From an uncultured Bacilli bacterium (GTDB lineage: Bacteria; Bacillota_I; Bacilli_A; RF39; UBA660): a stretch of 64,000 bases of DNA. Position 1 is the first letter of the stretch. Every line of letters begins with the position of its first letter. The stretch covers positions 12,006-76,005 of the forward strand of contig CAKONI010000002.1 in the NCBI GenBank assembly GCA_934097105.1. The letters are read 5' to 3'. The notes under the pieces are model-generated. The model was not told the DNA's origin. It saw only the letters and a list, made by a program, of their open reading frames with translations, and searched no databases. This document shows, piece by piece, positions 1 to 64,000 of this stretch. A program made the position numbers and the translations under genes.

Positions 1-93
1 ATATATTAATAATATAACATAAATTGACATAACAGACAAGTTTAAACATTATAATTTCTTGTATATTAAAAAGATAAATGTTTTATTTTTCAT

Positions 94-537
94 TTATCTT
101 GTTTTCTTGTTTTTTATTTCTTCTTCTGTTAAGGAAAGATTAAAAGGCATGTCTTTTTTATACTTGGATCCTAACACTGTAAGTTTTACTATGTCTTCTT
201 TTGTGAATGGTGTTCCGTATGAGAATCCTAGTCTTTCTAGAGGCGTGCTTAGTTCTTCGACAAATCTTTTACTAAAGTTTTTTTCTATTAGTTCTTCTTT
301 AGTATATCTAATTAGTTCAAATAAATGGGGTCTGTTTTTACTTTTTAGGAAACTTTTATAGGTGAAGTTTTCTGATGAGTTTAGTAAATCGTCTGTATCT
401 TTTTTTAGTGTTTCTAGGAATTTTTTTATCTGCGGAGAGGATTTTGGATCTCTGTTTGCTAGTACAAATAATGCTTCACATGGCAGATATAGTTCTAATA
501 CTATTTGGTGAAAACTTTTATCCATTTTTTTCCTCAC
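94..537 (-). CDS. hypothetical protein (147 aa), last gene of a four-gene minus-strand operon
   Basis: Uninterrupted ORF. Its start overlaps the stop of the upstream racemase-like gene by 20 nt (518-537). No motif I can name. Confidence 0.5.
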   Translation of the reverse strand: MRKKMDKSFHQIVLELYLPCEALFVLANRDPKSSPQIKKFLETLKKDTDDLLNSSENFTYKSFLKSKNRPHLFELIRYTKEELIEKNFSKRFVEELSTPLERLGFSYGTPFTKEDIVKLTVLGSKYKKDMPFNLSLTEEEIKNKKTR

Positions 538-1615
538 TTATGAATACTTTTTTTATCTCTTTTGAATTTGTTAAGTATATCATTGGTATATAACGAATAT
601 TTAATTCTATGATGTCTCCTAGTTTTATTTTCTTTTTATAGTCTTCGACGTCTAAGATTGTATGATCGCTTGATGCTCCGATTAGTTCTATTCCTTCATC
701 TTTTGATATTAATCCTTCAAGATAACCATAGTCTGCTTTTCCTATTGCTAGGATGGCTCTTTTTCTTATTCCTTTATCTATATATTTTGGCTTATGTCTA
801 AACGCATCGCATAGAATTTCTCCATCTGGGTAACTTGGTTTATCTTTTATTTCTATTACTTCTGCTTTTAATGTGAATATGTCTTTATTAAGTTCTGTTT
901 TACATCCGTATAGTTCTTCTAATTCTTTTCCTGTTAGGATGGCCTCGCCTATTCTTAAGAGGTTTATTTCTTTTGGAATTGTTTTATCTATTACTCTTGT
1001 TAGGGATGAAGTTGAGCCTCCGGATAGATATTTTAGTTTTCTTCCTAGTGCTTTTTCTACTTTTTTTGCGGTGTCTACTAGTTTTTGTAATGTTTTTTTG
1101 GATGGCGTTACAGAGCCGTAGCATCCTATATTTATTCCAAGGCCTGCTAGAGAAATGTTGTCTAAATTATTTTCAATAAATAGTGCATCATTTATTAGTT
1201 CTTCATCGCTATAATAGCCTTCTCTTAGGTCGCCAACTTCTTTCATTAATATTACTTCGTGTATTTTATTTTGTTTTTTGGCTTCTTTATTTAATTTTTT
1301 TATTACTTCTATTTCACTGTTTAGGCTAATGTTTGAATATTTTATAACATCTTTTACTTCACTTAGCATTGGTAGTCTTGTAAGTAGAAGTGGTGTGTTT
1401 ATCTTATCTTTTATTTTTTTTAATTGTTCTATTCTAGAGGATGCTATAAATGATACGTTTTCTTCATCATACACTTTGGCTATTTCTAAAAGAGAATTTG
1501 CTCCTTTTATTACTCCTGCTACTTGTATATTGCTTGCTTTACATAGCTTTTTTATTTTTCTTATGTTATCTCTTAATTTATCTAGATTTATTTCTAATTG
1601 TGGATATTTACTCAT
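518..1615 (-). CDS. alanine/ornithine racemase family PLP-dependent enzyme (Orr-like)
   Basis: 365 aa. The N-terminal 'LDKLRDNI...VAGVIKG' block carries a candidate PLP-lysine. Blocks 'GDLREGY', 'KGIRKRAILAIG' and 'GASSDH' are colinear with what I recall of the clostridial ornithine racemase family. The start lies 2 nt after the ligase stop. Confidence 0.75.
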   Translation of the reverse strand: MSKYPQLEINLDKLRDNIRKIKKLCKASNIQVAGVIKGANSLLEIAKVYDEENVSFIASSRIEQLKKIKDKINTPLLLTRLPMLSEVKDVIKYSNISLNSEIEVIKKLNKEAKKQNKIHEVILMKEVGDLREGYYSDEELINDALFIENNLDNISLAGLGINIGCYGSVTPSKKTLQKLVDTAKKVEKALGRKLKYLSGGSTSSLTRVIDKTIPKEINLLRIGEAILTGKELEELYGCKTELNKDIFTLKAEVIEIKDKPSYPDGEILCDAFRHKPKYIDKGIRKRAILAIGKADYGYLEGLISKDEGIELIGASSDHTILDVEDYKKKIKLGDIIELNIRYIPMIYLTNSKEIKKVFISEEKNG

Positions 1616-1617
1616 TT

Positions 1618-3441
1618 TTATCTTCCTTTTTTGTTTTTATTTGATTTGGGGTGTTTACTTTTCTTTTCTTTTTTTGGTTTTTCTTTTAATTCTTCTTCTA
1701 TGGTTACTTTTGATTCATCTTCTAGTATTGTGTATGCTATTTTACCTACGAGTGTTTTAGGAAGTTCTTTTCTGAATTCGAATATTTTTGGCATTGCGTA
1801 TTTTGCTATATATTTTTGGCAATATTTTTTTATTTCTTCTTCTACTTCTTCGTTTATTTTTACTTCTTTTTTTAATACTATGTAGGCTTTTACTACTTCT
1901 CCGCGGTATTTATGGGGAATGGGTACTACTGTGCATGATGATACGTATTCGTGCTTATTTATTATTTCTTCTATATATGATGGATAGATGTTGTAACCTG
2001 ATGAGATTATTAATCTTTTTAATCTTGATTTAAAGTAGATGAATCCATCTTTGTCCATTGTTCCGATGTCTCCGGTGTGAAGCCATAGTTTTCCGTCTTT
2101 ATGTATTTTTAAGGTGTTATTTGTTTCTGATTCTTCATCTAGGTAGCATTTCATTACGGTTGGTCCGCTTATACATATTTCTCCGTCTTCTAAGTAGTCT
2201 ACTTCTTTTGTGGTTCCTATTTTTACTATTTTGTAGATTGTATCTGGAAATGGTATTCCTATTGAGTTTTCTTTGTAGTTACTGTTTGGAACGAGACATG
2301 TTGCAGCGGTTGCTTCGGTTAGGCCGTAGCCTACTCTTATTTTGGCATTTGATCCATATTTTTTAAAGAAGTCGTTGTATTTTTTTATTTTTTCTTCTGA
2401 CATGACGTCTCCGCCTGATACTAGTACGTTTATTGATTCGAAGTCGTTTTCTTTTATGTTTTTTGACATGTATAGGGCTTCGAATAAGGTTGGTACTCCG
2501 ACGAAGAAGTTTGGTTTTGTTTTTCTTATTAAATTTAGTAATTTCTTTGCTTTGAATGTTGGTACTAGGATGCATTTCATTCCTATGTAAAGTGGCGTAT
2601 GGATGCATACTCCGAGTCCAAATCCATGGAATATTGGCATGATTGATAGAATTGAGTCTTTGGCTTTGGCTGGATCGCACATTAGGTGAGCGCCTTGAGC
2701 AAGGGCGTTGAAGTTTTTATTTGTTAGGACGATTCCTTTTGGGGTTCCGCTTGTTCCGCCACTGTAAAGGATTACTGCGGGATCGTCTCCGGTTTTATCT
2801 ACGTAGTGCTCTTCGTAGTAGTTTTCGCCTCTTTGAAGGAATTTTTTATATGATAGTACTTCTCTGTTGCGGAATGCTTTTAAGAAGACTTCTCCAATTT
2901 TTTTTACTCCTTTTGTTACGTCTGTATTTCTTCCTAGGTAAAAGAATTTTTTTAGTCCTTTTAGATCATATCCTGCGGATGAGACAATTACTTTTGAGAC
3001 TTTAGTGTTATTTATTATATTTAGTACTTTTTTATAGTTAAAGTCTATTGTAAGTATTACGCTTGAACTACTTTTATTTAGGTAAAGTTCTATTTCTTTT
3101 TCACTTGATAAGGGATGGATCATATTTGATATGGCTCCGATCATGTTTATTGCATAGAACATAACTAGGGCGGTTGGTGTGTTTGGCATGCAGATACTTA
3201 CTACATCGCCTTCTTCTACTCCGATGGCCTTTAAGGATTTTGCACAACTGTCTATTTTTTTCATGAATTCTTTATATGTTATTTTATTGTTATAGTATTC
3301 TAGTGCGTAAGAGTTTGGATATTTTATGGCGGTTTCTCCAAGTAAGGATACCATTGAGCCTTCGAAGTAATCTAGGTTTGCTGGTACATCTTTGTACTGG
3401 TTAAGCCAGGGATATTTTTTATTTAATTTCAAGTTTTTCAC
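1618..3441 (-). CDS. AMP-dependent acyl-CoA synthetase/ligase (long-chain fatty-acid-CoA ligase-like) with Lys/Glu-rich C-terminal tail
   Basis: Adenylate-forming motifs 'YSGGTSGTPKG', 'GYGLTE' and 'TGDIGTMDKDGF'. It also has an extra ~35-aa tail, 'EEELKEKPKKEKKSKHPKSNKNKKGR'. Confidence 0.85.
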   Translation of the reverse strand: MKNLKLNKKYPWLNQYKDVPANLDYFEGSMVSLLGETAIKYPNSYALEYYNNKITYKEFMKKIDSCAKSLKAIGVEEGDVVSICMPNTPTALVMFYAINMIGAISNMIHPLSSEKEIELYLNKSSSSVILTIDFNYKKVLNIINNTKVSKVIVSSAGYDLKGLKKFFYLGRNTDVTKGVKKIGEVFLKAFRNREVLSYKKFLQRGENYYEEHYVDKTGDDPAVILYSGGTSGTPKGIVLTNKNFNALAQGAHLMCDPAKAKDSILSIMPIFHGFGLGVCIHTPLYIGMKCILVPTFKAKKLLNLIRKTKPNFFVGVPTLFEALYMSKNIKENDFESINVLVSGGDVMSEEKIKKYNDFFKKYGSNAKIRVGYGLTEATAATCLVPNSNYKENSIGIPFPDTIYKIVKIGTTKEVDYLEDGEICISGPTVMKCYLDEESETNNTLKIHKDGKLWLHTGDIGTMDKDGFIYFKSRLKRLIISSGYNIYPSYIEEIINKHEYVSSCTVVPIPHKYRGEVVKAYIVLKKEVKINEEVEEEIKKYCQKYIAKYAMPKIFEFRKELPKTLVGKIAYTILEDESKVTIEEELKEKPKKEKKSKHPKSNKNKKGR

Positions 3442-4279
3442 TGCAATCGTCCTCCAAAAGTTTTGGGTTTTTAAATATATTTTCTAGAAGTTCTATTGAT
3501 TTTATCATGTAAAAACCATCTGCTATTCTCTCATCTAGTGTTATTCCAAATTCGCAGAAATCTTTTATTTCTTTTTTTCCGTTTTCATTTATTATTTCTT
3601 CTTTATATATTTTTCCCATTGTAATTATTATTGAGTTTGTTCCAAAGTCTGTTATGTTATGATATATTGCTTCTTTTGAACCTATGCTTCCTATATTTGA
3701 TAAAATTACGGTGCTATAGTAAAGTATTTCTTTTGTCATTGACTCAGGAAGAAGGTCGTGCTTATCTAGAAATTTATAGACTCCGGCGATTATGGCTCTT
3801 AAAGGTTTTGGCATGTTTCCTACTTTTTCTACTAGGTTATCTGTGCCACTTGTAGTACTTTTTCTGGCACTTTTTACTTTTTTTGATAGGTTTTCGCTTA
3901 TTGTAAAGATATTATCGTTTGGTTTTACTTTATAAACTTGCATTACTTCTTGGGAATCGTCATTAAATTCTGTTTTGGCAACGTATGAAATGTATACTCC
4001 ATTTCTTTCATAGAAGTGTCCGTTTACTATAAACCTATTTAAGTAGGGTCTATTATATATTACTTTGGCAATGCCTGCTGAGAAAGCGTGAAAGTATGTT
4101 AAATGATTTTTACTTTCTTGTTTTTGTTTGTCCATATATTTTACTAGATTTGTTACGTCTATTTTTTTATTTATGTAGACTTCGCTATCGCATCTTTTCT
4201 TTTTTAAATGGTACATTATATAATTCATTCCATTTACTTTTATTCTTTTTCCGTCTTTTCTGTCTTTTAATTTTTTCAT
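3419..4279 (-). CDS. 2-oxoacid dehydrogenase E2 catalytic-domain-like (CAT-fold) acyltransferase
   Basis: About 286 aa with no lipoyl domain. The C-terminal 'LDERIADG' occupies the position of the E2/CAT 'DHRxxDG' catalytic block. I place the start at ATG 4279 behind 'GGAAGTAGGGA' rather than at the track start 4321. The gene overlaps the ligase start by 23 nt. Confidence 0.6.
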   Translation of the reverse strand: MKKLKDRKDGKRIKVNGMNYIMYHLKKKRCDSEVYINKKIDVTNLVKYMDKQKQESKNHLTYFHAFSAGIAKVIYNRPYLNRFIVNGHFYERNGVYISYVAKTEFNDDSQEVMQVYKVKPNDNIFTISENLSKKVKSARKSTTSGTDNLVEKVGNMPKPLRAIIAGVYKFLDKHDLLPESMTKEILYYSTVILSNIGSIGSKEAIYHNITDFGTNSIIITMGKIYKEEIINENGKKEIKDFCEFGITLDERIADGFYMIKSIELLENIFKNPKLLEDDCSEKLEIK

Positions 4280-4393
4280 TATTTCCCTACTTCCTTTTGC
4301 ATAGTAAATTTTACATAGCAAATTACTTGTATTTTCATTATAGCACCTTTTTTTTAAAATTTGAATATAATAAATTATAAAGGGAGGAATATA

Positions 4394-5377
4394 ATGAAAA
4401 AAATAATTATCTTTAGTACTTGTCTAGTAATAATTTTGTGTTTAACATTCTTATTTTTATGGGCAAATAATGATGATAATAGCAATCTTGAGAAAGTTAA
4501 GGTTGCAGAAGTTACGCATAGTGTGTTTTATGCACCACAATATGTAGCACTTGAAAAAGGCTATTTTGAGGAAGAAGGACTTGATGTTGAACTTACTTTA
4601 ACTGCTGGTGCTGATAATGTTATGGCTGCAGTTTTATCTGGAGATGCCGATATTGGTCTTTCTGGTAGTGAGGCTACTATATACGTTTATAATAAGGGTG
4701 AAAAGGATTATATTAAGACTTTTGCTCAACTTACTCAAAAAGATGGTTCATTTTTAATTTCGAGAGAAAAGGTTAAAGATTTTAAAATCGATGATTTAAA
4801 AGGTAAATATGTTATTGGAGGAAGACAAGGTGGTATGCCGGAAATGACTCTTGAGTATGTTCTTAAGAGTAATGGAATTGATCCTAAAAAAGATCTTACT
4901 ATTGATACTAGTATTGAATTTGCTTCAATGGCTGGGGCTTTTATTGGAGGTACTGGTGATTATGTTGCGCTATTTGAACCTTTGGCTACAAAATTAGTTA
5001 ATGAAGGATATGGTTATAAAGCAAGTTTACTTGGTACTCTTACTGATAATGTGCCATATACTGCTTATAATGCTAGAATTAGTTATTTAGAAGGAAATTC
5101 TGATACTATTACTAAATTTGATAGAGCTATTCAAAGGGGCCTTGATTTTGTACATGAAAATAGTAGTGATGATATTACTAAGGCTATTATGAATCAATTT
5201 CCAGATACTTCTTATAATGATATTAAAAATGCTGTAGAAAGTTATCTTGAAAATGATACTTGGCCTGTTAATACGACTTTTTCTAAAAAATCTTTTGATC
5301 ATTTACAAGATATTGTAATTGAAGCGGGATTTTTAGATAAAAAAGTAAATTATAGTGATTTAATTTATGAAAGATAA
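4394..5377 (+). CDS. ABC transporter substrate-binding protein (NMT1/THI5-like, NitT/TauT family)
   Basis: N-terminal signal anchor 'MKKIIIFSTCLVIILCL' followed by 'VTHSVFYAPQYVALEKGYFEEEGLDVEL', which is typical of NMT1-type binding proteins. The RBS AGGGAGG precedes ATG 4394. ATPase and permease genes follow. Confidence 0.8.
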   Translation: MKKIIIFSTCLVIILCLTFLFLWANNDDNSNLEKVKVAEVTHSVFYAPQYVALEKGYFEEEGLDVELTLTAGADNVMAAVLSGDADIGLSGSEATIYVYNKGEKDYIKTFAQLTQKDGSFLISREKVKDFKIDDLKGKYVIGGRQGGMPEMTLEYVLKSNGIDPKKDLTIDTSIEFASMAGAFIGGTGDYVALFEPLATKLVNEGYGYKASLLGTLTDNVPYTAYNARISYLEGNSDTITKFDRAIQRGLDFVHENSSDDITKAIMNQFPDTSYNDIKNAVESYLENDTWPVNTTFSKKSFDHLQDIVIEAGFLDKKVNYSDLIYER

Positions 5378-5792
5378 TTTGCTTGAGATAGAGAATTTAA
5401 AGAAAATATATCATACTCCAAAGGGGGAAATACTTGCTCTTGATGATATTTCTTTTACAGTTAAGAATAAGGAGTTTATTTCTTTAGTTGGTCCTTCTGG
5501 ATGTGGAAAGAGTACAATTCTTACTATTTTAGCAGGTATTCTTAGTAAAACCGAAGGTAATATTAATTTTACTATTGAAAATCCTAAGATTGGATATATG
5601 CTTCAGGAAGATTCGCTTTTTCCTTGGAGGACTGTTTTAGATAATGCATGTTTGGGACTTGAGGTTAGAAAAGAACTTAATGATGAATCTTTAGGAAATG
5701 TTGTAAGGCTTTTGAATAAGTATGGACTTGGAGATTTTATAAATAATTATCCTGATAGTTTAAGTGGTGGCTTAAAGCAAAGGGTTGCTTGA
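5367..5792 (+). pseudogene. ABC transporter ATP-binding protein, 5' fragment (interrupted by mobile element)
   Basis: Walker A 'GPSGCGKST' and a Q-loop are present. The ORF ends at 'LSGGLKQRVA' plus TGA, inside the ABC signature motif, with no Walker B. Confidence 0.85.
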
Positions 5793-5810
5793 ATGTGTTG
5801 TAGACACTTT
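5778..5810. other. attL-like junction of the inserted element
   Basis: Core CAAAGGGTTGCTT (5778-5790) is followed 11 nt later by AGACACTTT (5802-5810). That 9-mer is the perfect inverse of AAAGTGTCT at the other end of the element. Confidence 0.65.
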
Positions 5811-5840
5811 AAAAATTAAAATTAAAAAAAGGATATCTTT

Positions 5841-6575
5841 CTATCCTATTTTTATTAAGGTAAGTACTGCGGTTGTGTAGTCATTAAATGTAAGGGTTGT
5901 TTCTGCGTCTGCTCTTACGTTTAGGTTTATGACGTCGTCTTTTGATAGTTCTGCAATTACTGTGTTGCTTACACTATTTAAAGTATTTGGTTCCCATTTT
6001 GCTCTTAGGTTGGTTCCTCCGATTAAAATATCGTTATTTCTTGCAGTTATGGTTAAAGATGCGCTTACGTTTGGAGTTCCACTTAGGTAATATGATATTT
6101 GATAGAACCCCTCTTCTTTTATTTTTACGGAGTTTTCGGTTGTGTAGTCTGTATTATAGTATTTTCCATCTTCATTTAAGGGAACAATTGTATCAGCCAT
6201 TCTTGATAGTTGTAAAGGTACATTTTGATTTGAGTATCGCATGGCGTAGGCGATTGTTTGGGCTGGTTCTCCTTTATCTCCTTTTGGACCTGGTTCTCCT
6301 TTGTCTCCTTTTTCACCTTTGGGTATTTTAAAGTCTAGTACTGCGTCTATATTAGTTCCAGAGTTTAGAACTTCGGCGTTTTGATCTGGTGCTACTGTTT
6401 CTATTTTCCCTATATTAATAGTTGCTGGGCCTTGCTCTCCTCTTTCTCCTTGGTCACCTTTTTCGCCTTTTGGACCTGGTACATAACGATATTTTATATT
6501 TCTATTTGCTTCTTCTATTCTTCTTATGACATCTTTACGATTTCCATTACAAGAGCAATCTTTTTTATTATTCAT
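5841..6575 (-). CDS. collagen-like triple-helix repeat protein with BclA/C1q-like or tail-fibre-like C-terminal domain
   Basis: There are two Gly-X-Y runs, 'GPKGEKGDQGERGEQGP' and 'GEKGDKGEPGPKGDKGEP', split by the linker 'ATINIGKIETVAPDQNAEVLNSGTNIDAVLDFKIPK'. A ~135-aa beta-rich C-terminal domain follows. The hairpin AGGATA-N6-TATCCT plus a T-run overlaps the stop codon. Confidence 0.75.
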   Translation of the reverse strand: MNNKKDCSCNGNRKDVIRRIEEANRNIKYRYVPGPKGEKGDQGERGEQGPATINIGKIETVAPDQNAEVLNSGTNIDAVLDFKIPKGEKGDKGEPGPKGDKGEPAQTIAYAMRYSNQNVPLQLSRMADTIVPLNEDGKYYNTDYTTENSVKIKEEGFYQISYYLSGTPNVSASLTITARNNDILIGGTNLRAKWEPNTLNSVSNTVIAELSKDDVINLNVRADAETTLTFNDYTTAVLTLIKIG

Positions 6576-6683
6576 GCACTTCTCCTTTCATTTAATTTTA
6601 TGTAAAGTATAGTAAAAATAGAAATGTTTATAATGTATTAGTTTTTTTTATTTTTTTTAATATATTTTAATGGAGGGATTTTT

Positions 6684-6791
6684 ATGGGCACTAAATATAA
6701 GGTTTATGATTTTGAGGATTGTTGTGATTTTGATCTTTTTATAAATAAGGGAATTTTAAATATTATTTTTATTATGGAGAATTTTATTTAG
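6684..6791 (+). CDS. possible 35-aa ORF directly upstream of the recombinase gene
   Basis: GGAGGG sits 6 nt before the ATG. The ORF ends 6 nt before the recombinase start. It has no recognisable motif and may not be real. Confidence 0.25.
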   Translation: MGTKYKVYDFEDCCDFDLFINKGILNIIFIMENFI

Positions 6792-6797
6792 TTTTTT

Positions 6798-8390
6798 ATG
6801 GAAAGTGAAAAGTATTTGCGTGTTGGTATTTATTTGAGGCTTTCTAATGAGGATAAAGATAAGGATAAGTGTAATAAGGATATTAGTGAGTCTATTAAAA
6901 ACCAAAGGAATCTTTTACTTGATTATATTGATAAAAACCCTTCTTTTGTTTTGTTTGATGAGTATTGTGATGAGGATTTATCTGGTGCGGGGAGTTTTAG
7001 ACCGGAGTTTGAGAGGTTAATTAGGGACTGTGAGCATGGAATGATTGATGTTGTTCTTTGTAAGAGTCAGTCTAGGTTTTCTAGGGATATGGAAGTTGTT
7101 GAAAGATATATTAATAATAAGTTTAAGGAGTGGAATATAAGGTTTATTGGGGTTAGTGATTCTGCTGATACGGATAATTTTGGTAATAAGAAGTCTAGAC
7201 AAATTAATGGTCTTGTTAATGAGTGGTATTTGGAGGATGTTTCTTTAAATATAAGGAGTGCTTTTAATTCTAAGATGAGACAAGGTGAATTTATCTCGCC
7301 TTTCGCACCTTTTGGATATGAGATTTGTAGTTATGATAATAATAGACTTGTTGTTGATAAGGATGCTAGTTTAGTGGTTAAGGAAATATATAATTTATAT
7401 TTATCTGGGTTTGGATTTTCTGCGATTGCTAGGCATTTGAATGAAAAAGGTACTCCCTCCCCTTCTTTTCATAAATATAAACGCGGGATTAAGCTAAATG
7501 TTGTTAGCAATAGATCTAGGGAGGATATTAAGTGGAATGGTGCTTTTATTAAAGGGATTTTAACTAATGAGGTTTATATTGGAAATTTAGTTCAGGGTAA
7601 AAGGACTACGGTTAGTTATAAGAATCATAAGATTATAAATAAGTCTCGTGATAAATGGATTAGATATGATAATACTCATGAGGCTATTATTGATAAGGAT
7701 GTGTTTTTTAAAGTTCAAGATCTTATAAAAAAAAGAACTAGAGTTTATAAGAAAAGTAATGTTTGTCATGTTTTTTCTGGAAGGGTTTATTGCAAAGTTT
7801 GTAGGGGTAAGATGAGAAAAAAAAATTCTTCTAGGCATGAGTATTTGGTTTGTGTGAATAGTCAGAAAGGGCTTTGTGAAAATAAGCAGTCTATTAGATA
7901 TGATGATCTTAAAGGATTGATTTTGAATGAGATTAATAAAAGAATTGATATAAGTTTTGATAAGGATTTTTTAAAGGATGAGATTTGTAAAATGGTGAGT
8001 AAAAGTAATAAGATTAGTGTTTTGGAAAAGGAAAAAGATGATATTTTAAAAAAGATTAGTACTTTTAAGAATCGTTTTAGATCTCTTTATGATGATAAAG
8101 TAAGTGGTATTATTGATGATGAGTATTTTAAGGAACTTTTTAAATTTTATAAAGATGAGGAGACAGGCTTTTTTCGTAGGTGCTTATCTATTGATGAGGA
8201 AATTAGTTTACTTAAAAATATTTCTTATGATGATATTATTTTTAAGTATAGGAAGTTTAATGCTTTAAATATTACTATAGTAGATGAATTTATTGATAAA
8301 ATTTTTATTGGTTTTTTTGATAGGAAAAATAATACTAGAGATGTTGTTATTAAATGGAATTTTGGAAATTATAAAAAGAAAAGAAGTTAG
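6798..8390 (+). CDS. large serine recombinase (resolvase/invertase catalytic domain + recombinase domain + zinc ribbon + coiled coil)
   Basis: 'VGIYLRLSNEDKD' carries the catalytic Ser and 'KSQSRFSRD' is present. The recombinase-domain block 'FGYE...IARHLNEKG' is followed by a Cys cluster, 'CKVCRGKM...CVNSQKGLC'. At 530 aa the length fits serine integrases. Confidence 0.9.
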   Translation: MESEKYLRVGIYLRLSNEDKDKDKCNKDISESIKNQRNLLLDYIDKNPSFVLFDEYCDEDLSGAGSFRPEFERLIRDCEHGMIDVVLCKSQSRFSRDMEVVERYINNKFKEWNIRFIGVSDSADTDNFGNKKSRQINGLVNEWYLEDVSLNIRSAFNSKMRQGEFISPFAPFGYEICSYDNNRLVVDKDASLVVKEIYNLYLSGFGFSAIARHLNEKGTPSPSFHKYKRGIKLNVVSNRSREDIKWNGAFIKGILTNEVYIGNLVQGKRTTVSYKNHKIINKSRDKWIRYDNTHEAIIDKDVFFKVQDLIKKRTRVYKKSNVCHVFSGRVYCKVCRGKMRKKNSSRHEYLVCVNSQKGLCENKQSIRYDDLKGLILNEINKRIDISFDKDFLKDEICKMVSKSNKISVLEKEKDDILKKISTFKNRFRSLYDDKVSGIIDDEYFKELFKFYKDEETGFFRRCLSIDEEISLLKNISYDDIIFKYRKFNALNITIVDEFIDKIFIGFFDRKNNTRDVVIKWNFGNYKKKRS

Positions 8391-9583
8391 TTTTGTTTGG
8401 CTAATTTCTTTTCTTTCTTTTGTTTTTGTTTTTCATATTGTTTGGCGTCGTCTACTTGTTTTAGTCCTAAATTTATGAAATATATTATTACTAACCATGC
8501 TAGGATTGTCATAGCGATTTGTGTCATGTTATATGGTAAGTTTATTGGCATATCCCATATTCCGTGGAGTACTACTGGTATTAGACATATAAGTATAAAT
8601 CTTTTGTCGTTTAGATGCTTTTTATCTAATTTTTCGAATCCTTTTACATACATAAGGGCAGCGCCTTCGATGGCAGCCCATGCGACGTGGCCACCGGGTG
8701 CTAGGAAGCCTCTTAGTTTTATAACGCTAAGCATTGTTTCTAGACCACCACTTAATCCATATTTTAGGATGTATCCTGCTGTTTCAAAGGCTGCGAAGCC
8801 TGCTCCTACGGCCGCTCCTATTAAGAGTCCATCTAAGATATAATCACTTTTTTTGCTTTTAAATAGAAAGACTGCTACGATGGTTGTTTTGGCTGCTTCT
8901 TCGATTAGTCCTACCATCATTGCGCCGAAATATGTTGTTATGTCTGTGTTAAAGTTTAATGAGAAGAATAGTATTGCGACGATTAATGATAAGGCTCCTC
9001 CTAGGATAAAGTATTTCATTACTTTATAAAATGGTATGTTTCTAAAAAGATTTATTTCGAAGAAGAATATTAAAACTGTTACAGGAATAGCGAAGGCTGC
9101 TAACATTATCATGGCTGGTAAGAAGTTTTCGTTTCCGTAGTTTATGAATCCTATTCTTGTTGGAATATATGCTATTAGGAAAAATATTAGTATTTTAAAG
9201 TAGACCCATGCACTGGCATTTTTTGGATCTATTTCACTTACTTTTGGAGTTGTTTTTTCTCCTCCGCAGATGAATATTTCGTCTAGTTCTTCGTCTGTGT
9301 GTTTTTTGAATGTGTTTTTAAATAGGCTTTTAAATGTTACATAATTTTCTGATTTTGCGCCGGTTATTTTATCTAGGTTTTCTGTAATTATGTTTTTTGA
9401 TTTAACTTCTTTAGTCTCTTTTTCAAGAGGAAATCCGCATTCTGGGCAGTATGTTTCTCCTCCTTTTAAAGTTTTTCCGCATTCTGGACAGGTGTTTTTT
9501 TGAAGGCTTATTCCGCAGTGGGGACATACTTTTGCGCTTGATGATACTTCTTTTTTACATTCTTTACATTTTACGAGTGCCAT
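8387..9583 (-). CDS. double zinc-ribbon / PrsW-family intramembrane protease fusion protein
   Basis: The N-terminus has 'CKECKK..CPHCG' and 'CPECGK..CPECG'. A multi-TM core follows with PrsW-type blocks 'GLIEEAAKT' (EExxK), 'FAAFETAGY' and 'GGHVAWAAIEG'. Confidence 0.7.
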   Translation of the reverse strand: MALVKCKECKKEVSSSAKVCPHCGISLQKNTCPECGKTLKGGETYCPECGFPLEKETKEVKSKNIITENLDKITGAKSENYVTFKSLFKNTFKKHTDEELDEIFICGGEKTTPKVSEIDPKNASAWVYFKILIFFLIAYIPTRIGFINYGNENFLPAMIMLAAFAIPVTVLIFFFEINLFRNIPFYKVMKYFILGGALSLIVAILFFSLNFNTDITTYFGAMMVGLIEEAAKTTIVAVFLFKSKKSDYILDGLLIGAAVGAGFAAFETAGYILKYGLSGGLETMLSVIKLRGFLAPGGHVAWAAIEGAALMYVKGFEKLDKKHLNDKRFILICLIPVVLHGIWDMPINLPYNMTQIAMTILAWLVIIYFINLGLKQVDDAKQYEKQKQKKEKKLAKQN

Positions 9584-9584
9584 A

Positions 9585-10331
9585 TTAATTTCCTCCTGCT
9601 GATAGGGTTTTTATTACTGTTTCTGCTAAAGTATTTACTACTTCACTATTTGTATTTTCTTCTTTGGTTCCTATCATATATACTACATTATTTATAACAA
9701 CTGCATATCTATTGTCTACGATTAGGTGTCCGTTTGATGTGTAATTGTATGCAAGGCCATATACGTATTTATCTCCGATATTTCCGCCTACTAAGTCGAT
9801 TGTTATTTTAAGATCGGGATATTCTTTTCTCATGTAGTCAGTGAAACTGTTTAAAAATTGTACTCCGTTGTTGAATTTTTCATATTTTCCTACGATTACG
9901 TATGGTATTGTGGCATTGTTTTCTTTTAAATTTTGAGTTACATAAATAAATCCATCTTTGTCGGTTGCTACTTGGTAACCACTTGGGTATTCAAATGATA
10001 ATCCTAGATTGCTATCTTTATAAGTTGTGTAGCCATTATTTTGTGATGGTTCGGTTGTTCCTGGGTTTGACGTAGGATTATCTTGATTGTTGTTGTTATT
10101 GTTACTAGTTCTATTTTGAGTAAATAGCAAAAATAATATGAATAGTACTGCAAATATGAATAGATATCTATACATATCGTTTTTATCTTTCTTTTTTGTT
10201 TTTGGTTTAGTTTCTACCCTTTTTGTTTCTTTTTTGCTTTCATTATTGTTTAGTTCATATCCACATTTTGGACAGGTTTCTGCTTTATCGCTTATTTTAT
10301 TATTACATTCTGGACATTTTATAAGTGCCAT
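9585..10331 (-). CDS. zinc-ribbon, single-pass membrane protein with extracytoplasmic domain
   Basis: The N-terminus 'MALIKCPECNNKISDKAETCPKCG' is paralogous to that of the next gene ('MALVKCKECKK...CPHCG'). It has one TM helix, a poly-Asn linker and a ~150-aa C-terminal domain. Its stop is 1 nt from the PrsW-fusion start. Confidence 0.6.
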   Translation of the reverse strand: MALIKCPECNNKISDKAETCPKCGYELNNNESKKETKRVETKPKTKKKDKNDMYRYLFIFAVLFILFLLFTQNRTSNNNNNNQDNPTSNPGTTEPSQNNGYTTYKDSNLGLSFEYPSGYQVATDKDGFIYVTQNLKENNATIPYVIVGKYEKFNNGVQFLNSFTDYMRKEYPDLKITIDLVGGNIGDKYVYGLAYNYTSNGHLIVDNRYAVVINNVVYMIGTKEENTNSEVVNTLAETVIKTLSAGGN

Positions 10332-10705
10332 GTGAACTCCTCCTTTTCTTTAAACTAATTATAGATTAAAATGTTTTGTTTAACAATTGACTTGCCAAAG
10401 TATGCATTGTTTTTGCTGGTAAATATATCAATATTAGTATTTTTATTTGTATTATTTTTATACATTTATTTTTATTTTATATATGTAAGGAACCTAATAC
10501 TTGATATAAAGAGGAGAATAAGTTTTTTGTGATGAATAATTAATATATCTACATTCATAGGAGGTTGATAGTATTTTGAAAATAAGATTTTAGGAAAAAG
10601 TTAATGGATGGAAGCATTAGTTACAAGTTAGGTAGAATTATAGAGTATATATTTATTTTTTTATTCTAACTTAAATCTATTATACTAAGTAAAGGAGAAA
10701 AAATT

Positions 10706-11656
10706 ATGAAAAATGAAATTGTATTATTTGAAAATCAAGATGTAAAACTTGAGGTTAATATGAAAGATGAGACTGTATGGTTATCATTAGAGCAAATGGC
10801 TAGATTATTTGGTAGAGATAATTCTGTTATTTCTAGACATATTAAAAATGCATTAAGAGAATAGTTATATGATTCAACTGTTGCAAATTTTGCAAAAGTT
10901 CAAAATGAGGGCAACAGAAATGTAACACGTAATATTGATTATTATAACTTAGATATGATTATTAGTGTTGGTTATCGTGTTAAAAGTCAAAATGGTGTTA
11001 TTTTTAGAAAATGGGCAAATAAAATATTAAAAGACTTTTTGCTAAAAGGATATACTGTTAATCAAAAGAGATTAGAATATCTTGAAAAAACTATAAAATT
11101 AATTGATATTGCTGGAAGAATAGATACTGAGTTAAAGGGTGATGAAGCAAAAGAAATAATTAAAGTAATAAATACTTATTCAAATGCTTTAAATTTGCTT
11201 GATGATTATGATCATAAAAGAATTGTTAAACCGAATGGAACTAAAAATAATAAACAAGTTACTTATGAGGATTGTATGAATGTTGTTAATAAACTTAAAT
11301 TTAATAGTGATAGTGATTTATTTGCACTTGAGCGAAATAAAGGTTTAGAAGCAATAATAGGTACAATATATTAATCTTTTGATGGTAGTGATTTATACCC
11401 TACTGTGCAAGAAAAAGATCCTAATTTTCTTTATTTAATTGCTAAAAATCATACTTTTATTGATGGTAATAAAAGAATCGCTGCTACGCTATTTATTTAC
11501 TTTTTGGAATTTTATAATATTTTATATAATGAAAATGGACAAGTTATTGATAATAATACTCTTGTTGCGATTACGCTTCTTATTGCACAATCTAATCCTA
11601 AAGAAAAGGAAATACTAATTGATTTAGTAATGAACTTTTTAAAAAATGATGATTGA
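10706..11656 (+). pseudogene. RhuM-family / Fic-DOC domain protein gene with two in-frame stop codons
   Basis: All of 10706-11656 stays in one reading frame. The RhuM-like N-terminus has 'YYNLDMIISVGYRVKS' and the Fic-type motif is 'HTFIDGNKRIAA'. The frame is broken only by TAG (10862-10864) and TAA (11372-11374). Confidence 0.75.
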
Positions 11657-11676
11657 TTAAAAAAAATTAGAAATAA

Positions 11677-11708
11677 AAAGTGTCTTTATTATGCTCAAAG
11701 AGTTGCTT
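11677..11708. other. attR-like junction of the inserted element
   Basis: AAAGTGTCT (11677-11685) is followed 10 nt later by the core CAAAGAGTTGCTT (11696-11708). The host ATPase frame resumes here. Confidence 0.65.
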
Positions 11709-12040
11709 TAATTAGGACACTTGCTCTTAATCCTGATATACTTTTGTTGGATGAACCTTTTTCTGCTCTTGATTATCAAACTAGACTTTCTTTGTCTGAT
11801 GATTTGAAGAAGATAATTAATGATGAGGGGAAAACTGCTATTATGGTTACTCATGATATTGCGGAGGCTATTAGTATGTCTGATAAAGTTATTGTTATTA
11901 CGAATAGACCTGGTAAAATTAAAGAAATTATTGATATAAATTTAGAGAGTGTTAAGACTCCTACTGAGAATAGAAAAGATAAATATTTTACTAAATATTA
12001 TGAAAAGATATGGAAAGAGTTAGATAATCATGTACAGTGA
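11696..12040 (+). pseudogene. ABC transporter ATP-binding protein, 3' fragment
   Basis: From 11696 the frame reads 'QRVALIRTLALNPDILLLDEPFSALD...MVTHD' (end of signature, Walker B, H-loop). It overlaps the permease start as in an intact operon. Confidence 0.85.
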
Positions 12041-12812
12041 TGAGCATAAAATATATTTAAAAAAGGAAAAAAGAAATAAAAGGACTATACTTTTTTTTAA
12101 AATATTTATATTAATTTTCTTTTTAGGACTTTGGGAGGTTACTGCAAGATATGAGATAATTAATCCGTTTTTAACTTCTTATCCATCTAAAGTTGTTGTT
12201 ACTGTTTTAAATTTGTTTAAGGAAAATAATTTAATTTCTCATATATGGGTTACTGTTTATGAAACTTTGATTAGTTTTTCTCTGGCTAGTTTAATTGGGG
12301 TTTTAATTGCGAGTATTTTGCAAAGCAGTAAGACTATATCTAAAATACTTGATCCTTATTTAACTGTACTTAATTCTCTTCCTAAGATATCTCTTGGTCC
12401 ACTTATTATAATTTGGATTGGGGCGAATGTTAATTCTATTATATTTATGGCTTTACTTATTTCAGTTTTTACTACCATTATAAATATGTATAATGCTTTT
12501 CAATCTACTGATAACTCCAAAATAGTGCTTATGAAATCTTTTGGGGCTAGTAGAATGCAGATTTTTACTAAACTTATTTTGAGGGGTAATGTTCCTAGTT
12601 TAGTAAATGCTCTTAAGATTAATATAAGTTTATCTTTAATAGGTGTGATTATGGGAGAACTTCTTGTATCTAAACAGGGTCTTGGATATTTAATTACTTA
12701 TGGTTCTCAAATATTTAATTTAAATCTTGTTATTACTTCGATTTTTATTCTAGGAATAATTTCTTATCTTTTATATATTGCTATCGATTTTTTGGAAAGA
12801 AAAATAAAATAA
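12030..12812 (+). CDS. ABC transporter permease (NitT/TauT family)
   Basis: Six-TM profile with a BPD-transporter-type loop, 'SKILDPYLTVLNSLPKISLGPLIIIWIG'. Its start overlaps the ATPase 3' fragment. Confidence 0.85.
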   Translation: MYSDEHKIYLKKEKRNKRTILFFKIFILIFFLGLWEVTARYEIINPFLTSYPSKVVVTVLNLFKENNLISHIWVTVYETLISFSLASLIGVLIASILQSSKTISKILDPYLTVLNSLPKISLGPLIIIWIGANVNSIIFMALLISVFTTIINMYNAFQSTDNSKIVLMKSFGASRMQIFTKLILRGNVPSLVNALKINISLSLIGVIMGELLVSKQGLGYLITYGSQIFNLNLVITSIFILGIISYLLYIAIDFLERKIK

Positions 12813-12815
12813 TTA

Positions 12816-12845
12816 AAATACTAGTGGTTTCTAGTATTTTTTTTT
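12816..12845 (+). terminator. rho-independent terminator of the ABC importer operon
   Basis: Stem AAATACTAG / CTAGTATTT, loop TGGTTT, followed by a T-run. Confidence 0.7.
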
Positions 12846-12871
12846 GATAAATAATGTATTTATATAAAGTA

Positions 12872-12910
12872 AAAGTACTAAGTTTTATAAAATTATATTA
12901 CTTAGTACTT
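12872..12910. repeat. conserved palindromic terminator element, copy A
   Basis: AAAGTACTAAGT-N16-ACTTAGTACTT, with a 10-bp stem, 9 nt 3' of the minus-strand stop at 12920. On the minus strand TTTT follows it. Confidence 0.7.
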
Positions 12911-12919
12911 GTTTTTTAG

Positions 12920-13612
12920 TTATTGTATATTAAAGAAATTATCTATACCTACTGCTCCGTCATAGTAATAGTTTATAATTTCAGCACATAGTTTTAGATT
13001 TTCTTTATTTATTTTATTATTTTGTTTGTATTCTGTTAGTATTCGATTGAATAAAATATCATAATAGAATATTATTGAACCATATTTTGAATTTATTAGT
13101 ACATTTACTAGTGAATCTATTTTTGCTTTTATATCATCTTCTAAATTTGATAGTAAGTAATCATTGATATTTACTGTTTCTCCACTTATTTTAGCGGTAT
13201 CTCCTAGTATTTCTGATAGTTTTTTTTGTAGTGGTAGTTTTTCATTTTTTATATCGTCCATTAGGTAGTTTTTATATTGTAATGTTTTTTCTACAGTATA
13301 TTGGGAAATTTCTTTTTCTTTGTTTTCAATATTTTTTGGAATTGTGTCTCCCACTACGAAGTCTTTGTCTTCTGTTTTGTTAAATTCTAATATTTCTTCA
13401 TTTTTAATATCAATTAGAGCCCAATATTCAGGTTTTATGCTTTCTTCTTTGCTCCATATATTATCTGTGTCTTTTGTTAGTGCTACTCCAATATATAATT
13501 TTTCTTGTTCTACTCTTAACATTGGATATAATGGAATGTAGTTTTCCAATCCTTTTTTTTCTTTTTCTTTGTTTACAATGCTTAAATATTTGTCTAAGTT
13601 TAAATCATTCAT
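12920..13612 (-). CDS. hypothetical cytoplasmic protein translationally coupled to the sigma factor gene
   Basis: 230 aa with no TM segment. Its start overlaps the sigma gene stop by 8 nt. Confidence 0.55.
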   Translation of the reverse strand: MNDLNLDKYLSIVNKEKEKKGLENYIPLYPMLRVEQEKLYIGVALTKDTDNIWSKEESIKPEYWALIDIKNEEILEFNKTEDKDFVVGDTIPKNIENKEKEISQYTVEKTLQYKNYLMDDIKNEKLPLQKKLSEILGDTAKISGETVNINDYLLSNLEDDIKAKIDSLVNVLINSKYGSIIFYYDILFNRILTEYKQNNKINKENLKLCAEIINYYYDGAVGIDNFFNIQ

Positions 13613-14078
13613 AATATCTCTCCTTTATTTTTTTTCTTGCATTATATAAATAATATTTTATATTTGCTTCTTTAGTATTTAGTTTTATACTAATTTCTTT
13701 TATTGAAAGGTCGTTTATGTAATATAATTTAAATGATTCTTGTTCTTTGGATGTTAAGCCAATGTCATTTAGATTGTTTATAATTTCTTTATATATAATT
13801 TTATCGATCATTTCTACTTCATAACTTGATTGAAATTGCTCTTCAAATCTTATATTATTTTTTTCTTTAATATAGTTTTTTGCTTTGGTGCACCATAAAT
13901 TATAAGCAATTTTCCATATTAAATTTTCTAATTTTTCTACTTTTATATCTTTGTTTAAATATTCAAATATTGATAAAAATACATTATTAGTTAGATCTTC
14001 AGCATCTTCTTTATTGTTTGTTTTTTTTAATGACCAATTATATATTTTGTAATAATATTCATCATAAATTTTATCCAT
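13605..14078 (-). CDS. RNA polymerase sigma-70 family factor (ECF-like, regions 2 and 4 only)
   Basis: Region-2-like 'EDAEDLTNNVFLSIFEY' and region-4 HTH 'LSIKEISIKLNTKEANIKYYLYNARKKIKE'. 157 aa. Confidence 0.8.
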   Translation of the reverse strand: MDKIYDEYYYKIYNWSLKKTNNKEDAEDLTNNVFLSIFEYLNKDIKVEKLENLIWKIAYNLWCTKAKNYIKEKNNIRFEEQFQSSYEVEMIDKIIYKEIINNLNDIGLTSKEQESFKLYYINDLSIKEISIKLNTKEANIKYYLYNARKKIKERYYE

Positions 14079-14139
14079 AAATACCGCCTTTCACTTATAT
14101 AGTAATTTTTTTTAGAAAATGGTTAGTTATTATTTTATA

Positions 14140-14176
14140 AAAGTACTAAGTATTGAAATTATATTACTTAGTACTT
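14140..14176. repeat. conserved palindromic terminator element, copy B
   Basis: AAAGTACTAAGT-N14-ACTTAGTACTT, 11 nt 3' of the stop at 14188. It shares ATTATATTACTTAGTACT with copies A and C. Confidence 0.7.
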
Positions 14177-14187
14177 TATATTTTATT

Positions 14188-16791
14188 TTATGAAAGGGTA
14201 AATTTCTTGGCGAAAGAAGGGTTGGATTCATAAATGGTTTCTGAGGCTCCGTAAAGTCTTTCACCCGTATTAGAAAGTGTGCCTGTTTTTTTAGGTATGC
14301 TTATAGTCCATGATAATGCTTCTGTATTTTCTCCGGCACCTTTGAACATATTATACATATTTGTTACACTTGAAGTATCCCAGCGTGATAAATCTAAATT
14401 AAATGTTTCGGCTTCATAGGAACCTGCATAGGCAAACATTTGAACCATACTTGTTACTTTTGAGGTGTCCCAACCATCTAAAATTAAGTTAAAGTCGGTG
14501 GAGTAAGCACCAGCAAAAGCGAACATACCACCCATGTTTGTTACATTTGATGTATCCCAGCGTGACAAATCTAAGTTAAAAGTTGTTATATTTTTACCCA
14601 CGTAACTAAACATTCCAGACATATCTGTTACCTTTGATGTATTCCAGTTTGATATATTTCCTAAAGTCCAAGTTTTGGAATTTTGTCCTATGCTATCAAA
14701 CATATGCATCATATTTGTTACATTTGAGGTATCCCATGAAGATAAATCACCAACATTCCAAGTGCTTGCATTTGCTCCTGCATTGTAGAACATATTACTT
14801 ATGTCTGTTACTTTTGATGTATTTAAATTAGACAAGTTTAATTTAAATGATAAAACATTTTTTCCTGCATTGTAGAACATGTAACTCATGTCTGTTACAT
14901 TTGATGTATCTAAGTTAGTGAAATCACCTTTTTCCATATTAGTGAAGCCATCGAACCAATATGCTGTAGAAGTAGGTTTTATTGTTCTTCCTATTTCTAC
15001 GCTTTTTACATTTATGCGTTCATTTTTCCATATTACTGGACTACTATTAAATGTATATGGATTATCATTATCCATTGCAACATATTTATTAGTGACTGCT
15101 CCGTGTTTTGATATGTTGGCACTTCTATCTTTTAGTTGTTCATTTATTATTAATGTTCCATCATTATATAGTGTTGTCATTTCATTTACTAATTTTACTG
15201 TACATGTTGTATTACTTGTTACATTGTTTAATGTTAAAATTTTGTTATTATAAGTTCCTGTTTGATTGTTTGTACAATTAACATAAGCACTTGTGTAGTC
15301 TTCTCCGATTGGTGTTATATTGAAAGCTGTGTTTGTATTATAATCAATTGTCTTAGAAGCAGTTTCAACTGTACCATTTTGTACTACTACACTTACTGTA
15401 ACTGTTTCTTTTACAGTTATTTGTTGTGTTATTTCTATATTGCCTGTACATGTTATTTTTACACTTGTTACATCTTTTGTTAGTGGTGTATTTGGTGAGA
15501 ATGTACATGTACCATTTTCTATTTCTTCTTTTATATTTAATGTATTTTTACTGTTATCATTATATGTTGCTTCTACTTCCATACCAGTTGGATCAAATGT
15601 TTCTCCTTCTTGGTATATTGTTTTTGTCGCTGGTGTTTTTGCTGTTATTCCTGTTATGTATTTATTTACTACAGTTATGTTTTGATCTACACTTTTTCCG
15701 CTACAAGTAATTGTTACTTTTGTATCATTCTTTGAAAGTTCTCCATTTGGATTAATTGTACATTTATTATTACTTACTTCTTCACTTACGTTTTTATCTA
15801 CTGTAGTTCCATCACTATATTTATAAGTGATAACCATTCCATCACTATTAAACCTTTCTCCTTCGATGTATTCTTTCTTTGTTGCCTCAGTTTTTATACT
15901 TATATTTTCTAGCGTTACTTCTTTTGCATTTACTGTAACACTAACACTAGTTTGATCATTTCCACATTTAACTATTACTTTATCAGTTCCTACTGTTAAT
16001 TGATCTGGAACAAATTTACAAATATCTTTAGTGACGTCTAATTCTTCTGTTAGTTCATTATTGTATTTTACTTTTATCTTCATTCCTGTTGGATCGAAGT
16101 ATTCTCCGTCTTCATATATACCTTTATTAGGTTTGCTTGTTATTTCTGTTATTTCTTCGATTGTTTTTTCGCTTACTTTAATAGATTGGGTAGCAAATAC
16201 ACCTTCACAGGTAATTCTTATTTGTGTTGTATCTTTTTCTATTTTGCTTGGTGAGAATGTACAACCTTTTCCATCTTGGATTTCTGCTGAATCTCCTGTA
16301 TTATATGTTACTTTTAACTTCATTCCTGTTGGGTCAAAAGTTTCTCCTTCGATGTATTCTGTTTTTGTTGGCATTGTGGTTATATCTAGATTTGTTGGTA
16401 TTTTGTTTGTTGGTGCTTCTGCTTTGATAGGAGCAGCCCATGACCATGAACTGTTATGGTAACCACCATTTTCATCGAACCAATAAAGTGCTACGGCAAA
16501 CTTGTATGTTTCTCCTCTATTTAAGCCGTCATAAACTTTATATCCTGCTCCTCCTTTAGGTCTTAGAATCATTGCTTGGTTGTCTTTATAAGCCCAATTT
16601 GCATTTAAGACTATAATACCACATTTTTCGTATTTACAACTGGCTAAATCATATTCTACTTTTATTTGTGTACTTAGCATGTTTGTTGCTTTTGTTATTT
16701 TTGGTAATTCATCTTCTGCATGGACATTTAGCATGAAACCAAATCCTAAAAACATTATAAATAATGCTAAAATCAAATTTTTCTTTTTCAT
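14188..16791 (-). CDS. secreted modular surface protein: N-terminal beta domain, 4 bacterial Ig-like (Big_3-type) repeats, conserved connector, 7 DUF285/BspA-type repeats
   Basis: Signal peptide 'MKKKNLILALFIMFLGFGFMLNVHA'. Four repeats of the type 'TKTEYIEGETFDPTGMKLKVTY'. The C-terminal units carry 'WDTSNVTNM..MF'. Confidence 0.8.
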   Translation of the reverse strand: MKKKNLILALFIMFLGFGFMLNVHAEDELPKITKATNMLSTQIKVEYDLASCKYEKCGIIVLNANWAYKDNQAMILRPKGGAGYKVYDGLNRGETYKFAVALYWFDENGGYHNSSWSWAAPIKAEAPTNKIPTNLDITTMPTKTEYIEGETFDPTGMKLKVTYNTGDSAEIQDGKGCTFSPSKIEKDTTQIRITCEGVFATQSIKVSEKTIEEITEITSKPNKGIYEDGEYFDPTGMKIKVKYNNELTEELDVTKDICKFVPDQLTVGTDKVIVKCGNDQTSVSVTVNAKEVTLENISIKTEATKKEYIEGERFNSDGMVITYKYSDGTTVDKNVSEEVSNNKCTINPNGELSKNDTKVTITCSGKSVDQNITVVNKYITGITAKTPATKTIYQEGETFDPTGMEVEATYNDNSKNTLNIKEEIENGTCTFSPNTPLTKDVTSVKITCTGNIEITQQITVKETVTVSVVVQNGTVETASKTIDYNTNTAFNITPIGEDYTSAYVNCTNNQTGTYNNKILTLNNVTSNTTCTVKLVNEMTTLYNDGTLIINEQLKDRSANISKHGAVTNKYVAMDNDNPYTFNSSPVIWKNERINVKSVEIGRTIKPTSTAYWFDGFTNMEKGDFTNLDTSNVTDMSYMFYNAGKNVLSFKLNLSNLNTSKVTDISNMFYNAGANASTWNVGDLSSWDTSNVTNMMHMFDSIGQNSKTWTLGNISNWNTSKVTDMSGMFSYVGKNITTFNLDLSRWDTSNVTNMGGMFAFAGAYSTDFNLILDGWDTSKVTSMVQMFAYAGSYEAETFNLDLSRWDTSSVTNMYNMFKGAGENTEALSWTISIPKKTGTLSNTGERLYGASETIYESNPSFAKKFTLS

Positions 16792-16896
16792 TTTTTCCTC
16801 TCCTTTTCATCTATCCTTATTTACGACAATTTTAACATATTTTTGACTTTTTTTGAATGTTTTTTCTGTTTTTATTTTTCATTTTACATTTTGTTT

Positions 16897-16925
16897 ACAT
16901 AAAGTTTTTTTTGTTTACCATACTA
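16897..16925 (+). promoter_or_regulatory. candidate forespore (sigma-G/F-type) promoter of the germinant receptor operon
   Basis: ACATA (16897-16901), a 17-nt spacer, then CATACTA (16919-16925). This compares with the GNATA-N17/18-CATNNTA pattern. It lies 20 nt upstream of the gerA-type start. Confidence 0.4.
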
Positions 16926-16944
16926 ATTATAAAGGTGTGATTAT

Positions 16945-18375
16945 ATGCTAGATAAACAAATTAAAATGATTAAGGATCATTATAAAAATTCTCCGGATAT
17001 TGTTTTTAGAAAAATTGATATTAAAAGTAAGAAAATTGTATTTGTTTTTAATGATACTTTATGTAAAGGTGATAATATAAATGATTTTATTCTTAAGCCT
17101 CTTACTAATTTTGATAAGAAAATTACTAGAGACAATATTTTGAATCATTTGGAAAGTCAAATACCTGAGAGTAATATTGTTAGTATAAAAGATAAAGATG
17201 ATCTTTTAATAAAAATTGGTTCTGGATTTACTGTTATTTTGTTTGAAAAGGAAAAGCCTTTTGCTGTTGAGACTAGAGATGTTTTGTCTAGAAATATTTC
17301 TGAGCCTTTGACTGAGCAGACTATAAGTGGTCCAAAAGATGCTTTTACTGAGAATTATAAAACTAATATTGGACTTATTAGGAAAAGAATTAAAACTAGT
17401 AATTTGGTTTTAGAAGAGTTTGATGTTGGTAAGGAGACTGTTACTAAAGTTGGGATTTTCTACATGGATAATATTATTGAAAAGGATCTTTTGGAGGAAA
17501 TTAAAAGCAGAATTAAGAGTATTAATATTGATGGTATTTTTGATAGTACTTATATTAGAGAAATTATTGAGGATAATCATAGTGTTTTTCCGACTATTGA
17601 AACTAGTGAGAGGCCTGATACTACGGCGATGGCTCTTCTTGATGGAAAGGTTTGTATTTCTGTAGATGGTTCGCCTTATTTTCTTATTATTCCTACTTTT
17701 TTTACTGATTTGTTTCATGCTAGTGAGGATAATTATCAGAATTATAAGAATGTTACTTTTACTAGATGTATTAGATTTCTTGCTTTTTTAATTGCGATTG
17801 TTCTTCCGGCTTTTTACATTGCTATTATTACATATAATCATGAAACTATTCCTGCTACTTTGCTTATTAATTTTGCTGCTCAGCGGGAGGGAGTTCCTTT
17901 TCCACCTATTATTGAGGCTCTTGGTCTTACTTTAGTTTTTGAAATTCTTCGTGAAAGTGATATTAGGATGCCTCATCTATCGGGTACTGCTATTTCTATA
18001 CTTGGTGCAATTGTTCTTGGTGATGCAGCGGTTTCAGCGGGTATTGCTTCTCCGATTATGGTTATTGTTATTGCTCTTTCTGCTATTTCTTCTCTTATGT
18101 TTTCTCATATTGGGATGGTAAATGCGATAAGAGTTTGGAGAATTATATTTATGCTTTTTGCCACTTTAGCGGGCATTATTGGTGTTTTTTTAGCAGGATT
18201 TCTTCTTACTATTAATTTATCTTCTTTAAGTTCTATTAAAAAGCCTTATTTGTACCCTCTTATACCGCTTAATAAGAAGTTTTTGTTTAGTAGTTTAGGA
18301 AAGGATTCAATAAAAAAAGATAATAAGCGTATGCCTATTCTTACTGATAAAAATTATACAAGGAGCAAATTATGA
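16945..18375 (+). CDS. spore germination protein, GerA/GerKA (A subunit) family
   Basis: 476 aa. The soluble N-terminal domain has 'ISGPKDAFTENYKTNIGLIRKRI'. The C-terminal TM bundle has 'REGVPFPPIIEAL' and 'RESDIRMP'. Confidence 0.9.
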   Translation: MLDKQIKMIKDHYKNSPDIVFRKIDIKSKKIVFVFNDTLCKGDNINDFILKPLTNFDKKITRDNILNHLESQIPESNIVSIKDKDDLLIKIGSGFTVILFEKEKPFAVETRDVLSRNISEPLTEQTISGPKDAFTENYKTNIGLIRKRIKTSNLVLEEFDVGKETVTKVGIFYMDNIIEKDLLEEIKSRIKSINIDGIFDSTYIREIIEDNHSVFPTIETSERPDTTAMALLDGKVCISVDGSPYFLIIPTFFTDLFHASEDNYQNYKNVTFTRCIRFLAFLIAIVLPAFYIAIITYNHETIPATLLINFAAQREGVPFPPIIEALGLTLVFEILRESDIRMPHLSGTAISILGAIVLGDAAVSAGIASPIMVIVIALSAISSLMFSHIGMVNAIRVWRIIFMLFATLAGIIGVFLAGFLLTINLSSLSSIKKPYLYPLIPLNKKFLFSSLGKDSIKKDNKRMPILTDKNYTRSKL

Positions 18376-19493
18376 AAAAATTATTTTTATTTATTTTGTT
18401 AATACCTTTTATGACTGGATGTAGTTATATGGAACTTGAGGATCTTGCTATTGCTTCGGCGATTGGAATTGATTATGAGGATAATAGTTTTGTTCTTACT
18501 GCGCAAATTATGAATGTTACGACTGGTGAAACGGGCACGATGGAAGAAAATGCTCTTATTTATGAGGGAAGTGGTAAGACAGTTTCTGAGGCTGTTAGGG
18601 ATTTTTCTGTTAAGTATCCTAAGAATATTTATTTTGGGCATTTGGAAGTTCTTGTTCTTAGTAAGGATATTATGGAAAATCATTTGGATGAAATTCTTGA
18701 TTACTTTTTTAAGTCTCCGGAAACTAGGACTTCTGGATATATTTTAGTAAATGATAAGGATTCTGCTAGAAATACTTTAAATCCTAAGAATGAAAAAAAG
18801 GATTCTTTTCCGGCAGAAGATATTAAAAGTATTTTGATGGATTCTACTAAGAGGACTGGTACTGTTAAGGATATTACTTTGGAGGAGTTTGCTGTTGATT
18901 ATTTGAAGAAAGGTTACTCCCCTATTTTTCCTATTATAAATATTAGAGATAAAAAAGGTATGACTACTAGCAAGATTGAACTTTATAATATGGCTGTTTT
19001 AAATGATGATAGAAAACTTGTAAGTCTTGATAAGAAAAGTTCTATTGCTTATAATACTTTGAAAGAAAATTATACTGATATATCTATAATATCTACATAT
19101 AAAGGGCATTCTTTGGGTCCTATTATTTATCATCCTAAGTCTAAAGTGAAACTTAAACTTTCTAATAACGAAATTAATGTTAATATTAAAATAAGGGCTG
19201 AGTCTATTATTTCTAATGCTAATGGTATTGATCAAACTAAGGATAAGATGCATAGGATTCTTGAGGAAAATATTGAGAAATCTCTTGGTTCTTACGTGGA
19301 TTCTTTAATTAATTTTTGTAAGGAAAATAATGCTGATGTTTTGGGGCTTAGGAATATGATTTATAAAAATTATAATAGTGATTATAAGAATTATAAAGAT
19401 AAGAATATATATGAAATGGCTAATTTTAAGAAGGATATTAAGATAAGAATATATAGGTATGGAAATACTAATCAAGGAGGTAAAAGTAAATGA
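18372..19493 (+). CDS. Ger(x)C family spore germination lipoprotein
   Basis: Lipobox 'FMTGC' followed by 'LEDLAIASAIGIDYE'. ATGA overlap with the A-subunit stop. Confidence 0.85.
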   Translation: MKKLFLFILLIPFMTGCSYMELEDLAIASAIGIDYEDNSFVLTAQIMNVTTGETGTMEENALIYEGSGKTVSEAVRDFSVKYPKNIYFGHLEVLVLSKDIMENHLDEILDYFFKSPETRTSGYILVNDKDSARNTLNPKNEKKDSFPAEDIKSILMDSTKRTGTVKDITLEEFAVDYLKKGYSPIFPIINIRDKKGMTTSKIELYNMAVLNDDRKLVSLDKKSSIAYNTLKENYTDISIISTYKGHSLGPIIYHPKSKVKLKLSNNEINVNIKIRAESIISNANGIDQTKDKMHRILEENIEKSLGSYVDSLINFCKENNADVLGLRNMIYKNYNSDYKNYKDKNIYEMANFKKDIKIRIYRYGNTNQGGKSK

Positions 19494-20581
19494 ATGGGAA
19501 GATAAGTTCTGGGGAAATGATGGTTTTATCTATTTGTTTTATTACCGCTTTGTTTCCTGGTATTACTAATAATTTGATTTTATCTATTTCTAAGAATTCT
19601 TCTTTATTATCTATTGGGTTAGCAATTCTTGTAGGATTAATTCCTATTTTTATGATAGTTTTTATTAGTAAAAGATTGGATACTAGTTTATTTGATTTTT
19701 TGAGGGAAAAGTTTGGTTTTTTTGGTAATTTTCTTAATGTATTTTTGATAGTTATGGCCTTTATTACTTTGTCAATTAGTTCTTGGCTTTTTGTAGATTT
19801 TTTGATTAGTCAATTTTTAACTAGAAATTCATATTATTCTGTGTCTATATTTATTTCTTTAATTGTTAGTTATTGTGTTTGTAAGGATTTTGAGACTTTA
19901 TCTAGGACTGCTTTTGTTTTATTTTTAATTTCTGTCATTACTATTCTTATTTCTTGGATATGTCTTTCGGGCTATGTTGAACTTGATAATTTTAAACCTT
20001 TTATAGATGTTCCTTATAAAAATATTATGAATAGTGGTTTTATTATTTTAACTTTTTTAAGTGCTCCGCTTATATATATGATTGATTTAAGGAATAAGGT
20101 TCAAAACAAAAAAGGTTTTGAGAGGAAACTTGTACTTAGTTCTTTGATATCGGCATTTTTACTTTTTGGATTTATATTTTTAATAATCGGAATATACGGA
20201 ATTGACTTATCATCAATGTTTATATATCCAATATACTCTCTATTTAAAAAAATCGAAATATTAGGGTTTATTGAAAGAATTGAGAATATTTCTACTTTAG
20301 TACTTATAATACCATTTTTTAATATGTTTTGTTATTTGATTTATTATATGAAAGAAAATATTTTGAAGTTTTTTGAAAATAAAGAGAAAAAGATAAATAA
20401 AAAGAAAGAAAGGTTTTTGATATGCTTTCTTTCAGTAGTGATTCCTGTTAATGCAATATATTTTTTTACTAACTATAATTTGAATACTTTAATAGATATA
20501 TGTCCTTATATTTTTAGTACTTTATTTATAGTTATTATAATAATTTTTATACGGTGCTTGTTTATTAAAAAGAGTAAGTAG
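19490..20581 (+). CDS. spore germination protein, GerAB/permease-like (B subunit) family
   Basis: 363 aa, about 10 TM segments. ATGA overlap with the C subunit. Third gene of the receptor operon. Confidence 0.8.
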   Translation: MNGKISSGEMMVLSICFITALFPGITNNLILSISKNSSLLSIGLAILVGLIPIFMIVFISKRLDTSLFDFLREKFGFFGNFLNVFLIVMAFITLSISSWLFVDFLISQFLTRNSYYSVSIFISLIVSYCVCKDFETLSRTAFVLFLISVITILISWICLSGYVELDNFKPFIDVPYKNIMNSGFIILTFLSAPLIYMIDLRNKVQNKKGFERKLVLSSLISAFLLFGFIFLIIGIYGIDLSSMFIYPIYSLFKKIEILGFIERIENISTLVLIIPFFNMFCYLIYYMKENILKFFENKEKKINKKKERFLICFLSVVIPVNAIYFFTNYNLNTLIDICPYIFSTLFIVIIIIFIRCLFIKKSK

Positions 20582-20884
20582 TTATTTAAGAGGAATTTGA
20601 TTTATTTCTTTTATGATGTCTTCGGCTATGTTGGAACAGTTGAAACTTTTTAGGAAGTTGTAGAGTTCTAAAACGTCTTCTTTTTCGTCCATACTAATAT
20701 AACCATTTCTTCTTGCGGACATATATCTTTCTATAATATGTAATTTTAGATTTAGGCATGCTTGTTTTTCTAGTGTGTCTATTTTTTTTAGATATTTTCT
20801 AAAGTTCCTATAAAGATGAGTTATTACGGTCACTAATAGGGAAAATAGTATTTCTATCCAGTATGTAATTATAAAATTTAACAT
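20582..20884 (-). CDS. hypothetical N-terminally anchored small protein
   Basis: 100 aa with one N-terminal TM helix. Its stop abuts the convergent gerB-type stop with zero spacing. Confidence 0.4.
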   Translation of the reverse strand: MLNFIITYWIEILFSLLVTVITHLYRNFRKYLKKIDTLEKQACLNLKLHIIERYMSARRNGYISMDEKEDVLELYNFLKSFNCSNIAEDIIKEINQIPLK

Positions 20885-20950
20885 ATTATCACCTGATATA
20901 TATTATTAGAGTAAATGTTTTTTGTATATAATAGGTATCTATTTTTTAAG

Positions 20951-20980
20951 AAAAAATAAAAAAGATAGAATACTCTATCT
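20951..20980 (-). terminator. rho-independent terminator after the 698-aa surface protein gene
   Basis: Stem AGATAG / CTATCT followed on the minus strand by TTTTTTATTTTTT. Confidence 0.6.
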
Positions 20981-21037
20981 AATTTACAATATATGAATAA
21001 CTTATTATTATAGTAATTATCATATAAATTAATTATT

Positions 21038-23134
21038 TTAACTTGATGGACATGTTTTTGTATATGGGGTACCAGTATTAGTCTCATTTGTTGCAACGTC
21101 TTTTCTAGTTACTTTCCATTCATAAGACTCTCCTGCTGTACAAGTTGCCTCAGCAGTGGCATCTTTCGCAAATTTTTTTGCTCCAGTTGCTGTTTCTGGA
21201 TCAATAAATGGTTTTCCAGAGCCGTCTTTTCCTGCTGTTTTCCATGTTGAACTACCTTTTTTCCTATATTCTATCCTAAATTCTTTTAATCCTGAATCAT
21301 CATCTGTTAAATCAGTTGTAACAGTCCAGACAAGTTTTCCTTTAGTACTGCTTTTTGAACTCACTTCACCACCTGATGGAGCTGTTTGATCTATTTTAAT
21401 TGTACAAACTGGTGTTGTAGATTCATTTCCAATATGATCCACTGCATAGAAATAACTAGTTAATTGCCCTGTCCCACTTATCCTTTTTGAAAGAGTGTTT
21501 GACGTATACGAACTTGTTTTTGCTGATAAACCTTCTACTGTATAACGATCTTCTTCTTTAGTCGAATTTGAATTTTTAATTCTTTGTTTTATTGTTTTTA
21601 CACCCGTATAGTTATCTGTACAAGTAAATTTCGCATAAACATCATATTTTGTCCATCTGCCACAAGTGTAAGTTTCATTTCCATTTTTTGTTTTTTGGTA
21701 AGTTATTGTGCACTTTGGACCAGCAGTATCTACTCCTATTCTAATACTATCAGGCACTACACTGCATCTGCCATTATAACACGCTCTTAAATAAATTGTT
21801 GTACCTGCTGGTTTTTCATCTTTATAAGACATACCAGATACTGGTGATGAGAATGTTGCTGAAGTATCCCATTCATAAATAGTTCCTGATAAACCACAGT
21901 TACTTCCACCACGAGCATACAAACCATCTGCCCAAGTATCACTTGAACTTGTTGATTTTGATATTGTTGGTGTATCAGGAGTACAAACTCCTACCGTAAC
22001 ACTTACATCCTTAGTTACATTACCACATTTAACAGTAACTTTAGTTGTACTACTTGTAAGTGTACTTGGTGTAAATGTACATTGATTTGCTGAAACATCT
22101 ATTGTTCCTTTTGTTCCGTCTTTGTAGGTAACATCCATTTTCATTCCATTTGGAATGAATGTTTCTCCTTCAGAGTAAGTTGTTTTTGATGGATTACCTG
22201 AAACGTTGGTTACTTCTTGTATTTCTTTTGTTGGTTCAGTAGTACCACTTACTGTGATTTTTTGCTTGTATGGTGCATTACCACATGTAATTGTTACTTC
22301 TGTATCATTTTTTGTAAGTGCTCCATCTGGGGTTATCTTACAAATATTATTACTAACTGCATCTTTGACATTTATATCTCCAGTTGTTCCATCTTCATAG
22401 TCTGCTTCTAGGACAAGTCCTGTTGGATCGAATTTTTCTCCTACTTTGTATGTTGTTTTTGATGGATCACTCTTTTTCTTTAGTGTAGTTATTTTACTGT
22501 CTGTTCCTATGCTTCCATTTACTGTTATTTTTTGGTATACCGTGTCATAATCACAACTAACTCTTACTGCTGTAGTGCTACTTTCAATTTGTTCTGGTGT
22601 AAATGTACAACCTTTTCCATCTATGATTTCTCCAGTATCTCCTGTAGTATAGTTTACTTTTATTTTCATTCCTGTTGGATCGAATTTTTCTCCTGCTTTG
22701 TATGTTGTTTTTGTTGGTTCTTTTGTTATTTCTATACTTCCTGCGACTTTGTCTTTTGGTGCTTCTGCTTTTATAGTGACAGGTTCGCTATAAGCGCTAT
22801 TATGATAACCACCATTTTCATCAAACCAATAAAGAGCTACTCTAAAAGAATAGGTTTCGCCTCTATTTAAGTTTTCGTAAATTTTATAGCCTTCACCGCT
22901 TGCTCTTAATGACATTGCTCCATCATATTTATAAACCCAGTTATCAATTACAACTATGATGCCACATTTTTCATAATCACAACTGCTTAGTTTATAATTT
23001 ACTTTTATTTGAGTGCTTAACATGTTTATTACTTTTGTTATTTCTGGTTTTGCACTTTCTGCATGCACATTAAGTGCAAAACTAAAGCCAAATAATAATG
23101 TAAACAAGGTAATTATTAAGGTTTTATTTTTCAT
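21038..23134 (-). CDS. secreted modular surface protein (paralogous N-terminus to 14188..16791, 3 Ig-like repeats, Cys-rich C-terminal Ig-like region)
   Basis: It has a signal peptide. 'PEITKVINMLSTQIKVNYKLSSCDYEKCGIIV' is paralogous to 'PKITKATNMLSTQIKVEYDLASCKYEKCGIIV'. Three repeats contain 'GEKFDPTG'. The distal part contains 'IDQTAP'. Confidence 0.8.
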   Translation of the reverse strand: MKNKTLIITLFTLLFGFSFALNVHAESAKPEITKVINMLSTQIKVNYKLSSCDYEKCGIIVVIDNWVYKYDGAMSLRASGEGYKIYENLNRGETYSFRVALYWFDENGGYHNSAYSEPVTIKAEAPKDKVAGSIEITKEPTKTTYKAGEKFDPTGMKIKVNYTTGDTGEIIDGKGCTFTPEQIESSTTAVRVSCDYDTVYQKITVNGSIGTDSKITTLKKKSDPSKTTYKVGEKFDPTGLVLEADYEDGTTGDINVKDAVSNNICKITPDGALTKNDTEVTITCGNAPYKQKITVSGTTEPTKEIQEVTNVSGNPSKTTYSEGETFIPNGMKMDVTYKDGTKGTIDVSANQCTFTPSTLTSSTTKVTVKCGNVTKDVSVTVGVCTPDTPTISKSTSSSDTWADGLYARGGSNCGLSGTIYEWDTSATFSSPVSGMSYKDEKPAGTTIYLRACYNGRCSVVPDSIRIGVDTAGPKCTITYQKTKNGNETYTCGRWTKYDVYAKFTCTDNYTGVKTIKQRIKNSNSTKEEDRYTVEGLSAKTSSYTSNTLSKRISGTGQLTSYFYAVDHIGNESTTPVCTIKIDQTAPSGGEVSSKSSTKGKLVWTVTTDLTDDDSGLKEFRIEYRKKGSSTWKTAGKDGSGKPFIDPETATGAKKFAKDATAEATCTAGESYEWKVTRKDVATNETNTGTPYTKTCPSS

Positions 23135-23145
23135 GTTTTACCTCC

Positions 23146-23796
23146 TTAACCAAATATTCTTTTTTTTCTTAATACTATAGCAATTCCGCCACCTAATATA
23201 GCAGGTAATGATAAGAATGGTGAAATTCCTGTGTTAGGATTGTTTGTTGTTTGTTGTGTTCCTCCGTTAGTTGTATATTCTTTTGTTTTTTTTGTAGTTT
23301 TACTACCATTACTTGAATTATCAGTGTCATCATCTGGATCACTTATTGGATCATCATCACTTGGTTCATCGCCTGGGTCTTCTTCACTTAGTGCATAAGA
23401 AGTTTTTACTACTTTTAGTGTATCAGCACAATCATATGCTGGTACTTTTCCCCAATCCTCAGGATAGGGTATTGTCCAGTTGTTAAATGATAGGAAATAA
23501 CCATATAATGTTCTTCCATCTTCTGATGGTGCAAAAAATTGTTGTTGTTTTCCACTTGTTGTTTTTACAAAATCTTGGTATGACTTCCCTGATACAGAAA
23601 ACTTTCCTGTTGAAGAATCAAAACTGAAATCAGTTCTTGCATTTTCAAGTTCTGAAGTGAAGTTTCCACATATGTCTTCTATATCTTCGCCTTCAATGCT
23701 CCAATCTGGATCTGCTTTATAATTTGCTGCATCTACGTTTCCAACCATTAAAACCATCCCTAAAATCATAAACATAAAATAAGTTATTTTTTTCAT
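23146..23796 (-). CDS. secreted protein with acidic linker and C-terminal cell-wall sorting-like signal (NPNTG)
   Basis: ATG 23796 lies behind GGAGGAG. The signal peptide ends 'VGNVDA'. The C-terminus is 'NPNTGISPFLSLPAILGGGIAIVLRKKRIFG'. The N-domain is paralogous to that of the 23959..25215 product. Confidence 0.65.
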   Translation of the reverse strand: MKKITYFMFMILGMVLMVGNVDAANYKADPDWSIEGEDIEDICGNFTSELENARTDFSFDSSTGKFSVSGKSYQDFVKTTSGKQQQFFAPSEDGRTLYGYFLSFNNWTIPYPEDWGKVPAYDCADTLKVVKTSYALSEEDPGDEPSDDDPISDPDDDTDNSSNGSKTTKKTKEYTTNGGTQQTTNNPNTGISPFLSLPAILGGGIAIVLRKKRIFG

Positions 23797-23817
23797 ATAT
23801 TTTCTCCTCCTAGTATA

Positions 23818-23846
23818 ACTATACATGATAGGAAAATTAATGTCAA
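23818..23846 (-). promoter_or_regulatory. candidate sigma-A promoter
   Basis: On the minus strand: TTGACA, a 17-nt spacer, then TATAGT. The predicted TSS falls almost on the SD, so the leader would be very short. Confidence 0.4.
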
Positions 23847-23936
23847 CAAAATAATCAAATTTGTGTAAACTTATTTTTCCTTTACGTAAAGTAGAAATTT
23901 TTGTACACTTCTTGTTTTTTTATTGGACAAAATTAA

Positions 23937-23955
23937 AAGGAACCATTGGTTCCTT
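23937..23955 (-). terminator. hairpin terminator after the 418-aa gene
   Basis: Stem AAGGAACC / GGTTCCTT with a 3-nt loop, 3 nt past the stop, followed by a T-rich tract. Confidence 0.55.
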
Positions 23956-23958
23956 ATT

Positions 23959-25215
23959 TTAAACATATGCTGATTTTACTTTAGAGTAGTTACTATATAC
24001 TTTTTTATTATTAACTATTTTATAGGCACGTACTTTGTAATAGTATTTTTTACCTTTTCTTAAATTTTTATTTAGCATATATAGTGATTTTGTATTTTTT
24101 ATATAAACGTATTTTTTTGTTTTGGCATTATATCTATATACAGCGTAGCCTGATGCTCCATTTACTTTGTACCATGCTACTCTTGCTACACCTTTTTTAT
24201 ATTTTGTAACTTTTAATGTTGGAGTGCTTGGTATTGGTTTTACTCCTGTTTGTGATGAGTAATCACTGTACACTTTCTTACCGTTTATTGTTCTATAGGC
24301 TTTTACTTTATAATACGAAGTTTGTCCTGTTACATTTTTATATGTTGTATTTACATATAGATTTTTTGTATTTGTTATTACTGTTGAATAACTTTTTGTT
24401 TTTTTATTATATTTATATACTGTGTATCCTGTTGCTCCGGTTACTTTTGACCATGTAACTTTTATTTTGTTATAATTTACTGATGATGATTTTACTTTTG
24501 TTGGTTTGTTTAGTTTTGGTGTAATACTAATATAGTATTCTTCTCCAGTACGTTTTTCTCCTTTGTAAATTACATATGGTACGATTTTATAATATGCTTT
24601 GGTTCCTGTTGTTAAACTATTTGTTGTTGTGTAACTTTCTTTTGTTGTGTCTGTTAGTTTTTTTGTATATGTTTTTCCATTATCGTTTGATTTGTAAATT
24701 ATATACGCTGCTTTTGATACATCTTCTTTTACTGTTTGGTAAGCCATCTTGTATGTTAATTTTATTGTGTTATAGTTTACTGAACTTGCTAAAGCGTATG
24801 AAATGTATGGTTTTGTTACTCCATTTACATTAATTGGGTAAGACTTATCTTCTGTTTTGTATACTTTAGCACAGTTGAATGCTGGAAGGTTTAGTGCTTT
24901 TACTTCTTCTACTTTAGCATTTTTGTTGTAGTTTAGAACGTAGATGTATAGTGCTCTATTACTTTTTCCAACATTATAGAATATTATGTTTGTATTTTTT
25001 GCTTCTTTATAGGTTTCGCCTGTTAGGGAAAATTTACCAGTTGATTCATCAAAATTATAACTTGTTCTTGCATTTTCTAGTTCACTTGTGAATGTACCAC
25101 AAGCAGTTCCTATTGCGCTTGGTCCTCCTTGTTTATAGACGTCTGCTTTTACTCCAGTTGATATTGTAAGTAATGCTATGGTTATTAGCATAAATAAATA
25201 TTTTCTTTTTTTCAT
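23959..25215 (-). CDS. secreted protein with shared N-domain and 3-4 fibronectin-type-III-like repeats
   Basis: It has a signal peptide. 'CGTFTSELENARTSYNFDESTGKFSLTG' is paralogous to 'CGNFTSELENARTDFSFDSSTGKFSVSG'. The repeats are of the type 'KVTWSKVTGATGYTVYKYN...YYKVKAYRTINGKKVYSDYS'. Confidence 0.7.
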   Translation of the reverse strand: MKKRKYLFMLITIALLTISTGVKADVYKQGGPSAIGTACGTFTSELENARTSYNFDESTGKFSLTGETYKEAKNTNIIFYNVGKSNRALYIYVLNYNKNAKVEEVKALNLPAFNCAKVYKTEDKSYPINVNGVTKPYISYALASSVNYNTIKLTYKMAYQTVKEDVSKAAYIIYKSNDNGKTYTKKLTDTTKESYTTTNSLTTGTKAYYKIVPYVIYKGEKRTGEEYYISITPKLNKPTKVKSSSVNYNKIKVTWSKVTGATGYTVYKYNKKTKSYSTVITNTKNLYVNTTYKNVTGQTSYYKVKAYRTINGKKVYSDYSSQTGVKPIPSTPTLKVTKYKKGVARVAWYKVNGASGYAVYRYNAKTKKYVYIKNTKSLYMLNKNLRKGKKYYYKVRAYKIVNNKKVYSNYSKVKSAYV

Positions 25216-25269
25216 ATATCCTCCTTAATATAATAAGTATACCACATTTTTTTACTTTTTTTACTTTTT

Positions 25270-28200
25270 TTATTTTATTTTAGTTTTTTTTGCAAACATG
25301 AAGTAACTTCCTGTTATTATTAGTATTGCTCCGATTATTATTACTAAAGTACTTATATTATTGTTTGTGTTTGGAATTGGTACTGCTTTTAGTACTTTTT
25401 CTATTGCTGTAAATGTTATGTTTTCTTTTATAACTGCTTGTTTTAGTTCTTCGTTTGTTATTTCATTTCCTTTTTCTATTATGTTTCCATTTTTTAAAGT
25501 TATGTCTTTGTTTGCTATCCATACTAAGGCTTTTTCATTTGTTGTTATTTTCACTTTGGTTCCTGTTGGGTTTTCGTTATAGGATACTTTTTCTTTTGTT
25601 TTTCCTGTTATTTTTGCATTTTCTGTAGATATGTATTTTACTATATACGTTATTTTTTGTGTTATTATTTTTATGTTTGTGTTTTCTTTTATTGTTATTT
25701 TAGTTAGATTATTTTTGTTTATAATTGTTCCTTTTTTTATAATTTTATTGTTTAGCAATACGTCTTTGTTTGCTTTTAGACCAATTATTTTATATCCTTG
25801 TTTTGCCTTGTAGGTTGTTCCTTTTAGTTTTTTTGTTATATTTGTTTGTTCTTTGGTGATTCCTGTTATTATACTGTTTTCATCGGTTATATAGTTTACG
25901 TAGTATTGTTCTAATTTAGTTTGTCCTGTTATTGTTAGGTTTTCTTTTATTATTATTTGGTTTATTTGTTCTTTGGTTAGTGATTCACCTTTTTTTATTA
26001 TGGTTCCATCTTTTAGGGTTACGTCTTTATCTATTGTCCAATTTTTGAATTTGTATCCTTGTTTTGGTTTTAGGGTGGTTCCTAGTGGTGATGCGCCGCT
26101 TGGTACTTCTTCTTCTAGTATTCCTGTTATTGTGCCGTTTTCATCACTTGTATATATGATGTTATATTTATTTATGTAGTGATATATTGTAAATGTTATG
26201 TCGTCGTCTACTAGAACATTTTTTATTTGTTCTTCGGTTAGTGGTGCACCTTTTTTTATTGTGGTTCCATCTTTTAGGGTTACGTCTTTGTCTGCGGCCC
26301 ATTTTAGTATTTTGTATTCGTCAAAGGTTTCATGGGTTGTTCCGCTTGGGTTTTCTTTATATTTTTTTGTTTCTTTAGTGGTTCCGGTTATTTTACCATA
26401 GTTATCACTTGCGTAGTTTATTTGATATGATTTTATTTGGTAGTTTGCTTTATAGAATTTATCTTCTGTTTCATTTTTTATTGTTATGGTTTTGGTTGGT
26501 GTTTTTATGGAGTCATTTGTCCAACCGATAAATTCATATCCTTTTTTTGATGGCTGTGGTAAGGTGATTGTATCTTCGATTGTATATGATGTTATGCCAT
26601 TATTTAAAGTTCCTCCATCTAAATCGTAGGTTATTTTGTAATTTATTGTATTGTATTTTACTGTACAAGTAGTGTCTTCTGTTAGATTTTTTAGATTTAA
26701 AATGTTATTTTCTATGGTTGCGGTTTGATTATTGGTGCAGGTTACTTCGGGGTTATTATATCCTAGATTATTTTTTAGGGTTATGCTAGCGGTTTCGTTT
26801 TTCTTTAGGGTTAGTGATGTTTTTTCTGCACTTCCGTTTATGACGTTTATTTTTATGTCCATTATTTCTTTATTCCATATGGCATATAGGTTTATTTCTT
26901 CACCATCTTTGTCTGTTAAGTTTAATATACTTAGGTCTCCGTCATATCCTTCGAACATTGATGTTTTGGCATTTTCATCTTTGTTCCATCCAATGAATGT
27001 ATAGCCTTCTCTTGTGAATAGGTTATTTTTTAGGTTTTGTTCTTTATCGTAGGTGAATTCTTCTTTTATTTTGGTTCCTATTCCTTTATTGGGATTATAT
27101 ATTATATAGTATTTTATTGGACTAAATACTGCTTTATATGTTTTGTTTCCTGTTGTTCCTTTTTTGATTGTGAGTGTTTTTAGTGATTCGTTTTCGTTTT
27201 CCCATGATATGAAGTTGTATCCTTTTTTTTCGGGATTTTCTATGGTGAATTCGCTTTCTATATTATAGTCTTTTGTTATAATGTTGTCTTCGATTCGACA
27301 TGTTATTGTGTAGTTTATTGGTTGCCATTTGGCGTATATGGTTATGTCGTCTTCTGGGAATTCTTCTTTTGTAAATTCGTTTTCTAAAGTTTTGTCATAC
27401 CAGCCTAGGAATTTATAACCTTCTTTTTCTGGCGTTGGGATTTTTGGTATTTTTTCTAGATATTTTCCTGTTATTTTGTCTATTGATGTTTCATTTTCTT
27501 TTTCTATGGTTATTGTTATATCTTTTATTTCCCATTTGGCATATAGATTTAGGTTTGTATTTTGATTTGATGTATCTTTTATTTCGTTTATGAAGTTTTC
27601 TTCTGTGTACCAGCCTAGGAATTTATAACCTTTTTTGGTTGGACTATAAAGTGTTTTTATTTCTTCTTTGTTGTATGTTGTAGGGTTATTTTCGTTATTT
27701 TGTCCATCGTTTAGGTTGTAGTTTATTGTGTAGTCTTCTAGGGTCCATTTAGCGTATAGGGTTATATCGCTTTCTGGGAATTTTTCAAAGGTGTATAGTT
27801 TGGTTAGTTTTTTATCTTGATACCAACCGGCGAATTTATAACCATCTTTTTTAGGATCTTCTGGTTTTGTTAGAGGGCTTGCTATTTCTCCTTCTAGTGG
27901 ATTTATAGTGCTTCCTCCATTTGTATCAAAGGTTATGGTTACTTTTTTCTTTTGATAGTTTGCATATAAGGTTGTATCTTCATTTAAGGTATAAGTGCTT
28001 CCTTTGTTTCCAATCTTTTGAGTTAGGTTTTTGTCGCTGTAGTAGCCTTCTAGGGTGTAGCCTTCTTTTTCTATATCTGGTAGTGTTACCGAAGCGCCTA
28101 AGTAATTTGCGTAAAGATTTTGGGTTTTGTTTTCTATTTGAGTGGTATTATTTACTCTAGTTTGGAATGTTTTTTCTTTATACCAACCTAGGAAGTAGTT

Positions 28201-30480
28201 TGTAAAGGTGTCTTTTTTTAGGATTTCTTCATTATCTTTATAAATTATGGTGCTTGTTTTAGTTGGTGTTTTTAAGTTTTTATATGTGTTATAAGCGATA
28301 TATGAGTCGTTTTTTTGACCATTGTTGTAGTTATAGATAACTGTTTGTCCCATTAGTCTAGTTGGTCTTAGGACTAAGAAGAGATCTTTTCTACTATTTA
28401 GTGATGAGAAGGCATTGTGAATTAGGTTGTGGGCTGATTCATTTGTATATTTGGTGAAACCATTTTTTCCAAATATTAGGAATGAGCCTTGTTCGTCGCT
28501 TGTTGATGTTTGTTCTTCTCCGGTTTGTCCTAAGAAGATGTATGTGTTCATTAGGGATGAGTTTGATGAGTAAGTTACTAAAATATCTCCGTATTCTAGA
28601 TCTTGAGTTCTTATATATTTTAGTCTGTCTCCGTTTTCGTTTCCTCTTAAACTTAGTCCTCCGTATAGACCTGGTACGAGCATTTTTTTAATTTGTTCTG
28701 TTGATTCTGAAAGGCCTTTTTGGACTATGTAATCGTCGCCACTGTTTCTAAATAGTGCTTCTTTTATGTTTTGGTTTGTAAGCATTGTTAAATCTATTCC
28801 TAATTCATTGTAGTATAACATTTTAATGAATCCTGAACTTGTTAGTGACATGTTGGTGATGTTATCTATATCTATATTTACGTTGTCTGTGCTATTTGAA
28901 ACGTATGTTATTTTTCCACTGTTATAAAGGTTTTTTATTTTATCGATGCTATTTGTAAAACTGTTAATGTTTTCTTTGGTTAGTGTTGGGTTTACATAAA
29001 CATCTAGATTTGAATAGGTAAGACTGTTGTTGTTTGTGGTTGTTATTTTTATTCCCTCGTTTGTTATTTTTTCTTTATCTGTTTCTACTTTTACTGTGTA
29101 TGATAGCACTTGTTTTTGAGGGTTATTTATATCTTTTTTAGGTACTTTATCGAAACTATCCCAGATTATTTTGTTTCCTTGGACTCTACAACTTATACAT
29201 TTTACGAATGTTGTTCCGCTTGGAATGGTTCCTTCAATGGTAAGACCAATATAATTTTCTTTGTTTGAAACTGAGTTATATTTTTCTTTTCCAATGTATT
29301 CGATTAATTGGCCATTATCTTTTCGCCATGTTCCTCCGCTTTGGGTGCAACTGTTTTCGTCGTGATAGGCTCCGGATGATTTTAGTCCGGTACAGATATA
29401 TGTATTTGACATGTTTTCTAGTTCGAAGTTATATGTTATTTCGTCTCCGTTGTTTACTGAGTTGTATTTTCCTATATATTTGTTTATGTCGCTGGTTGTT
29501 TGATATTCTTTTTTGGTTGTTGTGTAGGCTTCGCTACGTAGTTTTTTTAAGTCGTTTCTGGCTAGTGAGTCTTCTTTTTCTGCGGCTGTAAGTGTACAAC
29601 TATCTGAGATACAATATCTATTTATTGGTCTTAGGACCATGACTGATAATAAGTCGTTTGTTAGGTCGAATACTTTTTCTAGGTTTGAGATTGAGCCATT
29701 TTTTACTGAGTTATATACTTCTTTAAAGTCTCCACCGTTTGAGTGGATGATTGATTCTCTTGTTCCTTGACCATCTAGGGCGTCACCAACGTACATAAGA
29801 GCGTGGCCTCCGCCTGTGTGTCTATAAACTATTATGTCTCCGTTTCTTAGAATGTTTTTTATATTATTTATGATGCTTGTTTTTTTTGCAGTATCTTCGG
29901 TTGTTGTGGTTTCGTAGTAATATACAATTGGAGAGGTGTTATTTGTGTTTTTATTTATGTATTCTTCTCCAGCATTTTTGTTTGCTTGTCTTTTTGATAG
30001 GTTATTAAAGAATGCGGTGTTTATTCCTACGGCGCTTGTTTGATAGGCTGCTTTATAGTTTTGGGGACTTGTATATGAGTAGGAAATGTTAAATGAACTT
30101 GCTAGGTATTTGCTATTTGAGAAAGAATAGTAGTCTGAGAAGTCATATCCTAGGGCGTGTATATATACGGATGAGGCAAAACTTGAGCAATCTATGAAAT
30201 ATTGATTTCCTCTACTTATTGATTCTGGGGTTAGGTTAAAATTCCTATATCTAATAGAGTTTCTATAGGTTCCGGTGGCATTGTCCATGGCTTTTTGTGA
30301 GTAGTCGGAATATTTGCCGTTATAGTAGTAACTTAATGCGGTTGATGTTACCATGTCTTCTAATTCTTTTCTTGTAAATTCTGTTTTGGCATATGATACT
30401 TTCATTATACTGCCAAGTAGTACTAAGCTGATTCCTAATAGTAATACGATATATTTGTATTTATTTATTTTTTTTCTCAT
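25270..30480 (-). CDS. giant (1736 aa) cell-surface protein: NlpC/P60-like Cys-His domain, multiple Listeria-Bacteroides (Flg_new-type) repeats, four ~86-aa C-terminal repeats, C-terminal anchor
   Basis: Signal peptide, then 'FIDCSSFASSVY' ... 'GGGHALMYVGD' ... 'IIHSNG'. Repeats of the type 'EGYKFLGWY....ITLYAKW'. The C-terminus is 'IPNTNNNISTLVIIIGAILIITGSYFMFAKKTKIK'. Confidence 0.85.
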   Translation of the reverse strand: MRKKINKYKYIVLLLGISLVLLGSIMKVSYAKTEFTRKELEDMVTSTALSYYYNGKYSDYSQKAMDNATGTYRNSIRYRNFNLTPESISRGNQYFIDCSSFASSVYIHALGYDFSDYYSFSNSKYLASSFNISYSYTSPQNYKAAYQTSAVGINTAFFNNLSKRQANKNAGEEYINKNTNNTSPIVYYYETTTTEDTAKKTSIINNIKNILRNGDIIVYRHTGGGHALMYVGDALDGQGTRESIIHSNGGDFKEVYNSVKNGSISNLEKVFDLTNDLLSVMVLRPINRYCISDSCTLTAAEKEDSLARNDLKKLRSEAYTTTKKEYQTTSDINKYIGKYNSVNNGDEITYNFELENMSNTYICTGLKSSGAYHDENSCTQSGGTWRKDNGQLIEYIGKEKYNSVSNKENYIGLTIEGTIPSGTTFVKCISCRVQGNKIIWDSFDKVPKKDINNPQKQVLSYTVKVETDKEKITNEGIKITTTNNNSLTYSNLDVYVNPTLTKENINSFTNSIDKIKNLYNSGKITYVSNSTDNVNIDIDNITNMSLTSSGFIKMLYYNELGIDLTMLTNQNIKEALFRNSGDDYIVQKGLSESTEQIKKMLVPGLYGGLSLRGNENGDRLKYIRTQDLEYGDILVTYSSNSSLMNTYIFLGQTGEEQTSTSDEQGSFLIFGKNGFTKYTNESAHNLIHNAFSSLNSRKDLFLVLRPTRLMGQTVIYNYNNGQKNDSYIAYNTYKNLKTPTKTSTIIYKDNEEILKKDTFTNYFLGWYKEKTFQTRVNNTTQIENKTQNLYANYLGASVTLPDIEKEGYTLEGYYSDKNLTQKIGNKGSTYTLNEDTTLYANYQKKKVTITFDTNGGSTINPLEGEIASPLTKPEDPKKDGYKFAGWYQDKKLTKLYTFEKFPESDITLYAKWTLEDYTINYNLNDGQNNENNPTTYNKEEIKTLYSPTKKGYKFLGWYTEENFINEIKDTSNQNTNLNLYAKWEIKDITITIEKENETSIDKITGKYLEKIPKIPTPEKEGYKFLGWYDKTLENEFTKEEFPEDDITIYAKWQPINYTITCRIEDNIITKDYNIESEFTIENPEKKGYNFISWENENESLKTLTIKKGTTGNKTYKAVFSPIKYYIIYNPNKGIGTKIKEEFTYDKEQNLKNNLFTREGYTFIGWNKDENAKTSMFEGYDGDLSILNLTDKDGEEINLYAIWNKEIMDIKINVINGSAEKTSLTLKKNETASITLKNNLGYNNPEVTCTNNQTATIENNILNLKNLTEDTTCTVKYNTINYKITYDLDGGTLNNGITSYTIEDTITLPQPSKKGYEFIGWTNDSIKTPTKTITIKNETEDKFYKANYQIKSYQINYASDNYGKITGTTKETKKYKENPSGTTHETFDEYKILKWAADKDVTLKDGTTIKKGAPLTEEQIKNVLVDDDITFTIYHYINKYNIIYTSDENGTITGILEEEVPSGASPLGTTLKPKQGYKFKNWTIDKDVTLKDGTIIKKGESLTKEQINQIIIKENLTITGQTKLEQYYVNYITDENSIITGITKEQTNITKKLKGTTYKAKQGYKIIGLKANKDVLLNNKIIKKGTIINKNNLTKITIKENTNIKIITQKITYIVKYISTENAKITGKTKEKVSYNENPTGTKVKITTNEKALVWIANKDITLKNGNIIEKGNEITNEELKQAVIKENITFTAIEKVLKAVPIPNTNNNISTLVIIIGAILIITGSYFMFAKKTKIK

Positions 30481-30570
30481 ACTTCTTACTCCCTTATATT
30501 ATATATAAAGAATATCATAAATTGATTTTTGTGTAAAGAAAAGTTAAGGTTATTTTTATGGTTTTTGCAT

Positions 30571-30612
30571 AATGAAAACTGTAAATTTTTGTTTTTATTT
30601 ACAGTTTTCATT
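30571..30612 (-). terminator. 16-bp perfect inverted repeat (terminator-like hairpin) after the MBL-fold gene
   Basis: AATGAAAACTGTAAAT-N10-ATTTACAGTTTTCATT, 4 nt past the stop at 30617. No clean U-run follows on the minus strand. Confidence 0.5.
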
Positions 30613-30616
30613 ATTG

Positions 30617-31147
30617 TTATTTGAAATATTCATTATATTTTTTTTCATGCCCCAAAGTTGTTTGTTTGCCATGGCCTGGATATAGAATAATATCATCGTC
30701 ATATTTTTTGATTTTTTCTATTGATTGTATCATATCTTGATAGGATCCTCCGGGTAAGTCTACTCTTCCTATGTTTTCGTAAAAGATAAAGTCTCCGACG
30801 AACATGATGTTATATTCTTCGAAATAGAAGCAGATACTGCTAGGGGAATGTCCTTTGGTGTAAATTGTTTTGAACTGGAAGGGGCTGATTACTTTGGTTC
30901 CCTCAAAAAGATTTTTATGATCGAAAATGGATATTTTGTAAAAGTCTGAGAGTGATAGTGCACATCCTGTATGATCGAAGTGGTTGTGGGTTAATAATAT
31001 GGCTACTGGAGTTAGTTTCATTTTTTCTATTTGTTTTATGATGTTGTTTTCTTCTGCTCCTGGGTCAATTATTAGACATTTACCGTTTTCGTAAAGGATA
31101 TAGCAATTTGTTTCTAGTTCTCCGACTATTAGTTTAAGCATTTTCAT
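30617..31147 (-). CDS. MBL-fold metallo-hydrolase
   Basis: 'LLTHNHFDHTG' is the HxHxDH motif. 176 aa. It overlaps the murC stop by 4 nt. Confidence 0.85.
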   Translation of the reverse strand: MKMLKLIVGELETNCYILYENGKCLIIDPGAEENNIIKQIEKMKLTPVAILLTHNHFDHTGCALSLSDFYKISIFDHKNLFEGTKVISPFQFKTIYTKGHSPSSICFYFEEYNIMFVGDFIFYENIGRVDLPGGSYQDMIQSIEKIKKYDDDIILYPGHGKQTTLGHEKKYNEYFK

Positions 31148-32445
31148 CTTTTTCGTCCTTTTTTATAAGCATCTATTAGCCAAGTTGGATCTTTACAGCC
31201 CATGAAAGGTATTACTGCGTTTTTATATTCATAAAGTTTAGAAATTGTTTCACTACTTATGTGTTCTGCGTTTGGTATTTCGTCGATGATTAGTTCTGAT
31301 GAGACTCCTGGGTAGTCTTTAAAACTTTCTCTTGCAGGTTCGATGTCAGTGACAAAGACTTTATCGGCATCTTTTAGTACGTTTGCAAAGTCTTTGTAGA
31401 AGGCTTGAGTACGAGAAATTGTATAGGGTATTAAAACTGCTACGAGGGTTTTGTCAGGGTATTTTTGTCTTGCAGTTTTAAGTACTGTTGCTACTTCGTT
31501 TGGATGGTGGGCGTAGTCGTCTACTAGGACTACGTTTCCTATTACTTCTTCACTAAATCTTCTTTTGGCTCCACTGAAGTCGTTAAGATATTTTGTCATA
31601 TCATTTATTGATACTTTTTCGTAGTAGGCAACTGCTATGCAAGCAAGGGCATCTAAAATCATATGTTTTCCGAAGATATTAAGATTAAAGTGACCGAATG
31701 GTTTACCATCTATGTAGACGTCGAAACTACTTCCATCGCTTCTTAGATCTGTGATGACTGCTCTTATGTCGTTGTTTTCATTAAATCCATAATAGACTAT
31801 ATTATTTCCATGTAGTTTTCTAACGTTTTCATTGTCTCCGCATGCTATTACTTTTTCTTCGGTTTTATCTACGAATTTTTGAAAGGTATCAATTATTTCT
31901 TCAATGTTTTTATAGCAATCAACGTGATCATAAAAAATATTAGTAATTACTGTGTATTTGGGATGATAAGCGAGAAAGTGTTTGTCAAATTCGCAAGATT
32001 CTACGACGAAATTGTTGGATTTTTTATCAACATAACCTGTACCATCTCCGATTAGGTAGTTAGTTCCAATAGTGTTTTTTAGGATATTTGATAGCATCGC
32101 AGTGGTGGTAGTTTTTCCGTGGGTACCACTGATACAGATGGAATCATATTTTTTAGTGAGTTCTCCGATCATTTCATAATAACCGTACATTTTGCATCCT
32201 AGTTCTTTGGCTTTTTTATAGGAATAATGATCTTCATGGATTGCAGCGGTATAGACATATATCATATCACTGGTAAGTTGTGATGCGTCTTTATATACTT
32301 TTATATTTCTTCTGTCTAGTTCTTCTAGGGTAAATGAATAGACTTTGGCATCGTCGCATCCGATTACTTCATTTCCCATGTCATGTAACATAGATGCAAG
32401 GGCTGCCATTCCTGAGCCTTCTATTCCTGCGAAAAAATATTTCAT
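31144..32445 (-). CDS. murC: UDP-N-acetylmuramate--L-alanine ligase
   Basis: 'YFFAGIEGSGMAALASML' is the N-terminal nucleotide-binding fold and 'GTHGKTTTTAM' is the Mur-ligase P-loop. The start is set at ATG 32445 behind GGAGG. Confidence 0.85.
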   Translation of the reverse strand: MKYFFAGIEGSGMAALASMLHDMGNEVIGCDDAKVYSFTLEELDRRNIKVYKDASQLTSDMIYVYTAAIHEDHYSYKKAKELGCKMYGYYEMIGELTKKYDSICISGTHGKTTTTAMLSNILKNTIGTNYLIGDGTGYVDKKSNNFVVESCEFDKHFLAYHPKYTVITNIFYDHVDCYKNIEEIIDTFQKFVDKTEEKVIACGDNENVRKLHGNNIVYYGFNENNDIRAVITDLRSDGSSFDVYIDGKPFGHFNLNIFGKHMILDALACIAVAYYEKVSINDMTKYLNDFSGAKRRFSEEVIGNVVLVDDYAHHPNEVATVLKTARQKYPDKTLVAVLIPYTISRTQAFYKDFANVLKDADKVFVTDIEPARESFKDYPGVSSELIIDEIPNAEHISSETISKLYEYKNAVIPFMGCKDPTWLIDAYKKGRKR

Positions 32446-32652
32446 TTTTATTCCTCCATTCATATATTATAATTATATAGTTTTTTAGAGAAAATTACAA
32501 GAAAACTTGTGTTTTTTTAATGAGTTGTAATATTATTGGTACTTATATAAAATGAGTAAGTAGATAAATTTACTAACTCGCTTTAATCTTTTGTTTATAA
32601 TATTTTTTTAATATGACAAGTAGGAACTATTTATCATTATTTTTATTATAAA

Positions 32653-32745
32653 TTATTTTGCGTAATAGATATAAACTCCAAGTCCTAGTATTAAAACTGA
32701 TATTACAATTATAGCAATTAATAATCCTGTACCTTTCTTTTCCAT
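32653..32745 (-). CDS. possible 30-aa single-TM peptide
   Basis: Absent from the ORF track because it is short. AAAGGAGAAAAAT precedes the ATG. It encodes 'MEKKGTGLLIAIIVISVLILGLGVYIYYAK'. Confidence 0.35.
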   Translation of the reverse strand: MEKKGTGLLIAIIVISVLILGLGVYIYYAK

Positions 32746-32816
32746 ATTTTTCTCCTTTTATTTATAATTTAAGTATATATGTATATGTCTATATTAGTCA
32801 AGATTTTTTCAAAAGA

Positions 32817-32855
32817 AAAGTACTAAGTATTATAGATATTATATTACTTAGTACT
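32817..32855. repeat. conserved palindromic terminator element, copy C
   Basis: AAAGTACTAAGT-N17-ACTTAGTACT, 18 nt 3' of the stop at 32874. Confidence 0.7.
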
Positions 32856-32873
32856 AATTATATTATTTGTTAT

Positions 32874-35543
32874 TTATGAAAGAGTGAAACTCTTACCTGA
32901 ACATGGTTCTGCATAGACACTTTCAGAAGATCCGTACCATTTACTAGTAGTATTAGTAAGACTTCCTGTAGTACTTGGTATTTTTACAGTCCATGTTGTA
33001 GCATTAGAACCTGCAGCATTAAACATACTACCCATTTTTGTTACTTGTGATGTATTCCAGTTTGATAAATCTAAATTAAAGGTTGTGGCACTATAGCCTG
33101 CATTACTAAACATTCTTTTCATATCTGTTACTTTTGATGTATTCCAATTTGATAAATCGAAATTAAAAGTTGTAGCATTAGAGCCTGCTCCATAAAACAT
33201 AGAACTCATATCTGTTACATTAGAGGTATTCCATGAAGACAAATTTCCTATACTCCAGGTTGTGTCTTTATAGCCTGCTCCAGAAAACATATTCGACATA
33301 TTTGTTACATTTGAGGTATCCCATGATGATAAATCTCCTATACTCCATGTTGTCGCATAATAGCCTGCTTGTTGAAACATTCCCCTCATATCTGTTACAT
33401 TAGAGGTATTCCATGAAGACAAATTTCCTATACTCCAAGTTGTGGCTTTAGAGCCTGCTGTAGAAAACATATACGACATATTTGTTACATTTGAGGTATC
33501 CCATGATGATAAATCTCCTATACTCCATGTTGTAGCAGAAGAACCTGCTCCCTGAAACATTCCCCTCATATCTGTTACATTTGATGTATTCCAATTTGAT
33601 AAATCTAAATTAAAAGTTGTGGCTTTAGAGCCTGCTCCATAAAACATAGTACTTATATCTGTTACATTAGAGGTATTCCATGAAGACAAATTTCCTATAC
33701 TCCATGTTGTGGCATTTCTGCCTGCAATATAAAACATAGCCCTCATATTTGTTACATTAGAGGTATTCCACGAAGATAAATCTCCTATACTCCATGTTGT
33801 CGCATTTCTGCCTGCAATATAAAACATATCCCTCATATTTGTTACATTAGAGGTATTCCATTTATCTATCCCAATCAAACTAAAGGTTGTGGCATCATCG
33901 CCTGCAGAATCAAACATAAAACTCATATCTGTTGTGCTTGATGTATCTAAATTAGTAAAATCTCCTTTTTCCATTGCAATAAACTTAGCAAACCAAGATG
34001 CAGTAGAAGTAGGTTGTATTGTTTCTCCTATTTCTACGCTTTTTACTTTCTCACTATTACTATCCCATGGACGAGCAGCTGTTCCTATTACAGGTCTAAT
34101 AAATACATATGAGTTTTCACTATCCATAGCGTTATATTCCTTTATTACTTTTCCATGATTTGCTATATTAGAATTTCTATTAGTATTTTGTTCATTTATT
34201 ATAAATGTTCCATCTTCATATAATGATGTTACTTCACTTGTTACTTTTACTGTACATGTTGTATTATTTGTTACATTTTTTATTGTTACCTGATTATCTT
34301 TAAATGCTCCATTTTGGCTGTTTGTACAGGTTACTACTCCAAGTGCATTTTCTATATTTGGTGTTATATTAAATATTCCATCTTCATTATAATTAATAGT
34401 TTTTGTGGATTCATCATTTATTGTTCCATTTTGTACTACTACGTTTATTTCATATTTATTTAGTTCCCATACTGCATATAAGTCTACTATTTTATCTTTT
34501 TCTGTTGTTAAATTTATTATTTCTTCTTCATCACTATATTTTACTTCTCCATTTGGAGTTGTGCTCCATCCTTTGAAGGTATTACCTGTTTTTGTAAATA
34601 CATTCTTTGATAATTTACCTGTTGTTCCTGTAGTAAAATTAGAATTTGTCATTGTTCCAGTTCCACCATTTGCATTGTATCTTACTTGATATGGCATATT
34701 GTTTTCTACCCATACTGCATATAAATTAACTACTCCATTATATACATTTGTTAGATTAGATACTTCTTCTTCATCTTTATATATTATATCTTTACTATTA
34801 TTTGATGTAGACCATCCTGCAAAAACATAGCCTTCTTTTGTAAATGTATTTTTTGATAGTTTTTTTGATTCTCCTTGTTTAAATGTAGTACTTGGCATAT
34901 TACCTGTTCCAGTATTTGAATTATATTTTACTGTATATGTTTCTTCTGTGTCTACATTTCCTACATTTGTTTTTACATCTATTCTAAATTTATATTCTAA
35001 TTTTGTGTCTTTGTTCCAATTACTTATATCTACATCTTTATCTAACCATATTCTTAGTTTATATTTATCTTTTATTTCTTTTGATGTATTAGTGTGACTA
35101 TTTGTTTTTGTATATATTACATAATCTTTACTTATTTTACTTATATTATTTTGTACTAAAGGATTATTATTATAATCTGTTAAGTAAAAATTTATATCTT
35201 TATCTTCTAATTGTGTATATCCTGAAGTTGGTTCTAGTTTTTCTAATACTAAACTATAACTTATATCTAATGTTTTACTTGTTTTTGTGTTTACTACGAA
35301 GTCAAAGGTATTGGTTTGTCCTTTTCCTTCGGTTTCTGTCATTGGCATAGCATTTTCTAAACTTATTACATTTGTATTACTTTCTAAAAATTCTATACTT
35401 GTACTTTCAGTTGTTATTTTATTATCATCAGTACTTACATATGTATATCTATATACTGCATATGATCCTCCGATTGTTAGGATTAATCCTAGCACTAGTA
35501 AGAATATACTAAATTTTTTTAGTTCTTTTACTCTTTCATTCAT
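32874..35543 (-). CDS. N-terminally anchored surface protein: 2 Listeria-Bacteroides repeats, conserved connector, 11 DUF285/BspA-type repeats
   Basis: TM anchor 'FSIFLLVLGLILTIGGSYAV'. Repeats 'EGYVFAGWS...VNLYAVW'. The connector is shared with 14188..16791. The C-terminus 'KSFTLS' compares with 'KKFTLS' in that protein. Confidence 0.85.
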   Translation of the reverse strand: MNERVKELKKFSIFLLVLGLILTIGGSYAVYRYTYVSTDDNKITTESTSIEFLESNTNVISLENAMPMTETEGKGQTNTFDFVVNTKTSKTLDISYSLVLEKLEPTSGYTQLEDKDINFYLTDYNNNPLVQNNISKISKDYVIYTKTNSHTNTSKEIKDKYKLRIWLDKDVDISNWNKDTKLEYKFRIDVKTNVGNVDTEETYTVKYNSNTGTGNMPSTTFKQGESKKLSKNTFTKEGYVFAGWSTSNNSKDIIYKDEEEVSNLTNVYNGVVNLYAVWVENNMPYQVRYNANGGTGTMTNSNFTTGTTGKLSKNVFTKTGNTFKGWSTTPNGEVKYSDEEEIINLTTEKDKIVDLYAVWELNKYEINVVVQNGTINDESTKTINYNEDGIFNITPNIENALGVVTCTNSQNGAFKDNQVTIKNVTNNTTCTVKVTSEVTSLYEDGTFIINEQNTNRNSNIANHGKVIKEYNAMDSENSYVFIRPVIGTAARPWDSNSEKVKSVEIGETIQPTSTASWFAKFIAMEKGDFTNLDTSSTTDMSFMFDSAGDDATTFSLIGIDKWNTSNVTNMRDMFYIAGRNATTWSIGDLSSWNTSNVTNMRAMFYIAGRNATTWSIGNLSSWNTSNVTDISTMFYGAGSKATTFNLDLSNWNTSNVTDMRGMFQGAGSSATTWSIGDLSSWDTSNVTNMSYMFSTAGSKATTWSIGNLSSWNTSNVTDMRGMFQQAGYYATTWSIGDLSSWDTSNVTNMSNMFSGAGYKDTTWSIGNLSSWNTSNVTDMSSMFYGAGSNATTFNFDLSNWNTSKVTDMKRMFSNAGYSATTFNLDLSNWNTSQVTKMGSMFNAAGSNATTWTVKIPSTTGSLTNTTSKWYGSSESVYAEPCSGKSFTLS
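32982..33965 (-). repeat. tandem 90-nt (30-aa) coding repeats, about 11 units
   Basis: 'gttacattagaggtattcca' recurs at 33661, 33751 and 33841, exactly 90 nt apart. Adjacent units such as 'DLSSWNTSNVTNMR[D/A]MFYIAGRNATTWSIG' are nearly identical. Confidence 0.85.
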
Positions 35544-35570
35544 AATAAATGCACCTCTATCCTATAAATA

Positions 35571-35599
35571 ATAATATCAAAAAAAATTCTATATTTCAA
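35571..35599 (-). promoter_or_regulatory. candidate sigma-A promoter of the 889-aa surface protein gene
   Basis: On the minus strand: TTGAAA (35594-35599), a 17-nt spacer, then TATTAT (35571-35576). The -35 lies in the loop of the duplicated terminator element. Confidence 0.5.
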
Positions 35600-35608
35600 G
35601 AACTTTTT
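35579..35608. repeat. A-run/hairpin/T-run element, copy 1 (direct repeat of 36198..36228)
   Basis: AAAAAAAATTCT-ATATTTCA-AGAACTTTTT. It matches copy 2 except for one base missing on each stem arm. Confidence 0.65.
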
Positions 35609-35622
35609 CTGATTAATTATAG

Positions 35623-35897
35623 TTACAAATTCTTAATATCTTTTAAAGATAATCTAGTATATTTAGAAATAGTATTAATATCAAGTTTTTTCTTTAACAT
35701 GTTCTTTGCTATTTCTAAGTTTCTTTCATCAATACCCATTTTTTACCAGTTTCAATTCCGGTTTTAATACCTTTTTCTTTTGCTTCATCAATCATATTAT
35801 TTTGAATCATCATATCATGTAGTTCTTTATCATATTCAAGTGCTGCCCACTCTCCATCACTACTTGCCTCTTTTGCATCTTTAATATACTCTTTCAT
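35623..35897 (-). pseudogene. remnant resembling the C-terminal end of an Rpn/PD-(D/E)XK 'putative transposase' family protein, frameshifted
   Basis: 'EAKEKGIKTGIETGKK' continues after a -1 slip in the A6 run (35739-35744) as 'MGIDERNLEIAKNMLKKKLDINTISKYTRLSLKDIKNL'. That pattern matches family C-termini as I recall them. No nuclease domain is present. Confidence 0.4.
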
Positions 35898-36197
35898 AAT
35901 ATTATCATCCTCATAACTTTTCTTTATTATAATACTTTCCCTTAATTAATGGAAGATGATCTAATAAGATCATGGTTTTACCTCCTCGAAAACACTATAA
36001 CCCAAAAAGATATATAACACAAATGGGTTATTTTTAAAATTAAGAGAAATAACCATATCAAAATAAAATATTGATTATCAAAAGATATTTCAAACTTAAA
36101 ATTGAACCATTTTTTATACACTTTTATGAATGAAATATTAAATTTAATAGAAATTAAATAATATTTTCGACAAATTTTGCACACATAAAAAAAACAT

Positions 36198-36228
36198 AAA
36201 AAAATTCCTATATTTCAAGGAACTTTTT
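36198..36228 (-). terminator. terminator of the ylbL-like gene; copy 2 of the duplicated element
   Basis: AAAAAAATTCCT-ATATTTCA-AGGAACTTTTT, directly 3' of the stop at 36231. Confidence 0.65.
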
Positions 36229-36230
36229 AC

Positions 36231-37256
36231 TTATTTAAGGTTATCTAAGTAATTTATTGCATCATCAAATGTTGATACACTAATTAGTTTAAATTTATAG
36301 TTTTTTTTGTCTGTTATTTCTTTTGCTTCTTTATAGTTATCTTTTGGTACGAAGACAATATCTGCTTTTTTTCTATTTGCTGCCATTAGTTTATGTTTTA
36401 TTCCTCCGATTTCTCCGACGTTACCGTTTATATCTATTGTTCCTGTTCCGACGACTTTTTTACCGTGGGTTATATCTTCTTTTGTTAATTTATTGTATAT
36501 GGAAAGTGCAATCATTAATCCTCCAGAGGGACCTGCTTCTCTTTCTCCAAATGAGAAGTTTACTTCTGGGGATGTTGAGTATTTTATTTCGTTTGATATT
36601 ATTACTCCAAGTCTTTTCTTTTTTTCAAAATTTGTTAAATAACTTTCTGTTGTTATTTCTTTGTCTTCTCTTTTTACTAAAATTGATATTTTTTCATTTT
36701 CGTTAAAGGTACTTAATATTTTTGACATTTCATCATATGAGGTTATTTTTTTATTGTCTATTTTTAGTATTTCGTCTCCTACTTTTAGGTTTGTTTTGGC
36801 ACTTTTATCTATATAAATAACTAAGAATTTTGAAGATGAAACCCATATTTTTTTATTTGCTTTTTCAAATGCTACTTTTGTGGCTGAATCTACTGAGTTT
36901 GTGAAGTATAGTCTTTCTCTATAATCGTATTCATCTTTATCTTCATCTTTGTAGGTTACTTCACTTATTTTTTCTTTTTCATATGATGGTATTATATAGG
37001 ATAATAAATAAGTTAGTACTACTCCTTTTGATTCTCTTACATAAAGGGCTTGTAATGATCCTGTTGATTTGTTACTATTTTTGATGTTTATTTTTTCATC
37101 TATTTTTATAGTGCCTCCGCCCATTTTTATATAAAATGGTACGGGTATTAGTAGTGATAGCGTAATAATTATTGGTAAAAAGAATGATATTATTTCTTTG
37201 GGGCTTTTAAAAAAATTTTTAAGTTTTTCTATAAAATTATTTTTCTTGTTCTTCAT
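36231..37256 (-). CDS. YlbL/SepM-family membrane-anchored PDZ + Lon-like (S16) serine protease
   Basis: It has an N-terminal TM segment and a PDZ-like 'LKVGDEILKIDNKKI'. The Lon-protease block 'GPSGGLMIALSIYNKL' is followed by 'GGIKHKLMAA'. Confidence 0.8.
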   Translation of the reverse strand: MKNKKNNFIEKLKNFFKSPKEIISFFLPIIITLSLLIPVPFYIKMGGGTIKIDEKINIKNSNKSTGSLQALYVRESKGVVLTYLLSYIIPSYEKEKISEVTYKDEDKDEYDYRERLYFTNSVDSATKVAFEKANKKIWVSSSKFLVIYIDKSAKTNLKVGDEILKIDNKKITSYDEMSKILSTFNENEKISILVKREDKEITTESYLTNFEKKKRLGVIISNEIKYSTSPEVNFSFGEREAGPSGGLMIALSIYNKLTKEDITHGKKVVGTGTIDINGNVGEIGGIKHKLMAANRKKADIVFVPKDNYKEAKEITDKKNYKFKLISVSTFDDAINYLDNLK

Positions 37257-37299
37257 ATTAATCTCTCCAATATAATTATAACAGGAAATTAGGTGATTT

Positions 37300-38253
37300 A
37301 TGAAGAAAAAATTATATTCTTTTACAATTCTTTTTATATTAGCATTATTTATACTAAGTATTTTTACAAGTTCAGGTCATCTTACTAATACGATTAATTT
37401 TAGTACGGAGTTATTTATTAAAAATATATTTCCTTCGCTTTTTCCTATGTTTATTATATCTTCTTTGCTTGTTGAGATTGATCTTCCTAAGGTAATGGGA
37501 AGTGTTTTTAAAAGACCTATGAAAATGTTATTTAATACTAAGGGTGAGGGTGCTTTTATATTTTTTCTTAGTATGATAACGGGTTTTCCTAGTTCTGCTA
37601 AATACTTGGATGATTTAATGGAAAAGGGTCAGATTAATAAAAGGGATTGTGAGAAGATACTTATGTTTACTTTCTTTTCTAATCCTTTGTTTATAGTAAA
37701 TACTATTGGTAATACTTTTTTAGGGGATATAAGATATGGATATTTTTTACTTTCGGCTCATATTATGGGGAATATTTTTGTTGGTATTACTTTTAGGGGT
37801 TTTAATAAGAATATTACTAATGATAATATGAAAACTTATAATCTTTCTTATTTAAATAATAAAATTAATGAATGTAATCTTTTTAAAGTATTACTTAATA
37901 GTATAAAGAGTTCGATTGATATTTTACTTAATATATTTGGAATTGTTACTTTTTCACTTATTGTTATTAGTTTAGTTTTTAATGATCCTAGTAGTTTTTA
38001 TCAAAATGTTTTGGTGGGTTTAATTGAAATGACTACGGGGCTTAAATATTTATCTTTAGGTGGTGCAGATATTACTGTAAAACTTATGTTATCGGCTTTT
38101 TTTATATCTTTTGGTGGATTTTCTATTCATTTTCAAATAATGAGTATATTAACTAAAAGAAAGGTAAAATATTTACCTTTCTTAATATCTAGAGTGTTTC
38201 ATGCTTTATATAGTATGATTTTTATAGTTATACTTATGATTTTGTTTAAGTAG
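37300..38253 (+). CDS. ylbJ: sporulation integral membrane protein YlbJ-like (nucleoside-recognition/gate domain)
   Basis: Polytopic, 317 aa. 'FIKNIFPSLFPMFIISSLL' and 'GFPSSAKYL' are typical of YlbJ. It sits next to a ylbL-like gene, as in Bacillus. Confidence 0.7.
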   Translation: MKKKLYSFTILFILALFILSIFTSSGHLTNTINFSTELFIKNIFPSLFPMFIISSLLVEIDLPKVMGSVFKRPMKMLFNTKGEGAFIFFLSMITGFPSSAKYLDDLMEKGQINKRDCEKILMFTFFSNPLFIVNTIGNTFLGDIRYGYFLLSAHIMGNIFVGITFRGFNKNITNDNMKTYNLSYLNNKINECNLFKVLLNSIKSSIDILLNIFGIVTFSLIVISLVFNDPSSFYQNVLVGLIEMTTGLKYLSLGGADITVKLMLSAFFISFGGFSIHFQIMSILTKRKVKYLPFLISRVFHALYSMIFIVILMILFK

Positions 38254-38755
38254 TTTCTTTTTGGGTTTCGTATGGATAAACTATTTTGAATCCATAGTTT
38301 TCTGGATCATCATTTTGTACGTAGTAAATAGGAAAGTTTATTATTAAATAATTCATATCTTTATCTTTTTCTATTTTTACTTCTGGTTGGTTTTCATCTC
38401 TTCCGATTTCTACGAATTTACTGTTTGGTAAAACTTCTGTTACTCCGCCATATGTAATTCCTATTTCGTCATTATCGTTTCCTGTATTTAGTTTTATTGT
38501 GTATTTTTTGCTTTTTGAATCAGTAATAGTAACAGAGTTATCATTTACGTCTACTTTGGTAGGTTTTGTTTTTAGTAATTTATACTGAATTTCACTACTT
38601 ATGGTTGCAGAAAATTCTGTGTAACTTTTGGTTACGTCTTTTTCTTCATAGTTAAATTTAACATCTAAGATTAATTGATATAGTCCTATTACTATTACTA
38701 TTAAAAGGGAAAATGTTACGATTAGTTCTACTAGTGTCATACCTTTATTGTTCAT
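38246..38755 (-). CDS. prepilin-type N-terminal cleavage/methylation domain protein (pseudopilin-like)
   Basis: 'MNNKGMTLVELIVTFSLLIVIVIGLY': class III signal with the conserved Glu at +5 after Gly. Confidence 0.7.
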   Translation of the reverse strand: MNNKGMTLVELIVTFSLLIVIVIGLYQLILDVKFNYEEKDVTKSYTEFSATISSEIQYKLLKTKPTKVDVNDNSVTITDSKSKKYTIKLNTGNDNDEIGITYGGVTEVLPNSKFVEIGRDENQPEVKIEKDKDMNYLIINFPIYYVQNDDPENYGFKIVYPYETQKETT

Positions 38756-38921
38756 AATGTCACTCCTTATTTTACTAATTATAAACTTTTGGGATTGGTA
38801 CCTTTTTTTATTTATAATTTTTGCTTGTTTATTTTACAGATTTATTATATAATATTTTTAGAATAATTTCTAGGGTTTTGTGAAAATAAAAGAATTTAGT
38901 AAAAAGGGGAAATTTTATATT

Positions 38922-40916
38922 ATGATGCGAGAGTTTAACTTTGTGTCAACACCAATAGTTGATATAGTAAATGATATAATTATAGATTCTGTTATTAAAA
39001 ATGCGAGTGATATTCATCTTGATCCTGCAGAAAAGTATTTGAAAATTAGGATAAGAATAGATGGGGATTTAAGAGATTATGCAATGGTGGATAATAAGTA
39101 TAAGAGAAATCTTACTACGAGAATAAAACTACTTGCGGGTATGAATATAACGGAATCTAGATTGCCTCAAGATGGTGCGATTAAAAGTGTTATACAAGGT
39201 AAGGATTTGGATCTTCGTGTTTCTGCCCTACCTACATCTTTTGGTGAAAAAATAGTTATAAGAATTTTGGATTATTCAATGAGTTTACAAGGATTAGAAA
39301 CTCTTGGTTTTACTGATGAAAATTATAATATAATACAAGAAATGGTTAGTAGTCCAAATGGAATTATTCTAATTACGGGTGCTACTGGTTCTGGTAAGAG
39401 TACTACTGTTTATTCTATGCTTCAAAAACTTAATAGAGAGGAAATTAATATAATTACGGTTGAAGATCCAGTAGAAATGAGTATTGAGGGTTTAAACCAA
39501 GTACAAGTAAATTCGGAAATAGGACTTGATTTTGCTGCGGTACTTCGTTCTATTTTGAGGCAAGATCCGAACGTAATTCTAATTGGGGAAATTCGTGATA
39601 GTGAAACTGCTAAGATTGCTGTTAGAGCATCAATTACTGGGCATTTAGTATTGTCAACACTACATACGAATAGTTCTCTTACTACTATTGAAAGACTTAT
39701 TGATATGAATGTTGAAAGATATTTGCTTTCTTCTTCATTAAAGGGTATTGTTTCTCAAACGCTTGCTAAGAAGTTATGTCCATCTTGTAGAGTTCAAAGG
39801 AAAGCGAATGATACTGAAAAAGCAATATTTAAGAAAGTACTTGGGCAAGATGTTGAGTATATATATGAGGCTGGAAGATGTGATAATTGTCATAATGGTT
39901 ATACTGGTCGTATTGCTCTTCAAGAAGTACTTTTGATAAATGACGCTATTAGGGAGGCAATAAATCAAAATATTGATCGTGAGGAATTAAGAAGATTGAT
40001 TTATTCAAAGGGTGTAAAAACACTTCTTCAAGATGGATTAATTAAGGTTCTTGCGGGTATAACTGATTTAAAGGAAGTATTTAGATTGGTTGATTATGAT
40101 GAAAGTGATATATTGTTTAGTAACAATAGAGATGTTGATTATGCTAAGGTTAATGATGGCAGTATGCATGTTCAAGATAAAGATGCTAGTGATGTAAGTG
40201 ACTCCATTAATACTGTTTCTAGTGGTGGTAATAATAATCTTAATAATTATGTTAATTCTAATAATGTGATTAGTAATGATGTTAATAATAATGCTTATGC
40301 TAGTAATGTAGTTACTACTAATAATGATTCAGTAATTAAGAATGTAGATGCTAATAATGAGACTCCTAATAATAGTTATTCTGATACTAATAATAATGTA
40401 ATTGCTACTAATAATGATTCAGCAATTAATAACGTAGATTCTAATGGTGGTGCTTCTAATACTATTGTTAATAGTAATAGTTATGCTAATGCTAGTGATA
40501 ATATAGTTACTCCTAATAATGATGTTAATGCTAATATGAATAATAATGTTAATAGTGTTATTGATATAAATCCTGTTAATAATATGAGTAGTGCTAATGT
40601 TAATGATAATGTTAGTCAAAGTAATGGTACTATTAATATTCCAAATACTAGTACTAATGCTAATGTGGGTTCTACTAATTTAGAGAATAATATTAGTCCT
40701 AGTCAAGTTAATAGTAATGCTGGAACTTCTGAACAAGATAATAATATATTTAATGCAAAAGGTAACTTATTTGATGATAATGTATTTAATAATTTGAGAA
40801 TTGATAATAGTCAGGCTAATAATCAAGGTACTACTGTAAATACAAGTAATTTCTATAGTAGTGATTATACTAATGATTTGCTTAATAGAATTAATAATGG
40901 AATGAAAGATGCTTAA
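38922..40916 (+). CDS. GspE/PilB/ComGA-family secretion ATPase with ~270-aa Asn-rich low-complexity C-terminal extension
   Basis: Walker A 'GATGSGKSTT', Asp box and Walker B 'ILIGEIRD', His box 'TGHLVLSTLHTN', tetracysteine 'CPSC...CDNC'. From about 40107 the sequence is N/S/V/D-rich. I place the start at ATG 38922. Confidence 0.85.
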   Translation: MMREFNFVSTPIVDIVNDIIIDSVIKNASDIHLDPAEKYLKIRIRIDGDLRDYAMVDNKYKRNLTTRIKLLAGMNITESRLPQDGAIKSVIQGKDLDLRVSALPTSFGEKIVIRILDYSMSLQGLETLGFTDENYNIIQEMVSSPNGIILITGATGSGKSTTVYSMLQKLNREEINIITVEDPVEMSIEGLNQVQVNSEIGLDFAAVLRSILRQDPNVILIGEIRDSETAKIAVRASITGHLVLSTLHTNSSLTTIERLIDMNVERYLLSSSLKGIVSQTLAKKLCPSCRVQRKANDTEKAIFKKVLGQDVEYIYEAGRCDNCHNGYTGRIALQEVLLINDAIREAINQNIDREELRRLIYSKGVKTLLQDGLIKVLAGITDLKEVFRLVDYDESDILFSNNRDVDYAKVNDGSMHVQDKDASDVSDSINTVSSGGNNNLNNYVNSNNVISNDVNNNAYASNVVTTNNDSVIKNVDANNETPNNSYSDTNNNVIATNNDSAINNVDSNGGASNTIVNSNSYANASDNIVTPNNDVNANMNNNVNSVIDINPVNNMSSANVNDNVSQSNGTINIPNTSTNANVGSTNLENNISPSQVNSNAGTSEQDNNIFNAKGNLFDDNVFNNLRIDNSQANNQGTTVNTSNFYSSDYTNDLLNRINNGMKDA

Positions 40917-40955
40917 ATTAGTGTCTTTTTTTGTGTTTTCTGGGATAGCATAATA

Positions 40956-40980
40956 AAAAGTTCTTGAATTAAGAACTTTT
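40956..40980. terminator. bidirectional terminator between convergent genes
   Basis: Stem AAAAGTTCTT / AAGAACTTTT (10 bp), 5-nt loop. Confidence 0.7.
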
Positions 40981-40991
40981 GCTTTATAAAA

Positions 40992-42425
40992 TTAATTAAT
41001 ATTATTTTTTCTGATAAATATACTCATACTAACTAAACTAATAAATGAGATAATACTAGTTAAAATATATAGCCCTATTCCATCATAAGTTTGCGGATTT
41101 TTAATGGTTTCAGTTTTTGCTTCTTTTTTCTTTTCTTTTTCTTTTTCTTTAGTAGTGATTGGTACTTTTTCAGTAGTTATTTTAATAATAATATCACTGG
41201 AAATATTATTAATCATTAAATTATTATTAATAAGTGGTAAAGCGTTTTGGTCATTAACTAGTACTGATTTTAATTTATATCCGTCTTTTGCATTAATGCT
41301 TATTTTCTTACTTTCTCCTTCTAATAGTGTAATTTCATCTTCAATGTCAACTAAACTATTATTATCTTTTACAATTTTTATAGTGTATTTAGAAAGAGTT
41401 TTTATATAGTTATAACTAGAAAGATTAAATCCATTTCCTTCATCTACTATAGTTCTGGCATCTGATCCACTTATTTCCTGACCTCCTAGTATTGCTTTGT
41501 TGTCCATTCCTATAAGTGTAGGTTCTTTTGTGAAAGATACATTGTTGACTTTAATTTCAAGTGCACTATCATCAACAATGATTGTTCCCTCTCTACTTGT
41601 TCCTATGCCATAATTGCCACTTCCTACATAAACTTTGGAATTTTTAATTTCTACGGCGGTGTCTGAATAAATGCCTCCTGCAATACTTTCTAAATTGAAT
41701 TTAGATGAAGTAAGCCTCATTTTTCCATAACTATAAATGCTAGCGTATCCACTTTTTGCTTTAACACTTGAATTACTGATAGTAAGTGAGCCATCTCCAT
41801 TTGTAGGTTCTACGTAAATTGCGTTTGATGTGTCTCTTGTGGCTTCTAAATCAAGTTTACTATCACTTATTTCCATTTTTGCGTAAGAAGAAATGGCAGA
41901 TCCACTACCTTTTGCCTTTACTTTAGAACCATTTTTAATAATTAAGCCTTTGTCACTTTCAAGTGCAGTGACAGTTTCTCTAGTTGAAGTTAGATCTAAA
42001 TTAGCGCCATCAATTATAACTTTTTTACCACTAATAGATGGCCAATCAGATACTATATTTAGTTTGCCGGAACCTGTAAATATAACTTCATTACTTGATG
42101 AAATTCCGAAGTTATCTCCGGTTGCTGTTATAGTGTTTGTTCCTTTTAAAATTACTTTAATAGTGTCAGTGGTGCTAGTTAAATTAATGCCATAATTACT
42201 ACTTGCATTTAAACTAATATTTTCTAGTACTAATTCTTTAGAATTATGATTATACGTAATTGTTCCACTTCCAGCGGAAACTTTATTTTTTACGTCGGTA
42301 AGTCTTTCTCCATTAACATAAACATCATAATTGGTATCTGCATTTACATTATGTATTCCTGACATAAAAATACAAATGAATATAAATGCAAATAAACTAA
42401 AATACTTTAATTTACTTTTTTTCAT
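40992..42425 (-). CDS. surface protein with beta-helix-like repeats, Ig-like domain and C-terminal sorting-like signal (NPQTY)
   Basis: ATG 42425 lies behind GGAGGAG. The signal peptide is 'FAFIFICIFMSGIHNVNA'. Degenerate repeats resemble 'SGSAISSYAKMEISDSKLDLEA'. The C-terminus is 'KNPQTYDGIGLYILTSIISFISLVSMSIFIRKNNIN'. Confidence 0.7.
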   Translation of the reverse strand: MKKSKLKYFSLFAFIFICIFMSGIHNVNADTNYDVYVNGERLTDVKNKVSAGSGTITYNHNSKELVLENISLNASSNYGINLTSTTDTIKVILKGTNTITATGDNFGISSSNEVIFTGSGKLNIVSDWPSISGKKVIIDGANLDLTSTRETVTALESDKGLIIKNGSKVKAKGSGSAISSYAKMEISDSKLDLEATRDTSNAIYVEPTNGDGSLTISNSSVKAKSGYASIYSYGKMRLTSSKFNLESIAGGIYSDTAVEIKNSKVYVGSGNYGIGTSREGTIIVDDSALEIKVNNVSFTKEPTLIGMDNKAILGGQEISGSDARTIVDEGNGFNLSSYNYIKTLSKYTIKIVKDNNSLVDIEDEITLLEGESKKISINAKDGYKLKSVLVNDQNALPLINNNLMINNISSDIIIKITTEKVPITTKEKEKEKKKEAKTETIKNPQTYDGIGLYILTSIISFISLVSMSIFIRKNNIN

Positions 42426-42498
42426 TATATCTCCTCCACTTACATGATAACATAAATATTTTTTATTTAATATATGAAAAAAGACATGTGAAAACCAT

Positions 42499-42528
42499 AA
42501 AAAAGCATGACTTAAGTCATGCTTTTTT
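42499..42528. terminator. palindromic terminator after the ABC exporter operon
   Basis: AAAAAAGCATGACT-TA-AGTCATGCTTTTTT, a perfect palindrome with A- and T-runs. Confidence 0.75.
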
Positions 42529-42546
42529 GATATTTTTAATTTATAT

Positions 42547-44334
42547 TTATTCCATTTTTTCAAATTGAGAATTGTATAGTTCAGCATAGAATCCTTTTTT
42601 CTTTAGTAGTTCTTCATGATTTCCTTGTTCTATGATACTTCCCTCTTTCATTACTAGGATGATATCCGCATTTTTTATTGTTGATAATCTATGAGCGATG
42701 ATAAATGATGTTTTCCCATGGGTTAATTTATCCATTGCATTTTGTACTAGTTCTTCTGTTCTAGTATCTACGCTGCTTGTTGCTTCATCTAGTATCAAGA
42801 ATGGTTTATCTTCTAACATGGCTCTTGCTATGGTAAGAAGTTGTTTTTGTCCACCTGAGAGGGATTCTACTTCATTAAGAACTGTGTCATATCCTTTTGA
42901 TAGAGATTTTATATAATGATCTAGCCCTACTACTTTGCATACTTCTTTTACTTTTTCATCTTTTATATTTTTATTATTGTATTTGATGTTTTCTGTTATT
43001 GTTCCGTTAAATACCCATGTATCTTGAAGTACCATTGTAAATAAATCATGGACATTTTTTCTGGTTAGATCATGGATGGAAATGCCATCTATTAATATAT
43101 CTCCTTTTTTTATGTCATAAAATTTCATAAGTAAATTTACCATGGTAGTTTTACCGGCACCGGTGGGTCCTACTATAGCGATTTTGTTACCTGCTTTTGC
43201 TTTTAGGGAGAAGTTTTTGATGATTGTTTTATCTTCATCGTACCCAAATTCTATATTCTTAAATTCTATATTCCCTTTGGCATCTTCTTTTTTTAGTACT
43301 TTCATGTCTTTTTCTTCGCTCATTTCCTCTTCTTCTAGAAATGTGAATACTCTATAAGATGCTGCGCTGGTTGATTGAAGTGATGTCATGGCTTGGGCTA
43401 TTTGAGTAAGTGGATTTGTAAATAATCTAATATAAATCATAAATGCTACGATTACTCCGAAAGATATTTTGTTATCTATTACTAGGAGTGCTCCGACAAC
43501 ACAGACTGCAACGTAACCGAAGTTTCCTATAAATGACATGATCGGTGGCATAAGGCCTGAAAGGAACTGACTTTTTCTATTACTTTTGTATAGTTTTTCG
43601 TTTATTTCATCGAATTTTTTTTCTTCTAAATCCATGGCGTTATATACTTTTACGATGTTGTGTCCTCCATATACTTCTTCTATATGACCGTTTAGTTCTC
43701 CTAGTTGTTTTTGTTGCTCATTAAAGTATTTTTGGGAATTTTTAAGTATTATTCCCATGATGATAAAGCCTATGATGCTTGCTCCAATTGCGGTAAATGC
43801 CATGGTTACGTCTGTTACGAACATCATGATTAAGGCTCCTAGGAAAAGGGTTATTGAACTAACTAGATTTCCTAGACTTTGATTAAGTGTTTGAGCGATG
43901 GTATCTACGTCGTTTGTAACTCTAGATAGGACATCACCGTAACTGTTTTTATCAAAATATTTAAGGGGCAATTTATTTATTTTTTCTGATATTTCGTTTC
44001 TAAGGCTATTAGCACATCTATTAGTAACAATAGCCATGATGAAGCCTTGAATATAACTGAAGATGGCTCCAAGGCCGTAGATGATTGCTAAAAATATTCC
44101 GATGTCTTTGATTTTATCAAGGTCTATTCCTGTTGTTAGGCCTTTTGTTATTGTGTCTGTGATGTCACTTAGTTTATCTGGTCCGATTATTGAAAATATT
44201 GATGAGATAACTGCTAAAATAAGTGCTGGAATAATTAGAGGTAAATATTTTTTTATGTAGTTAAATAGTTTGCCAAGTGAAACTTTCAAACTTGTTTTGT
44301 TTTCATTATCTTTACTTGTTTTCTTCTTAGACAT
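42547..44334 (-). CDS. ABC transporter ATP-binding/permease fusion (type I exporter half-transporter)
   Basis: Six-TM domain plus NBD with 'GPTGAGKTT', 'LSGGQKQ' and 'ILDEATSSVD'. Confidence 0.9.
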   Translation of the reverse strand: MSKKKTSKDNENKTSLKVSLGKLFNYIKKYLPLIIPALILAVISSIFSIIGPDKLSDITDTITKGLTTGIDLDKIKDIGIFLAIIYGLGAIFSYIQGFIMAIVTNRCANSLRNEISEKINKLPLKYFDKNSYGDVLSRVTNDVDTIAQTLNQSLGNLVSSITLFLGALIMMFVTDVTMAFTAIGASIIGFIIMGIILKNSQKYFNEQQKQLGELNGHIEEVYGGHNIVKVYNAMDLEEKKFDEINEKLYKSNRKSQFLSGLMPPIMSFIGNFGYVAVCVVGALLVIDNKISFGVIVAFMIYIRLFTNPLTQIAQAMTSLQSTSAASYRVFTFLEEEEMSEEKDMKVLKKEDAKGNIEFKNIEFGYDEDKTIIKNFSLKAKAGNKIAIVGPTGAGKTTMVNLLMKFYDIKKGDILIDGISIHDLTRKNVHDLFTMVLQDTWVFNGTITENIKYNNKNIKDEKVKEVCKVVGLDHYIKSLSKGYDTVLNEVESLSGGQKQLLTIARAMLEDKPFLILDEATSSVDTRTEELVQNAMDKLTHGKTSFIIAHRLSTIKNADIILVMKEGSIIEQGNHEELLKKKGFYAELYNSQFEKME

Positions 44335-46081
44335 TTTCTATTTCCTCCTCTCCGAGCTGAGAAAGTGCTATTTCTTTATAACCTGGACATGTTTTTATAA
44401 GGGTTTTATGGGTGCCACTTCCTACTATTTTTCCATCTTCTATTAAGAAGATTTGATCTGCATCTTTTATGGTTCCTATTCTTTGGGCTACTATTAAGAC
44501 TGTTGCATCTTTAACATAGTTTTTGAGTTGTTTTCTTAATGTGAAATCAGTCTTATAGTCAAGTGCACTGAAAGAATCATCAAATATATATATTTCAGGA
44601 TTTCTTGCAATGGCACGGGCTATGGAAAGTCTTTGTTTTTGCCCTCCGCTTAGGTTGGTACCGCCTTCTGCTAGTTTGAAGTTATATCCTTCAGAAATTT
44701 TAGAGATAAATTCTTCGGCTTGAGCAACGCTTATTGCTTTGGAAATATTTTCTTTTGGTATTTTTTTATTATTTTTTTTACCGAAGGAAATGTTTTCTGA
44801 AATAGTGCCTCTAAACATGATGGCTTTTTGGGATACATACCCTATTTTATCGTATAGGTTTTCTTCTTTATATTCTTTTACGTTTATGCCGTCTACTAAG
44901 ACTTCTCCGGATGTTGCATCGTAGAATCTTGGTATTAAATTGATTATGGTACTTTTACCGCTTCCTGTTCTTCCGATGAATGCTATTGTTTGTCCTTTTT
45001 TTACTTTGAATGAGATATTTTCAAGCATGTATTCTTCGGCATCTGGGTATTTAAATGAAACATTTTTAAATTCTATTGTTCCTGTTTCTTTTGATGATGT
45101 TAGGTTGCCACTTTTGATGCTACTTTCAGTATCTAAAATTTCAAGTATTCTTTTTCCTGCGACGCTTGCTCTAGGATATAGAATAAATATCATAGTAAGC
45201 ATCATGAAAGCAATAACTACTTGCATTGCGTAGGCTGAGAATACTACCATGTCACTGAAAAGTCCTATTTTATCCATCATACTTGCTCTTTCTATTAGGT
45301 AGGCTCCGATAAAATATATTGAAAGTGATAATCCTGACATTATAAGTGTCATGACTGGGCTCATTAAAGCCATTAGTTTGGCTGTGAAACTGTATGTGCT
45401 GGTAAGTTCATCATTAGCGTTGTCGAATTTATTTTGTTGATAGTTTTCTGCATTGAAAGCACGTACTACTCTTATACCGGTAAGATTTTCTCTGGTGATT
45501 CTATTAAGGTTGTCGGTAAGCCATTGGATTTTTTTAAATTTAGGTAAGGCAATGAGAACAAGGACTAGTATTAGAATAAGTAGGACTACAATAGCACAAC
45601 CGGTTGCTAGTGTCCACTCGAAACTTTTTCCAAGTATTTTAGTTATTGCCCAAATGGCCATGATTGGGGCTTTAATCATTACTTGAAGTCCCATGGATAT
45701 AAGCATTCCAACTTGGGTAACGTCGTTTGTTGTTCTTGTTATTAAACTACTAGTAGAAAAATTCTTAATTTCTTCCATTCCAAAAGATCCTATTTTTGAG
45801 AATATATCTTTACGTAAGTTTTTGGAAAATGATGCAGCGATATATGAGGCAAAATAGCCTACTATTACTGAAGAAAGCAAACTTCCAAAGGCACATAGGA
45901 CCATGTAACTGCCTGGTTTTAAAACATCTTTTATTGTACCGCCAGATTGAACATATTTAGTAATTTCGTTCATGTAGTCAGGTATTTTTAAATCTAAATA
46001 GACTTGAAATGCTACAAAGGCAATACTTATAAATACAAGAAGTACTTGTTTTTTAGTAAGTTTTTTTATTAATTTTAACAT
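44327..46081 (-). CDS. ABC transporter ATP-binding/permease fusion (partner half-transporter)
   Basis: TM domain plus NBD with 'GRTGSGKST', 'LSGGQKQR' and 'IFDDSFSALD'. It overlaps both neighbouring genes. Confidence 0.9.
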   Translation of the reverse strand: MLKLIKKLTKKQVLLVFISIAFVAFQVYLDLKIPDYMNEITKYVQSGGTIKDVLKPGSYMVLCAFGSLLSSVIVGYFASYIAASFSKNLRKDIFSKIGSFGMEEIKNFSTSSLITRTTNDVTQVGMLISMGLQVMIKAPIMAIWAITKILGKSFEWTLATGCAIVVLLILILVLVLIALPKFKKIQWLTDNLNRITRENLTGIRVVRAFNAENYQQNKFDNANDELTSTYSFTAKLMALMSPVMTLIMSGLSLSIYFIGAYLIERASMMDKIGLFSDMVVFSAYAMQVVIAFMMLTMIFILYPRASVAGKRILEILDTESSIKSGNLTSSKETGTIEFKNVSFKYPDAEEYMLENISFKVKKGQTIAFIGRTGSGKSTIINLIPRFYDATSGEVLVDGINVKEYKEENLYDKIGYVSQKAIMFRGTISENISFGKKNNKKIPKENISKAISVAQAEEFISKISEGYNFKLAEGGTNLSGGQKQRLSIARAIARNPEIYIFDDSFSALDYKTDFTLRKQLKNYVKDATVLIVAQRIGTIKDADQIFLIEDGKIVGSGTHKTLIKTCPGYKEIALSQLGEEEIENV

Positions 46082-46497
46082 AAATCATCCTCCATATTAT
46101 TTTCGATTTTTTTAAGAACATTAAAGAAAACTTTTCTTTCGTCTGGTGTAATGCCACTGAAAAGATGTTTTTCTACTTTACTAATTATTCCTTTAAATTT
46201 TTCTAATGATAATAATCCTTGTGGTGAAATAGTAATTTTTCTCTTTCGTTTATCATCACATGAAGAAAATCTTTCGATTAGAGAGTTTTTTTCCATAACT
46301 TTTAAAATTTCTGTTGTAGTTGATCTTCTGATGTGTAATAGTTTTTCGATATCTTTTTGATAAACATCTTCTGGGTTGTTATTAATGTACTCTAAAATAT
46401 AAATTTGAATACTGGTCAAATTTCCTAGTCTTTTATCAACATGTCTTTTTATTAGATTACATGTGTTTCTAAATGATACTATTAATTGGTTCTCCAT
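46075..46497 (-). CDS. MarR family transcriptional regulator
   Basis: Winged-helix segment 'LTSIQIYILEYI...QKDIEKLLHIRRSTTTEILKVMEKNSLIER..DDKRKRKI'. ATG 46497 lies 9 nt after AAGGAG. Confidence 0.85.
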   Translation of the reverse strand: MENQLIVSFRNTCNLIKRHVDKRLGNLTSIQIYILEYINNNPEDVYQKDIEKLLHIRRSTTTEILKVMEKNSLIERFSSCDDKRKRKITISPQGLLSLEKFKGIISKVEKHLFSGITPDERKVFFNVLKKIENNMEDDLC

Positions 46498-46512
46498 AAA
46501 AAACACTCCTTT

Positions 46513-46555
46513 GTTAGTGCACTAACATTATATGTTTTTAAAAAAGTAAAGTCAA
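46513..46555 (-). promoter_or_regulatory. consensus sigma-A promoter plus 14-bp perfect palindrome (probable MarR operator)
   Basis: On the minus strand: TTGACT (46550-46555), a 17-nt spacer, TATAAT (46527-46532), then immediately GTTAGTGCACTAAC (46513-46526). Confidence 0.65.
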
Positions 46556-46580
46556 CAAATTTCACGAAAATTTCATAATA

Positions 46581-46609
46581 AAAACTGTAATCATTATGGC
46601 TACAGTTTT
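46581..46609 (-). terminator. rho-independent terminator
   Basis: Stem AAAACTGTA / TACAGTTTT (9 bp), 11-nt loop, T-rich tail on the minus strand. Confidence 0.65.
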
Positions 46610-46621
46610 TTTAAATAATAA

Positions 46622-47170
46622 TTATTTTGGTCTTTTTCTGGTTTTTTTATACTTATTAAAATCAATGACTTCGGTTTCGTATAAATCAAATTCTTCATTG
46701 AACAGAATTTTTAATTCATAGACATAGTTGTGAATAGTGAAAATAATTTTTCTTAGGGCATATACTTCGTCTCTTTTTATGGTTTCTTTATCTAATTTTT
46801 TCTTAAGTAGGTTGGCGTATCCTTTGAAGTCTACGTCAATAATGTCTTTATATTTATTAGAAATTCTATCAAATTCTTCTAAAAGTGTACTTATTTTTAT
46901 GAAGTCTTCTAGGTGAGCCGTTTGATCATCACAATCTAGATATACATTTTTATCATCTAATACTTGGGCTATATTATCTGTTTCAATGTCATAGAATGAT
47001 TCATAGATATTGTCTTCTAATTCTATGAAATTTCCAGTTTTTTCATAAATTTTAGGAATTTCCAATTTATTGTATATATAATCATCTTCATCATATAATT
47101 CTACTACGCACATACAAACATAAAGATTATCAGTTTTTACTTTTTTATTATTCATATTAATTCTATCCAT
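46622..47170 (-). CDS. hypothetical acidic protein (182 aa)
   Basis: I place the start at ATG 47170 behind GGGGGAA rather than at the track start 47239. No motif recognised. Confidence 0.5.
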   Translation of the reverse strand: MDRINMNNKKVKTDNLYVCMCVVELYDEDDYIYNKLEIPKIYEKTGNFIELEDNIYESFYDIETDNIAQVLDDKNVYLDCDDQTAHLEDFIKISTLLEEFDRISNKYKDIIDVDFKGYANLLKKKLDKETIKRDEVYALRKIIFTIHNYVYELKILFNEEFDLYETEVIDFNKYKKTRKRPK

Positions 47171-47252
47171 ATTAATTCCCCCAGACATAGGAAATATTTT
47201 AACACAAATTGCTATTAAAAGCAAAAGAAAAATAGCCATACGACTATTTATC

Positions 47253-47384
47253 TTAATAACCTCTAAAAGAGCCTAAAATTATTACTAACAATATGTAAAG
47301 TACAACGGCGATTAGAAGTCCTGATGATCTATTTGGACATGTTGTAACAGTACTTATTGTTTCTTCTTTACAAGTATTATTCAT
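47253..47384 (-). CDS. possible 43-aa small membrane protein
   Basis: GGAGGTG precedes the ATG. It encodes 'MNNTCKEETISTVTTCPNRSSGLLIAVVLYILLVIILGSFRGY'. Too short for the ORF track. Confidence 0.4.
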   Translation of the reverse strand: MNNTCKEETISTVTTCPNRSSGLLIAVVLYILLVIILGSFRGY

Positions 47385-47400
47385 TCTTTTTGCACCTCCT

Positions 47401-47478
47401 TTAAATCCAAGCACCTAGTATAATTATTAGTAAGATAAATAATACTAAAACAATTGCAGATGATGAAACACAATTCAT
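47401..47478 (-). CDS. tiny TM peptide resembling YjcZ-family sporulation proteins
   Basis: GGAGGAA precedes the ATG. 'MNCVSSSAIVLVLFILLIIILGAWI' resembles the 'FALIVVLFILLIIVG' core of the tiny-TM family. Confidence 0.45.
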   Translation of the reverse strand: MNCVSSSAIVLVLFILLIIILGAWI

Positions 47479-47556
47479 ATATATTCCTCCTTTTTTCTTA
47501 TTCTAGATTATTTTATGGCAAATAGGTAATTTTTGTGAATATATATGCCCTACTTC

Positions 47557-47585
47557 TTGTAAATAACTTTATTTTTTGTTATGAT
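47557..47585 (+). promoter_or_regulatory. candidate sigma-A promoter of prsA
   Basis: TTGTAA, a 17-nt spacer, then TATGAT with TG upstream (extended -10). The RBS GAAGGAGG follows. Confidence 0.5.
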
Positions 47586-47615
47586 ATATATGTAGTTTTT
47601 TAGAAGGAGGATAAA

Positions 47616-48614
47616 ATGAAAAAAACAAAAAAATTATTAATGCTTGCTGTTTTATTGATTTTGGTTACAGGTTGTGCTGTTCCAACGTTAAAAAATGGTG
47701 AACAAAAAGTAGCATCTCTAGATAAAGGAGGAATATCTGCTGATGCGCTATATAGTGCTTTAAAGACTAAATATGGTGCTGAGGCTTTTGTAGATTTACT
47801 TGATAAGAAAATTCTAAATAATAAATATAAAGAAACTGATGATGAAAAGGAATATATTAGTTCTCAAATAAAGGAATTAAAGGAATCTGCAGAACAAAAT
47901 AAAATTTCATATGATCAACTGTTATCATACTATGGTTTTAAAAAGGAAAGTGACTTAAAAGAATATTTAAGACTTAATTATCGTAGAGACTTAGCAGTTA
48001 ATGAGGAAGTAGAAAAAACGTTAAAGAAGAAAGAGATTGAAAAGTATTATGAAGATGAAATTTATGGTGATATAAAACTTAAACATATTTTGATTTCTCT
48101 AAATACTTCTGATGATATGTCTACTGAAGAGAAGGAAAAGGCTGAGGCTGACGCTAAGAAAAAGGCTGAAGATATTATTAAGAAACTTAATAAGGGTGAA
48201 GATTTTTCAAAACTTGCTAAAAAATATTCTGATGACTCATCAAATGCTAAAAAAGGTGGAGATTTAGGTTGGGTTTCTACTGGTGATATGGTTGATGAAT
48301 TTGATGCTGCAGCATTTAAGTTAAAGAAAGGTAAATATACGACTAGTCCAGTAAAGACGACATATGGTTATCATATAATATATAAGATTGATGAAAAGGC
48401 TAAACCTAAACTTGAAAAAGTAAGAGATGAAATTGTTGATGCTTTAGTAAGCAATAAATTAAAGGAAGATGCTACTCTTTACTATAATTCTCTTGAGGCA
48501 ATAAGGGAAGATGCTGGTTTAAAATTTGAAGATAAAGAACTTAAAAAACTATATAATACATATGTATCAAATCAAAAGAGCCAAGCAAAATCAAATGCAA
48601 GTAGTTCAAACTAA
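47616..48614 (+). CDS. prsA: foldase lipoprotein / peptidylprolyl isomerase (parvulin type)
   Basis: Lipobox 'LVTGC'. PpiC rotamase block 'GGDLGWVSTGDMVDEFDAAAFKLKKGKYTTSPVKTTYGYHIIYK'. Confidence 0.85.
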   Translation: MKKTKKLLMLAVLLILVTGCAVPTLKNGEQKVASLDKGGISADALYSALKTKYGAEAFVDLLDKKILNNKYKETDDEKEYISSQIKELKESAEQNKISYDQLLSYYGFKKESDLKEYLRLNYRRDLAVNEEVEKTLKKKEIEKYYEDEIYGDIKLKHILISLNTSDDMSTEEKEKAEADAKKKAEDIIKKLNKGEDFSKLAKKYSDDSSNAKKGGDLGWVSTGDMVDEFDAAAFKLKKGKYTTSPVKTTYGYHIIYKIDEKAKPKLEKVRDEIVDALVSNKLKEDATLYYNSLEAIREDAGLKFEDKELKKLYNTYVSNQKSQAKSNASSSN

Positions 48615-48639
48615 AAAGTACGAAAATCGTACTTTTTTT
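48613..48639. terminator. bidirectional terminator shared by prsA and recX
   Basis: AAAAAGTACGA-AAA-TCGTACTTTTT. It overlaps both stop codons. Confidence 0.7.
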
Positions 48640-49378
48640 AGTCTTTAATTTTGAAACCTTTTTGATATAGTTTAGATTTTATTACAAAGTCAAGTCTATT
48701 TTCATCATATTTATTTTTGTATTTATCATATAATTTTTTATATTCACTTTGGTATATTTTTTCATCGTCAATAGAAATGTTATCTAAACAATCTTTGATT
48801 ATGCTACTATGATATCCTTTTTGTATAAGATTGTTATATATTTTTTGTTTTAAAAAATAGTTTGATTTGTTTTTGTTCAAGTTAATTTCTTTGTTTATAA
48901 TTTTAATTATTTTTTCTGTTTCTAAATCATTTGTAAATATAGTAATATTTTTATTTATTATATTTTCATCAATTCCTAAGGATAAAAGATCTTTTTTTAT
49001 TTTTAGGGGTCCGGTTGTTTTTAAGTTAATTTGATCATTAATGTAGCATTTGGCATATATTTCATCATTTAAATAACCTTCATCTCGCAACTTTTTAATT
49101 ACTTTATCTATTATATCTTTAGAGTATGAACTTTTTTTCATTTGCATTCGGAGTTCTTTTTCGCATCTAAGTTTGATTTTTATATATTTTATGGCGTTAT
49201 AGTAGCAGTCATAATAATTATTATTTTCTAGGTAAATATTAAGTTCATCCTCATTTATGTTTTCTTTAGATAATATATTGTATTTTAGTATAACATCTTC
49301 ATAAATAATATATTCTTTGTCATCAAAATAAACTTTATATCTTCCGTTTGATAAATATTTGTATTTTTTTATTTTCAT
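48638..49378 (-). CDS. recX: RecX family regulatory protein
   Basis: Three-repeat helical pattern with 'SYSKDIIDKVIKKLRDEGYLNDEIYAKCYINDQ' and 'GPLKIKKDLLSLGIDENII'. Confidence 0.75.
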   Translation of the reverse strand: MKIKKYKYLSNGRYKVYFDDKEYIIYEDVILKYNILSKENINEDELNIYLENNNYYDCYYNAIKYIKIKLRCEKELRMQMKKSSYSKDIIDKVIKKLRDEGYLNDEIYAKCYINDQINLKTTGPLKIKKDLLSLGIDENIINKNITIFTNDLETEKIIKIINKEINLNKNKSNYFLKQKIYNNLIQKGYHSSIIKDCLDNISIDDEKIYQSEYKKLYDKYKNKYDENRLDFVIKSKLYQKGFKIKD

Positions 49379-49497
49379 AATGCCTCCTTTGGTTATTTAT
49401 TTTTTTACTTTATTTTGTAAATTTATTATATTCTAAGTATATTTCTCTGTCAATAGATTTTAGTACATTTGTTTGTTTTTTGTTGTTTAAAAAAGAC

Positions 49498-49707
49498 TTA
49501 ATTTTTTTTGATTATGATTAAGTCTTTTTCTACCTCTTCAAGAGCCCTTCCGATATTTTTATAAGATATATACTCTTCTTCAGGCATTTGTAAATGATTA
49601 GTCTCTTTAATTTCATTACTTCTTTGTGCTACAATATGCACTAGACGATATTTTGAATCGACGTGAAGTAATAGTTTGTCAATTGATGGATATATCACTT
49701 GTATCAC
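49498..49707 (-). CDS. rpoZ: DNA-directed RNA polymerase subunit omega
   Basis: 'YPSIDKLLLHVDSKYRLVHIVAQRSNEI' matches the RpoZ N-terminal signature. 69 aa. Confidence 0.8.
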   Translation of the reverse strand: MIQVIYPSIDKLLLHVDSKYRLVHIVAQRSNEIKETNHLQMPEEEYISYKNIGRALEEVEKDLIIIKKN

Positions 49708-49780
49708 ACTCCCATATTAAGAATATAATATATTTTAAAATAGTACAAGTAAACTTTCAAAATTAGACATTACTTGACAA

Positions 49781-51055
49781 CTAATTTTTAATTTTTTTTA
49801 GTATTTGGTTAGAAATATCATTATTTACTATGATTTGTTCTTTAACAGATATAGCAATCAAATAAAGAGCAGCCATGAAGTCTTTGGGAAAAATTAAAGA
49901 AATATTAAATAATTTTTTTATGGCTTCTTTATTTTCGTTTTCGTTTATGTATTTGTTATAAATGTGTCCTATGAGCATTTTGCCTTTTAGTTTTTTATCT
50001 AAGGTTATATAATCTAGACTTTTTGCTTCTTGAATTAGTTTTCTATTGAAGATATTGATGTTGTATATTTTATCTTCGTCAAATTCAAAAATATCAGCAA
50101 GGTATTCTAGGGCGTTGTTCATTTCAGTAGTAAGATCTTTTCCTTGTTTTATTTTAAGGAATATATCTTGATATCTTTTATTTCTTAAAAGGTCTGAAAT
50201 AGCGAAATTTTTCTTATCGGAAAGTAGGATCAGTTTGATAAGATTGATGTAATTTTCACTATATTTTTGATAGTTTTTTTCTAAATCTTTTCTATTAAAA
50301 GTATATGTTTTTCCATCTAACATATTAAAATGTTTCATGGTATCATTAAATCCTAGTTTCATACTGCGTTTTGAGTTTGATGGGCTGAAATTTAGAGAAA
50401 ATCTTCTTTTGTTGTTGCTTTTTATATAATCAATTTTAATGCTTTTACTTTTTACTTTTTGTTTGATGCCTAGGGCGGAAAGGTCTACGGCGATTACTTC
50501 GTCTGCGCCCATGTCGATGGCGAGGTTAATGGGAAGGTTGTCGTAGTATCCTCCATCTATGTAGTATTCTCCATCAATTTCTTTTTTTTCTACTGCGGGA
50601 AAGCAGGCTGCGGATGCGCTGATGTAGGAAATTAATTTGCCATTAGGGATTTGATCTTTTGAAAGCATTTTTGGAACTTTTGTTTTTAAATTCACGGTAA
50701 CAAGTCCATAATCTATTTTTGATTTTCTCACTTTAGATTCTTTGATTATTTTGCTAATATATTCTTCGGCTTTGTCGAATTTAAGTCCTTTATTTTTAAT
50801 ATATTCTTTGGCAATATCTGCATATTCTTTTGGATTGGAAATATCATGATGAAGTACATTTGATGTTTTAGTACTAATCCATAATTTTTTTGCTTTTCTA
50901 TAGTCACCGGATACTAATAAGGCACCGTTTATTGCACCGATTGAAGTTCCTGTAATAATATCTATTTTTATACCAAGCCTTTTTAGGGCTTTATAAACAC
51001 CTAGTTGATAGGCTCCTTTTGCTCCCCCACCTGATAAAACTAATGCTCTTTTCAT
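49781..51055 (-). CDS. patatin-like phospholipase family protein
   Basis: Oxyanion 'LSGGGAKGAY', nucleophile elbow 'GTSIGA', catalytic Asp 'DGGYYDNLP'. Confidence 0.85.
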   Translation of the reverse strand: MKRALVLSGGGAKGAYQLGVYKALKRLGIKIDIITGTSIGAINGALLVSGDYRKAKKLWISTKTSNVLHHDISNPKEYADIAKEYIKNKGLKFDKAEEYISKIIKESKVRKSKIDYGLVTVNLKTKVPKMLSKDQIPNGKLISYISASAACFPAVEKKEIDGEYYIDGGYYDNLPINLAIDMGADEVIAVDLSALGIKQKVKSKSIKIDYIKSNNKRRFSLNFSPSNSKRSMKLGFNDTMKHFNMLDGKTYTFNRKDLEKNYQKYSENYINLIKLILLSDKKNFAISDLLRNKRYQDIFLKIKQGKDLTTEMNNALEYLADIFEFDEDKIYNINIFNRKLIQEAKSLDYITLDKKLKGKMLIGHIYNKYINENENKEAIKKLFNISLIFPKDFMAALYLIAISVKEQIIVNNDISNQILKKIKN

Positions 51056-51087
51056 GGAAACACCTCTATAACATTATACTACAAATT

Positions 51088-51582
51088 TTAAATTATAGTA
51101 AACCAAGATGCATTTTTTAATATGTTTTTGGTTGCTTTTCGACATAGATTGTTACTGAGGACTTTTATATTTGCAAAATCTTCACAGGATATTTTGTTTA
51201 TATTCCAATAAATTGAGATGAAATAGATATTTATTCCTAAAAATTGATCGTGATCCATGTGAAATATATAGTCAAATCCCTCGAAAGTGTAGCCTTCAAA
51301 GTTGTTTGTTAAAATGATGCTTCTCTTTTTTAGGGAATCTAGATTTATTTCTAGGGCATAGGCACAGCAATCATCGATACTGTCATATTTGTAGTTTGTA
51401 AAGGATAAGTATTCTTTGTGGAAGGACCAGAAATTGTTTTTTAAGATGTCATATTTTATATAATAAGTGTTGTTTTTAAGGGTATATAGGTCTAGATTAA
51501 AATTATTATTTAAAAAGTTTACTTGCTTTTTGTTACTGGGGTTGAATATTATTTTGGTGACTATTCCTGTTTTAATGTACAT
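51088..51582 (-). CDS. hypothetical protein coupled to the XRE regulator
   Basis: 164 aa, no motif recognised. It overlaps the upstream HTH gene by 11 nt. Confidence 0.45.
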   Translation of the reverse strand: MYIKTGIVTKIIFNPSNKKQVNFLNNNFNLDLYTLKNNTYYIKYDILKNNFWSFHKEYLSFTNYKYDSIDDCCAYALEINLDSLKKRSIILTNNFEGYTFEGFDYIFHMDHDQFLGINIYFISIYWNINKISCEDFANIKVLSNNLCRKATKNILKNASWFTII

Positions 51583-51817
51583 CTTTTGTTTCCTCGATTG
51601 GCACTATTTTTAGAGTGTAGCCAAGTGGAGTTAAAATTTTAATTAGGGAGTTTATTTGGGGAGAGTTTAGTCTATTTTCTATTTTTGTAATTTTTTCTCT
51701 TACAACACCGGACATATTTGCAAGTTCTTTTTGTGAGAGGTTTTTATCTTTGCGAAGTTTTATAAAGTCACAAATGAGATTGTATTCTAGTTCTAAAAGT
51801 TCTTTTTCATTTTTCAT
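51572..51817 (-). CDS. XRE-family helix-turn-helix transcriptional regulator
   Basis: 'LRKDKNLSQKELANMSGVVREKITKIENRLNSPQINSLIKI'. Confidence 0.8.
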   Translation of the reverse strand: MKNEKELLELEYNLICDFIKLRKDKNLSQKELANMSGVVREKITKIENRLNSPQINSLIKILTPLGYTLKIVPIEETKDVH

Positions 51818-51903
51818 AATATCACCATAATAATGGTACCATATTTTGTCCCAATTGCAATGGTAATACTTAAATTACCAAAAATTAACAAAAAAGAGAA
51901 AAA

Positions 51904-53304
51904 TTAAATTTCCTCTATTTTCATAAAATTAGTAATTCTTTTATTAGTATTTGTTGAAAGTCCTCCGGTAATTAGGATTTTGTCACTTGTTTTTAAATTG
52001 AAAACTTTTGTTGCTTCTTCTCTTGCGATATCGATTATTTTATCAGTACTGTCTACGAAAGGTACAACTGTTGTTTCTATTCCGTAGTTAAGGGCAAGTC
52101 CCCTAGCGACATTTGGACTGGTGCAGGTTGCTAGAATAGAAGCGTCTGGTTTTAGGTTGCTTATTCTTCTTGCACTGTAGCCACTTACTGTTGAGGCAAC
52201 GATTACTTTGATGTCGTAAACTTTTGAACTTTCTAAAGCACTTGATACGATGGCTTCGGTTATTCCTGGTTTCATTTTGTTTCTAAAGTGATTGTCGTAA
52301 TATTTTTCTGCTTCATAGCAAATGTCGGCCATGTATTTTACGACGTGAGGTGGATTTGTTCCGGTTGTTGTTTCTCCACTTAGCATTACGGCGTCGGTTC
52401 CATCAAGAACTGCGTTTGCTACATCGCTTACTTCGGCACGGGTTGGTCTTAAGTTGTTCTTCATAGATTCGAGCATTTCTGTCGCTACGATGGCTACTTT
52501 TCCTTTTTCTCTACATCTTGCAATTATTTCTTTTTGATAAATAGGAAGTCTGGTCATAGGAACTTCTACTCCTAGATCGCCACGGGCAACCATTATTCCA
52601 TAAGATTCATCGATAATTTCATCTAGATTATCTATTCCTGTCATGCTTTCGATTTTAGCGATGATTTTTAAATCTTCACGGTGTTCTTGTTTTAGGATTT
52701 CTTTTACTTTTAGGATGTCTTCGCGTGATGAGACGAATGATAGTGCAAGGAAATCGCCGTGGTTTCTGCAGGCGTATACGATGTCGTTATAGTCATCTTC
52801 GTCAATGAATGGAATGTTTAATTTTACATTTGGAACGTTTAGGCTTTTTTTGTTGCCTAGTACTCCTCCGCTTATTACTTTACAATCTAGGTATTTTTCA
52901 CAGTTTTGTTCTACTTCTATTTTCATAAGTCCATTTTCTAAGAGAATGATGTTTCCTGTTTCTAGATCATTTAGTACTCCTTTGTGATTAACAGAAAATC
53001 CTAGAAGATCTTTTGGGGATTCTTTGTATACTTTTATATTTTCTCCATCTTTTAGAATAACGTCTTCACCTAGATAGTTTTCATTTCTAAATTCTGGTCC
53101 TTTTGTATCGTATAAAATTGCAATGTTTTTGTTTAGGTCTTCTCTAACAGTTAGTACTGTGGATATTACCTTTTCTCTTTCTTCCATTGTGGCATGAGAG
53201 AAATTAATACGTGCGACGTTTGCACCGTTTAAAACCATTTCTTTAAATACTTCTACACTATTACTAGCGGGTCCAATACTTGTTATAATCTTAGTTTTTT
53301 TCAT
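51904..53304 (-). CDS. pyk: pyruvate kinase
   Basis: 'KTKIITSIGPAS', 'GANVARINFSH', 'IAKIES' and 'MVARGDLGVE'. 466 aa with no PEP-utilizer extension. Confidence 0.9.
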   Translation of the reverse strand: MKKTKIITSIGPASNSVEVFKEMVLNGANVARINFSHATMEEREKVISTVLTVREDLNKNIAILYDTKGPEFRNENYLGEDVILKDGENIKVYKESPKDLLGFSVNHKGVLNDLETGNIILLENGLMKIEVEQNCEKYLDCKVISGGVLGNKKSLNVPNVKLNIPFIDEDDYNDIVYACRNHGDFLALSFVSSREDILKVKEILKQEHREDLKIIAKIESMTGIDNLDEIIDESYGIMVARGDLGVEVPMTRLPIYQKEIIARCREKGKVAIVATEMLESMKNNLRPTRAEVSDVANAVLDGTDAVMLSGETTTGTNPPHVVKYMADICYEAEKYYDNHFRNKMKPGITEAIVSSALESSKVYDIKVIVASTVSGYSARRISNLKPDASILATCTSPNVARGLALNYGIETTVVPFVDSTDKIIDIAREEATKVFNLKTSDKILITGGLSTNTNKRITNFMKIEEI

Positions 53305-53484
53305 TATATCTCCTCTTTCCTTATAAATATAAAAACGACTGAAATAGTCGTTAAAATTCCTTAGTACTTTTGAAATGCAAAAACTAGGGAAAAATTCATT
53401 AGTAATATGATAACATATTTATTAAAAAAAATACATACTTTTGTGTTAATTTTCAAAAAATTATTGCAAAAATAATTAAAAAGG

Positions 53485-53512
53485 TTGATTTATTAATTAA
53501 ATCTGTTAGAAT
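53485..53512 (+). promoter_or_regulatory. candidate sigma-A promoter (extended -10)
   Basis: TTGATT, a 16-nt spacer, then TGT-TAGAAT. Confidence 0.5.
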
Positions 53513-53558
53513 ATATTTTAGTTTTTTGTAGGAGGTATATATAGAAAAAGATAAATTG

Positions 53559-54087
53559 ATGGAAATTAAGAAAAGACTATTAGCATTAGGATTAGCAGGT
53601 GTAATGATGGGAACAGTTGACTGCTCCGGTAGTAAGGGGGAAAGATAAAGTTCCTAAACATCCTTCTGTTCCTTCTAAATATTCCCATGTGGATGATTAT
53701 TATAAATATGCAATACAAAATGGCGAGGCGGTAAAATTGTATAATAGTGAAAATGTGTATTTGCTTTTTGACAAGGAAACATATGAAGTAACTGAATGTA
53801 TTTATCATGGAAAGGCTTTTTTAGGTCTTGCTACTTACGTCGAATTGTATGATTTGGCAAATGAAGATCTACTTGTTTATTCTAATGGTGTAAATAGAAC
53901 ATATAACGATAAATATTATTACTATTTGTTAGAAAATAATTATCAAGTTTGTCTTGCTGATACAAGTGATTATGTGGAAGGTCATGCTAATAAAGAGTTT
54001 TACTCACTTGATGAAATAAGGGAATTAGAGCCTCAAATTGCTCAAAGTTTAAAGGCAATTGATTCTATTAAAGTTAAGAAGAAATAG
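53559..54087 (+). pseudogene. putative secreted/lipoprotein gene with apparent frameshift at a G5 tract
   Basis: The signal-peptide-like 'MEIKKRLLALGLAGVMMGTVDCSGSKG' stops at 53646. The 156-aa body continues in the +1 frame from the G-run 53636-53640. Confidence 0.45.
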
Positions 54088-54373
54088 TTTAGTATTATGT
54101 AAAATTAATTTATATCATAGATGCTATATAAATAATTAAAAAATATTTATAAATTAATTTTAATTTTTATTGTAATTTGGTTACTCAATAACTAAAGGTT
54201 ATATAAGTGTTGAACGGAACTATTTATTGGTTACGTTCTTTTTTATGCTTACCTATATTTTATTGTCTAGGATAATTAATTAAATAAAAAAACTAATTCA
54301 TTTCTGAATCAGTCGCATGCAAATTAAAAACTATAAAGTTGTGTCTGCTGATGTGTTTTAAAATATTAAGGCT

Positions 54374-54399
54374 TAATAAAACCCTTGTTTTACAAGGGT
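54374..54399 (-). terminator. terminator after tRNA-Met
   Basis: On the minus strand: ACCCTTG-TAAAA-CAAGGGT, then TTTTATT. Confidence 0.7.
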
Positions 54400-54411
54400 A
54401 ATAAACTATAT

Positions 54412-54488
54412 TGGTAGCGACGGAGGGGATCGAACCCCCGACCTTCCGGGTATGAACCGGACGCTCTAGCCAGCTGAGCTACATCGCC
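54412..54488 (-). tRNA. tRNA-Met (anticodon CAT), elongator-like, CCA encoded
   Basis: The reverse complement is GGCGATGTAGCTCAGCTGGCTAGAGCGTCCGGTTCATACCCGGAAGGTCGGGGGTTCGATCCCCTCCGTCGCTACCA. It folds into a cloverleaf with a 7-bp acceptor stem, the anticodon loop TTCATAC and the T-loop GGTTCGATCC. It closely resembles my recollection of the Bacillus elongator tRNA-Met. Confidence 0.9.
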
Positions 54489-54508
54489 AGAAAAATATAG
54501 GCAATGTA

Positions 54509-54537
54509 ATCATAACATATCTAAATGAAACTTGCAA
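54509..54537 (-). promoter_or_regulatory. candidate sigma-A promoter of tRNA-Met
   Basis: On the minus strand: TTGCAA, a 17-nt spacer, then TATGAT. This predicts a ~14-nt leader. Confidence 0.55.
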
Positions 54538-54616
54538 GTTTTTTAGAGATTTTTTGTGATTATTTTCATATTTTTTTGGATTTATTATATTATTACCCAT
54601 TTTTTCTAATAATAAA

Positions 54617-55357
54617 CTACTTATCTTGTTTTTTCTTAATTTCTAAACTATAAAGTTGTTTTACTTCTTTTGGTGTTAGTGTTCTATATTCTCCGGATGG
54701 TAATGATGAAATGTCTAGGAAAGCGAAGTTTTCTCTTTTTAATTTTAGAACTTCGGAACCAATTTTTTCGAACATTTTTTTTACTTGGTGATTTCTTCCT
54801 TCGGTTATGATTACTTCTACTATGCTGGTATCTGTTTTTTTATCATATCTTTTTACTTTGGCTTTACATTTTTTTAGTTTAATATTATCAATGACTAGGC
54901 CTTCTTTTAGACATTTAATTTGGTATGGTGTGATTAGACCTTTTACTTTGGCAATGTATCTTTTGTTTACTTCGTTGGCACTACTTGTAAGAATGTTTGA
55001 AAGAGTTCCATCGTTAGTAAGGATGATGGCTCCGGTTGTGTCATAGTCTAGTCTACCTACTGGGAATATTCTAACGTCTGTTTCTATAAGTGATGTGATT
55101 GTTTTTCTATTTTTATCATCTGATGTGGTACAGACAACGCCTCTTGGTTTGTTTAGTAAATAATAGACTTTTCCGGAGTTTACTAGGAGAACATCATCGA
55201 TGTAGATTTTATCATTATTTTTTACTTTTACGCCGAGTTCTGTTACAACTGAATCATTTACTCTTACCCTACCTTGAGTAATTAATTCTTCTGCTTTTCT
55301 TCTAGATGTATAACCTAAACTTGCTATTTTCTTTTGTAATCTTTCCACTTGTATCAC
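54617..55357 (-). CDS. rRNA pseudouridine synthase (RsuA/RluB family)
   Basis: S4 domain 'RLQKKIASLGYTSRRKAEELITQGRVRVN'. Catalytic block 'VGRLDYDTTGAIILTNDG'. Confidence 0.85.
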   Translation of the reverse strand: MIQVERLQKKIASLGYTSRRKAEELITQGRVRVNDSVVTELGVKVKNNDKIYIDDVLLVNSGKVYYLLNKPRGVVCTTSDDKNRKTITSLIETDVRIFPVGRLDYDTTGAIILTNDGTLSNILTSSANEVNKRYIAKVKGLITPYQIKCLKEGLVIDNIKLKKCKAKVKRYDKKTDTSIVEVIITEGRNHQVKKMFEKIGSEVLKLKRENFAFLDISSLPSGEYRTLTPKEVKQLYSLEIKKKQDK

Positions 55358-55409
55358 CTCAAACTCCTAAAGTATATCATATTTTTATGGACAAATCAAT
55401 CTTTGAGGT

Positions 55410-55877
55410 TTATCTTTTTCTTACTCTATTTAATTTATTTATGGCAGTTTTTACGTGTTTTTTAGTTAGACCACCGTTTTCGAAGTCTGTTTTTATTTGA
55501 TGCTTACTATTAAGTGGTTCGTCGTCTAAGATAATATAGTTTTCTATTTCTTTGTTATTTTTTAGGTATTCTAGGATTTCTTCTATTCTTTTGCCTTTGG
55601 GAGAGCCAGTTATATCATATATTGTTATATCATATTTTTTCAATAGTTTTAGAAATTCTTTGTGGAAGTTTGTGGTTCCTGAAATTGTTTTTTTTTCTTT
55701 TTTTAGGCCGTTTCTCCATGATGAAGATAGAATTATTTTACTATTTGTTTTTGTTATTATTTCTTTCAGGAGCAATAATTTTTCTTTTGATATTTCTATT
55801 TGGTTTTCTTCTTGTTTTTCTAATAGGATGTTTTCATCGTTTAATACTCCGTCTATATCTAAAAATATTGCTTTCAT
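55410..55877 (-). CDS. HAD-superfamily phosphatase-like protein
   Basis: Motif I is 'IFLDIDGVLN', 'ILSSSWR' is present, and the distal acidic motif is 'IILDDE'. The start is ATG 55877 behind AAAGGAAAA. Confidence 0.65.
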   Translation of the reverse strand: MKAIFLDIDGVLNDENILLEKQEENQIEISKEKLLLLKEIITKTNSKIILSSSWRNGLKKEKKTISGTTNFHKEFLKLLKKYDITIYDITGSPKGKRIEEILEYLKNNKEIENYIILDDEPLNSKHQIKTDFENGGLTKKHVKTAINKLNRVRKR

Positions 55878-55978
55878 CTTTTTTCCTTTCTTTATATTCA
55901 TTAATACTTTAGTGTATTATAGGTTATTTTTGGGGAGAAATCAAGAAAATTTAATATAAATTGCATTTAATTATTTCA

Positions 55979-57028
55979 TTAACTAAGTCCTAGAAATCTA
56001 GTAATTTTTTTGAATAAACTTATTTTATTTTCTTTTAAGTAAATATTTTCTTTGTAGATTTCTTTATTATCTAAGTAAACGTGGAGGGTGCCTACTAGGC
56101 CTTTTTTGTTTCCATTAAAGATTACTTTTTTATCTATTTTGTTAATTTCATCTTTGCTTAGTGGATAAGAGAAGTTGTTTTTTATGTAGAGTTTTCCTTT
56201 TAAGTTTGTGCTTGTATTAAAGTTTTTTTTATCAATTATTAAGTAGTTTTTGTAGTTTGAAAAGACTTTTTCATATAAATTGGTATGTTCATTGTAACCG
56301 TAACCGTTTCCTACTGATGCGGTAACTAAATCGAGATCATTATTTGTGGCACTTGAGACTAGGAGGCGTCCTGCTTTTGGAGTGTAGCCTGTTTTTCCTC
56401 CGGTTGCTTTGTCGTACATATTCAAAAGTTTTGTTCTATTTTTGAAGTAGTAACTTTTTTTGTCACTTGTGGTTTTGTATTCTAAAGTGCCTATTATGTT
56501 TTTGAATGTTTGGTTTTTGTAGGCGTAGGAGTATATTTTTGATAAATCGCTTAGGGTTGTATAGTTTTTTTCGTTATCGTCTAGTCCGGTGGGGTTATTG
56601 AATATAGTATTTTTTAGACCTAGATTTTTGACTTTTTCGTTCATGAGTTTGACGAAGTTTGGTACGCTTCCGGAGACGTGTTTGGCAATGGCCATTGCGG
56701 CGTCATTTCCGCTTCTCATTAGAAGTCCGTGTAAGAGATCGATCATTAAAATACTTTCACCTGGTTCTATATAGATGTTGCTGCCATCTACAGTTAGTAT
56801 TTCACTGCCTACTAGGACAACGTCTGTTGGATTGCTGTTTTCAATGGCTACGATTGCGGTCATTATTTTGGTAGTGCTTGCTGGAAGAATGCGTTTGTTT
56901 GAGGTTTTTTCATAGAAAACTCTGCCACTATTTATATCTGATATGACATAGCCAGATAAGGTATCTGCGAGTGCAGTGGGATTTAATAGTAATAAATAAA
57001 GTATAAATAAAAAAAATATCTTTTTCAA
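55979..57028 (-). CDS. D-alanyl-D-alanine carboxypeptidase (low-MW PBP, S11)
   Basis: It has a signal peptide. SxxK is 'ASTTKIMT', SxN is 'RSGNDAA' and KTG is 'GKTGYT'. Confidence 0.85.
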   Translation of the reverse strand: MKKIFFLFILYLLLLNPTALADTLSGYVISDINSGRVFYEKTSNKRILPASTTKIMTAIVAIENSNPTDVVLVGSEILTVDGSNIYIEPGESILMIDLLHGLLMRSGNDAAMAIAKHVSGSVPNFVKLMNEKVKNLGLKNTIFNNPTGLDDNEKNYTTLSDLSKIYSYAYKNQTFKNIIGTLEYKTTSDKKSYYFKNRTKLLNMYDKATGGKTGYTPKAGRLLVSSATNNDLDLVTASVGNGYGYNEHTNLYEKVFSNYKNYLIIDKKNFNTSTNLKGKLYIKNNFSYPLSKDEINKIDKKVIFNGNKKGLVGTLHVYLDNKEIYKENIYLKENKISLFKKITRFLGLS

Positions 57029-57135
57029 AAAACATCACCTAATAATTTATATGTAAAAGAAAAGATAATATTAGTTATTGTGTTTAAGATGAATGGTGTT
57101 TTTTCTTTTGCTTTTTTTATTTTTTTGTGTTAAAA

Positions 57136-57164
57136 AACTACACCCTTTTATTACTGGTGTAGTT
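57136..57164 (-). terminator. rho-independent terminator
   Basis: Stem AACTACACC / GGTGTAGTT (9 bp), followed by TTTTT on the minus strand. Confidence 0.7.
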
Positions 57165-57179
57165 ATTTGAACTTTTTTA

Positions 57180-58253
57180 TTAATTGTTTCCCCTTTTAAT
57201 CCATTTGGGATAATCGTTGTATACTAAGCGCATGAGTCTATAGGTTTCTTTTTTTTCGTGTTCTTCCATTTCAAAGAATTCGTCTATGCTACTAAAAAAT
57301 TGTTCTTTGGCGAGTTTTTCATCGCTTTGAGCATTTACTAAGTAATCATCAATAAGGAATAGTTTACAAATTTCAAAAGGGGTTTCTTCTTTTAAATTAT
57401 AATTTTCATCTAGGTGAGTAAAAAGTTTTTTATATGAAGGAAGCATTTCTAAATATTCATTATTTTTTAAGGCGATTAGTTCTTCATATGAAAATTTTTT
57501 ATATTTGCCTTTTTGTTTTTTATAAAAAAAATAAGCATCTTTTTCGAGGAAAAATTCTATTGAGCAGATGTATAGTTTTCCTTTGTAAACATTAAGATTG
57601 ATTATATCATCTGTTAGGGCTTTTATTTTTAAAGCGTCTAGAATTTCTTCTTTAGAAATATCAAAAAATTCACTTAACATTTTATACATGTCTTTAAAGG
57701 GAATGACTGCGTAGGCTTCGAGCATTCCTATTATTGCATCAATAATTTCATTAAATTTTTTATTATTTTCTAGATTTTTTTTGTCTTTTAGGACATTTTT
57801 TAAGGCATTTGCATATTCTTTGGGGATATAAATAGTAATTTTTTCGTCTTTTTCATTAAAATGAACCTTGGAGAAGGCAAATTCTTTCATGAACATTACG
57901 AATTTTAGTGATGCTTTTGGATTTGATATTGTAAATGTTACAGTGCCTTTTTCTGCGATTTCTTTGATGAATTCTACTTCTTCTGTTTCAAGAATGGTAA
58001 CGTAAAGTTTTAAAATATCTTGAAAGTTTTTGGTTATGTATTCTATTAATTGTTTTTTGGAATTTGTCATTTCTTCTAAGGAAATGATAAAATTATTGTC
58101 TTTTTCTTTGATGATATATGGTGTGATGAAATTTGATAGTTTTTGGTTATCGAAACTATTTAGAAATTCATCTAGTCCTTCTTTAGTTTTAATAATGGCA
58201 TTATCTTCAAGTAATATGCTTTGAAGTAATACATTATTTAGTTTTTCTAACAT
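57180..58253 (-). CDS. hypothetical protein (357 aa)
   Basis: Long clean ORF behind the RBS AAAGGAGGAAG. No motif recognised. Confidence 0.5.
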   Translation of the reverse strand: MLEKLNNVLLQSILLEDNAIIKTKEGLDEFLNSFDNQKLSNFITPYIIKEKDNNFIISLEEMTNSKKQLIEYITKNFQDILKLYVTILETEEVEFIKEIAEKGTVTFTISNPKASLKFVMFMKEFAFSKVHFNEKDEKITIYIPKEYANALKNVLKDKKNLENNKKFNEIIDAIIGMLEAYAVIPFKDMYKMLSEFFDISKEEILDALKIKALTDDIINLNVYKGKLYICSIEFFLEKDAYFFYKKQKGKYKKFSYEELIALKNNEYLEMLPSYKKLFTHLDENYNLKEETPFEICKLFLIDDYLVNAQSDEKLAKEQFFSSIDEFFEMEEHEKKETYRLMRLVYNDYPKWIKRGNN

Positions 58254-58374
58254 ACTTCCTCCTTTAGTATTTAAAGTATACTATGAATGTAAGAAAAACA
58301 CAACAACAATGGCATTTTTTTGGGAAGAAAAAGTAAATAATTTTTTTTATTGCTTAATACGTTTCTTTTTATAG

Positions 58375-58399
58375 AAAAAAAGAGCCCTTTTTGGGCTTT
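58375..58399 (-). terminator. terminator after topA
   Basis: On the minus strand: AGCCC-AAAAA-GGGCT, then CTTTTTTT. Confidence 0.6.
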
Positions 58400-58404
58400 A
58401 TAGG

Positions 58405-60450
58405 TTATTCATTTTCTTTGATATAGTCACATTTGGAACATTTTAGACCATTTTTTGTTTCGAGAAGAATGTTGCTACATTCTGGGCAGGTTTGGGTTGT
58501 TGGTTTGTCCCAGTAGGCAGTTTTGCATTTAGGGAATCTGTTGCAACCGTAGAAGATTTTTCCTCTTTTTGTTTTTCTTTCTATGATCATTCCTTCGCAG
58601 TTTGGACATTTACATACTTCTATTTGTTTTTGTTCTTCTTTTTTTACATATTTACATTCTGGATAGTTTGAGCAAGCAACGAATTCTCCGTATTTACCTT
58701 TTCTAATAACTAGTGGTTTGCCACATTCTGGACAAGATTCTCCAGTTTCTTTTGGGGCTTCTTTATCCATGCCTTTAAAGGCTTCTTCTACTAGTTTTTC
58801 GAATCCTTCGTAGAATTCTCCTAGTACTTTATTCCATACTCTTTCGCCATCGGCGATTTTATCAAGATCTTCTTCCATATTTCTTGTGTATTCAACGTTT
58901 ATTATGTTGGAGAAGAATTCTTGGAGTTTATCTGTTGTAATGGTTCCTATTTCTGTTGGGTAGAACTTTTTATCTTCTAGTTTGATATATCCTCTTTCTT
59001 TTAGGGTATCAATTATTTTAACGTATGTACTAGGTCTACCGATTCCTAACTCTTCTAGTTCTTTTATAAGTTTTGCTTCGGTATATCTAGGTTTTGGCTT
59101 TGTGAAATGTTGTTCGTCAAGGATTTCATTACAAGTAATTATTTCATTAATTTTGTCTTCTAAATTTGGTAAAATTTTGTCTTCACTGCTTTCGTAAGAA
59201 CCATATGTTTTTAAGTATCCATCGAATGTGATTACACTTCCTGTTATTTTAAATCTGTAATCGTTGTTGTCTAGGATGATGGTAGTTTGCATTGTGTTTG
59301 CATCTTTCATTAGTGATGATAAAGCGCGGTAGTAGATTAGTTTATATAATTTGTATTCATCTTCGCTTAAGAATTTTTTCATTTTTTCTGGGGTGTTGTT
59401 AATATTTGTTGGTCTAATACCTTCGTGGGCATCTTGTACGTTTGTGTTTTCTTTACTGGTTTTTACGTATCCTACATATTCTTTACCGTATGTTTTTTCT
59501 ATGTAAGCATAGCAACTTTTTACAAATTCATCACTAAGTCTTATAGAGTCTGTTCTCATGTACGTGATAAGCCCTGTTCTTTCTTCGTCTGTGTCAATAC
59601 CTTCATATAGTTTTTGAGCAAGTGTCATGGTTTTTTTACCTGAGAAGTTAAGTCTTGTGGATGCTGTTTGTTGTAAGGTTGAGGTTGTAAAAGGTGGTTT
59701 TGCTTTTTTATTTTTTTTCTTTTTTTCTATGTTATAGATGGTAAAATCTTTTGATAGTTTAGACATGATTTCGTTTTTTAGTGATGCTGATTTTATCTCA
59801 ATGTTGTCATCTTTGTAGGCGAATAGTTCTGCGTCAAAGTCATCAAAAATACCTGTTATAGTATAGTATTCTTCTGGTATGAAAGAAAGTATTTCTCTTT
59901 CGCGGTCTACGATTAGTTTTAAGGCTACTGATTGTACTCTTCCGGCACTTTTTCCTCCGGTTTTTGATTGCATTAGTTTTGATAATCTAAAGCCTATAAT
60001 TCTATCTAAAATTCTTCTAGTTTCTTGTGATTTTACTAAATTATCGTCTATTTTTCTAGGGGTTTTAAAGGCATCGAGTATTTTGTTTTTGGTAATTTCA
60101 TTAAAAACTATTCTATCATAATTATTGTCATTTAAGCCTAGAGCATCTTTTAAGTGCCATGCGATTGCTTCTCCTTCGCGATCTGGATCGGATGCAAGAT
60201 AGACTTTATCTGATTCTTTGGCCATTTTTTTTAATTCAGTAATTGTGCTTTTTTTCCCTTTTATTGGAGCGTAGTTTGGTTTGAAACCATCGTCTACGTC
60301 TACACCAAAACCGAATTTTCCTGTTGTTGTAAGGTCTCTAATGTGTCCTTTTGAAGATACAACTTTATAGTCACTGCCTAAGTATTTTTCAATTGTTTTA
60401 CTCTTACTTGGAGATTCCACGATTACTAAATTTTTACTCACTAATATCAC
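58405..60450 (-). CDS. topA: DNA topoisomerase I
   Basis: Toprim 'LVIVESPSKSKTIEKYLG' and 'ASDPDREGEAIAWH'. The active-site region is 'GLITYMRTDS'. There are three C-terminal CxxC zinc ribbons. The true start may be GTG 60441. Confidence 0.9.
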   Translation of the reverse strand: MILVSKNLVIVESPSKSKTIEKYLGSDYKVVSSKGHIRDLTTTGKFGFGVDVDDGFKPNYAPIKGKKSTITELKKMAKESDKVYLASDPDREGEAIAWHLKDALGLNDNNYDRIVFNEITKNKILDAFKTPRKIDDNLVKSQETRRILDRIIGFRLSKLMQSKTGGKSAGRVQSVALKLIVDREREILSFIPEEYYTITGIFDDFDAELFAYKDDNIEIKSASLKNEIMSKLSKDFTIYNIEKKKKNKKAKPPFTTSTLQQTASTRLNFSGKKTMTLAQKLYEGIDTDEERTGLITYMRTDSIRLSDEFVKSCYAYIEKTYGKEYVGYVKTSKENTNVQDAHEGIRPTNINNTPEKMKKFLSEDEYKLYKLIYYRALSSLMKDANTMQTTIILDNNDYRFKITGSVITFDGYLKTYGSYESSEDKILPNLEDKINEIITCNEILDEQHFTKPKPRYTEAKLIKELEELGIGRPSTYVKIIDTLKERGYIKLEDKKFYPTEIGTITTDKLQEFFSNIINVEYTRNMEEDLDKIADGERVWNKVLGEFYEGFEKLVEEAFKGMDKEAPKETGESCPECGKPLVIRKGKYGEFVACSNYPECKYVKKEEQKQIEVCKCPNCEGMIIERKTKRGKIFYGCNRFPKCKTAYWDKPTTQTCPECSNILLETKNGLKCSKCDYIKENE

Positions 60451-60767
60451 GTCCCTTGTTTAAATTTATAACTTATATTTAACATTATGTCAAGTTTTTT
60501 GTTTTAGTTTGCGATTTTTGTTTGTATTGGATGTTTTTTTATTATTAATATATATATTTTTATATATAATTTAGATTTTTATTTTAGCAAAATAAAGAAT
60601 TAGAGTCTTTCTAATTCATTTTTTATCCTTGTTTATAGAGCAGGTTTCACTTGCTTTTTTAGTTACCATTTTGGCTGGTTTTGACTTGCATTTTATGTAA
60701 TATAATTATTTATTGCACTAATTTATAACACAAAATAAATAAAAGTCTAGTTTTTTGTTTTTTTAGT

Positions 60768-62048
60768 TTAATTTAATTTTATTTTTTCTTTACCGCCCAT
60801 ATAAGGTCTTAAAACTTCTGGAATTTTTATGTAACCATCTTCGGTTAAATTGTTTTCTAAAAATGCTATTAAGGCTCTGGTGCTTGCTAGGACTGTGTTG
60901 TTTAATGTGTGAGGGTAATATTTATCTTTACCTTTTACTCTTATTCCAAGTCTTCTTGCTTGAGCGTCTCCAAGGGTTGAGCATGAACCTACTTCAAAGT
61001 ATTTTTGTTGTCTTGGGCTCCAAGCTTCGACGTCACATGATTTTACTTTTAGGTCTGCTAAATCTCCAGAGCAGCATTCAAGGGTTCTTACAGGAATATT
61101 TAAATTTCTAAAGATTTCTACTGTGTACTTCCACATTTTATTGTACCAATCCATACTGTCTTTTGGATTGCAGATTACGATCATTTCTTGTTTTTCGAAT
61201 TGGTGAACTCTGTAAATGCCTCTTTCTTCGATGCCATGGGCGCCGACTTCTTTTCTGAAACATGGTGAGTATGATGTCATGGTGATTGGAAGTGATTCTT
61301 CTTTTATTATTTGATTTTTAAATTTTCCTATCATTGAGTGTTCGCTTGTTCCGATTAGGTAAAGATTTTCTCCTTCAATTTTGTACATCATTGCATCCAT
61401 TTCTTCGAATGACATGACTCCAGTTACTACGTCGCTTTTTATCATGAATGGTGGGATTGCATAGATGAAACCTTTTTCTATCATATAGTCTCTAGCGTAG
61501 TTTAACATTGCTGTAGAAAGTCTTGCTCCGTCTCCAAGGAGGTAGTAAAAACCGTTGCCACTGGTTCTGCCGCTGGATTCTTTATCTAGTCCATTCATTC
61601 TTTCTAGAATATCGGCATGATATGGTATTTCATAATCTGGAACTTTATTTTCTCCAAATTTTTCTATTTCTACGTTGTAATTGTCATTTTCTCCGATTGG
61701 TACGCTTGGATCTATAATATTAGGTATTTTCATCATGATTTCTTTAATTTTAATATTTAGTTTTTCTTCTTCTTTTTCTAATGTTTCAAGTTTATTATTA
61801 ATTTCACTTACTTCTTTTTTTATTTGTTCTACTTCTTCTAGTTGTTTTTCTTTTATTAGTTTTCCTATTTTGTTACTTTTTTCGTTTCTTTCTTTTCTTA
61901 GATTGTCTCCTTCTAGTTTTAGTTTTCTTACGTTTTCATCAAGGGTAAATACTTCGTCTACTAAGGGAAGTTTTTCGTCTTGGAATTTTTTTTTGATGTT
62001 TTCTTTTACTAGTTCTTTGCTTTCTCTAATTAATTTAATGTCTATCAT
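60768..62048 (-). CDS. serS: serine--tRNA ligase
   Basis: 'MIDIKLIRE', an N-terminal coiled-coil arm, and class II motifs 'FRKEVGAHG..RGIYRVHQF' and 'GSCS'. Confidence 0.9.
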   Translation of the reverse strand: MIDIKLIRESKELVKENIKKKFQDEKLPLVDEVFTLDENVRKLKLEGDNLRKERNEKSNKIGKLIKEKQLEEVEQIKKEVSEINNKLETLEKEEEKLNIKIKEIMMKIPNIIDPSVPIGENDNYNVEIEKFGENKVPDYEIPYHADILERMNGLDKESSGRTSGNGFYYLLGDGARLSTAMLNYARDYMIEKGFIYAIPPFMIKSDVVTGVMSFEEMDAMMYKIEGENLYLIGTSEHSMIGKFKNQIIKEESLPITMTSYSPCFRKEVGAHGIEERGIYRVHQFEKQEMIVICNPKDSMDWYNKMWKYTVEIFRNLNIPVRTLECCSGDLADLKVKSCDVEAWSPRQQKYFEVGSCSTLGDAQARRLGIRVKGKDKYYPHTLNNTVLASTRALIAFLENNLTEDGYIKIPEVLRPYMGGKEKIKLN

Positions 62049-62051
62049 ATA

Positions 62052-62255
62052 ATTTCTCCTTTTCTATATAAAAAGGATGGTAAGGAGTCTTAGAGACGGT
62101 ACCACCCTTTGTTTTACTTGTTTTATAACGGTTTTATCCGGAAATGATTAATTTCTCTCTAGAGTAGATTCGTAAAATATTTATTATTAGTTTCCATCGA
62201 CCACTAACTTTCTATGAATAAATTATTTTATTACTAGTCTCTTTCAACGAGTTAC
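62052..62255 (-). promoter_or_regulatory. T-box riboswitch leader of serS (probable UCU specifier)
   Basis: The minus strand contains the T-box sequence AAAGGGTGGTACCGTC (plus 62096-62110). A terminator follows: GGGTGGTA...TACCATCC plus TTTTT. The stem I start has AGAGA and AGTA. 'GAA-TCT-A' lies in specifier position (62166-62168). Confidence 0.8.
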
Positions 62256-62261
62256 ATATTA

Positions 62262-62290
62262 ATAGTATCATAAAATGCTTGAAATGTAAA
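62262..62290 (-). promoter_or_regulatory. candidate sigma-A promoter of the serS leader
   Basis: On the minus strand: TTTACA, a 17-nt spacer, then TACTAT with TG upstream. Confidence 0.5.
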
Positions 62291-62448
62291 TTAAATTATT
62301 ATATTGTTACTTAAAATATATAAAATGATACTGATATTATATGTACTTATTGTTATTTATTTGGTAAACTCAGAGTGTGTTTTATTGATTAATGTCTTGT
62401 TTTATGGTATCATTATTTTGTAATTAAATTAAAGAAAGAATTGGTTGT

Positions 62449-63114
62449 ATGAATTTTGAATATATTTTTTTATTAATTTTTTTATATAGTTTCTTAGGAT
62501 ATATTGTGGAAATGATTTTTTGCTTTATTGTTGACAAGGAACTTACTAATCGTGGATATTTAATTGGTCCGCTTTGTCCGATTTATGGAGTTGGTGCGAC
62601 TTTAATATTTTTGCTTTTAAATAGTTTGAATGGTCATCCTGTTATGATATTTTTTCTTTCTATGTGTATTTGTTTTGTTGTTGAGTATTTAACTAGTTAC
62701 ATATTGGAAAAGGTATTTTATAAGAATAAGTGGTGGGATTATTCTGGTATGAAGTTTAATGTTAGTGGAAGAGTTTATCTTCCGTATTGTATTGCTTTTG
62801 GTGTATTTGGGGTACTTGTTGTTTCTTTTATTAATCCTTTGTTTACTAAATTAATTGATTATTTTGGAGATTATTTACATATTATTAGTGCAGTTATACT
62901 TATTTTGTTTATAGTGGATTTTAGTTATTCGACTTATATTAATTTAAATCTTAAGAAGTATTTGGCTAATAAGAGGATCCCAAAAGATTTAAAGAATTAT
63001 TTAAAGAATCATGAGGTTACTACTAAACTTTATACGAGAATAATTAAGAGTTTTTCTAATCTTAAAAGTAGTTATAAGAGTATATTAAAAGTTTTTACAT
63101 CAATTAGGAAGTGA
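62449..63114 (+). CDS. polytopic membrane protein (CmpB/DUF1113-like 'putative ABC transporter permease' family)
   Basis: 'FLGYIVEMIFCFIVDKELTNRGYLIGPLCPIYGVGA' matches the family N-terminus as I recall it. Confidence 0.55.
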   Translation: MNFEYIFLLIFLYSFLGYIVEMIFCFIVDKELTNRGYLIGPLCPIYGVGATLIFLLLNSLNGHPVMIFFLSMCICFVVEYLTSYILEKVFYKNKWWDYSGMKFNVSGRVYLPYCIAFGVFGVLVVSFINPLFTKLIDYFGDYLHIISAVILILFIVDFSYSTYINLNLKKYLANKRIPKDLKNYLKNHEVTTKLYTRIIKSFSNLKSSYKSILKVFTSIRK

Positions 63115-63121
63115 GGTTTAT

Positions 63122-63616
63122 ATGAATAAGTATGATAAAGAGTTTATTGAAATTATTAGTCCTATTGTGAATGCGGATGAATATATAAAGAGAAAGAGCA
63201 TGCTTCATCATGAAGATCAGAGTGTTTATGATCATTCTTTGAAAGTGGCTTATAGGGCGTATAAAATTTCTAAGTTTTTTAATGTTAATATAAATAATTG
63301 TGTTATTGCTGCTCTTCTTCATGATTTTTATAAGAAGTCTTGGATTGATGATCCTGTTAAAAAGTCTTTTTTTCAGAAACATGGTTTTGTTCATGCTAGA
63401 GAGGCTTTGGATAATTCTAGGGTTCATTTTAAGGACTATCTTAATGATAGAATAGAAAATGCTATACTTAGGCATATGTTTCCTCTTAATATAGTGCCTC
63501 CGAAGTATAAAGAGGGATGGATACTTACTTTGTCTGATAAGATGGTTTCTATTGGTGAAATTAAAAGACTTAGTTTTGTTTTGCTCCTTTTGGGATTTAA
63601 TAAGAAGGATAATTGA
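63122..63616 (+). CDS. HD-domain phosphohydrolase
   Basis: 'HHEDQSVYDHSLKVA' and 'AALLHDFYK' give the H...HD...D pattern. Confidence 0.75.
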   Translation: MNKYDKEFIEIISPIVNADEYIKRKSMLHHEDQSVYDHSLKVAYRAYKISKFFNVNINNCVIAALLHDFYKKSWIDDPVKKSFFQKHGFVHAREALDNSRVHFKDYLNDRIENAILRHMFPLNIVPPKYKEGWILTLSDKMVSIGEIKRLSFVLLLLGFNKKDN

Positions 63617-63618
63617 TT

Positions 63619-64000
63619 ATGAAGAATATTAAATTGAAAAGTGCTTTGGTTTTTATAATTACTGTATTAATATTGCTTTTTCTTTTGAAAGATAATTTTT
63701 CATTAATTGTTAAGGAGATTTGTGATATTAATATTTTGTTTTTTATTATATGTCTTGTTTTGTATGCGTTATACTTTTTTGTGGATAGTTTGGTTCTTTT
63801 TATTTTGACTAGGACTTATAAAAAAGATATTAAGATTAAAAAAATACTTAAGATGGGAATTGAGACTAAGTTTTTTAATGGTATTACTCCTTTGGCTAGT
63901 GGAGGACAGCCTTGGCAGGTGTATAAACTTGGTAAGGAGAATATAAAATATGTTGATGGTGCGAGTATTGTTTCTCAGAATTATTTACTTTTTCAGATTG
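63619..64000 (+). CDS. flippase-like/LPG-synthase TM-domain (UPF0104) membrane protein, 5' partial at window edge
   Basis: ATG 63619, TM-rich, contains 'GITPLASGGQPWQVY'. The ORF runs off the window. Confidence 0.6.
   Translation, partial: MKNIKLKSALVFIITVLILLFLLKDNFSLIVKEICDINILFFIICLVLYALYFFVDSLVLFILTRTYKKDIKIKKILKMGIETKFFNGITPLASGGQPWQVYKLGKENIKYVDGASIVSQNYLLFQI

Follow-up and report, generated by a model that had tools for sequence, protein, structure and literature searches.

Mosaic evolution of modular, predicted surface-protein genes, probably by homologous recombination, in an uncultured gut Bacilli bacterium

A cluster of six minus-strand genes (A to F) in the 64,000-nucleotide stretch of DNA analysed here (the window) is very probably evolving as a mosaic, driven by homologous recombination and without programmed switching. 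The loci are syntenic among strains yet variable, and strain comparison revealed module exchange both between gene copies and between strains. The six genes belong to a paralogous family whose modular, exported products have a predicted cell-surface location, and the family extends beyond the modular cluster that the initial annotation had recognized. That annotation had also described an actively recombining adhesin repertoire. Recombination is supported by conversion tracts, mosaic alleles and a duplicated supermodule in the strain comparisons, but the sharing within the window is old and would by itself be no proof of activity; adhesion is a putative function.

The host is an uncultured, spore-forming gut bacterium with low GC content (29%), and genomes of its genus measure 0.7-1.2 Mb, while the source genome assembly is only 56% complete. 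All six open reading frames are present (Table 1). Gene A encodes a signal peptide, a predicted Fn3-like N-module, four Big_3 repeats, an Ig-like connector with a cap and a seven-unit DUF285/PARCEL solenoid, and lacks a C-terminal anchor. Its connector combines an Ig-like domain of ~75 aa, of which F and E have versions too, with the downstream cap, a helix-bearing element at the N-terminus of the DUF285 solenoid. Gene B shares the beginning of this order (signal peptide, N-module, three Big_3 repeats) and ends in a Cys-rich Ig-like C-terminal half; the N-modules of A and B lie in direct orientation 6.3 kb apart. Gene C is located 11 nt upstream of B and ends in an acidic stalk, NPNTG, a hydrophobic stretch and the basic end RKKRIFG, and gene D combines a C-like N-terminal domain with Fn3-like repeats. 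Gene E contains six Flg_new repeats, one connector-type Ig domain, C-terminal repeats of ~87 aa, a Cys-His region with a weak, sub-threshold NlpC/P60 match (Pfam, E <= 1) and a transmembrane tail of IPNTN, a hydrophobic stretch and KKTKIK. Gene F starts with an N-terminal transmembrane or SipW-type leader with a TasA-cassette-like domain, followed by two Flg_new repeats, the connector and an eleven-unit DUF285 array. The tails of C and E resemble sortase signals with non-canonical motifs, and a sortase-family ORF was found on contig C16 (45.9 bits); no sortase-type sorting signal was found at the C-termini of A, B and F. Further family members lie outside the window: contigs C4, C9 and C8/C5 carry copies of F type, and a B-like/C-like gene pair on contig C11 forms a second paralogous locus. 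An ECF-like sigma gene is situated downstream of A.

Table 1. Positions of the six genes and their modules within the window.
Feature	Position	Strand	Remarks
Gene A	14188..16791	-	867 aa
N-module of A	16417..16716	-	aa 26-125; predicted Fn3-like beta-sandwich
Big_3 Ig-like repeats of A (n=4)	15412..16416	-	
Connector of A	14917..15411	-	aa 461-625
DUF285/PARCEL array of A	14191..14916	-	seven units, 29-30 aa each
Gene B	21038..23134	-	698 aa
N-module of B	22760..23059	-	aa 26-125
Gene C	23146..23796	-	216 aa from the ATG of the initial annotation; an upstream ATG extends it to 23826
Globular domain of C	23362-23724	-	
Gene D	23959..25215	-	418 aa
Gene E	25270..30480	-	1736 aa
Connector-type Ig domain of E	26656-26871	-	aa 1204-1275
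Gene F	32874..35543	-	889 aa
Central part of F	33904..35269	-	gene nt 275-1640; homogenised with paralog F2
DUF285 array of F	32877..33950	-	hypervariable among strains

In an all-vs-all BLASTP of the six proteins with low-complexity masking switched off, every block that had been proposed as shared was significant (E 1e-8 to 1e-110). These blocks are a matter of domain homology rather than of low complexity. The signal peptide and N-terminal beta domain common to A and B fall within an alignment of their N-terminal 344 aa (49% identity, E 2e-99), and the connector common to A and F within one that also includes the DUF285 units (52% over 394 aa, E 2e-110), while the first half of the connector recurs in E (42% over 74 aa, E 1e-8). 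C and D share a domain (33% over 144 aa, E 7e-19), and the Listeria-Bacteroides repeats of E and F align over 202 aa (31%, E 2e-18). Domain models agree with these alignments: DUF285 (PF03382) matched A with 205 bits and F with 378.9 bits (cut-off 25), the PARCEL model TIGR02167 with 104.5 and 157.4 (cut-off 30), Big_3 (PF07523) matched A with 54.8 and B with 65.8 bits (cut-off 21.2), and Flg_new, the Listeria-Bacteroides repeat or InlB B-repeat (PF09479), matched E with 225.6 and F with 55.4 bits (cut-off 27). In E, Flg_new_2 was matched as well, and TIGR02543 reached 139.6 bits there, above its cut-off of 20.95, with F just under it (17.8). The repeat numbers given initially were exact, with seven and 11 DUF285 units in A and F and four and three Ig-like 'GE.F...GM' units in A and B; Flg_new cores number six in E and two in F. 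The reading of these proteins as true mosaics, with shared domains that meet at domain boundaries, is supported. Within the window, shared modules have ~50% protein and 67-79% DNA identity, with no exact match longer than 30 nt, and judging from this divergence the sharing is old. The class 1 internalin model NF033188 (InlH/InlC2) scored 79.6 bits on E against a cut-off of 1050, with the B-repeats alone matching, and E was rejected as a class 1 internalin.

The AlphaFold model of the connector plus DUF285 region (pLDDT 90.8) shows a solenoid with one strand per unit; a PDB fold search with it gave no significant match, the best being weak ones to LRR ectodomains (E >= 0.095). The N-module model (pLDDT 90.3) found PDB matches of which the top ones were nearly all FnIII domains (TM 0.45-0.63, best E 2.7e-4). 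No Pfam family matched the N-module (A aa 26-130) or the globular domain of C at E <= 1, FnIII PF00041 included for the former, and the N-module had only ~7 full-length matches among 1.84 billion representatives. These results portray the N-module as an Fn3-like fold that forms a separate, rare sequence family.

Gene order is the same in at least eight independent assemblies, and the flanks of conspecific strains from other gut metagenomes are 95-99% identical. Against this background, sharp drops in identity are confined to the two N-modules (A and B), the C globular domain, the B C-terminus and the F DUF285 array, and identity changes from >=98% to <=60% within tens of bases. The strain data consist of metagenome contigs throughout and comprise three or four haplotype groups with few independent events. 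Synonymous divergence in the variable modules is roughly tenfold that of the flanks, with dS of 1.0-2.9 in the N-module (1.7 for that of A) and 1.6 in the globular domain of C compared with 0.03-0.18 in flanking genes, and dN/dS there ranges from 0.14 to 0.41. Genes D (92% aa identity) and E (dS 0.14) are conserved between strains. In gene C the signal peptide, acidic stalk and tail are invariant and the globular domain occurs in three types, and in F the N-terminal half is 95-97% identical between strains compared with 60-66% aa identity in the DUF285 array, whose units number nine to 15. Alleles of B are mosaics in which the N-module and the C-terminal parts each come in several types and in various combinations, so that blocks of 98-100% identity abut blocks of 40-60%. 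Lengths vary too: in one strain the A allele encodes 1483 aa, with a supermodule present in duplicate and a DUF285 block of F type, and the A of one strain has a fifth, near-identical Big_3 unit. However, no rearrangement was found among near-identical strains, and since four independent assemblies with an identical A protein are colinear and 98.4-99.98% identical, rearrangement must be slow relative to the spread of strains.

The N-modules of A and B are more alike within a genome (90%, 87% and 67% identity) than are orthologs of different N-types (49-59%). Quartet sites from nt 82 to 373 support grouping by genome 43 times versus ~4 times by locus (permutation p < 5e-5), this tract ends exactly at the N-module borders, and sites in the signal peptide or beyond nt 385 follow locus. 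As the N-module thus groups by genome in a tract bounded by module borders, the data indicate interlocus gene conversion between A and B. In the L015/L016 quartet, the tract at nt 184-361 holds 16 by-genome, no by-locus and two third-pattern sites; all three synonymous by-genome sites of this quartet are inside it, and the one other informative synonymous site there follows the third pattern and none follows locus, small numbers though these are. Monophyly of the A alleles was rejected by the AU test (p = 6.5e-9), a p-value that is partly post hoc given that the by-genome hypothesis was named after the identity matrices had been seen. The two N-modules are never identical within a genome, and their dS of 0.24-0.94 implies that A-B conversion is episodic and old compared with the strain splits.

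A comparable case is F2, a second F-type copy outside the window on contigs C8/C5. Judging from L019, the gap between these two contigs should span 198 nt. A central part of 1.4 kb is 91-100% identical between the two paralogs and the ends are locus-specific, with clustered quartet sites (permutation p < 1e-4). At nt 361-450, F equals F2 in the source genome (100%), and F2 is only 79% identical to its ortholog. The central part of F and F2 is homogenised by gene conversion, with a lineage-specific tract.

The connector tree places the A-type clade (100/98) as sister to the source genome's own F/C4/C9 clade (98/97), both together (94/95) against other species. We propose that the genes were assembled through duplication and fusions at domain boundaries, and that in A the N-terminal part of a B-type gene (signal peptide, Fn3-like N-module, Big_3 stalk) was joined to the part of an F-type gene that comprises Ig-connector, cap and DUF285 solenoid, a fusion that would have happened within the lineage of this species and not recently. 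Remodelling continues by ordinary, presumably RecA-dependent, homologous recombination, for which the signal peptides, linkers, Ig repeats, repeat cores and similar conserved stretches serve as anchors. Three processes were observed. Interlocus gene conversion homogenises single modules within a genome, as for the A/B N-modules and, between distant loci, the center of F and F2, and module-sized allelic replacement between strains introduces long-diverged variants of those modules that lie outermost or are probably most exposed (N-module, C globular domain, B C-terminus and DUF285 arrays). Intragenic gain and loss of repeats and supermodules, as the third, changes protein length. Selection by phages, host antibody or ligand diversity might keep several module types in the population.

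The sharing of modules in differing combinations, the break of the source assembly inside F2 at the tract shared with F and a serine recombinase gene 6 kb from A would all suit programmed antigenic or phase variation, i.e. an expression site with cassettes that switches modules often within a clone. This is very unlikely given the low DNA identity and short exact matches between modules of the window, the colinearity of the four assemblies with identical A, the fact that each copy forms a complete ORF with a leader of its own and the presence of the serine recombinase in all strains. That recombinase (6798-8390) has 93-99.6% protein identity in every strain regardless of allele type and was dismissed as a driver. 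The source genome, provisionally in view of its completeness of 56%, yielded no silent or promoterless cassettes (all module matches lie in full-length ORFs), no dedicated recombinase and no RVT_1 match to a reverse transcriptase. A diversity-generating retroelement (DGR) was rejected on the lack of a reverse transcriptase and of a template-like repeat of the variable modules, which also differ by indels and synonymous sites, and an invertible promoter or shufflon on the weakness of the only inverted repeats in the vicinity, a pair with 73% complementarity at a spacing of 5.3 kb and a short palindrome in the F leader. Alternatively, all domain shuffling could be ancient, followed by diversifying selection in place through point mutation with no module recombination at population time scales. 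Such a history would agree with the ~50% protein identity of modules within the window and with a dN/dS above that of the housekeeping neighbours in some variable segments (0.78 in the middle part of B, G000 vs L016), but it is highly improbable in light of the tenfold dS excess at dN/dS <1, the abrupt identity transitions, the blocks of sites that group by genome and the varied combinations of segment types in B alleles. Hypermutation in place was rejected on the same dS excess. Chimeric contigs or collapsed repeats from mixed-strain samples are a barely credible source of the pattern: all strain data are metagenome contigs, some samples may hold more than one strain and the source genome breaks inside F2, yet identical haplotypes were recovered from independent samples by different assemblers (IIa in three samples, IIb in at least two, I in five), the A/B N-modules of one genome differ by 10-33% and would not collapse, and a 212-kb contig cleanly bridges C8 and C5.

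A different reading of the A/B similarity is co-adaptation, where the Fn3-like N-modules of A and B would dock onto the variable globular domain of C, a protein with a putative wall or membrane anchor, in a cohesin-dockerin-like manner and selection for matching types, not neutral conversion, would keep A, B and C of a genome in one type. A and B carry signal peptides without an anchor, C has its invariant stalk and NPNTG/hydrophobic/basic tail with a sortase encoded in the genome, a B-like gene adjoins a C-like gene at two paralogous loci (in the window and on contig C11), and across the available strains the type of the C globular domain (I, IIa or IIb) always corresponds to that of the N-module. 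Nevertheless, we regard co-adaptation as unlikely, as only three lineages are available and co-variation is confounded with strain phylogeny, the C globular domain and the B N-module lie within ~1 kb and could travel in one tract, the by-genome tract has the synonymous sites and sharp ends that gene conversion predicts, and the homolog P0005 has no C-like neighbour. Equally doubtful is the corollary that the rare N-module of the anchor-less A and B and the hypervariable head of C are cognate docking partners whose specificity type (I, IIa, IIb or III) depends on the strain. If true, this would be a previously undescribed non-covalent system of surface display whose partners must switch type together, which would explain both the matching A/B/C types and the paired B-like/C-like genes.

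Mosaic evolution by homologous recombination has parallels in several known systems. For the DUF285/PARCEL repeats themselves, horizontal transfer and intragenomic shuffling have already been proposed (Roske et al. 2010, PMC2996958). As proposed for those 'BspA-like' proteins (PMC2996958), unit number varies between strains and there are signs of intragenomic shuffling, and the 29-30-residue units of A and F score far above the cut-offs of PF03382 and TIGR02167 and sit behind membrane-targeting leaders. The present host, however, is a walled, spore-forming gut Firmicute rather than a Mollicute, its array always follows a conserved Ig-like domain plus cap in fusion with a Big_3 or Flg_new stalk, the evidence for recombination comes from strain quartets and not from distribution, and an association with mobile elements was not seen here.

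In the Listeria internalins (inlC2-inlD-inlH), new members arise by recombination between neighbouring paralogs. These likewise form an exported multigene family combining a solenoid with Ig-like domains and B-repeats, and the Flg_new repeats of E and F belong to the same Pfam/TIGR family, but the solenoid here is DUF285 and not a canonical LRR, and LPXTG or GW anchors are lacking. The Alp family of Streptococcus agalactiae (alpha C, Rib, Alp1-4) and comparable mosaic surface proteins of Gram-positive bacteria have one locus per strain and LPXTG anchoring. They resemble our cluster in having a signal peptide, an N-terminal domain that varies, tandem Ig-like repeats that are identical but differ in number, and chimeric alleles produced by recombination among family members, whereas here several coexisting loci exchange modules. 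The slpA-cwp66 S-layer cassette of Clostridioides difficile is exchanged between lineages by homologous recombination. Both cases involve a syntenic locus at which a few deeply divergent types of exposed domains are swapped on a near-clonal background while the anchoring parts are conserved, although our cluster shows neither CWB2 nor evidence of an S-layer, and its exchange is module-sized (few hundred bp) and coupled to interlocus conversion between paralogs. SlpA of C. difficile serves as a phage receptor (PMC10100898). In Plasmodium falciparum, gene conversion has shaped the dimorphic alleles of merozoite surface proteins (PMC10919680). These alleles share the very old surface-antigen classes on a low-diversity background and the paralog gene conversion, but being eukaryotic and built from unrelated proteins they offer a conceptual analogy only.

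Because the phenomenon is well known in Gram-positive pathogens, as a familiar bacterial route to surface variation, the conceptual advance is modest. The analysis marks the variable, probably exposed domains (N-module, C head, B C-terminus and DUF285 arrays), provides markers for strain typing, accounts for the assembly breaks in such genes of these organisms and defines two domain families without a Pfam model, the N-module with its Fn3-like fold and the connector of Ig domain and cap found ahead of every DUF285 solenoid. Uncultured gut Bacilli with small genomes are abundant and almost unstudied, and it is probably the surface proteins of these bacteria that determine their susceptibility to phages, their coating by antibody and their attachment. 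The locus offers a clean, quantifiable example of a reduced genome that diversifies its surface by module-sized homologous exchange among paralogs and strains while gene order and housekeeping neighbours remain nearly clonal.

The six surface-protein genes of the window, here A to F (table), share modules in different combinations, as the initial annotation had proposed. Pfam and NCBIfam models place DUF285/PARCEL repeats in A and F, Big_3 domains in A and B, and Flg_new, the Listeria-Bacteroides repeat claimed for both proteins, in E and F. All claimed shared blocks were recovered by all-vs-all BLASTP of the window proteins without masking: the N-terminal 344 aa of A and B (49% identity, E 2e-99), connector plus DUF285 in A and F (52%, E 2e-110), the first half of the connector in A and E (42% over 74 aa, E 1e-8), C and D (33% over 144 aa, E 7e-19), and E and F (31% over 202 aa, E 2e-18). 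Moreover, the annotated repeat counts were exact, with seven DUF285 units in A and eleven in F, and four Big_3-type (Ig-like) units in A and three in B. Housekeeping genes break up the run within 14188-35543; A and B are separated by a plus-strand gerA/gerC/gerB spore-germination operon, E and F by a Mur ligase gene and a metallo-beta-lactamase-fold gene.

Coordinates of the surface-protein genes and of further features (window positions unless a contig is named)
Feature	Position	Strand	Description
A	14188-16791	minus	867 aa ORF
B	21038-23134	minus	698 aa ORF
C	23146-23796	minus	ORF, 216 aa counted from the start codon of the initial annotation
D	23959-25215	minus	418 aa ORF
E	25270-30480	minus	1736 aa ORF
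F	32874-35543	minus	889 aa ORF
F2	C8:1-1233 and C5:1-1113 (outside window); L019:10001-12499		F paralog, 832 aa in other strains
Conserved hairpin	12872-12910, 14140-14176, 32817-32855		3' of stop codons
Sigma-70 region-4 gene and partner	12920-14078		just 3' of A; partner 230 aa
BclA_C/collagen-like gene	5841-6575		244 aa
Fic/RhuM-family gene	10332-12029		139-aa ORF only
E aa 1-700	28381-30480		weak NlpC/P60 match
F aa 1-200	34944-35543		homologous to C1:105711-108572
P0005	L038:1586-4972		1128-aa relative of A

Two of the modules were characterized by fold. The N-module, which spans aa 26-125 in A and B and has no Pfam match, was modelled as a beta-sandwich (pLDDT 90.3), and nearly all of its top PDB hits are FnIII domains. 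The family is rare, with about seven full-length matches to its profile among 1.84 billion representative proteins, always at residues 26-130 directly behind the signal peptide. The ~190-aa connector of the initial annotation was only partly upheld. A model of aa 461-867 of A (pLDDT 90.8) comprises an Ig-like domain of ~75 aa, the part that also occurs in E, then a strand-and-helix cap and a solenoid in which each 30-aa unit contributes one strand. Thus, the homology between A and F, and of the first half with E, stands, while the second half belongs to the DUF285 domain, as its N-terminal cap, and is no separate module. This model had no significant match to solved structures, and its LRR resemblance is weak.

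The family extends beyond the window, as seen by tblastn of the modules against the whole available genome (G000; 636 kb in 20 contigs, of which C2 contains the window, 29% GC, 56% complete; same-genus genomes 0.7-1.2 Mb). C4 and C9 carry further F-type genes (of 1061 and 1108 aa, respectively), and another, F2, is divided between the starts of C8 and C5. A 212-kb Hadza metagenome contig joins these two contigs across a gap of 198 nt, so they are adjacent in the chromosome; on it, F2 has a penicillin-binding protein gene on one side and gyrA on the other. C11 harbours a B-like/C-like gene pair, and C1 four tandem paralogs (~210-245 aa) of the N-terminal 200 aa of F (24-33% identity, E 3e-17 to 5e-6). 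The N-terminal 860-990 aa of E have counterparts (39-41% identical) in five other species of the genus, and a sixth matches the first 390 aa only; ORFs carrying this N-terminus in other species are of very unequal lengths (1248-2428 aa). The NlpC/P60 match of E was below the cut-off (E 4.7e-4). P0005, possibly from another species, is a relative of A at a different locus, with a dockerin-like double EF-hand insert between its Big_3 repeats and a C9-type C-terminus. Its gene lies between a HIT gene and a glycyl-tRNA synthetase gene, flanks that had no match among the available contigs of G000.

The initial annotation had regarded the repertoire as actively recombining, an interpretation that is supported in part. 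It cannot be deduced from the sharing within the window, where module DNA is 67-79% identical and the longest exact matches span 21 nt (A-B), 30 nt (A-F), 14 nt (A-E) and 15 nt (E-F). In a connector tree, all A-type connectors fall into one clade (100/98), sister to the F/C4/C9 clade of the same genome (98/97), and the pair (94/95) is set off from the connectors of other species in the genus. Given this tree and the low module identity, the A chimera arose in this lineage, but long ago.

It is the comparison of strains that shows recombination. An identical A protein occurs on six contigs, and four of these loci, which come from different samples, match the window colinearly at 98.4-99.98% identity; no rearrangement is thus seen among close strains. 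Gene order is also unchanged in more distant conspecific strains (metagenome contigs L015 with L018; L016; L017 with L023; L022; L025). A 300-nt sliding comparison with these gave 95-99% identity almost throughout, with sharp drops at both ends of B (5', 70-77%; 3', 73%), at the 5' end of A (74-87%) and in the DUF285 array of F (62-81%). For most of C there was no nucleotide match, and D and E showed background-like identity. Values of dS reached 1.0-2.9 in the N-module and 1.6 in the globular domain of C, and were 0.03-0.18 in gerA, gerC, the sigma gene, murC, D and E; dN/dS remained at 0.14-0.41. High dS with low dN/dS indicates that the variable modules are old alleles put into a young background by recombination. 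Further, alleles of B are combinations of segment types: that of L023 carries an N-module of type IIa (of types I, IIa and IIb), a middle block 98-100% identical to G000 and a C-terminal half with 40% protein identity. The A allele of L017 (1483 aa) has one additional near-identical Big_3 unit and a first connector plus DUF285 block with F-type array and C-terminus (66% to F vs 50% to A), followed by a second Big_3/connector/DUF285 supermodule; the DUF285 array of this supermodule shares 94% identity with that of A. F alleles contain 9-15 DUF285 units, with arrays of 60-66% identity vs 95-97% in the N-terminal half.

Exchange is also apparent between paralogs. Signal peptides of A and B track the locus (A leader 96% between G000 and L015; B leader 84-88%), and the N-module tracks the genome, A vs B being 90% identical in L015, 87-89% in L016 and L025 and 67% in G000; orthologs of unlike N-types reach 49-59% only. 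N-types of A and B agree in all four haplotype pairs seen, the ML tree of N-modules groups by type, and a single clade of A alleles was rejected by an AU test (p = 6.5e-9) of a hypothesis framed after the identity matrix was known. In the G000/L015 quartet, 43 informative sites in nt 82-373 group by genome vs ~4 by locus, and nt 1-63 and all past nt 385 group by locus (124 sites; permutation p < 5e-5). L015 and L016 are closely related (gerA dS 0.027), and their quartet contains a contiguous tract (nt 184-361) with 16 sites by genome, none by locus and two showing the third pattern; it also includes all three synonymous sites that group by genome. The A-B tract ends are module borders, namely the signal-peptide cleavage site and a KA(E/Q)AP linker. 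Such a sequence pattern is expected of interlocus gene conversion between directly repeated modules 6.3 kb apart. In no genome have A and B become identical here (dS 0.24-0.94), so the exchange is episodic.

Likewise, F and F2 of G000 are 95% identical over gene nt 123-1173, including runs of at least 180 nt at 100%, and the assembly break falls exactly inside this near-identical region; the first 120 nt and the DUF285 arrays are locus-specific. In a quartet with F of L018 and F2 of L019, 171 sites, mostly at both ends, follow orthology, and the 17 sites in conflict with it are concentrated in nt 275-1640 (permutation p < 1e-4). Within nt 361-450, F and F2 of G000 are identical, yet this F2 is only 79% identical to its own ortholog, a gene conversion specific to this lineage.

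Other sources of variability found little footing. Local hypermutation is ruled out by the dS excess of the variable modules over their flanks. No reverse transcriptase was found in the available 56% of the genome, nor template-like repeats of variable modules, nor convincing invertible repeats, and there were no promoterless cassettes among the module matches in the available genome (56% complete). A nearby serine recombinase was rejected as driver, being present in every strain, whatever the allele type.

Protein C varies in its 120-aa globular head, which occurs in three types matching N-module types I, IIa and IIb, and its signal peptide and acidic stalk, including the tail of NPNTG, hydrophobic stretch and basic residues, are almost invariant between strains. 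C16 carries a sortase-family ORF, and the sequences of A and B contain no anchor. This suggests, as a speculative hypothesis, that C could dock A and B. A simpler reading of the type match is linkage, given that the C head and the B N-module lie within ~1 kb; conversion of A would complete it.

Several neighbouring features deserve mention. The sigma-70 region-4 gene and its partner are 97-100% conserved and directly 3' of A in every strain examined, including that with the 1483-aa allele, and may be regulators of the surface-gene cluster. A, F and the 230-aa gene each have, past their stop codon, a hairpin of conserved sequence, AGTACTAAGT ... ACTTAGTACT, that looks like a common terminator element. 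Within a stretch that is conserved apart from it, the BclA_C/collagen-like gene (301-304 aa in L015 and L016, at 63-64% identity) encodes a further surface or spore-coat protein of variable length. The Fic/RhuM-family gene is intact (316-321 aa) in L011, L013, L015 and L016. In L017 and in L012, which matches the window at 99.98% identity, it is fragmented into short ORFs; it appears to be decaying in this lineage. In L022 (13307-13925; sample ERZ1748966), the gene after gerC is not gerA but an unrelated plus-strand ORF of at least 138 aa, so that the germination operon beside A has been rearranged or interrupted in this strain.

Module exchange and allelic cassettes are classical in Gram-positive surface proteins, and the locus resembles internalins, the Alp family and the C. 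difficile S-layer cassette in this respect. For DUF285/PARCEL repeats, both horizontal and intragenomic shuffling has already been proposed (PMC2996958). The locus adds a new, well-documented case, from an uncultured gut lineage, of a known module-exchange phenomenon, and includes two domain families without a Pfam model.
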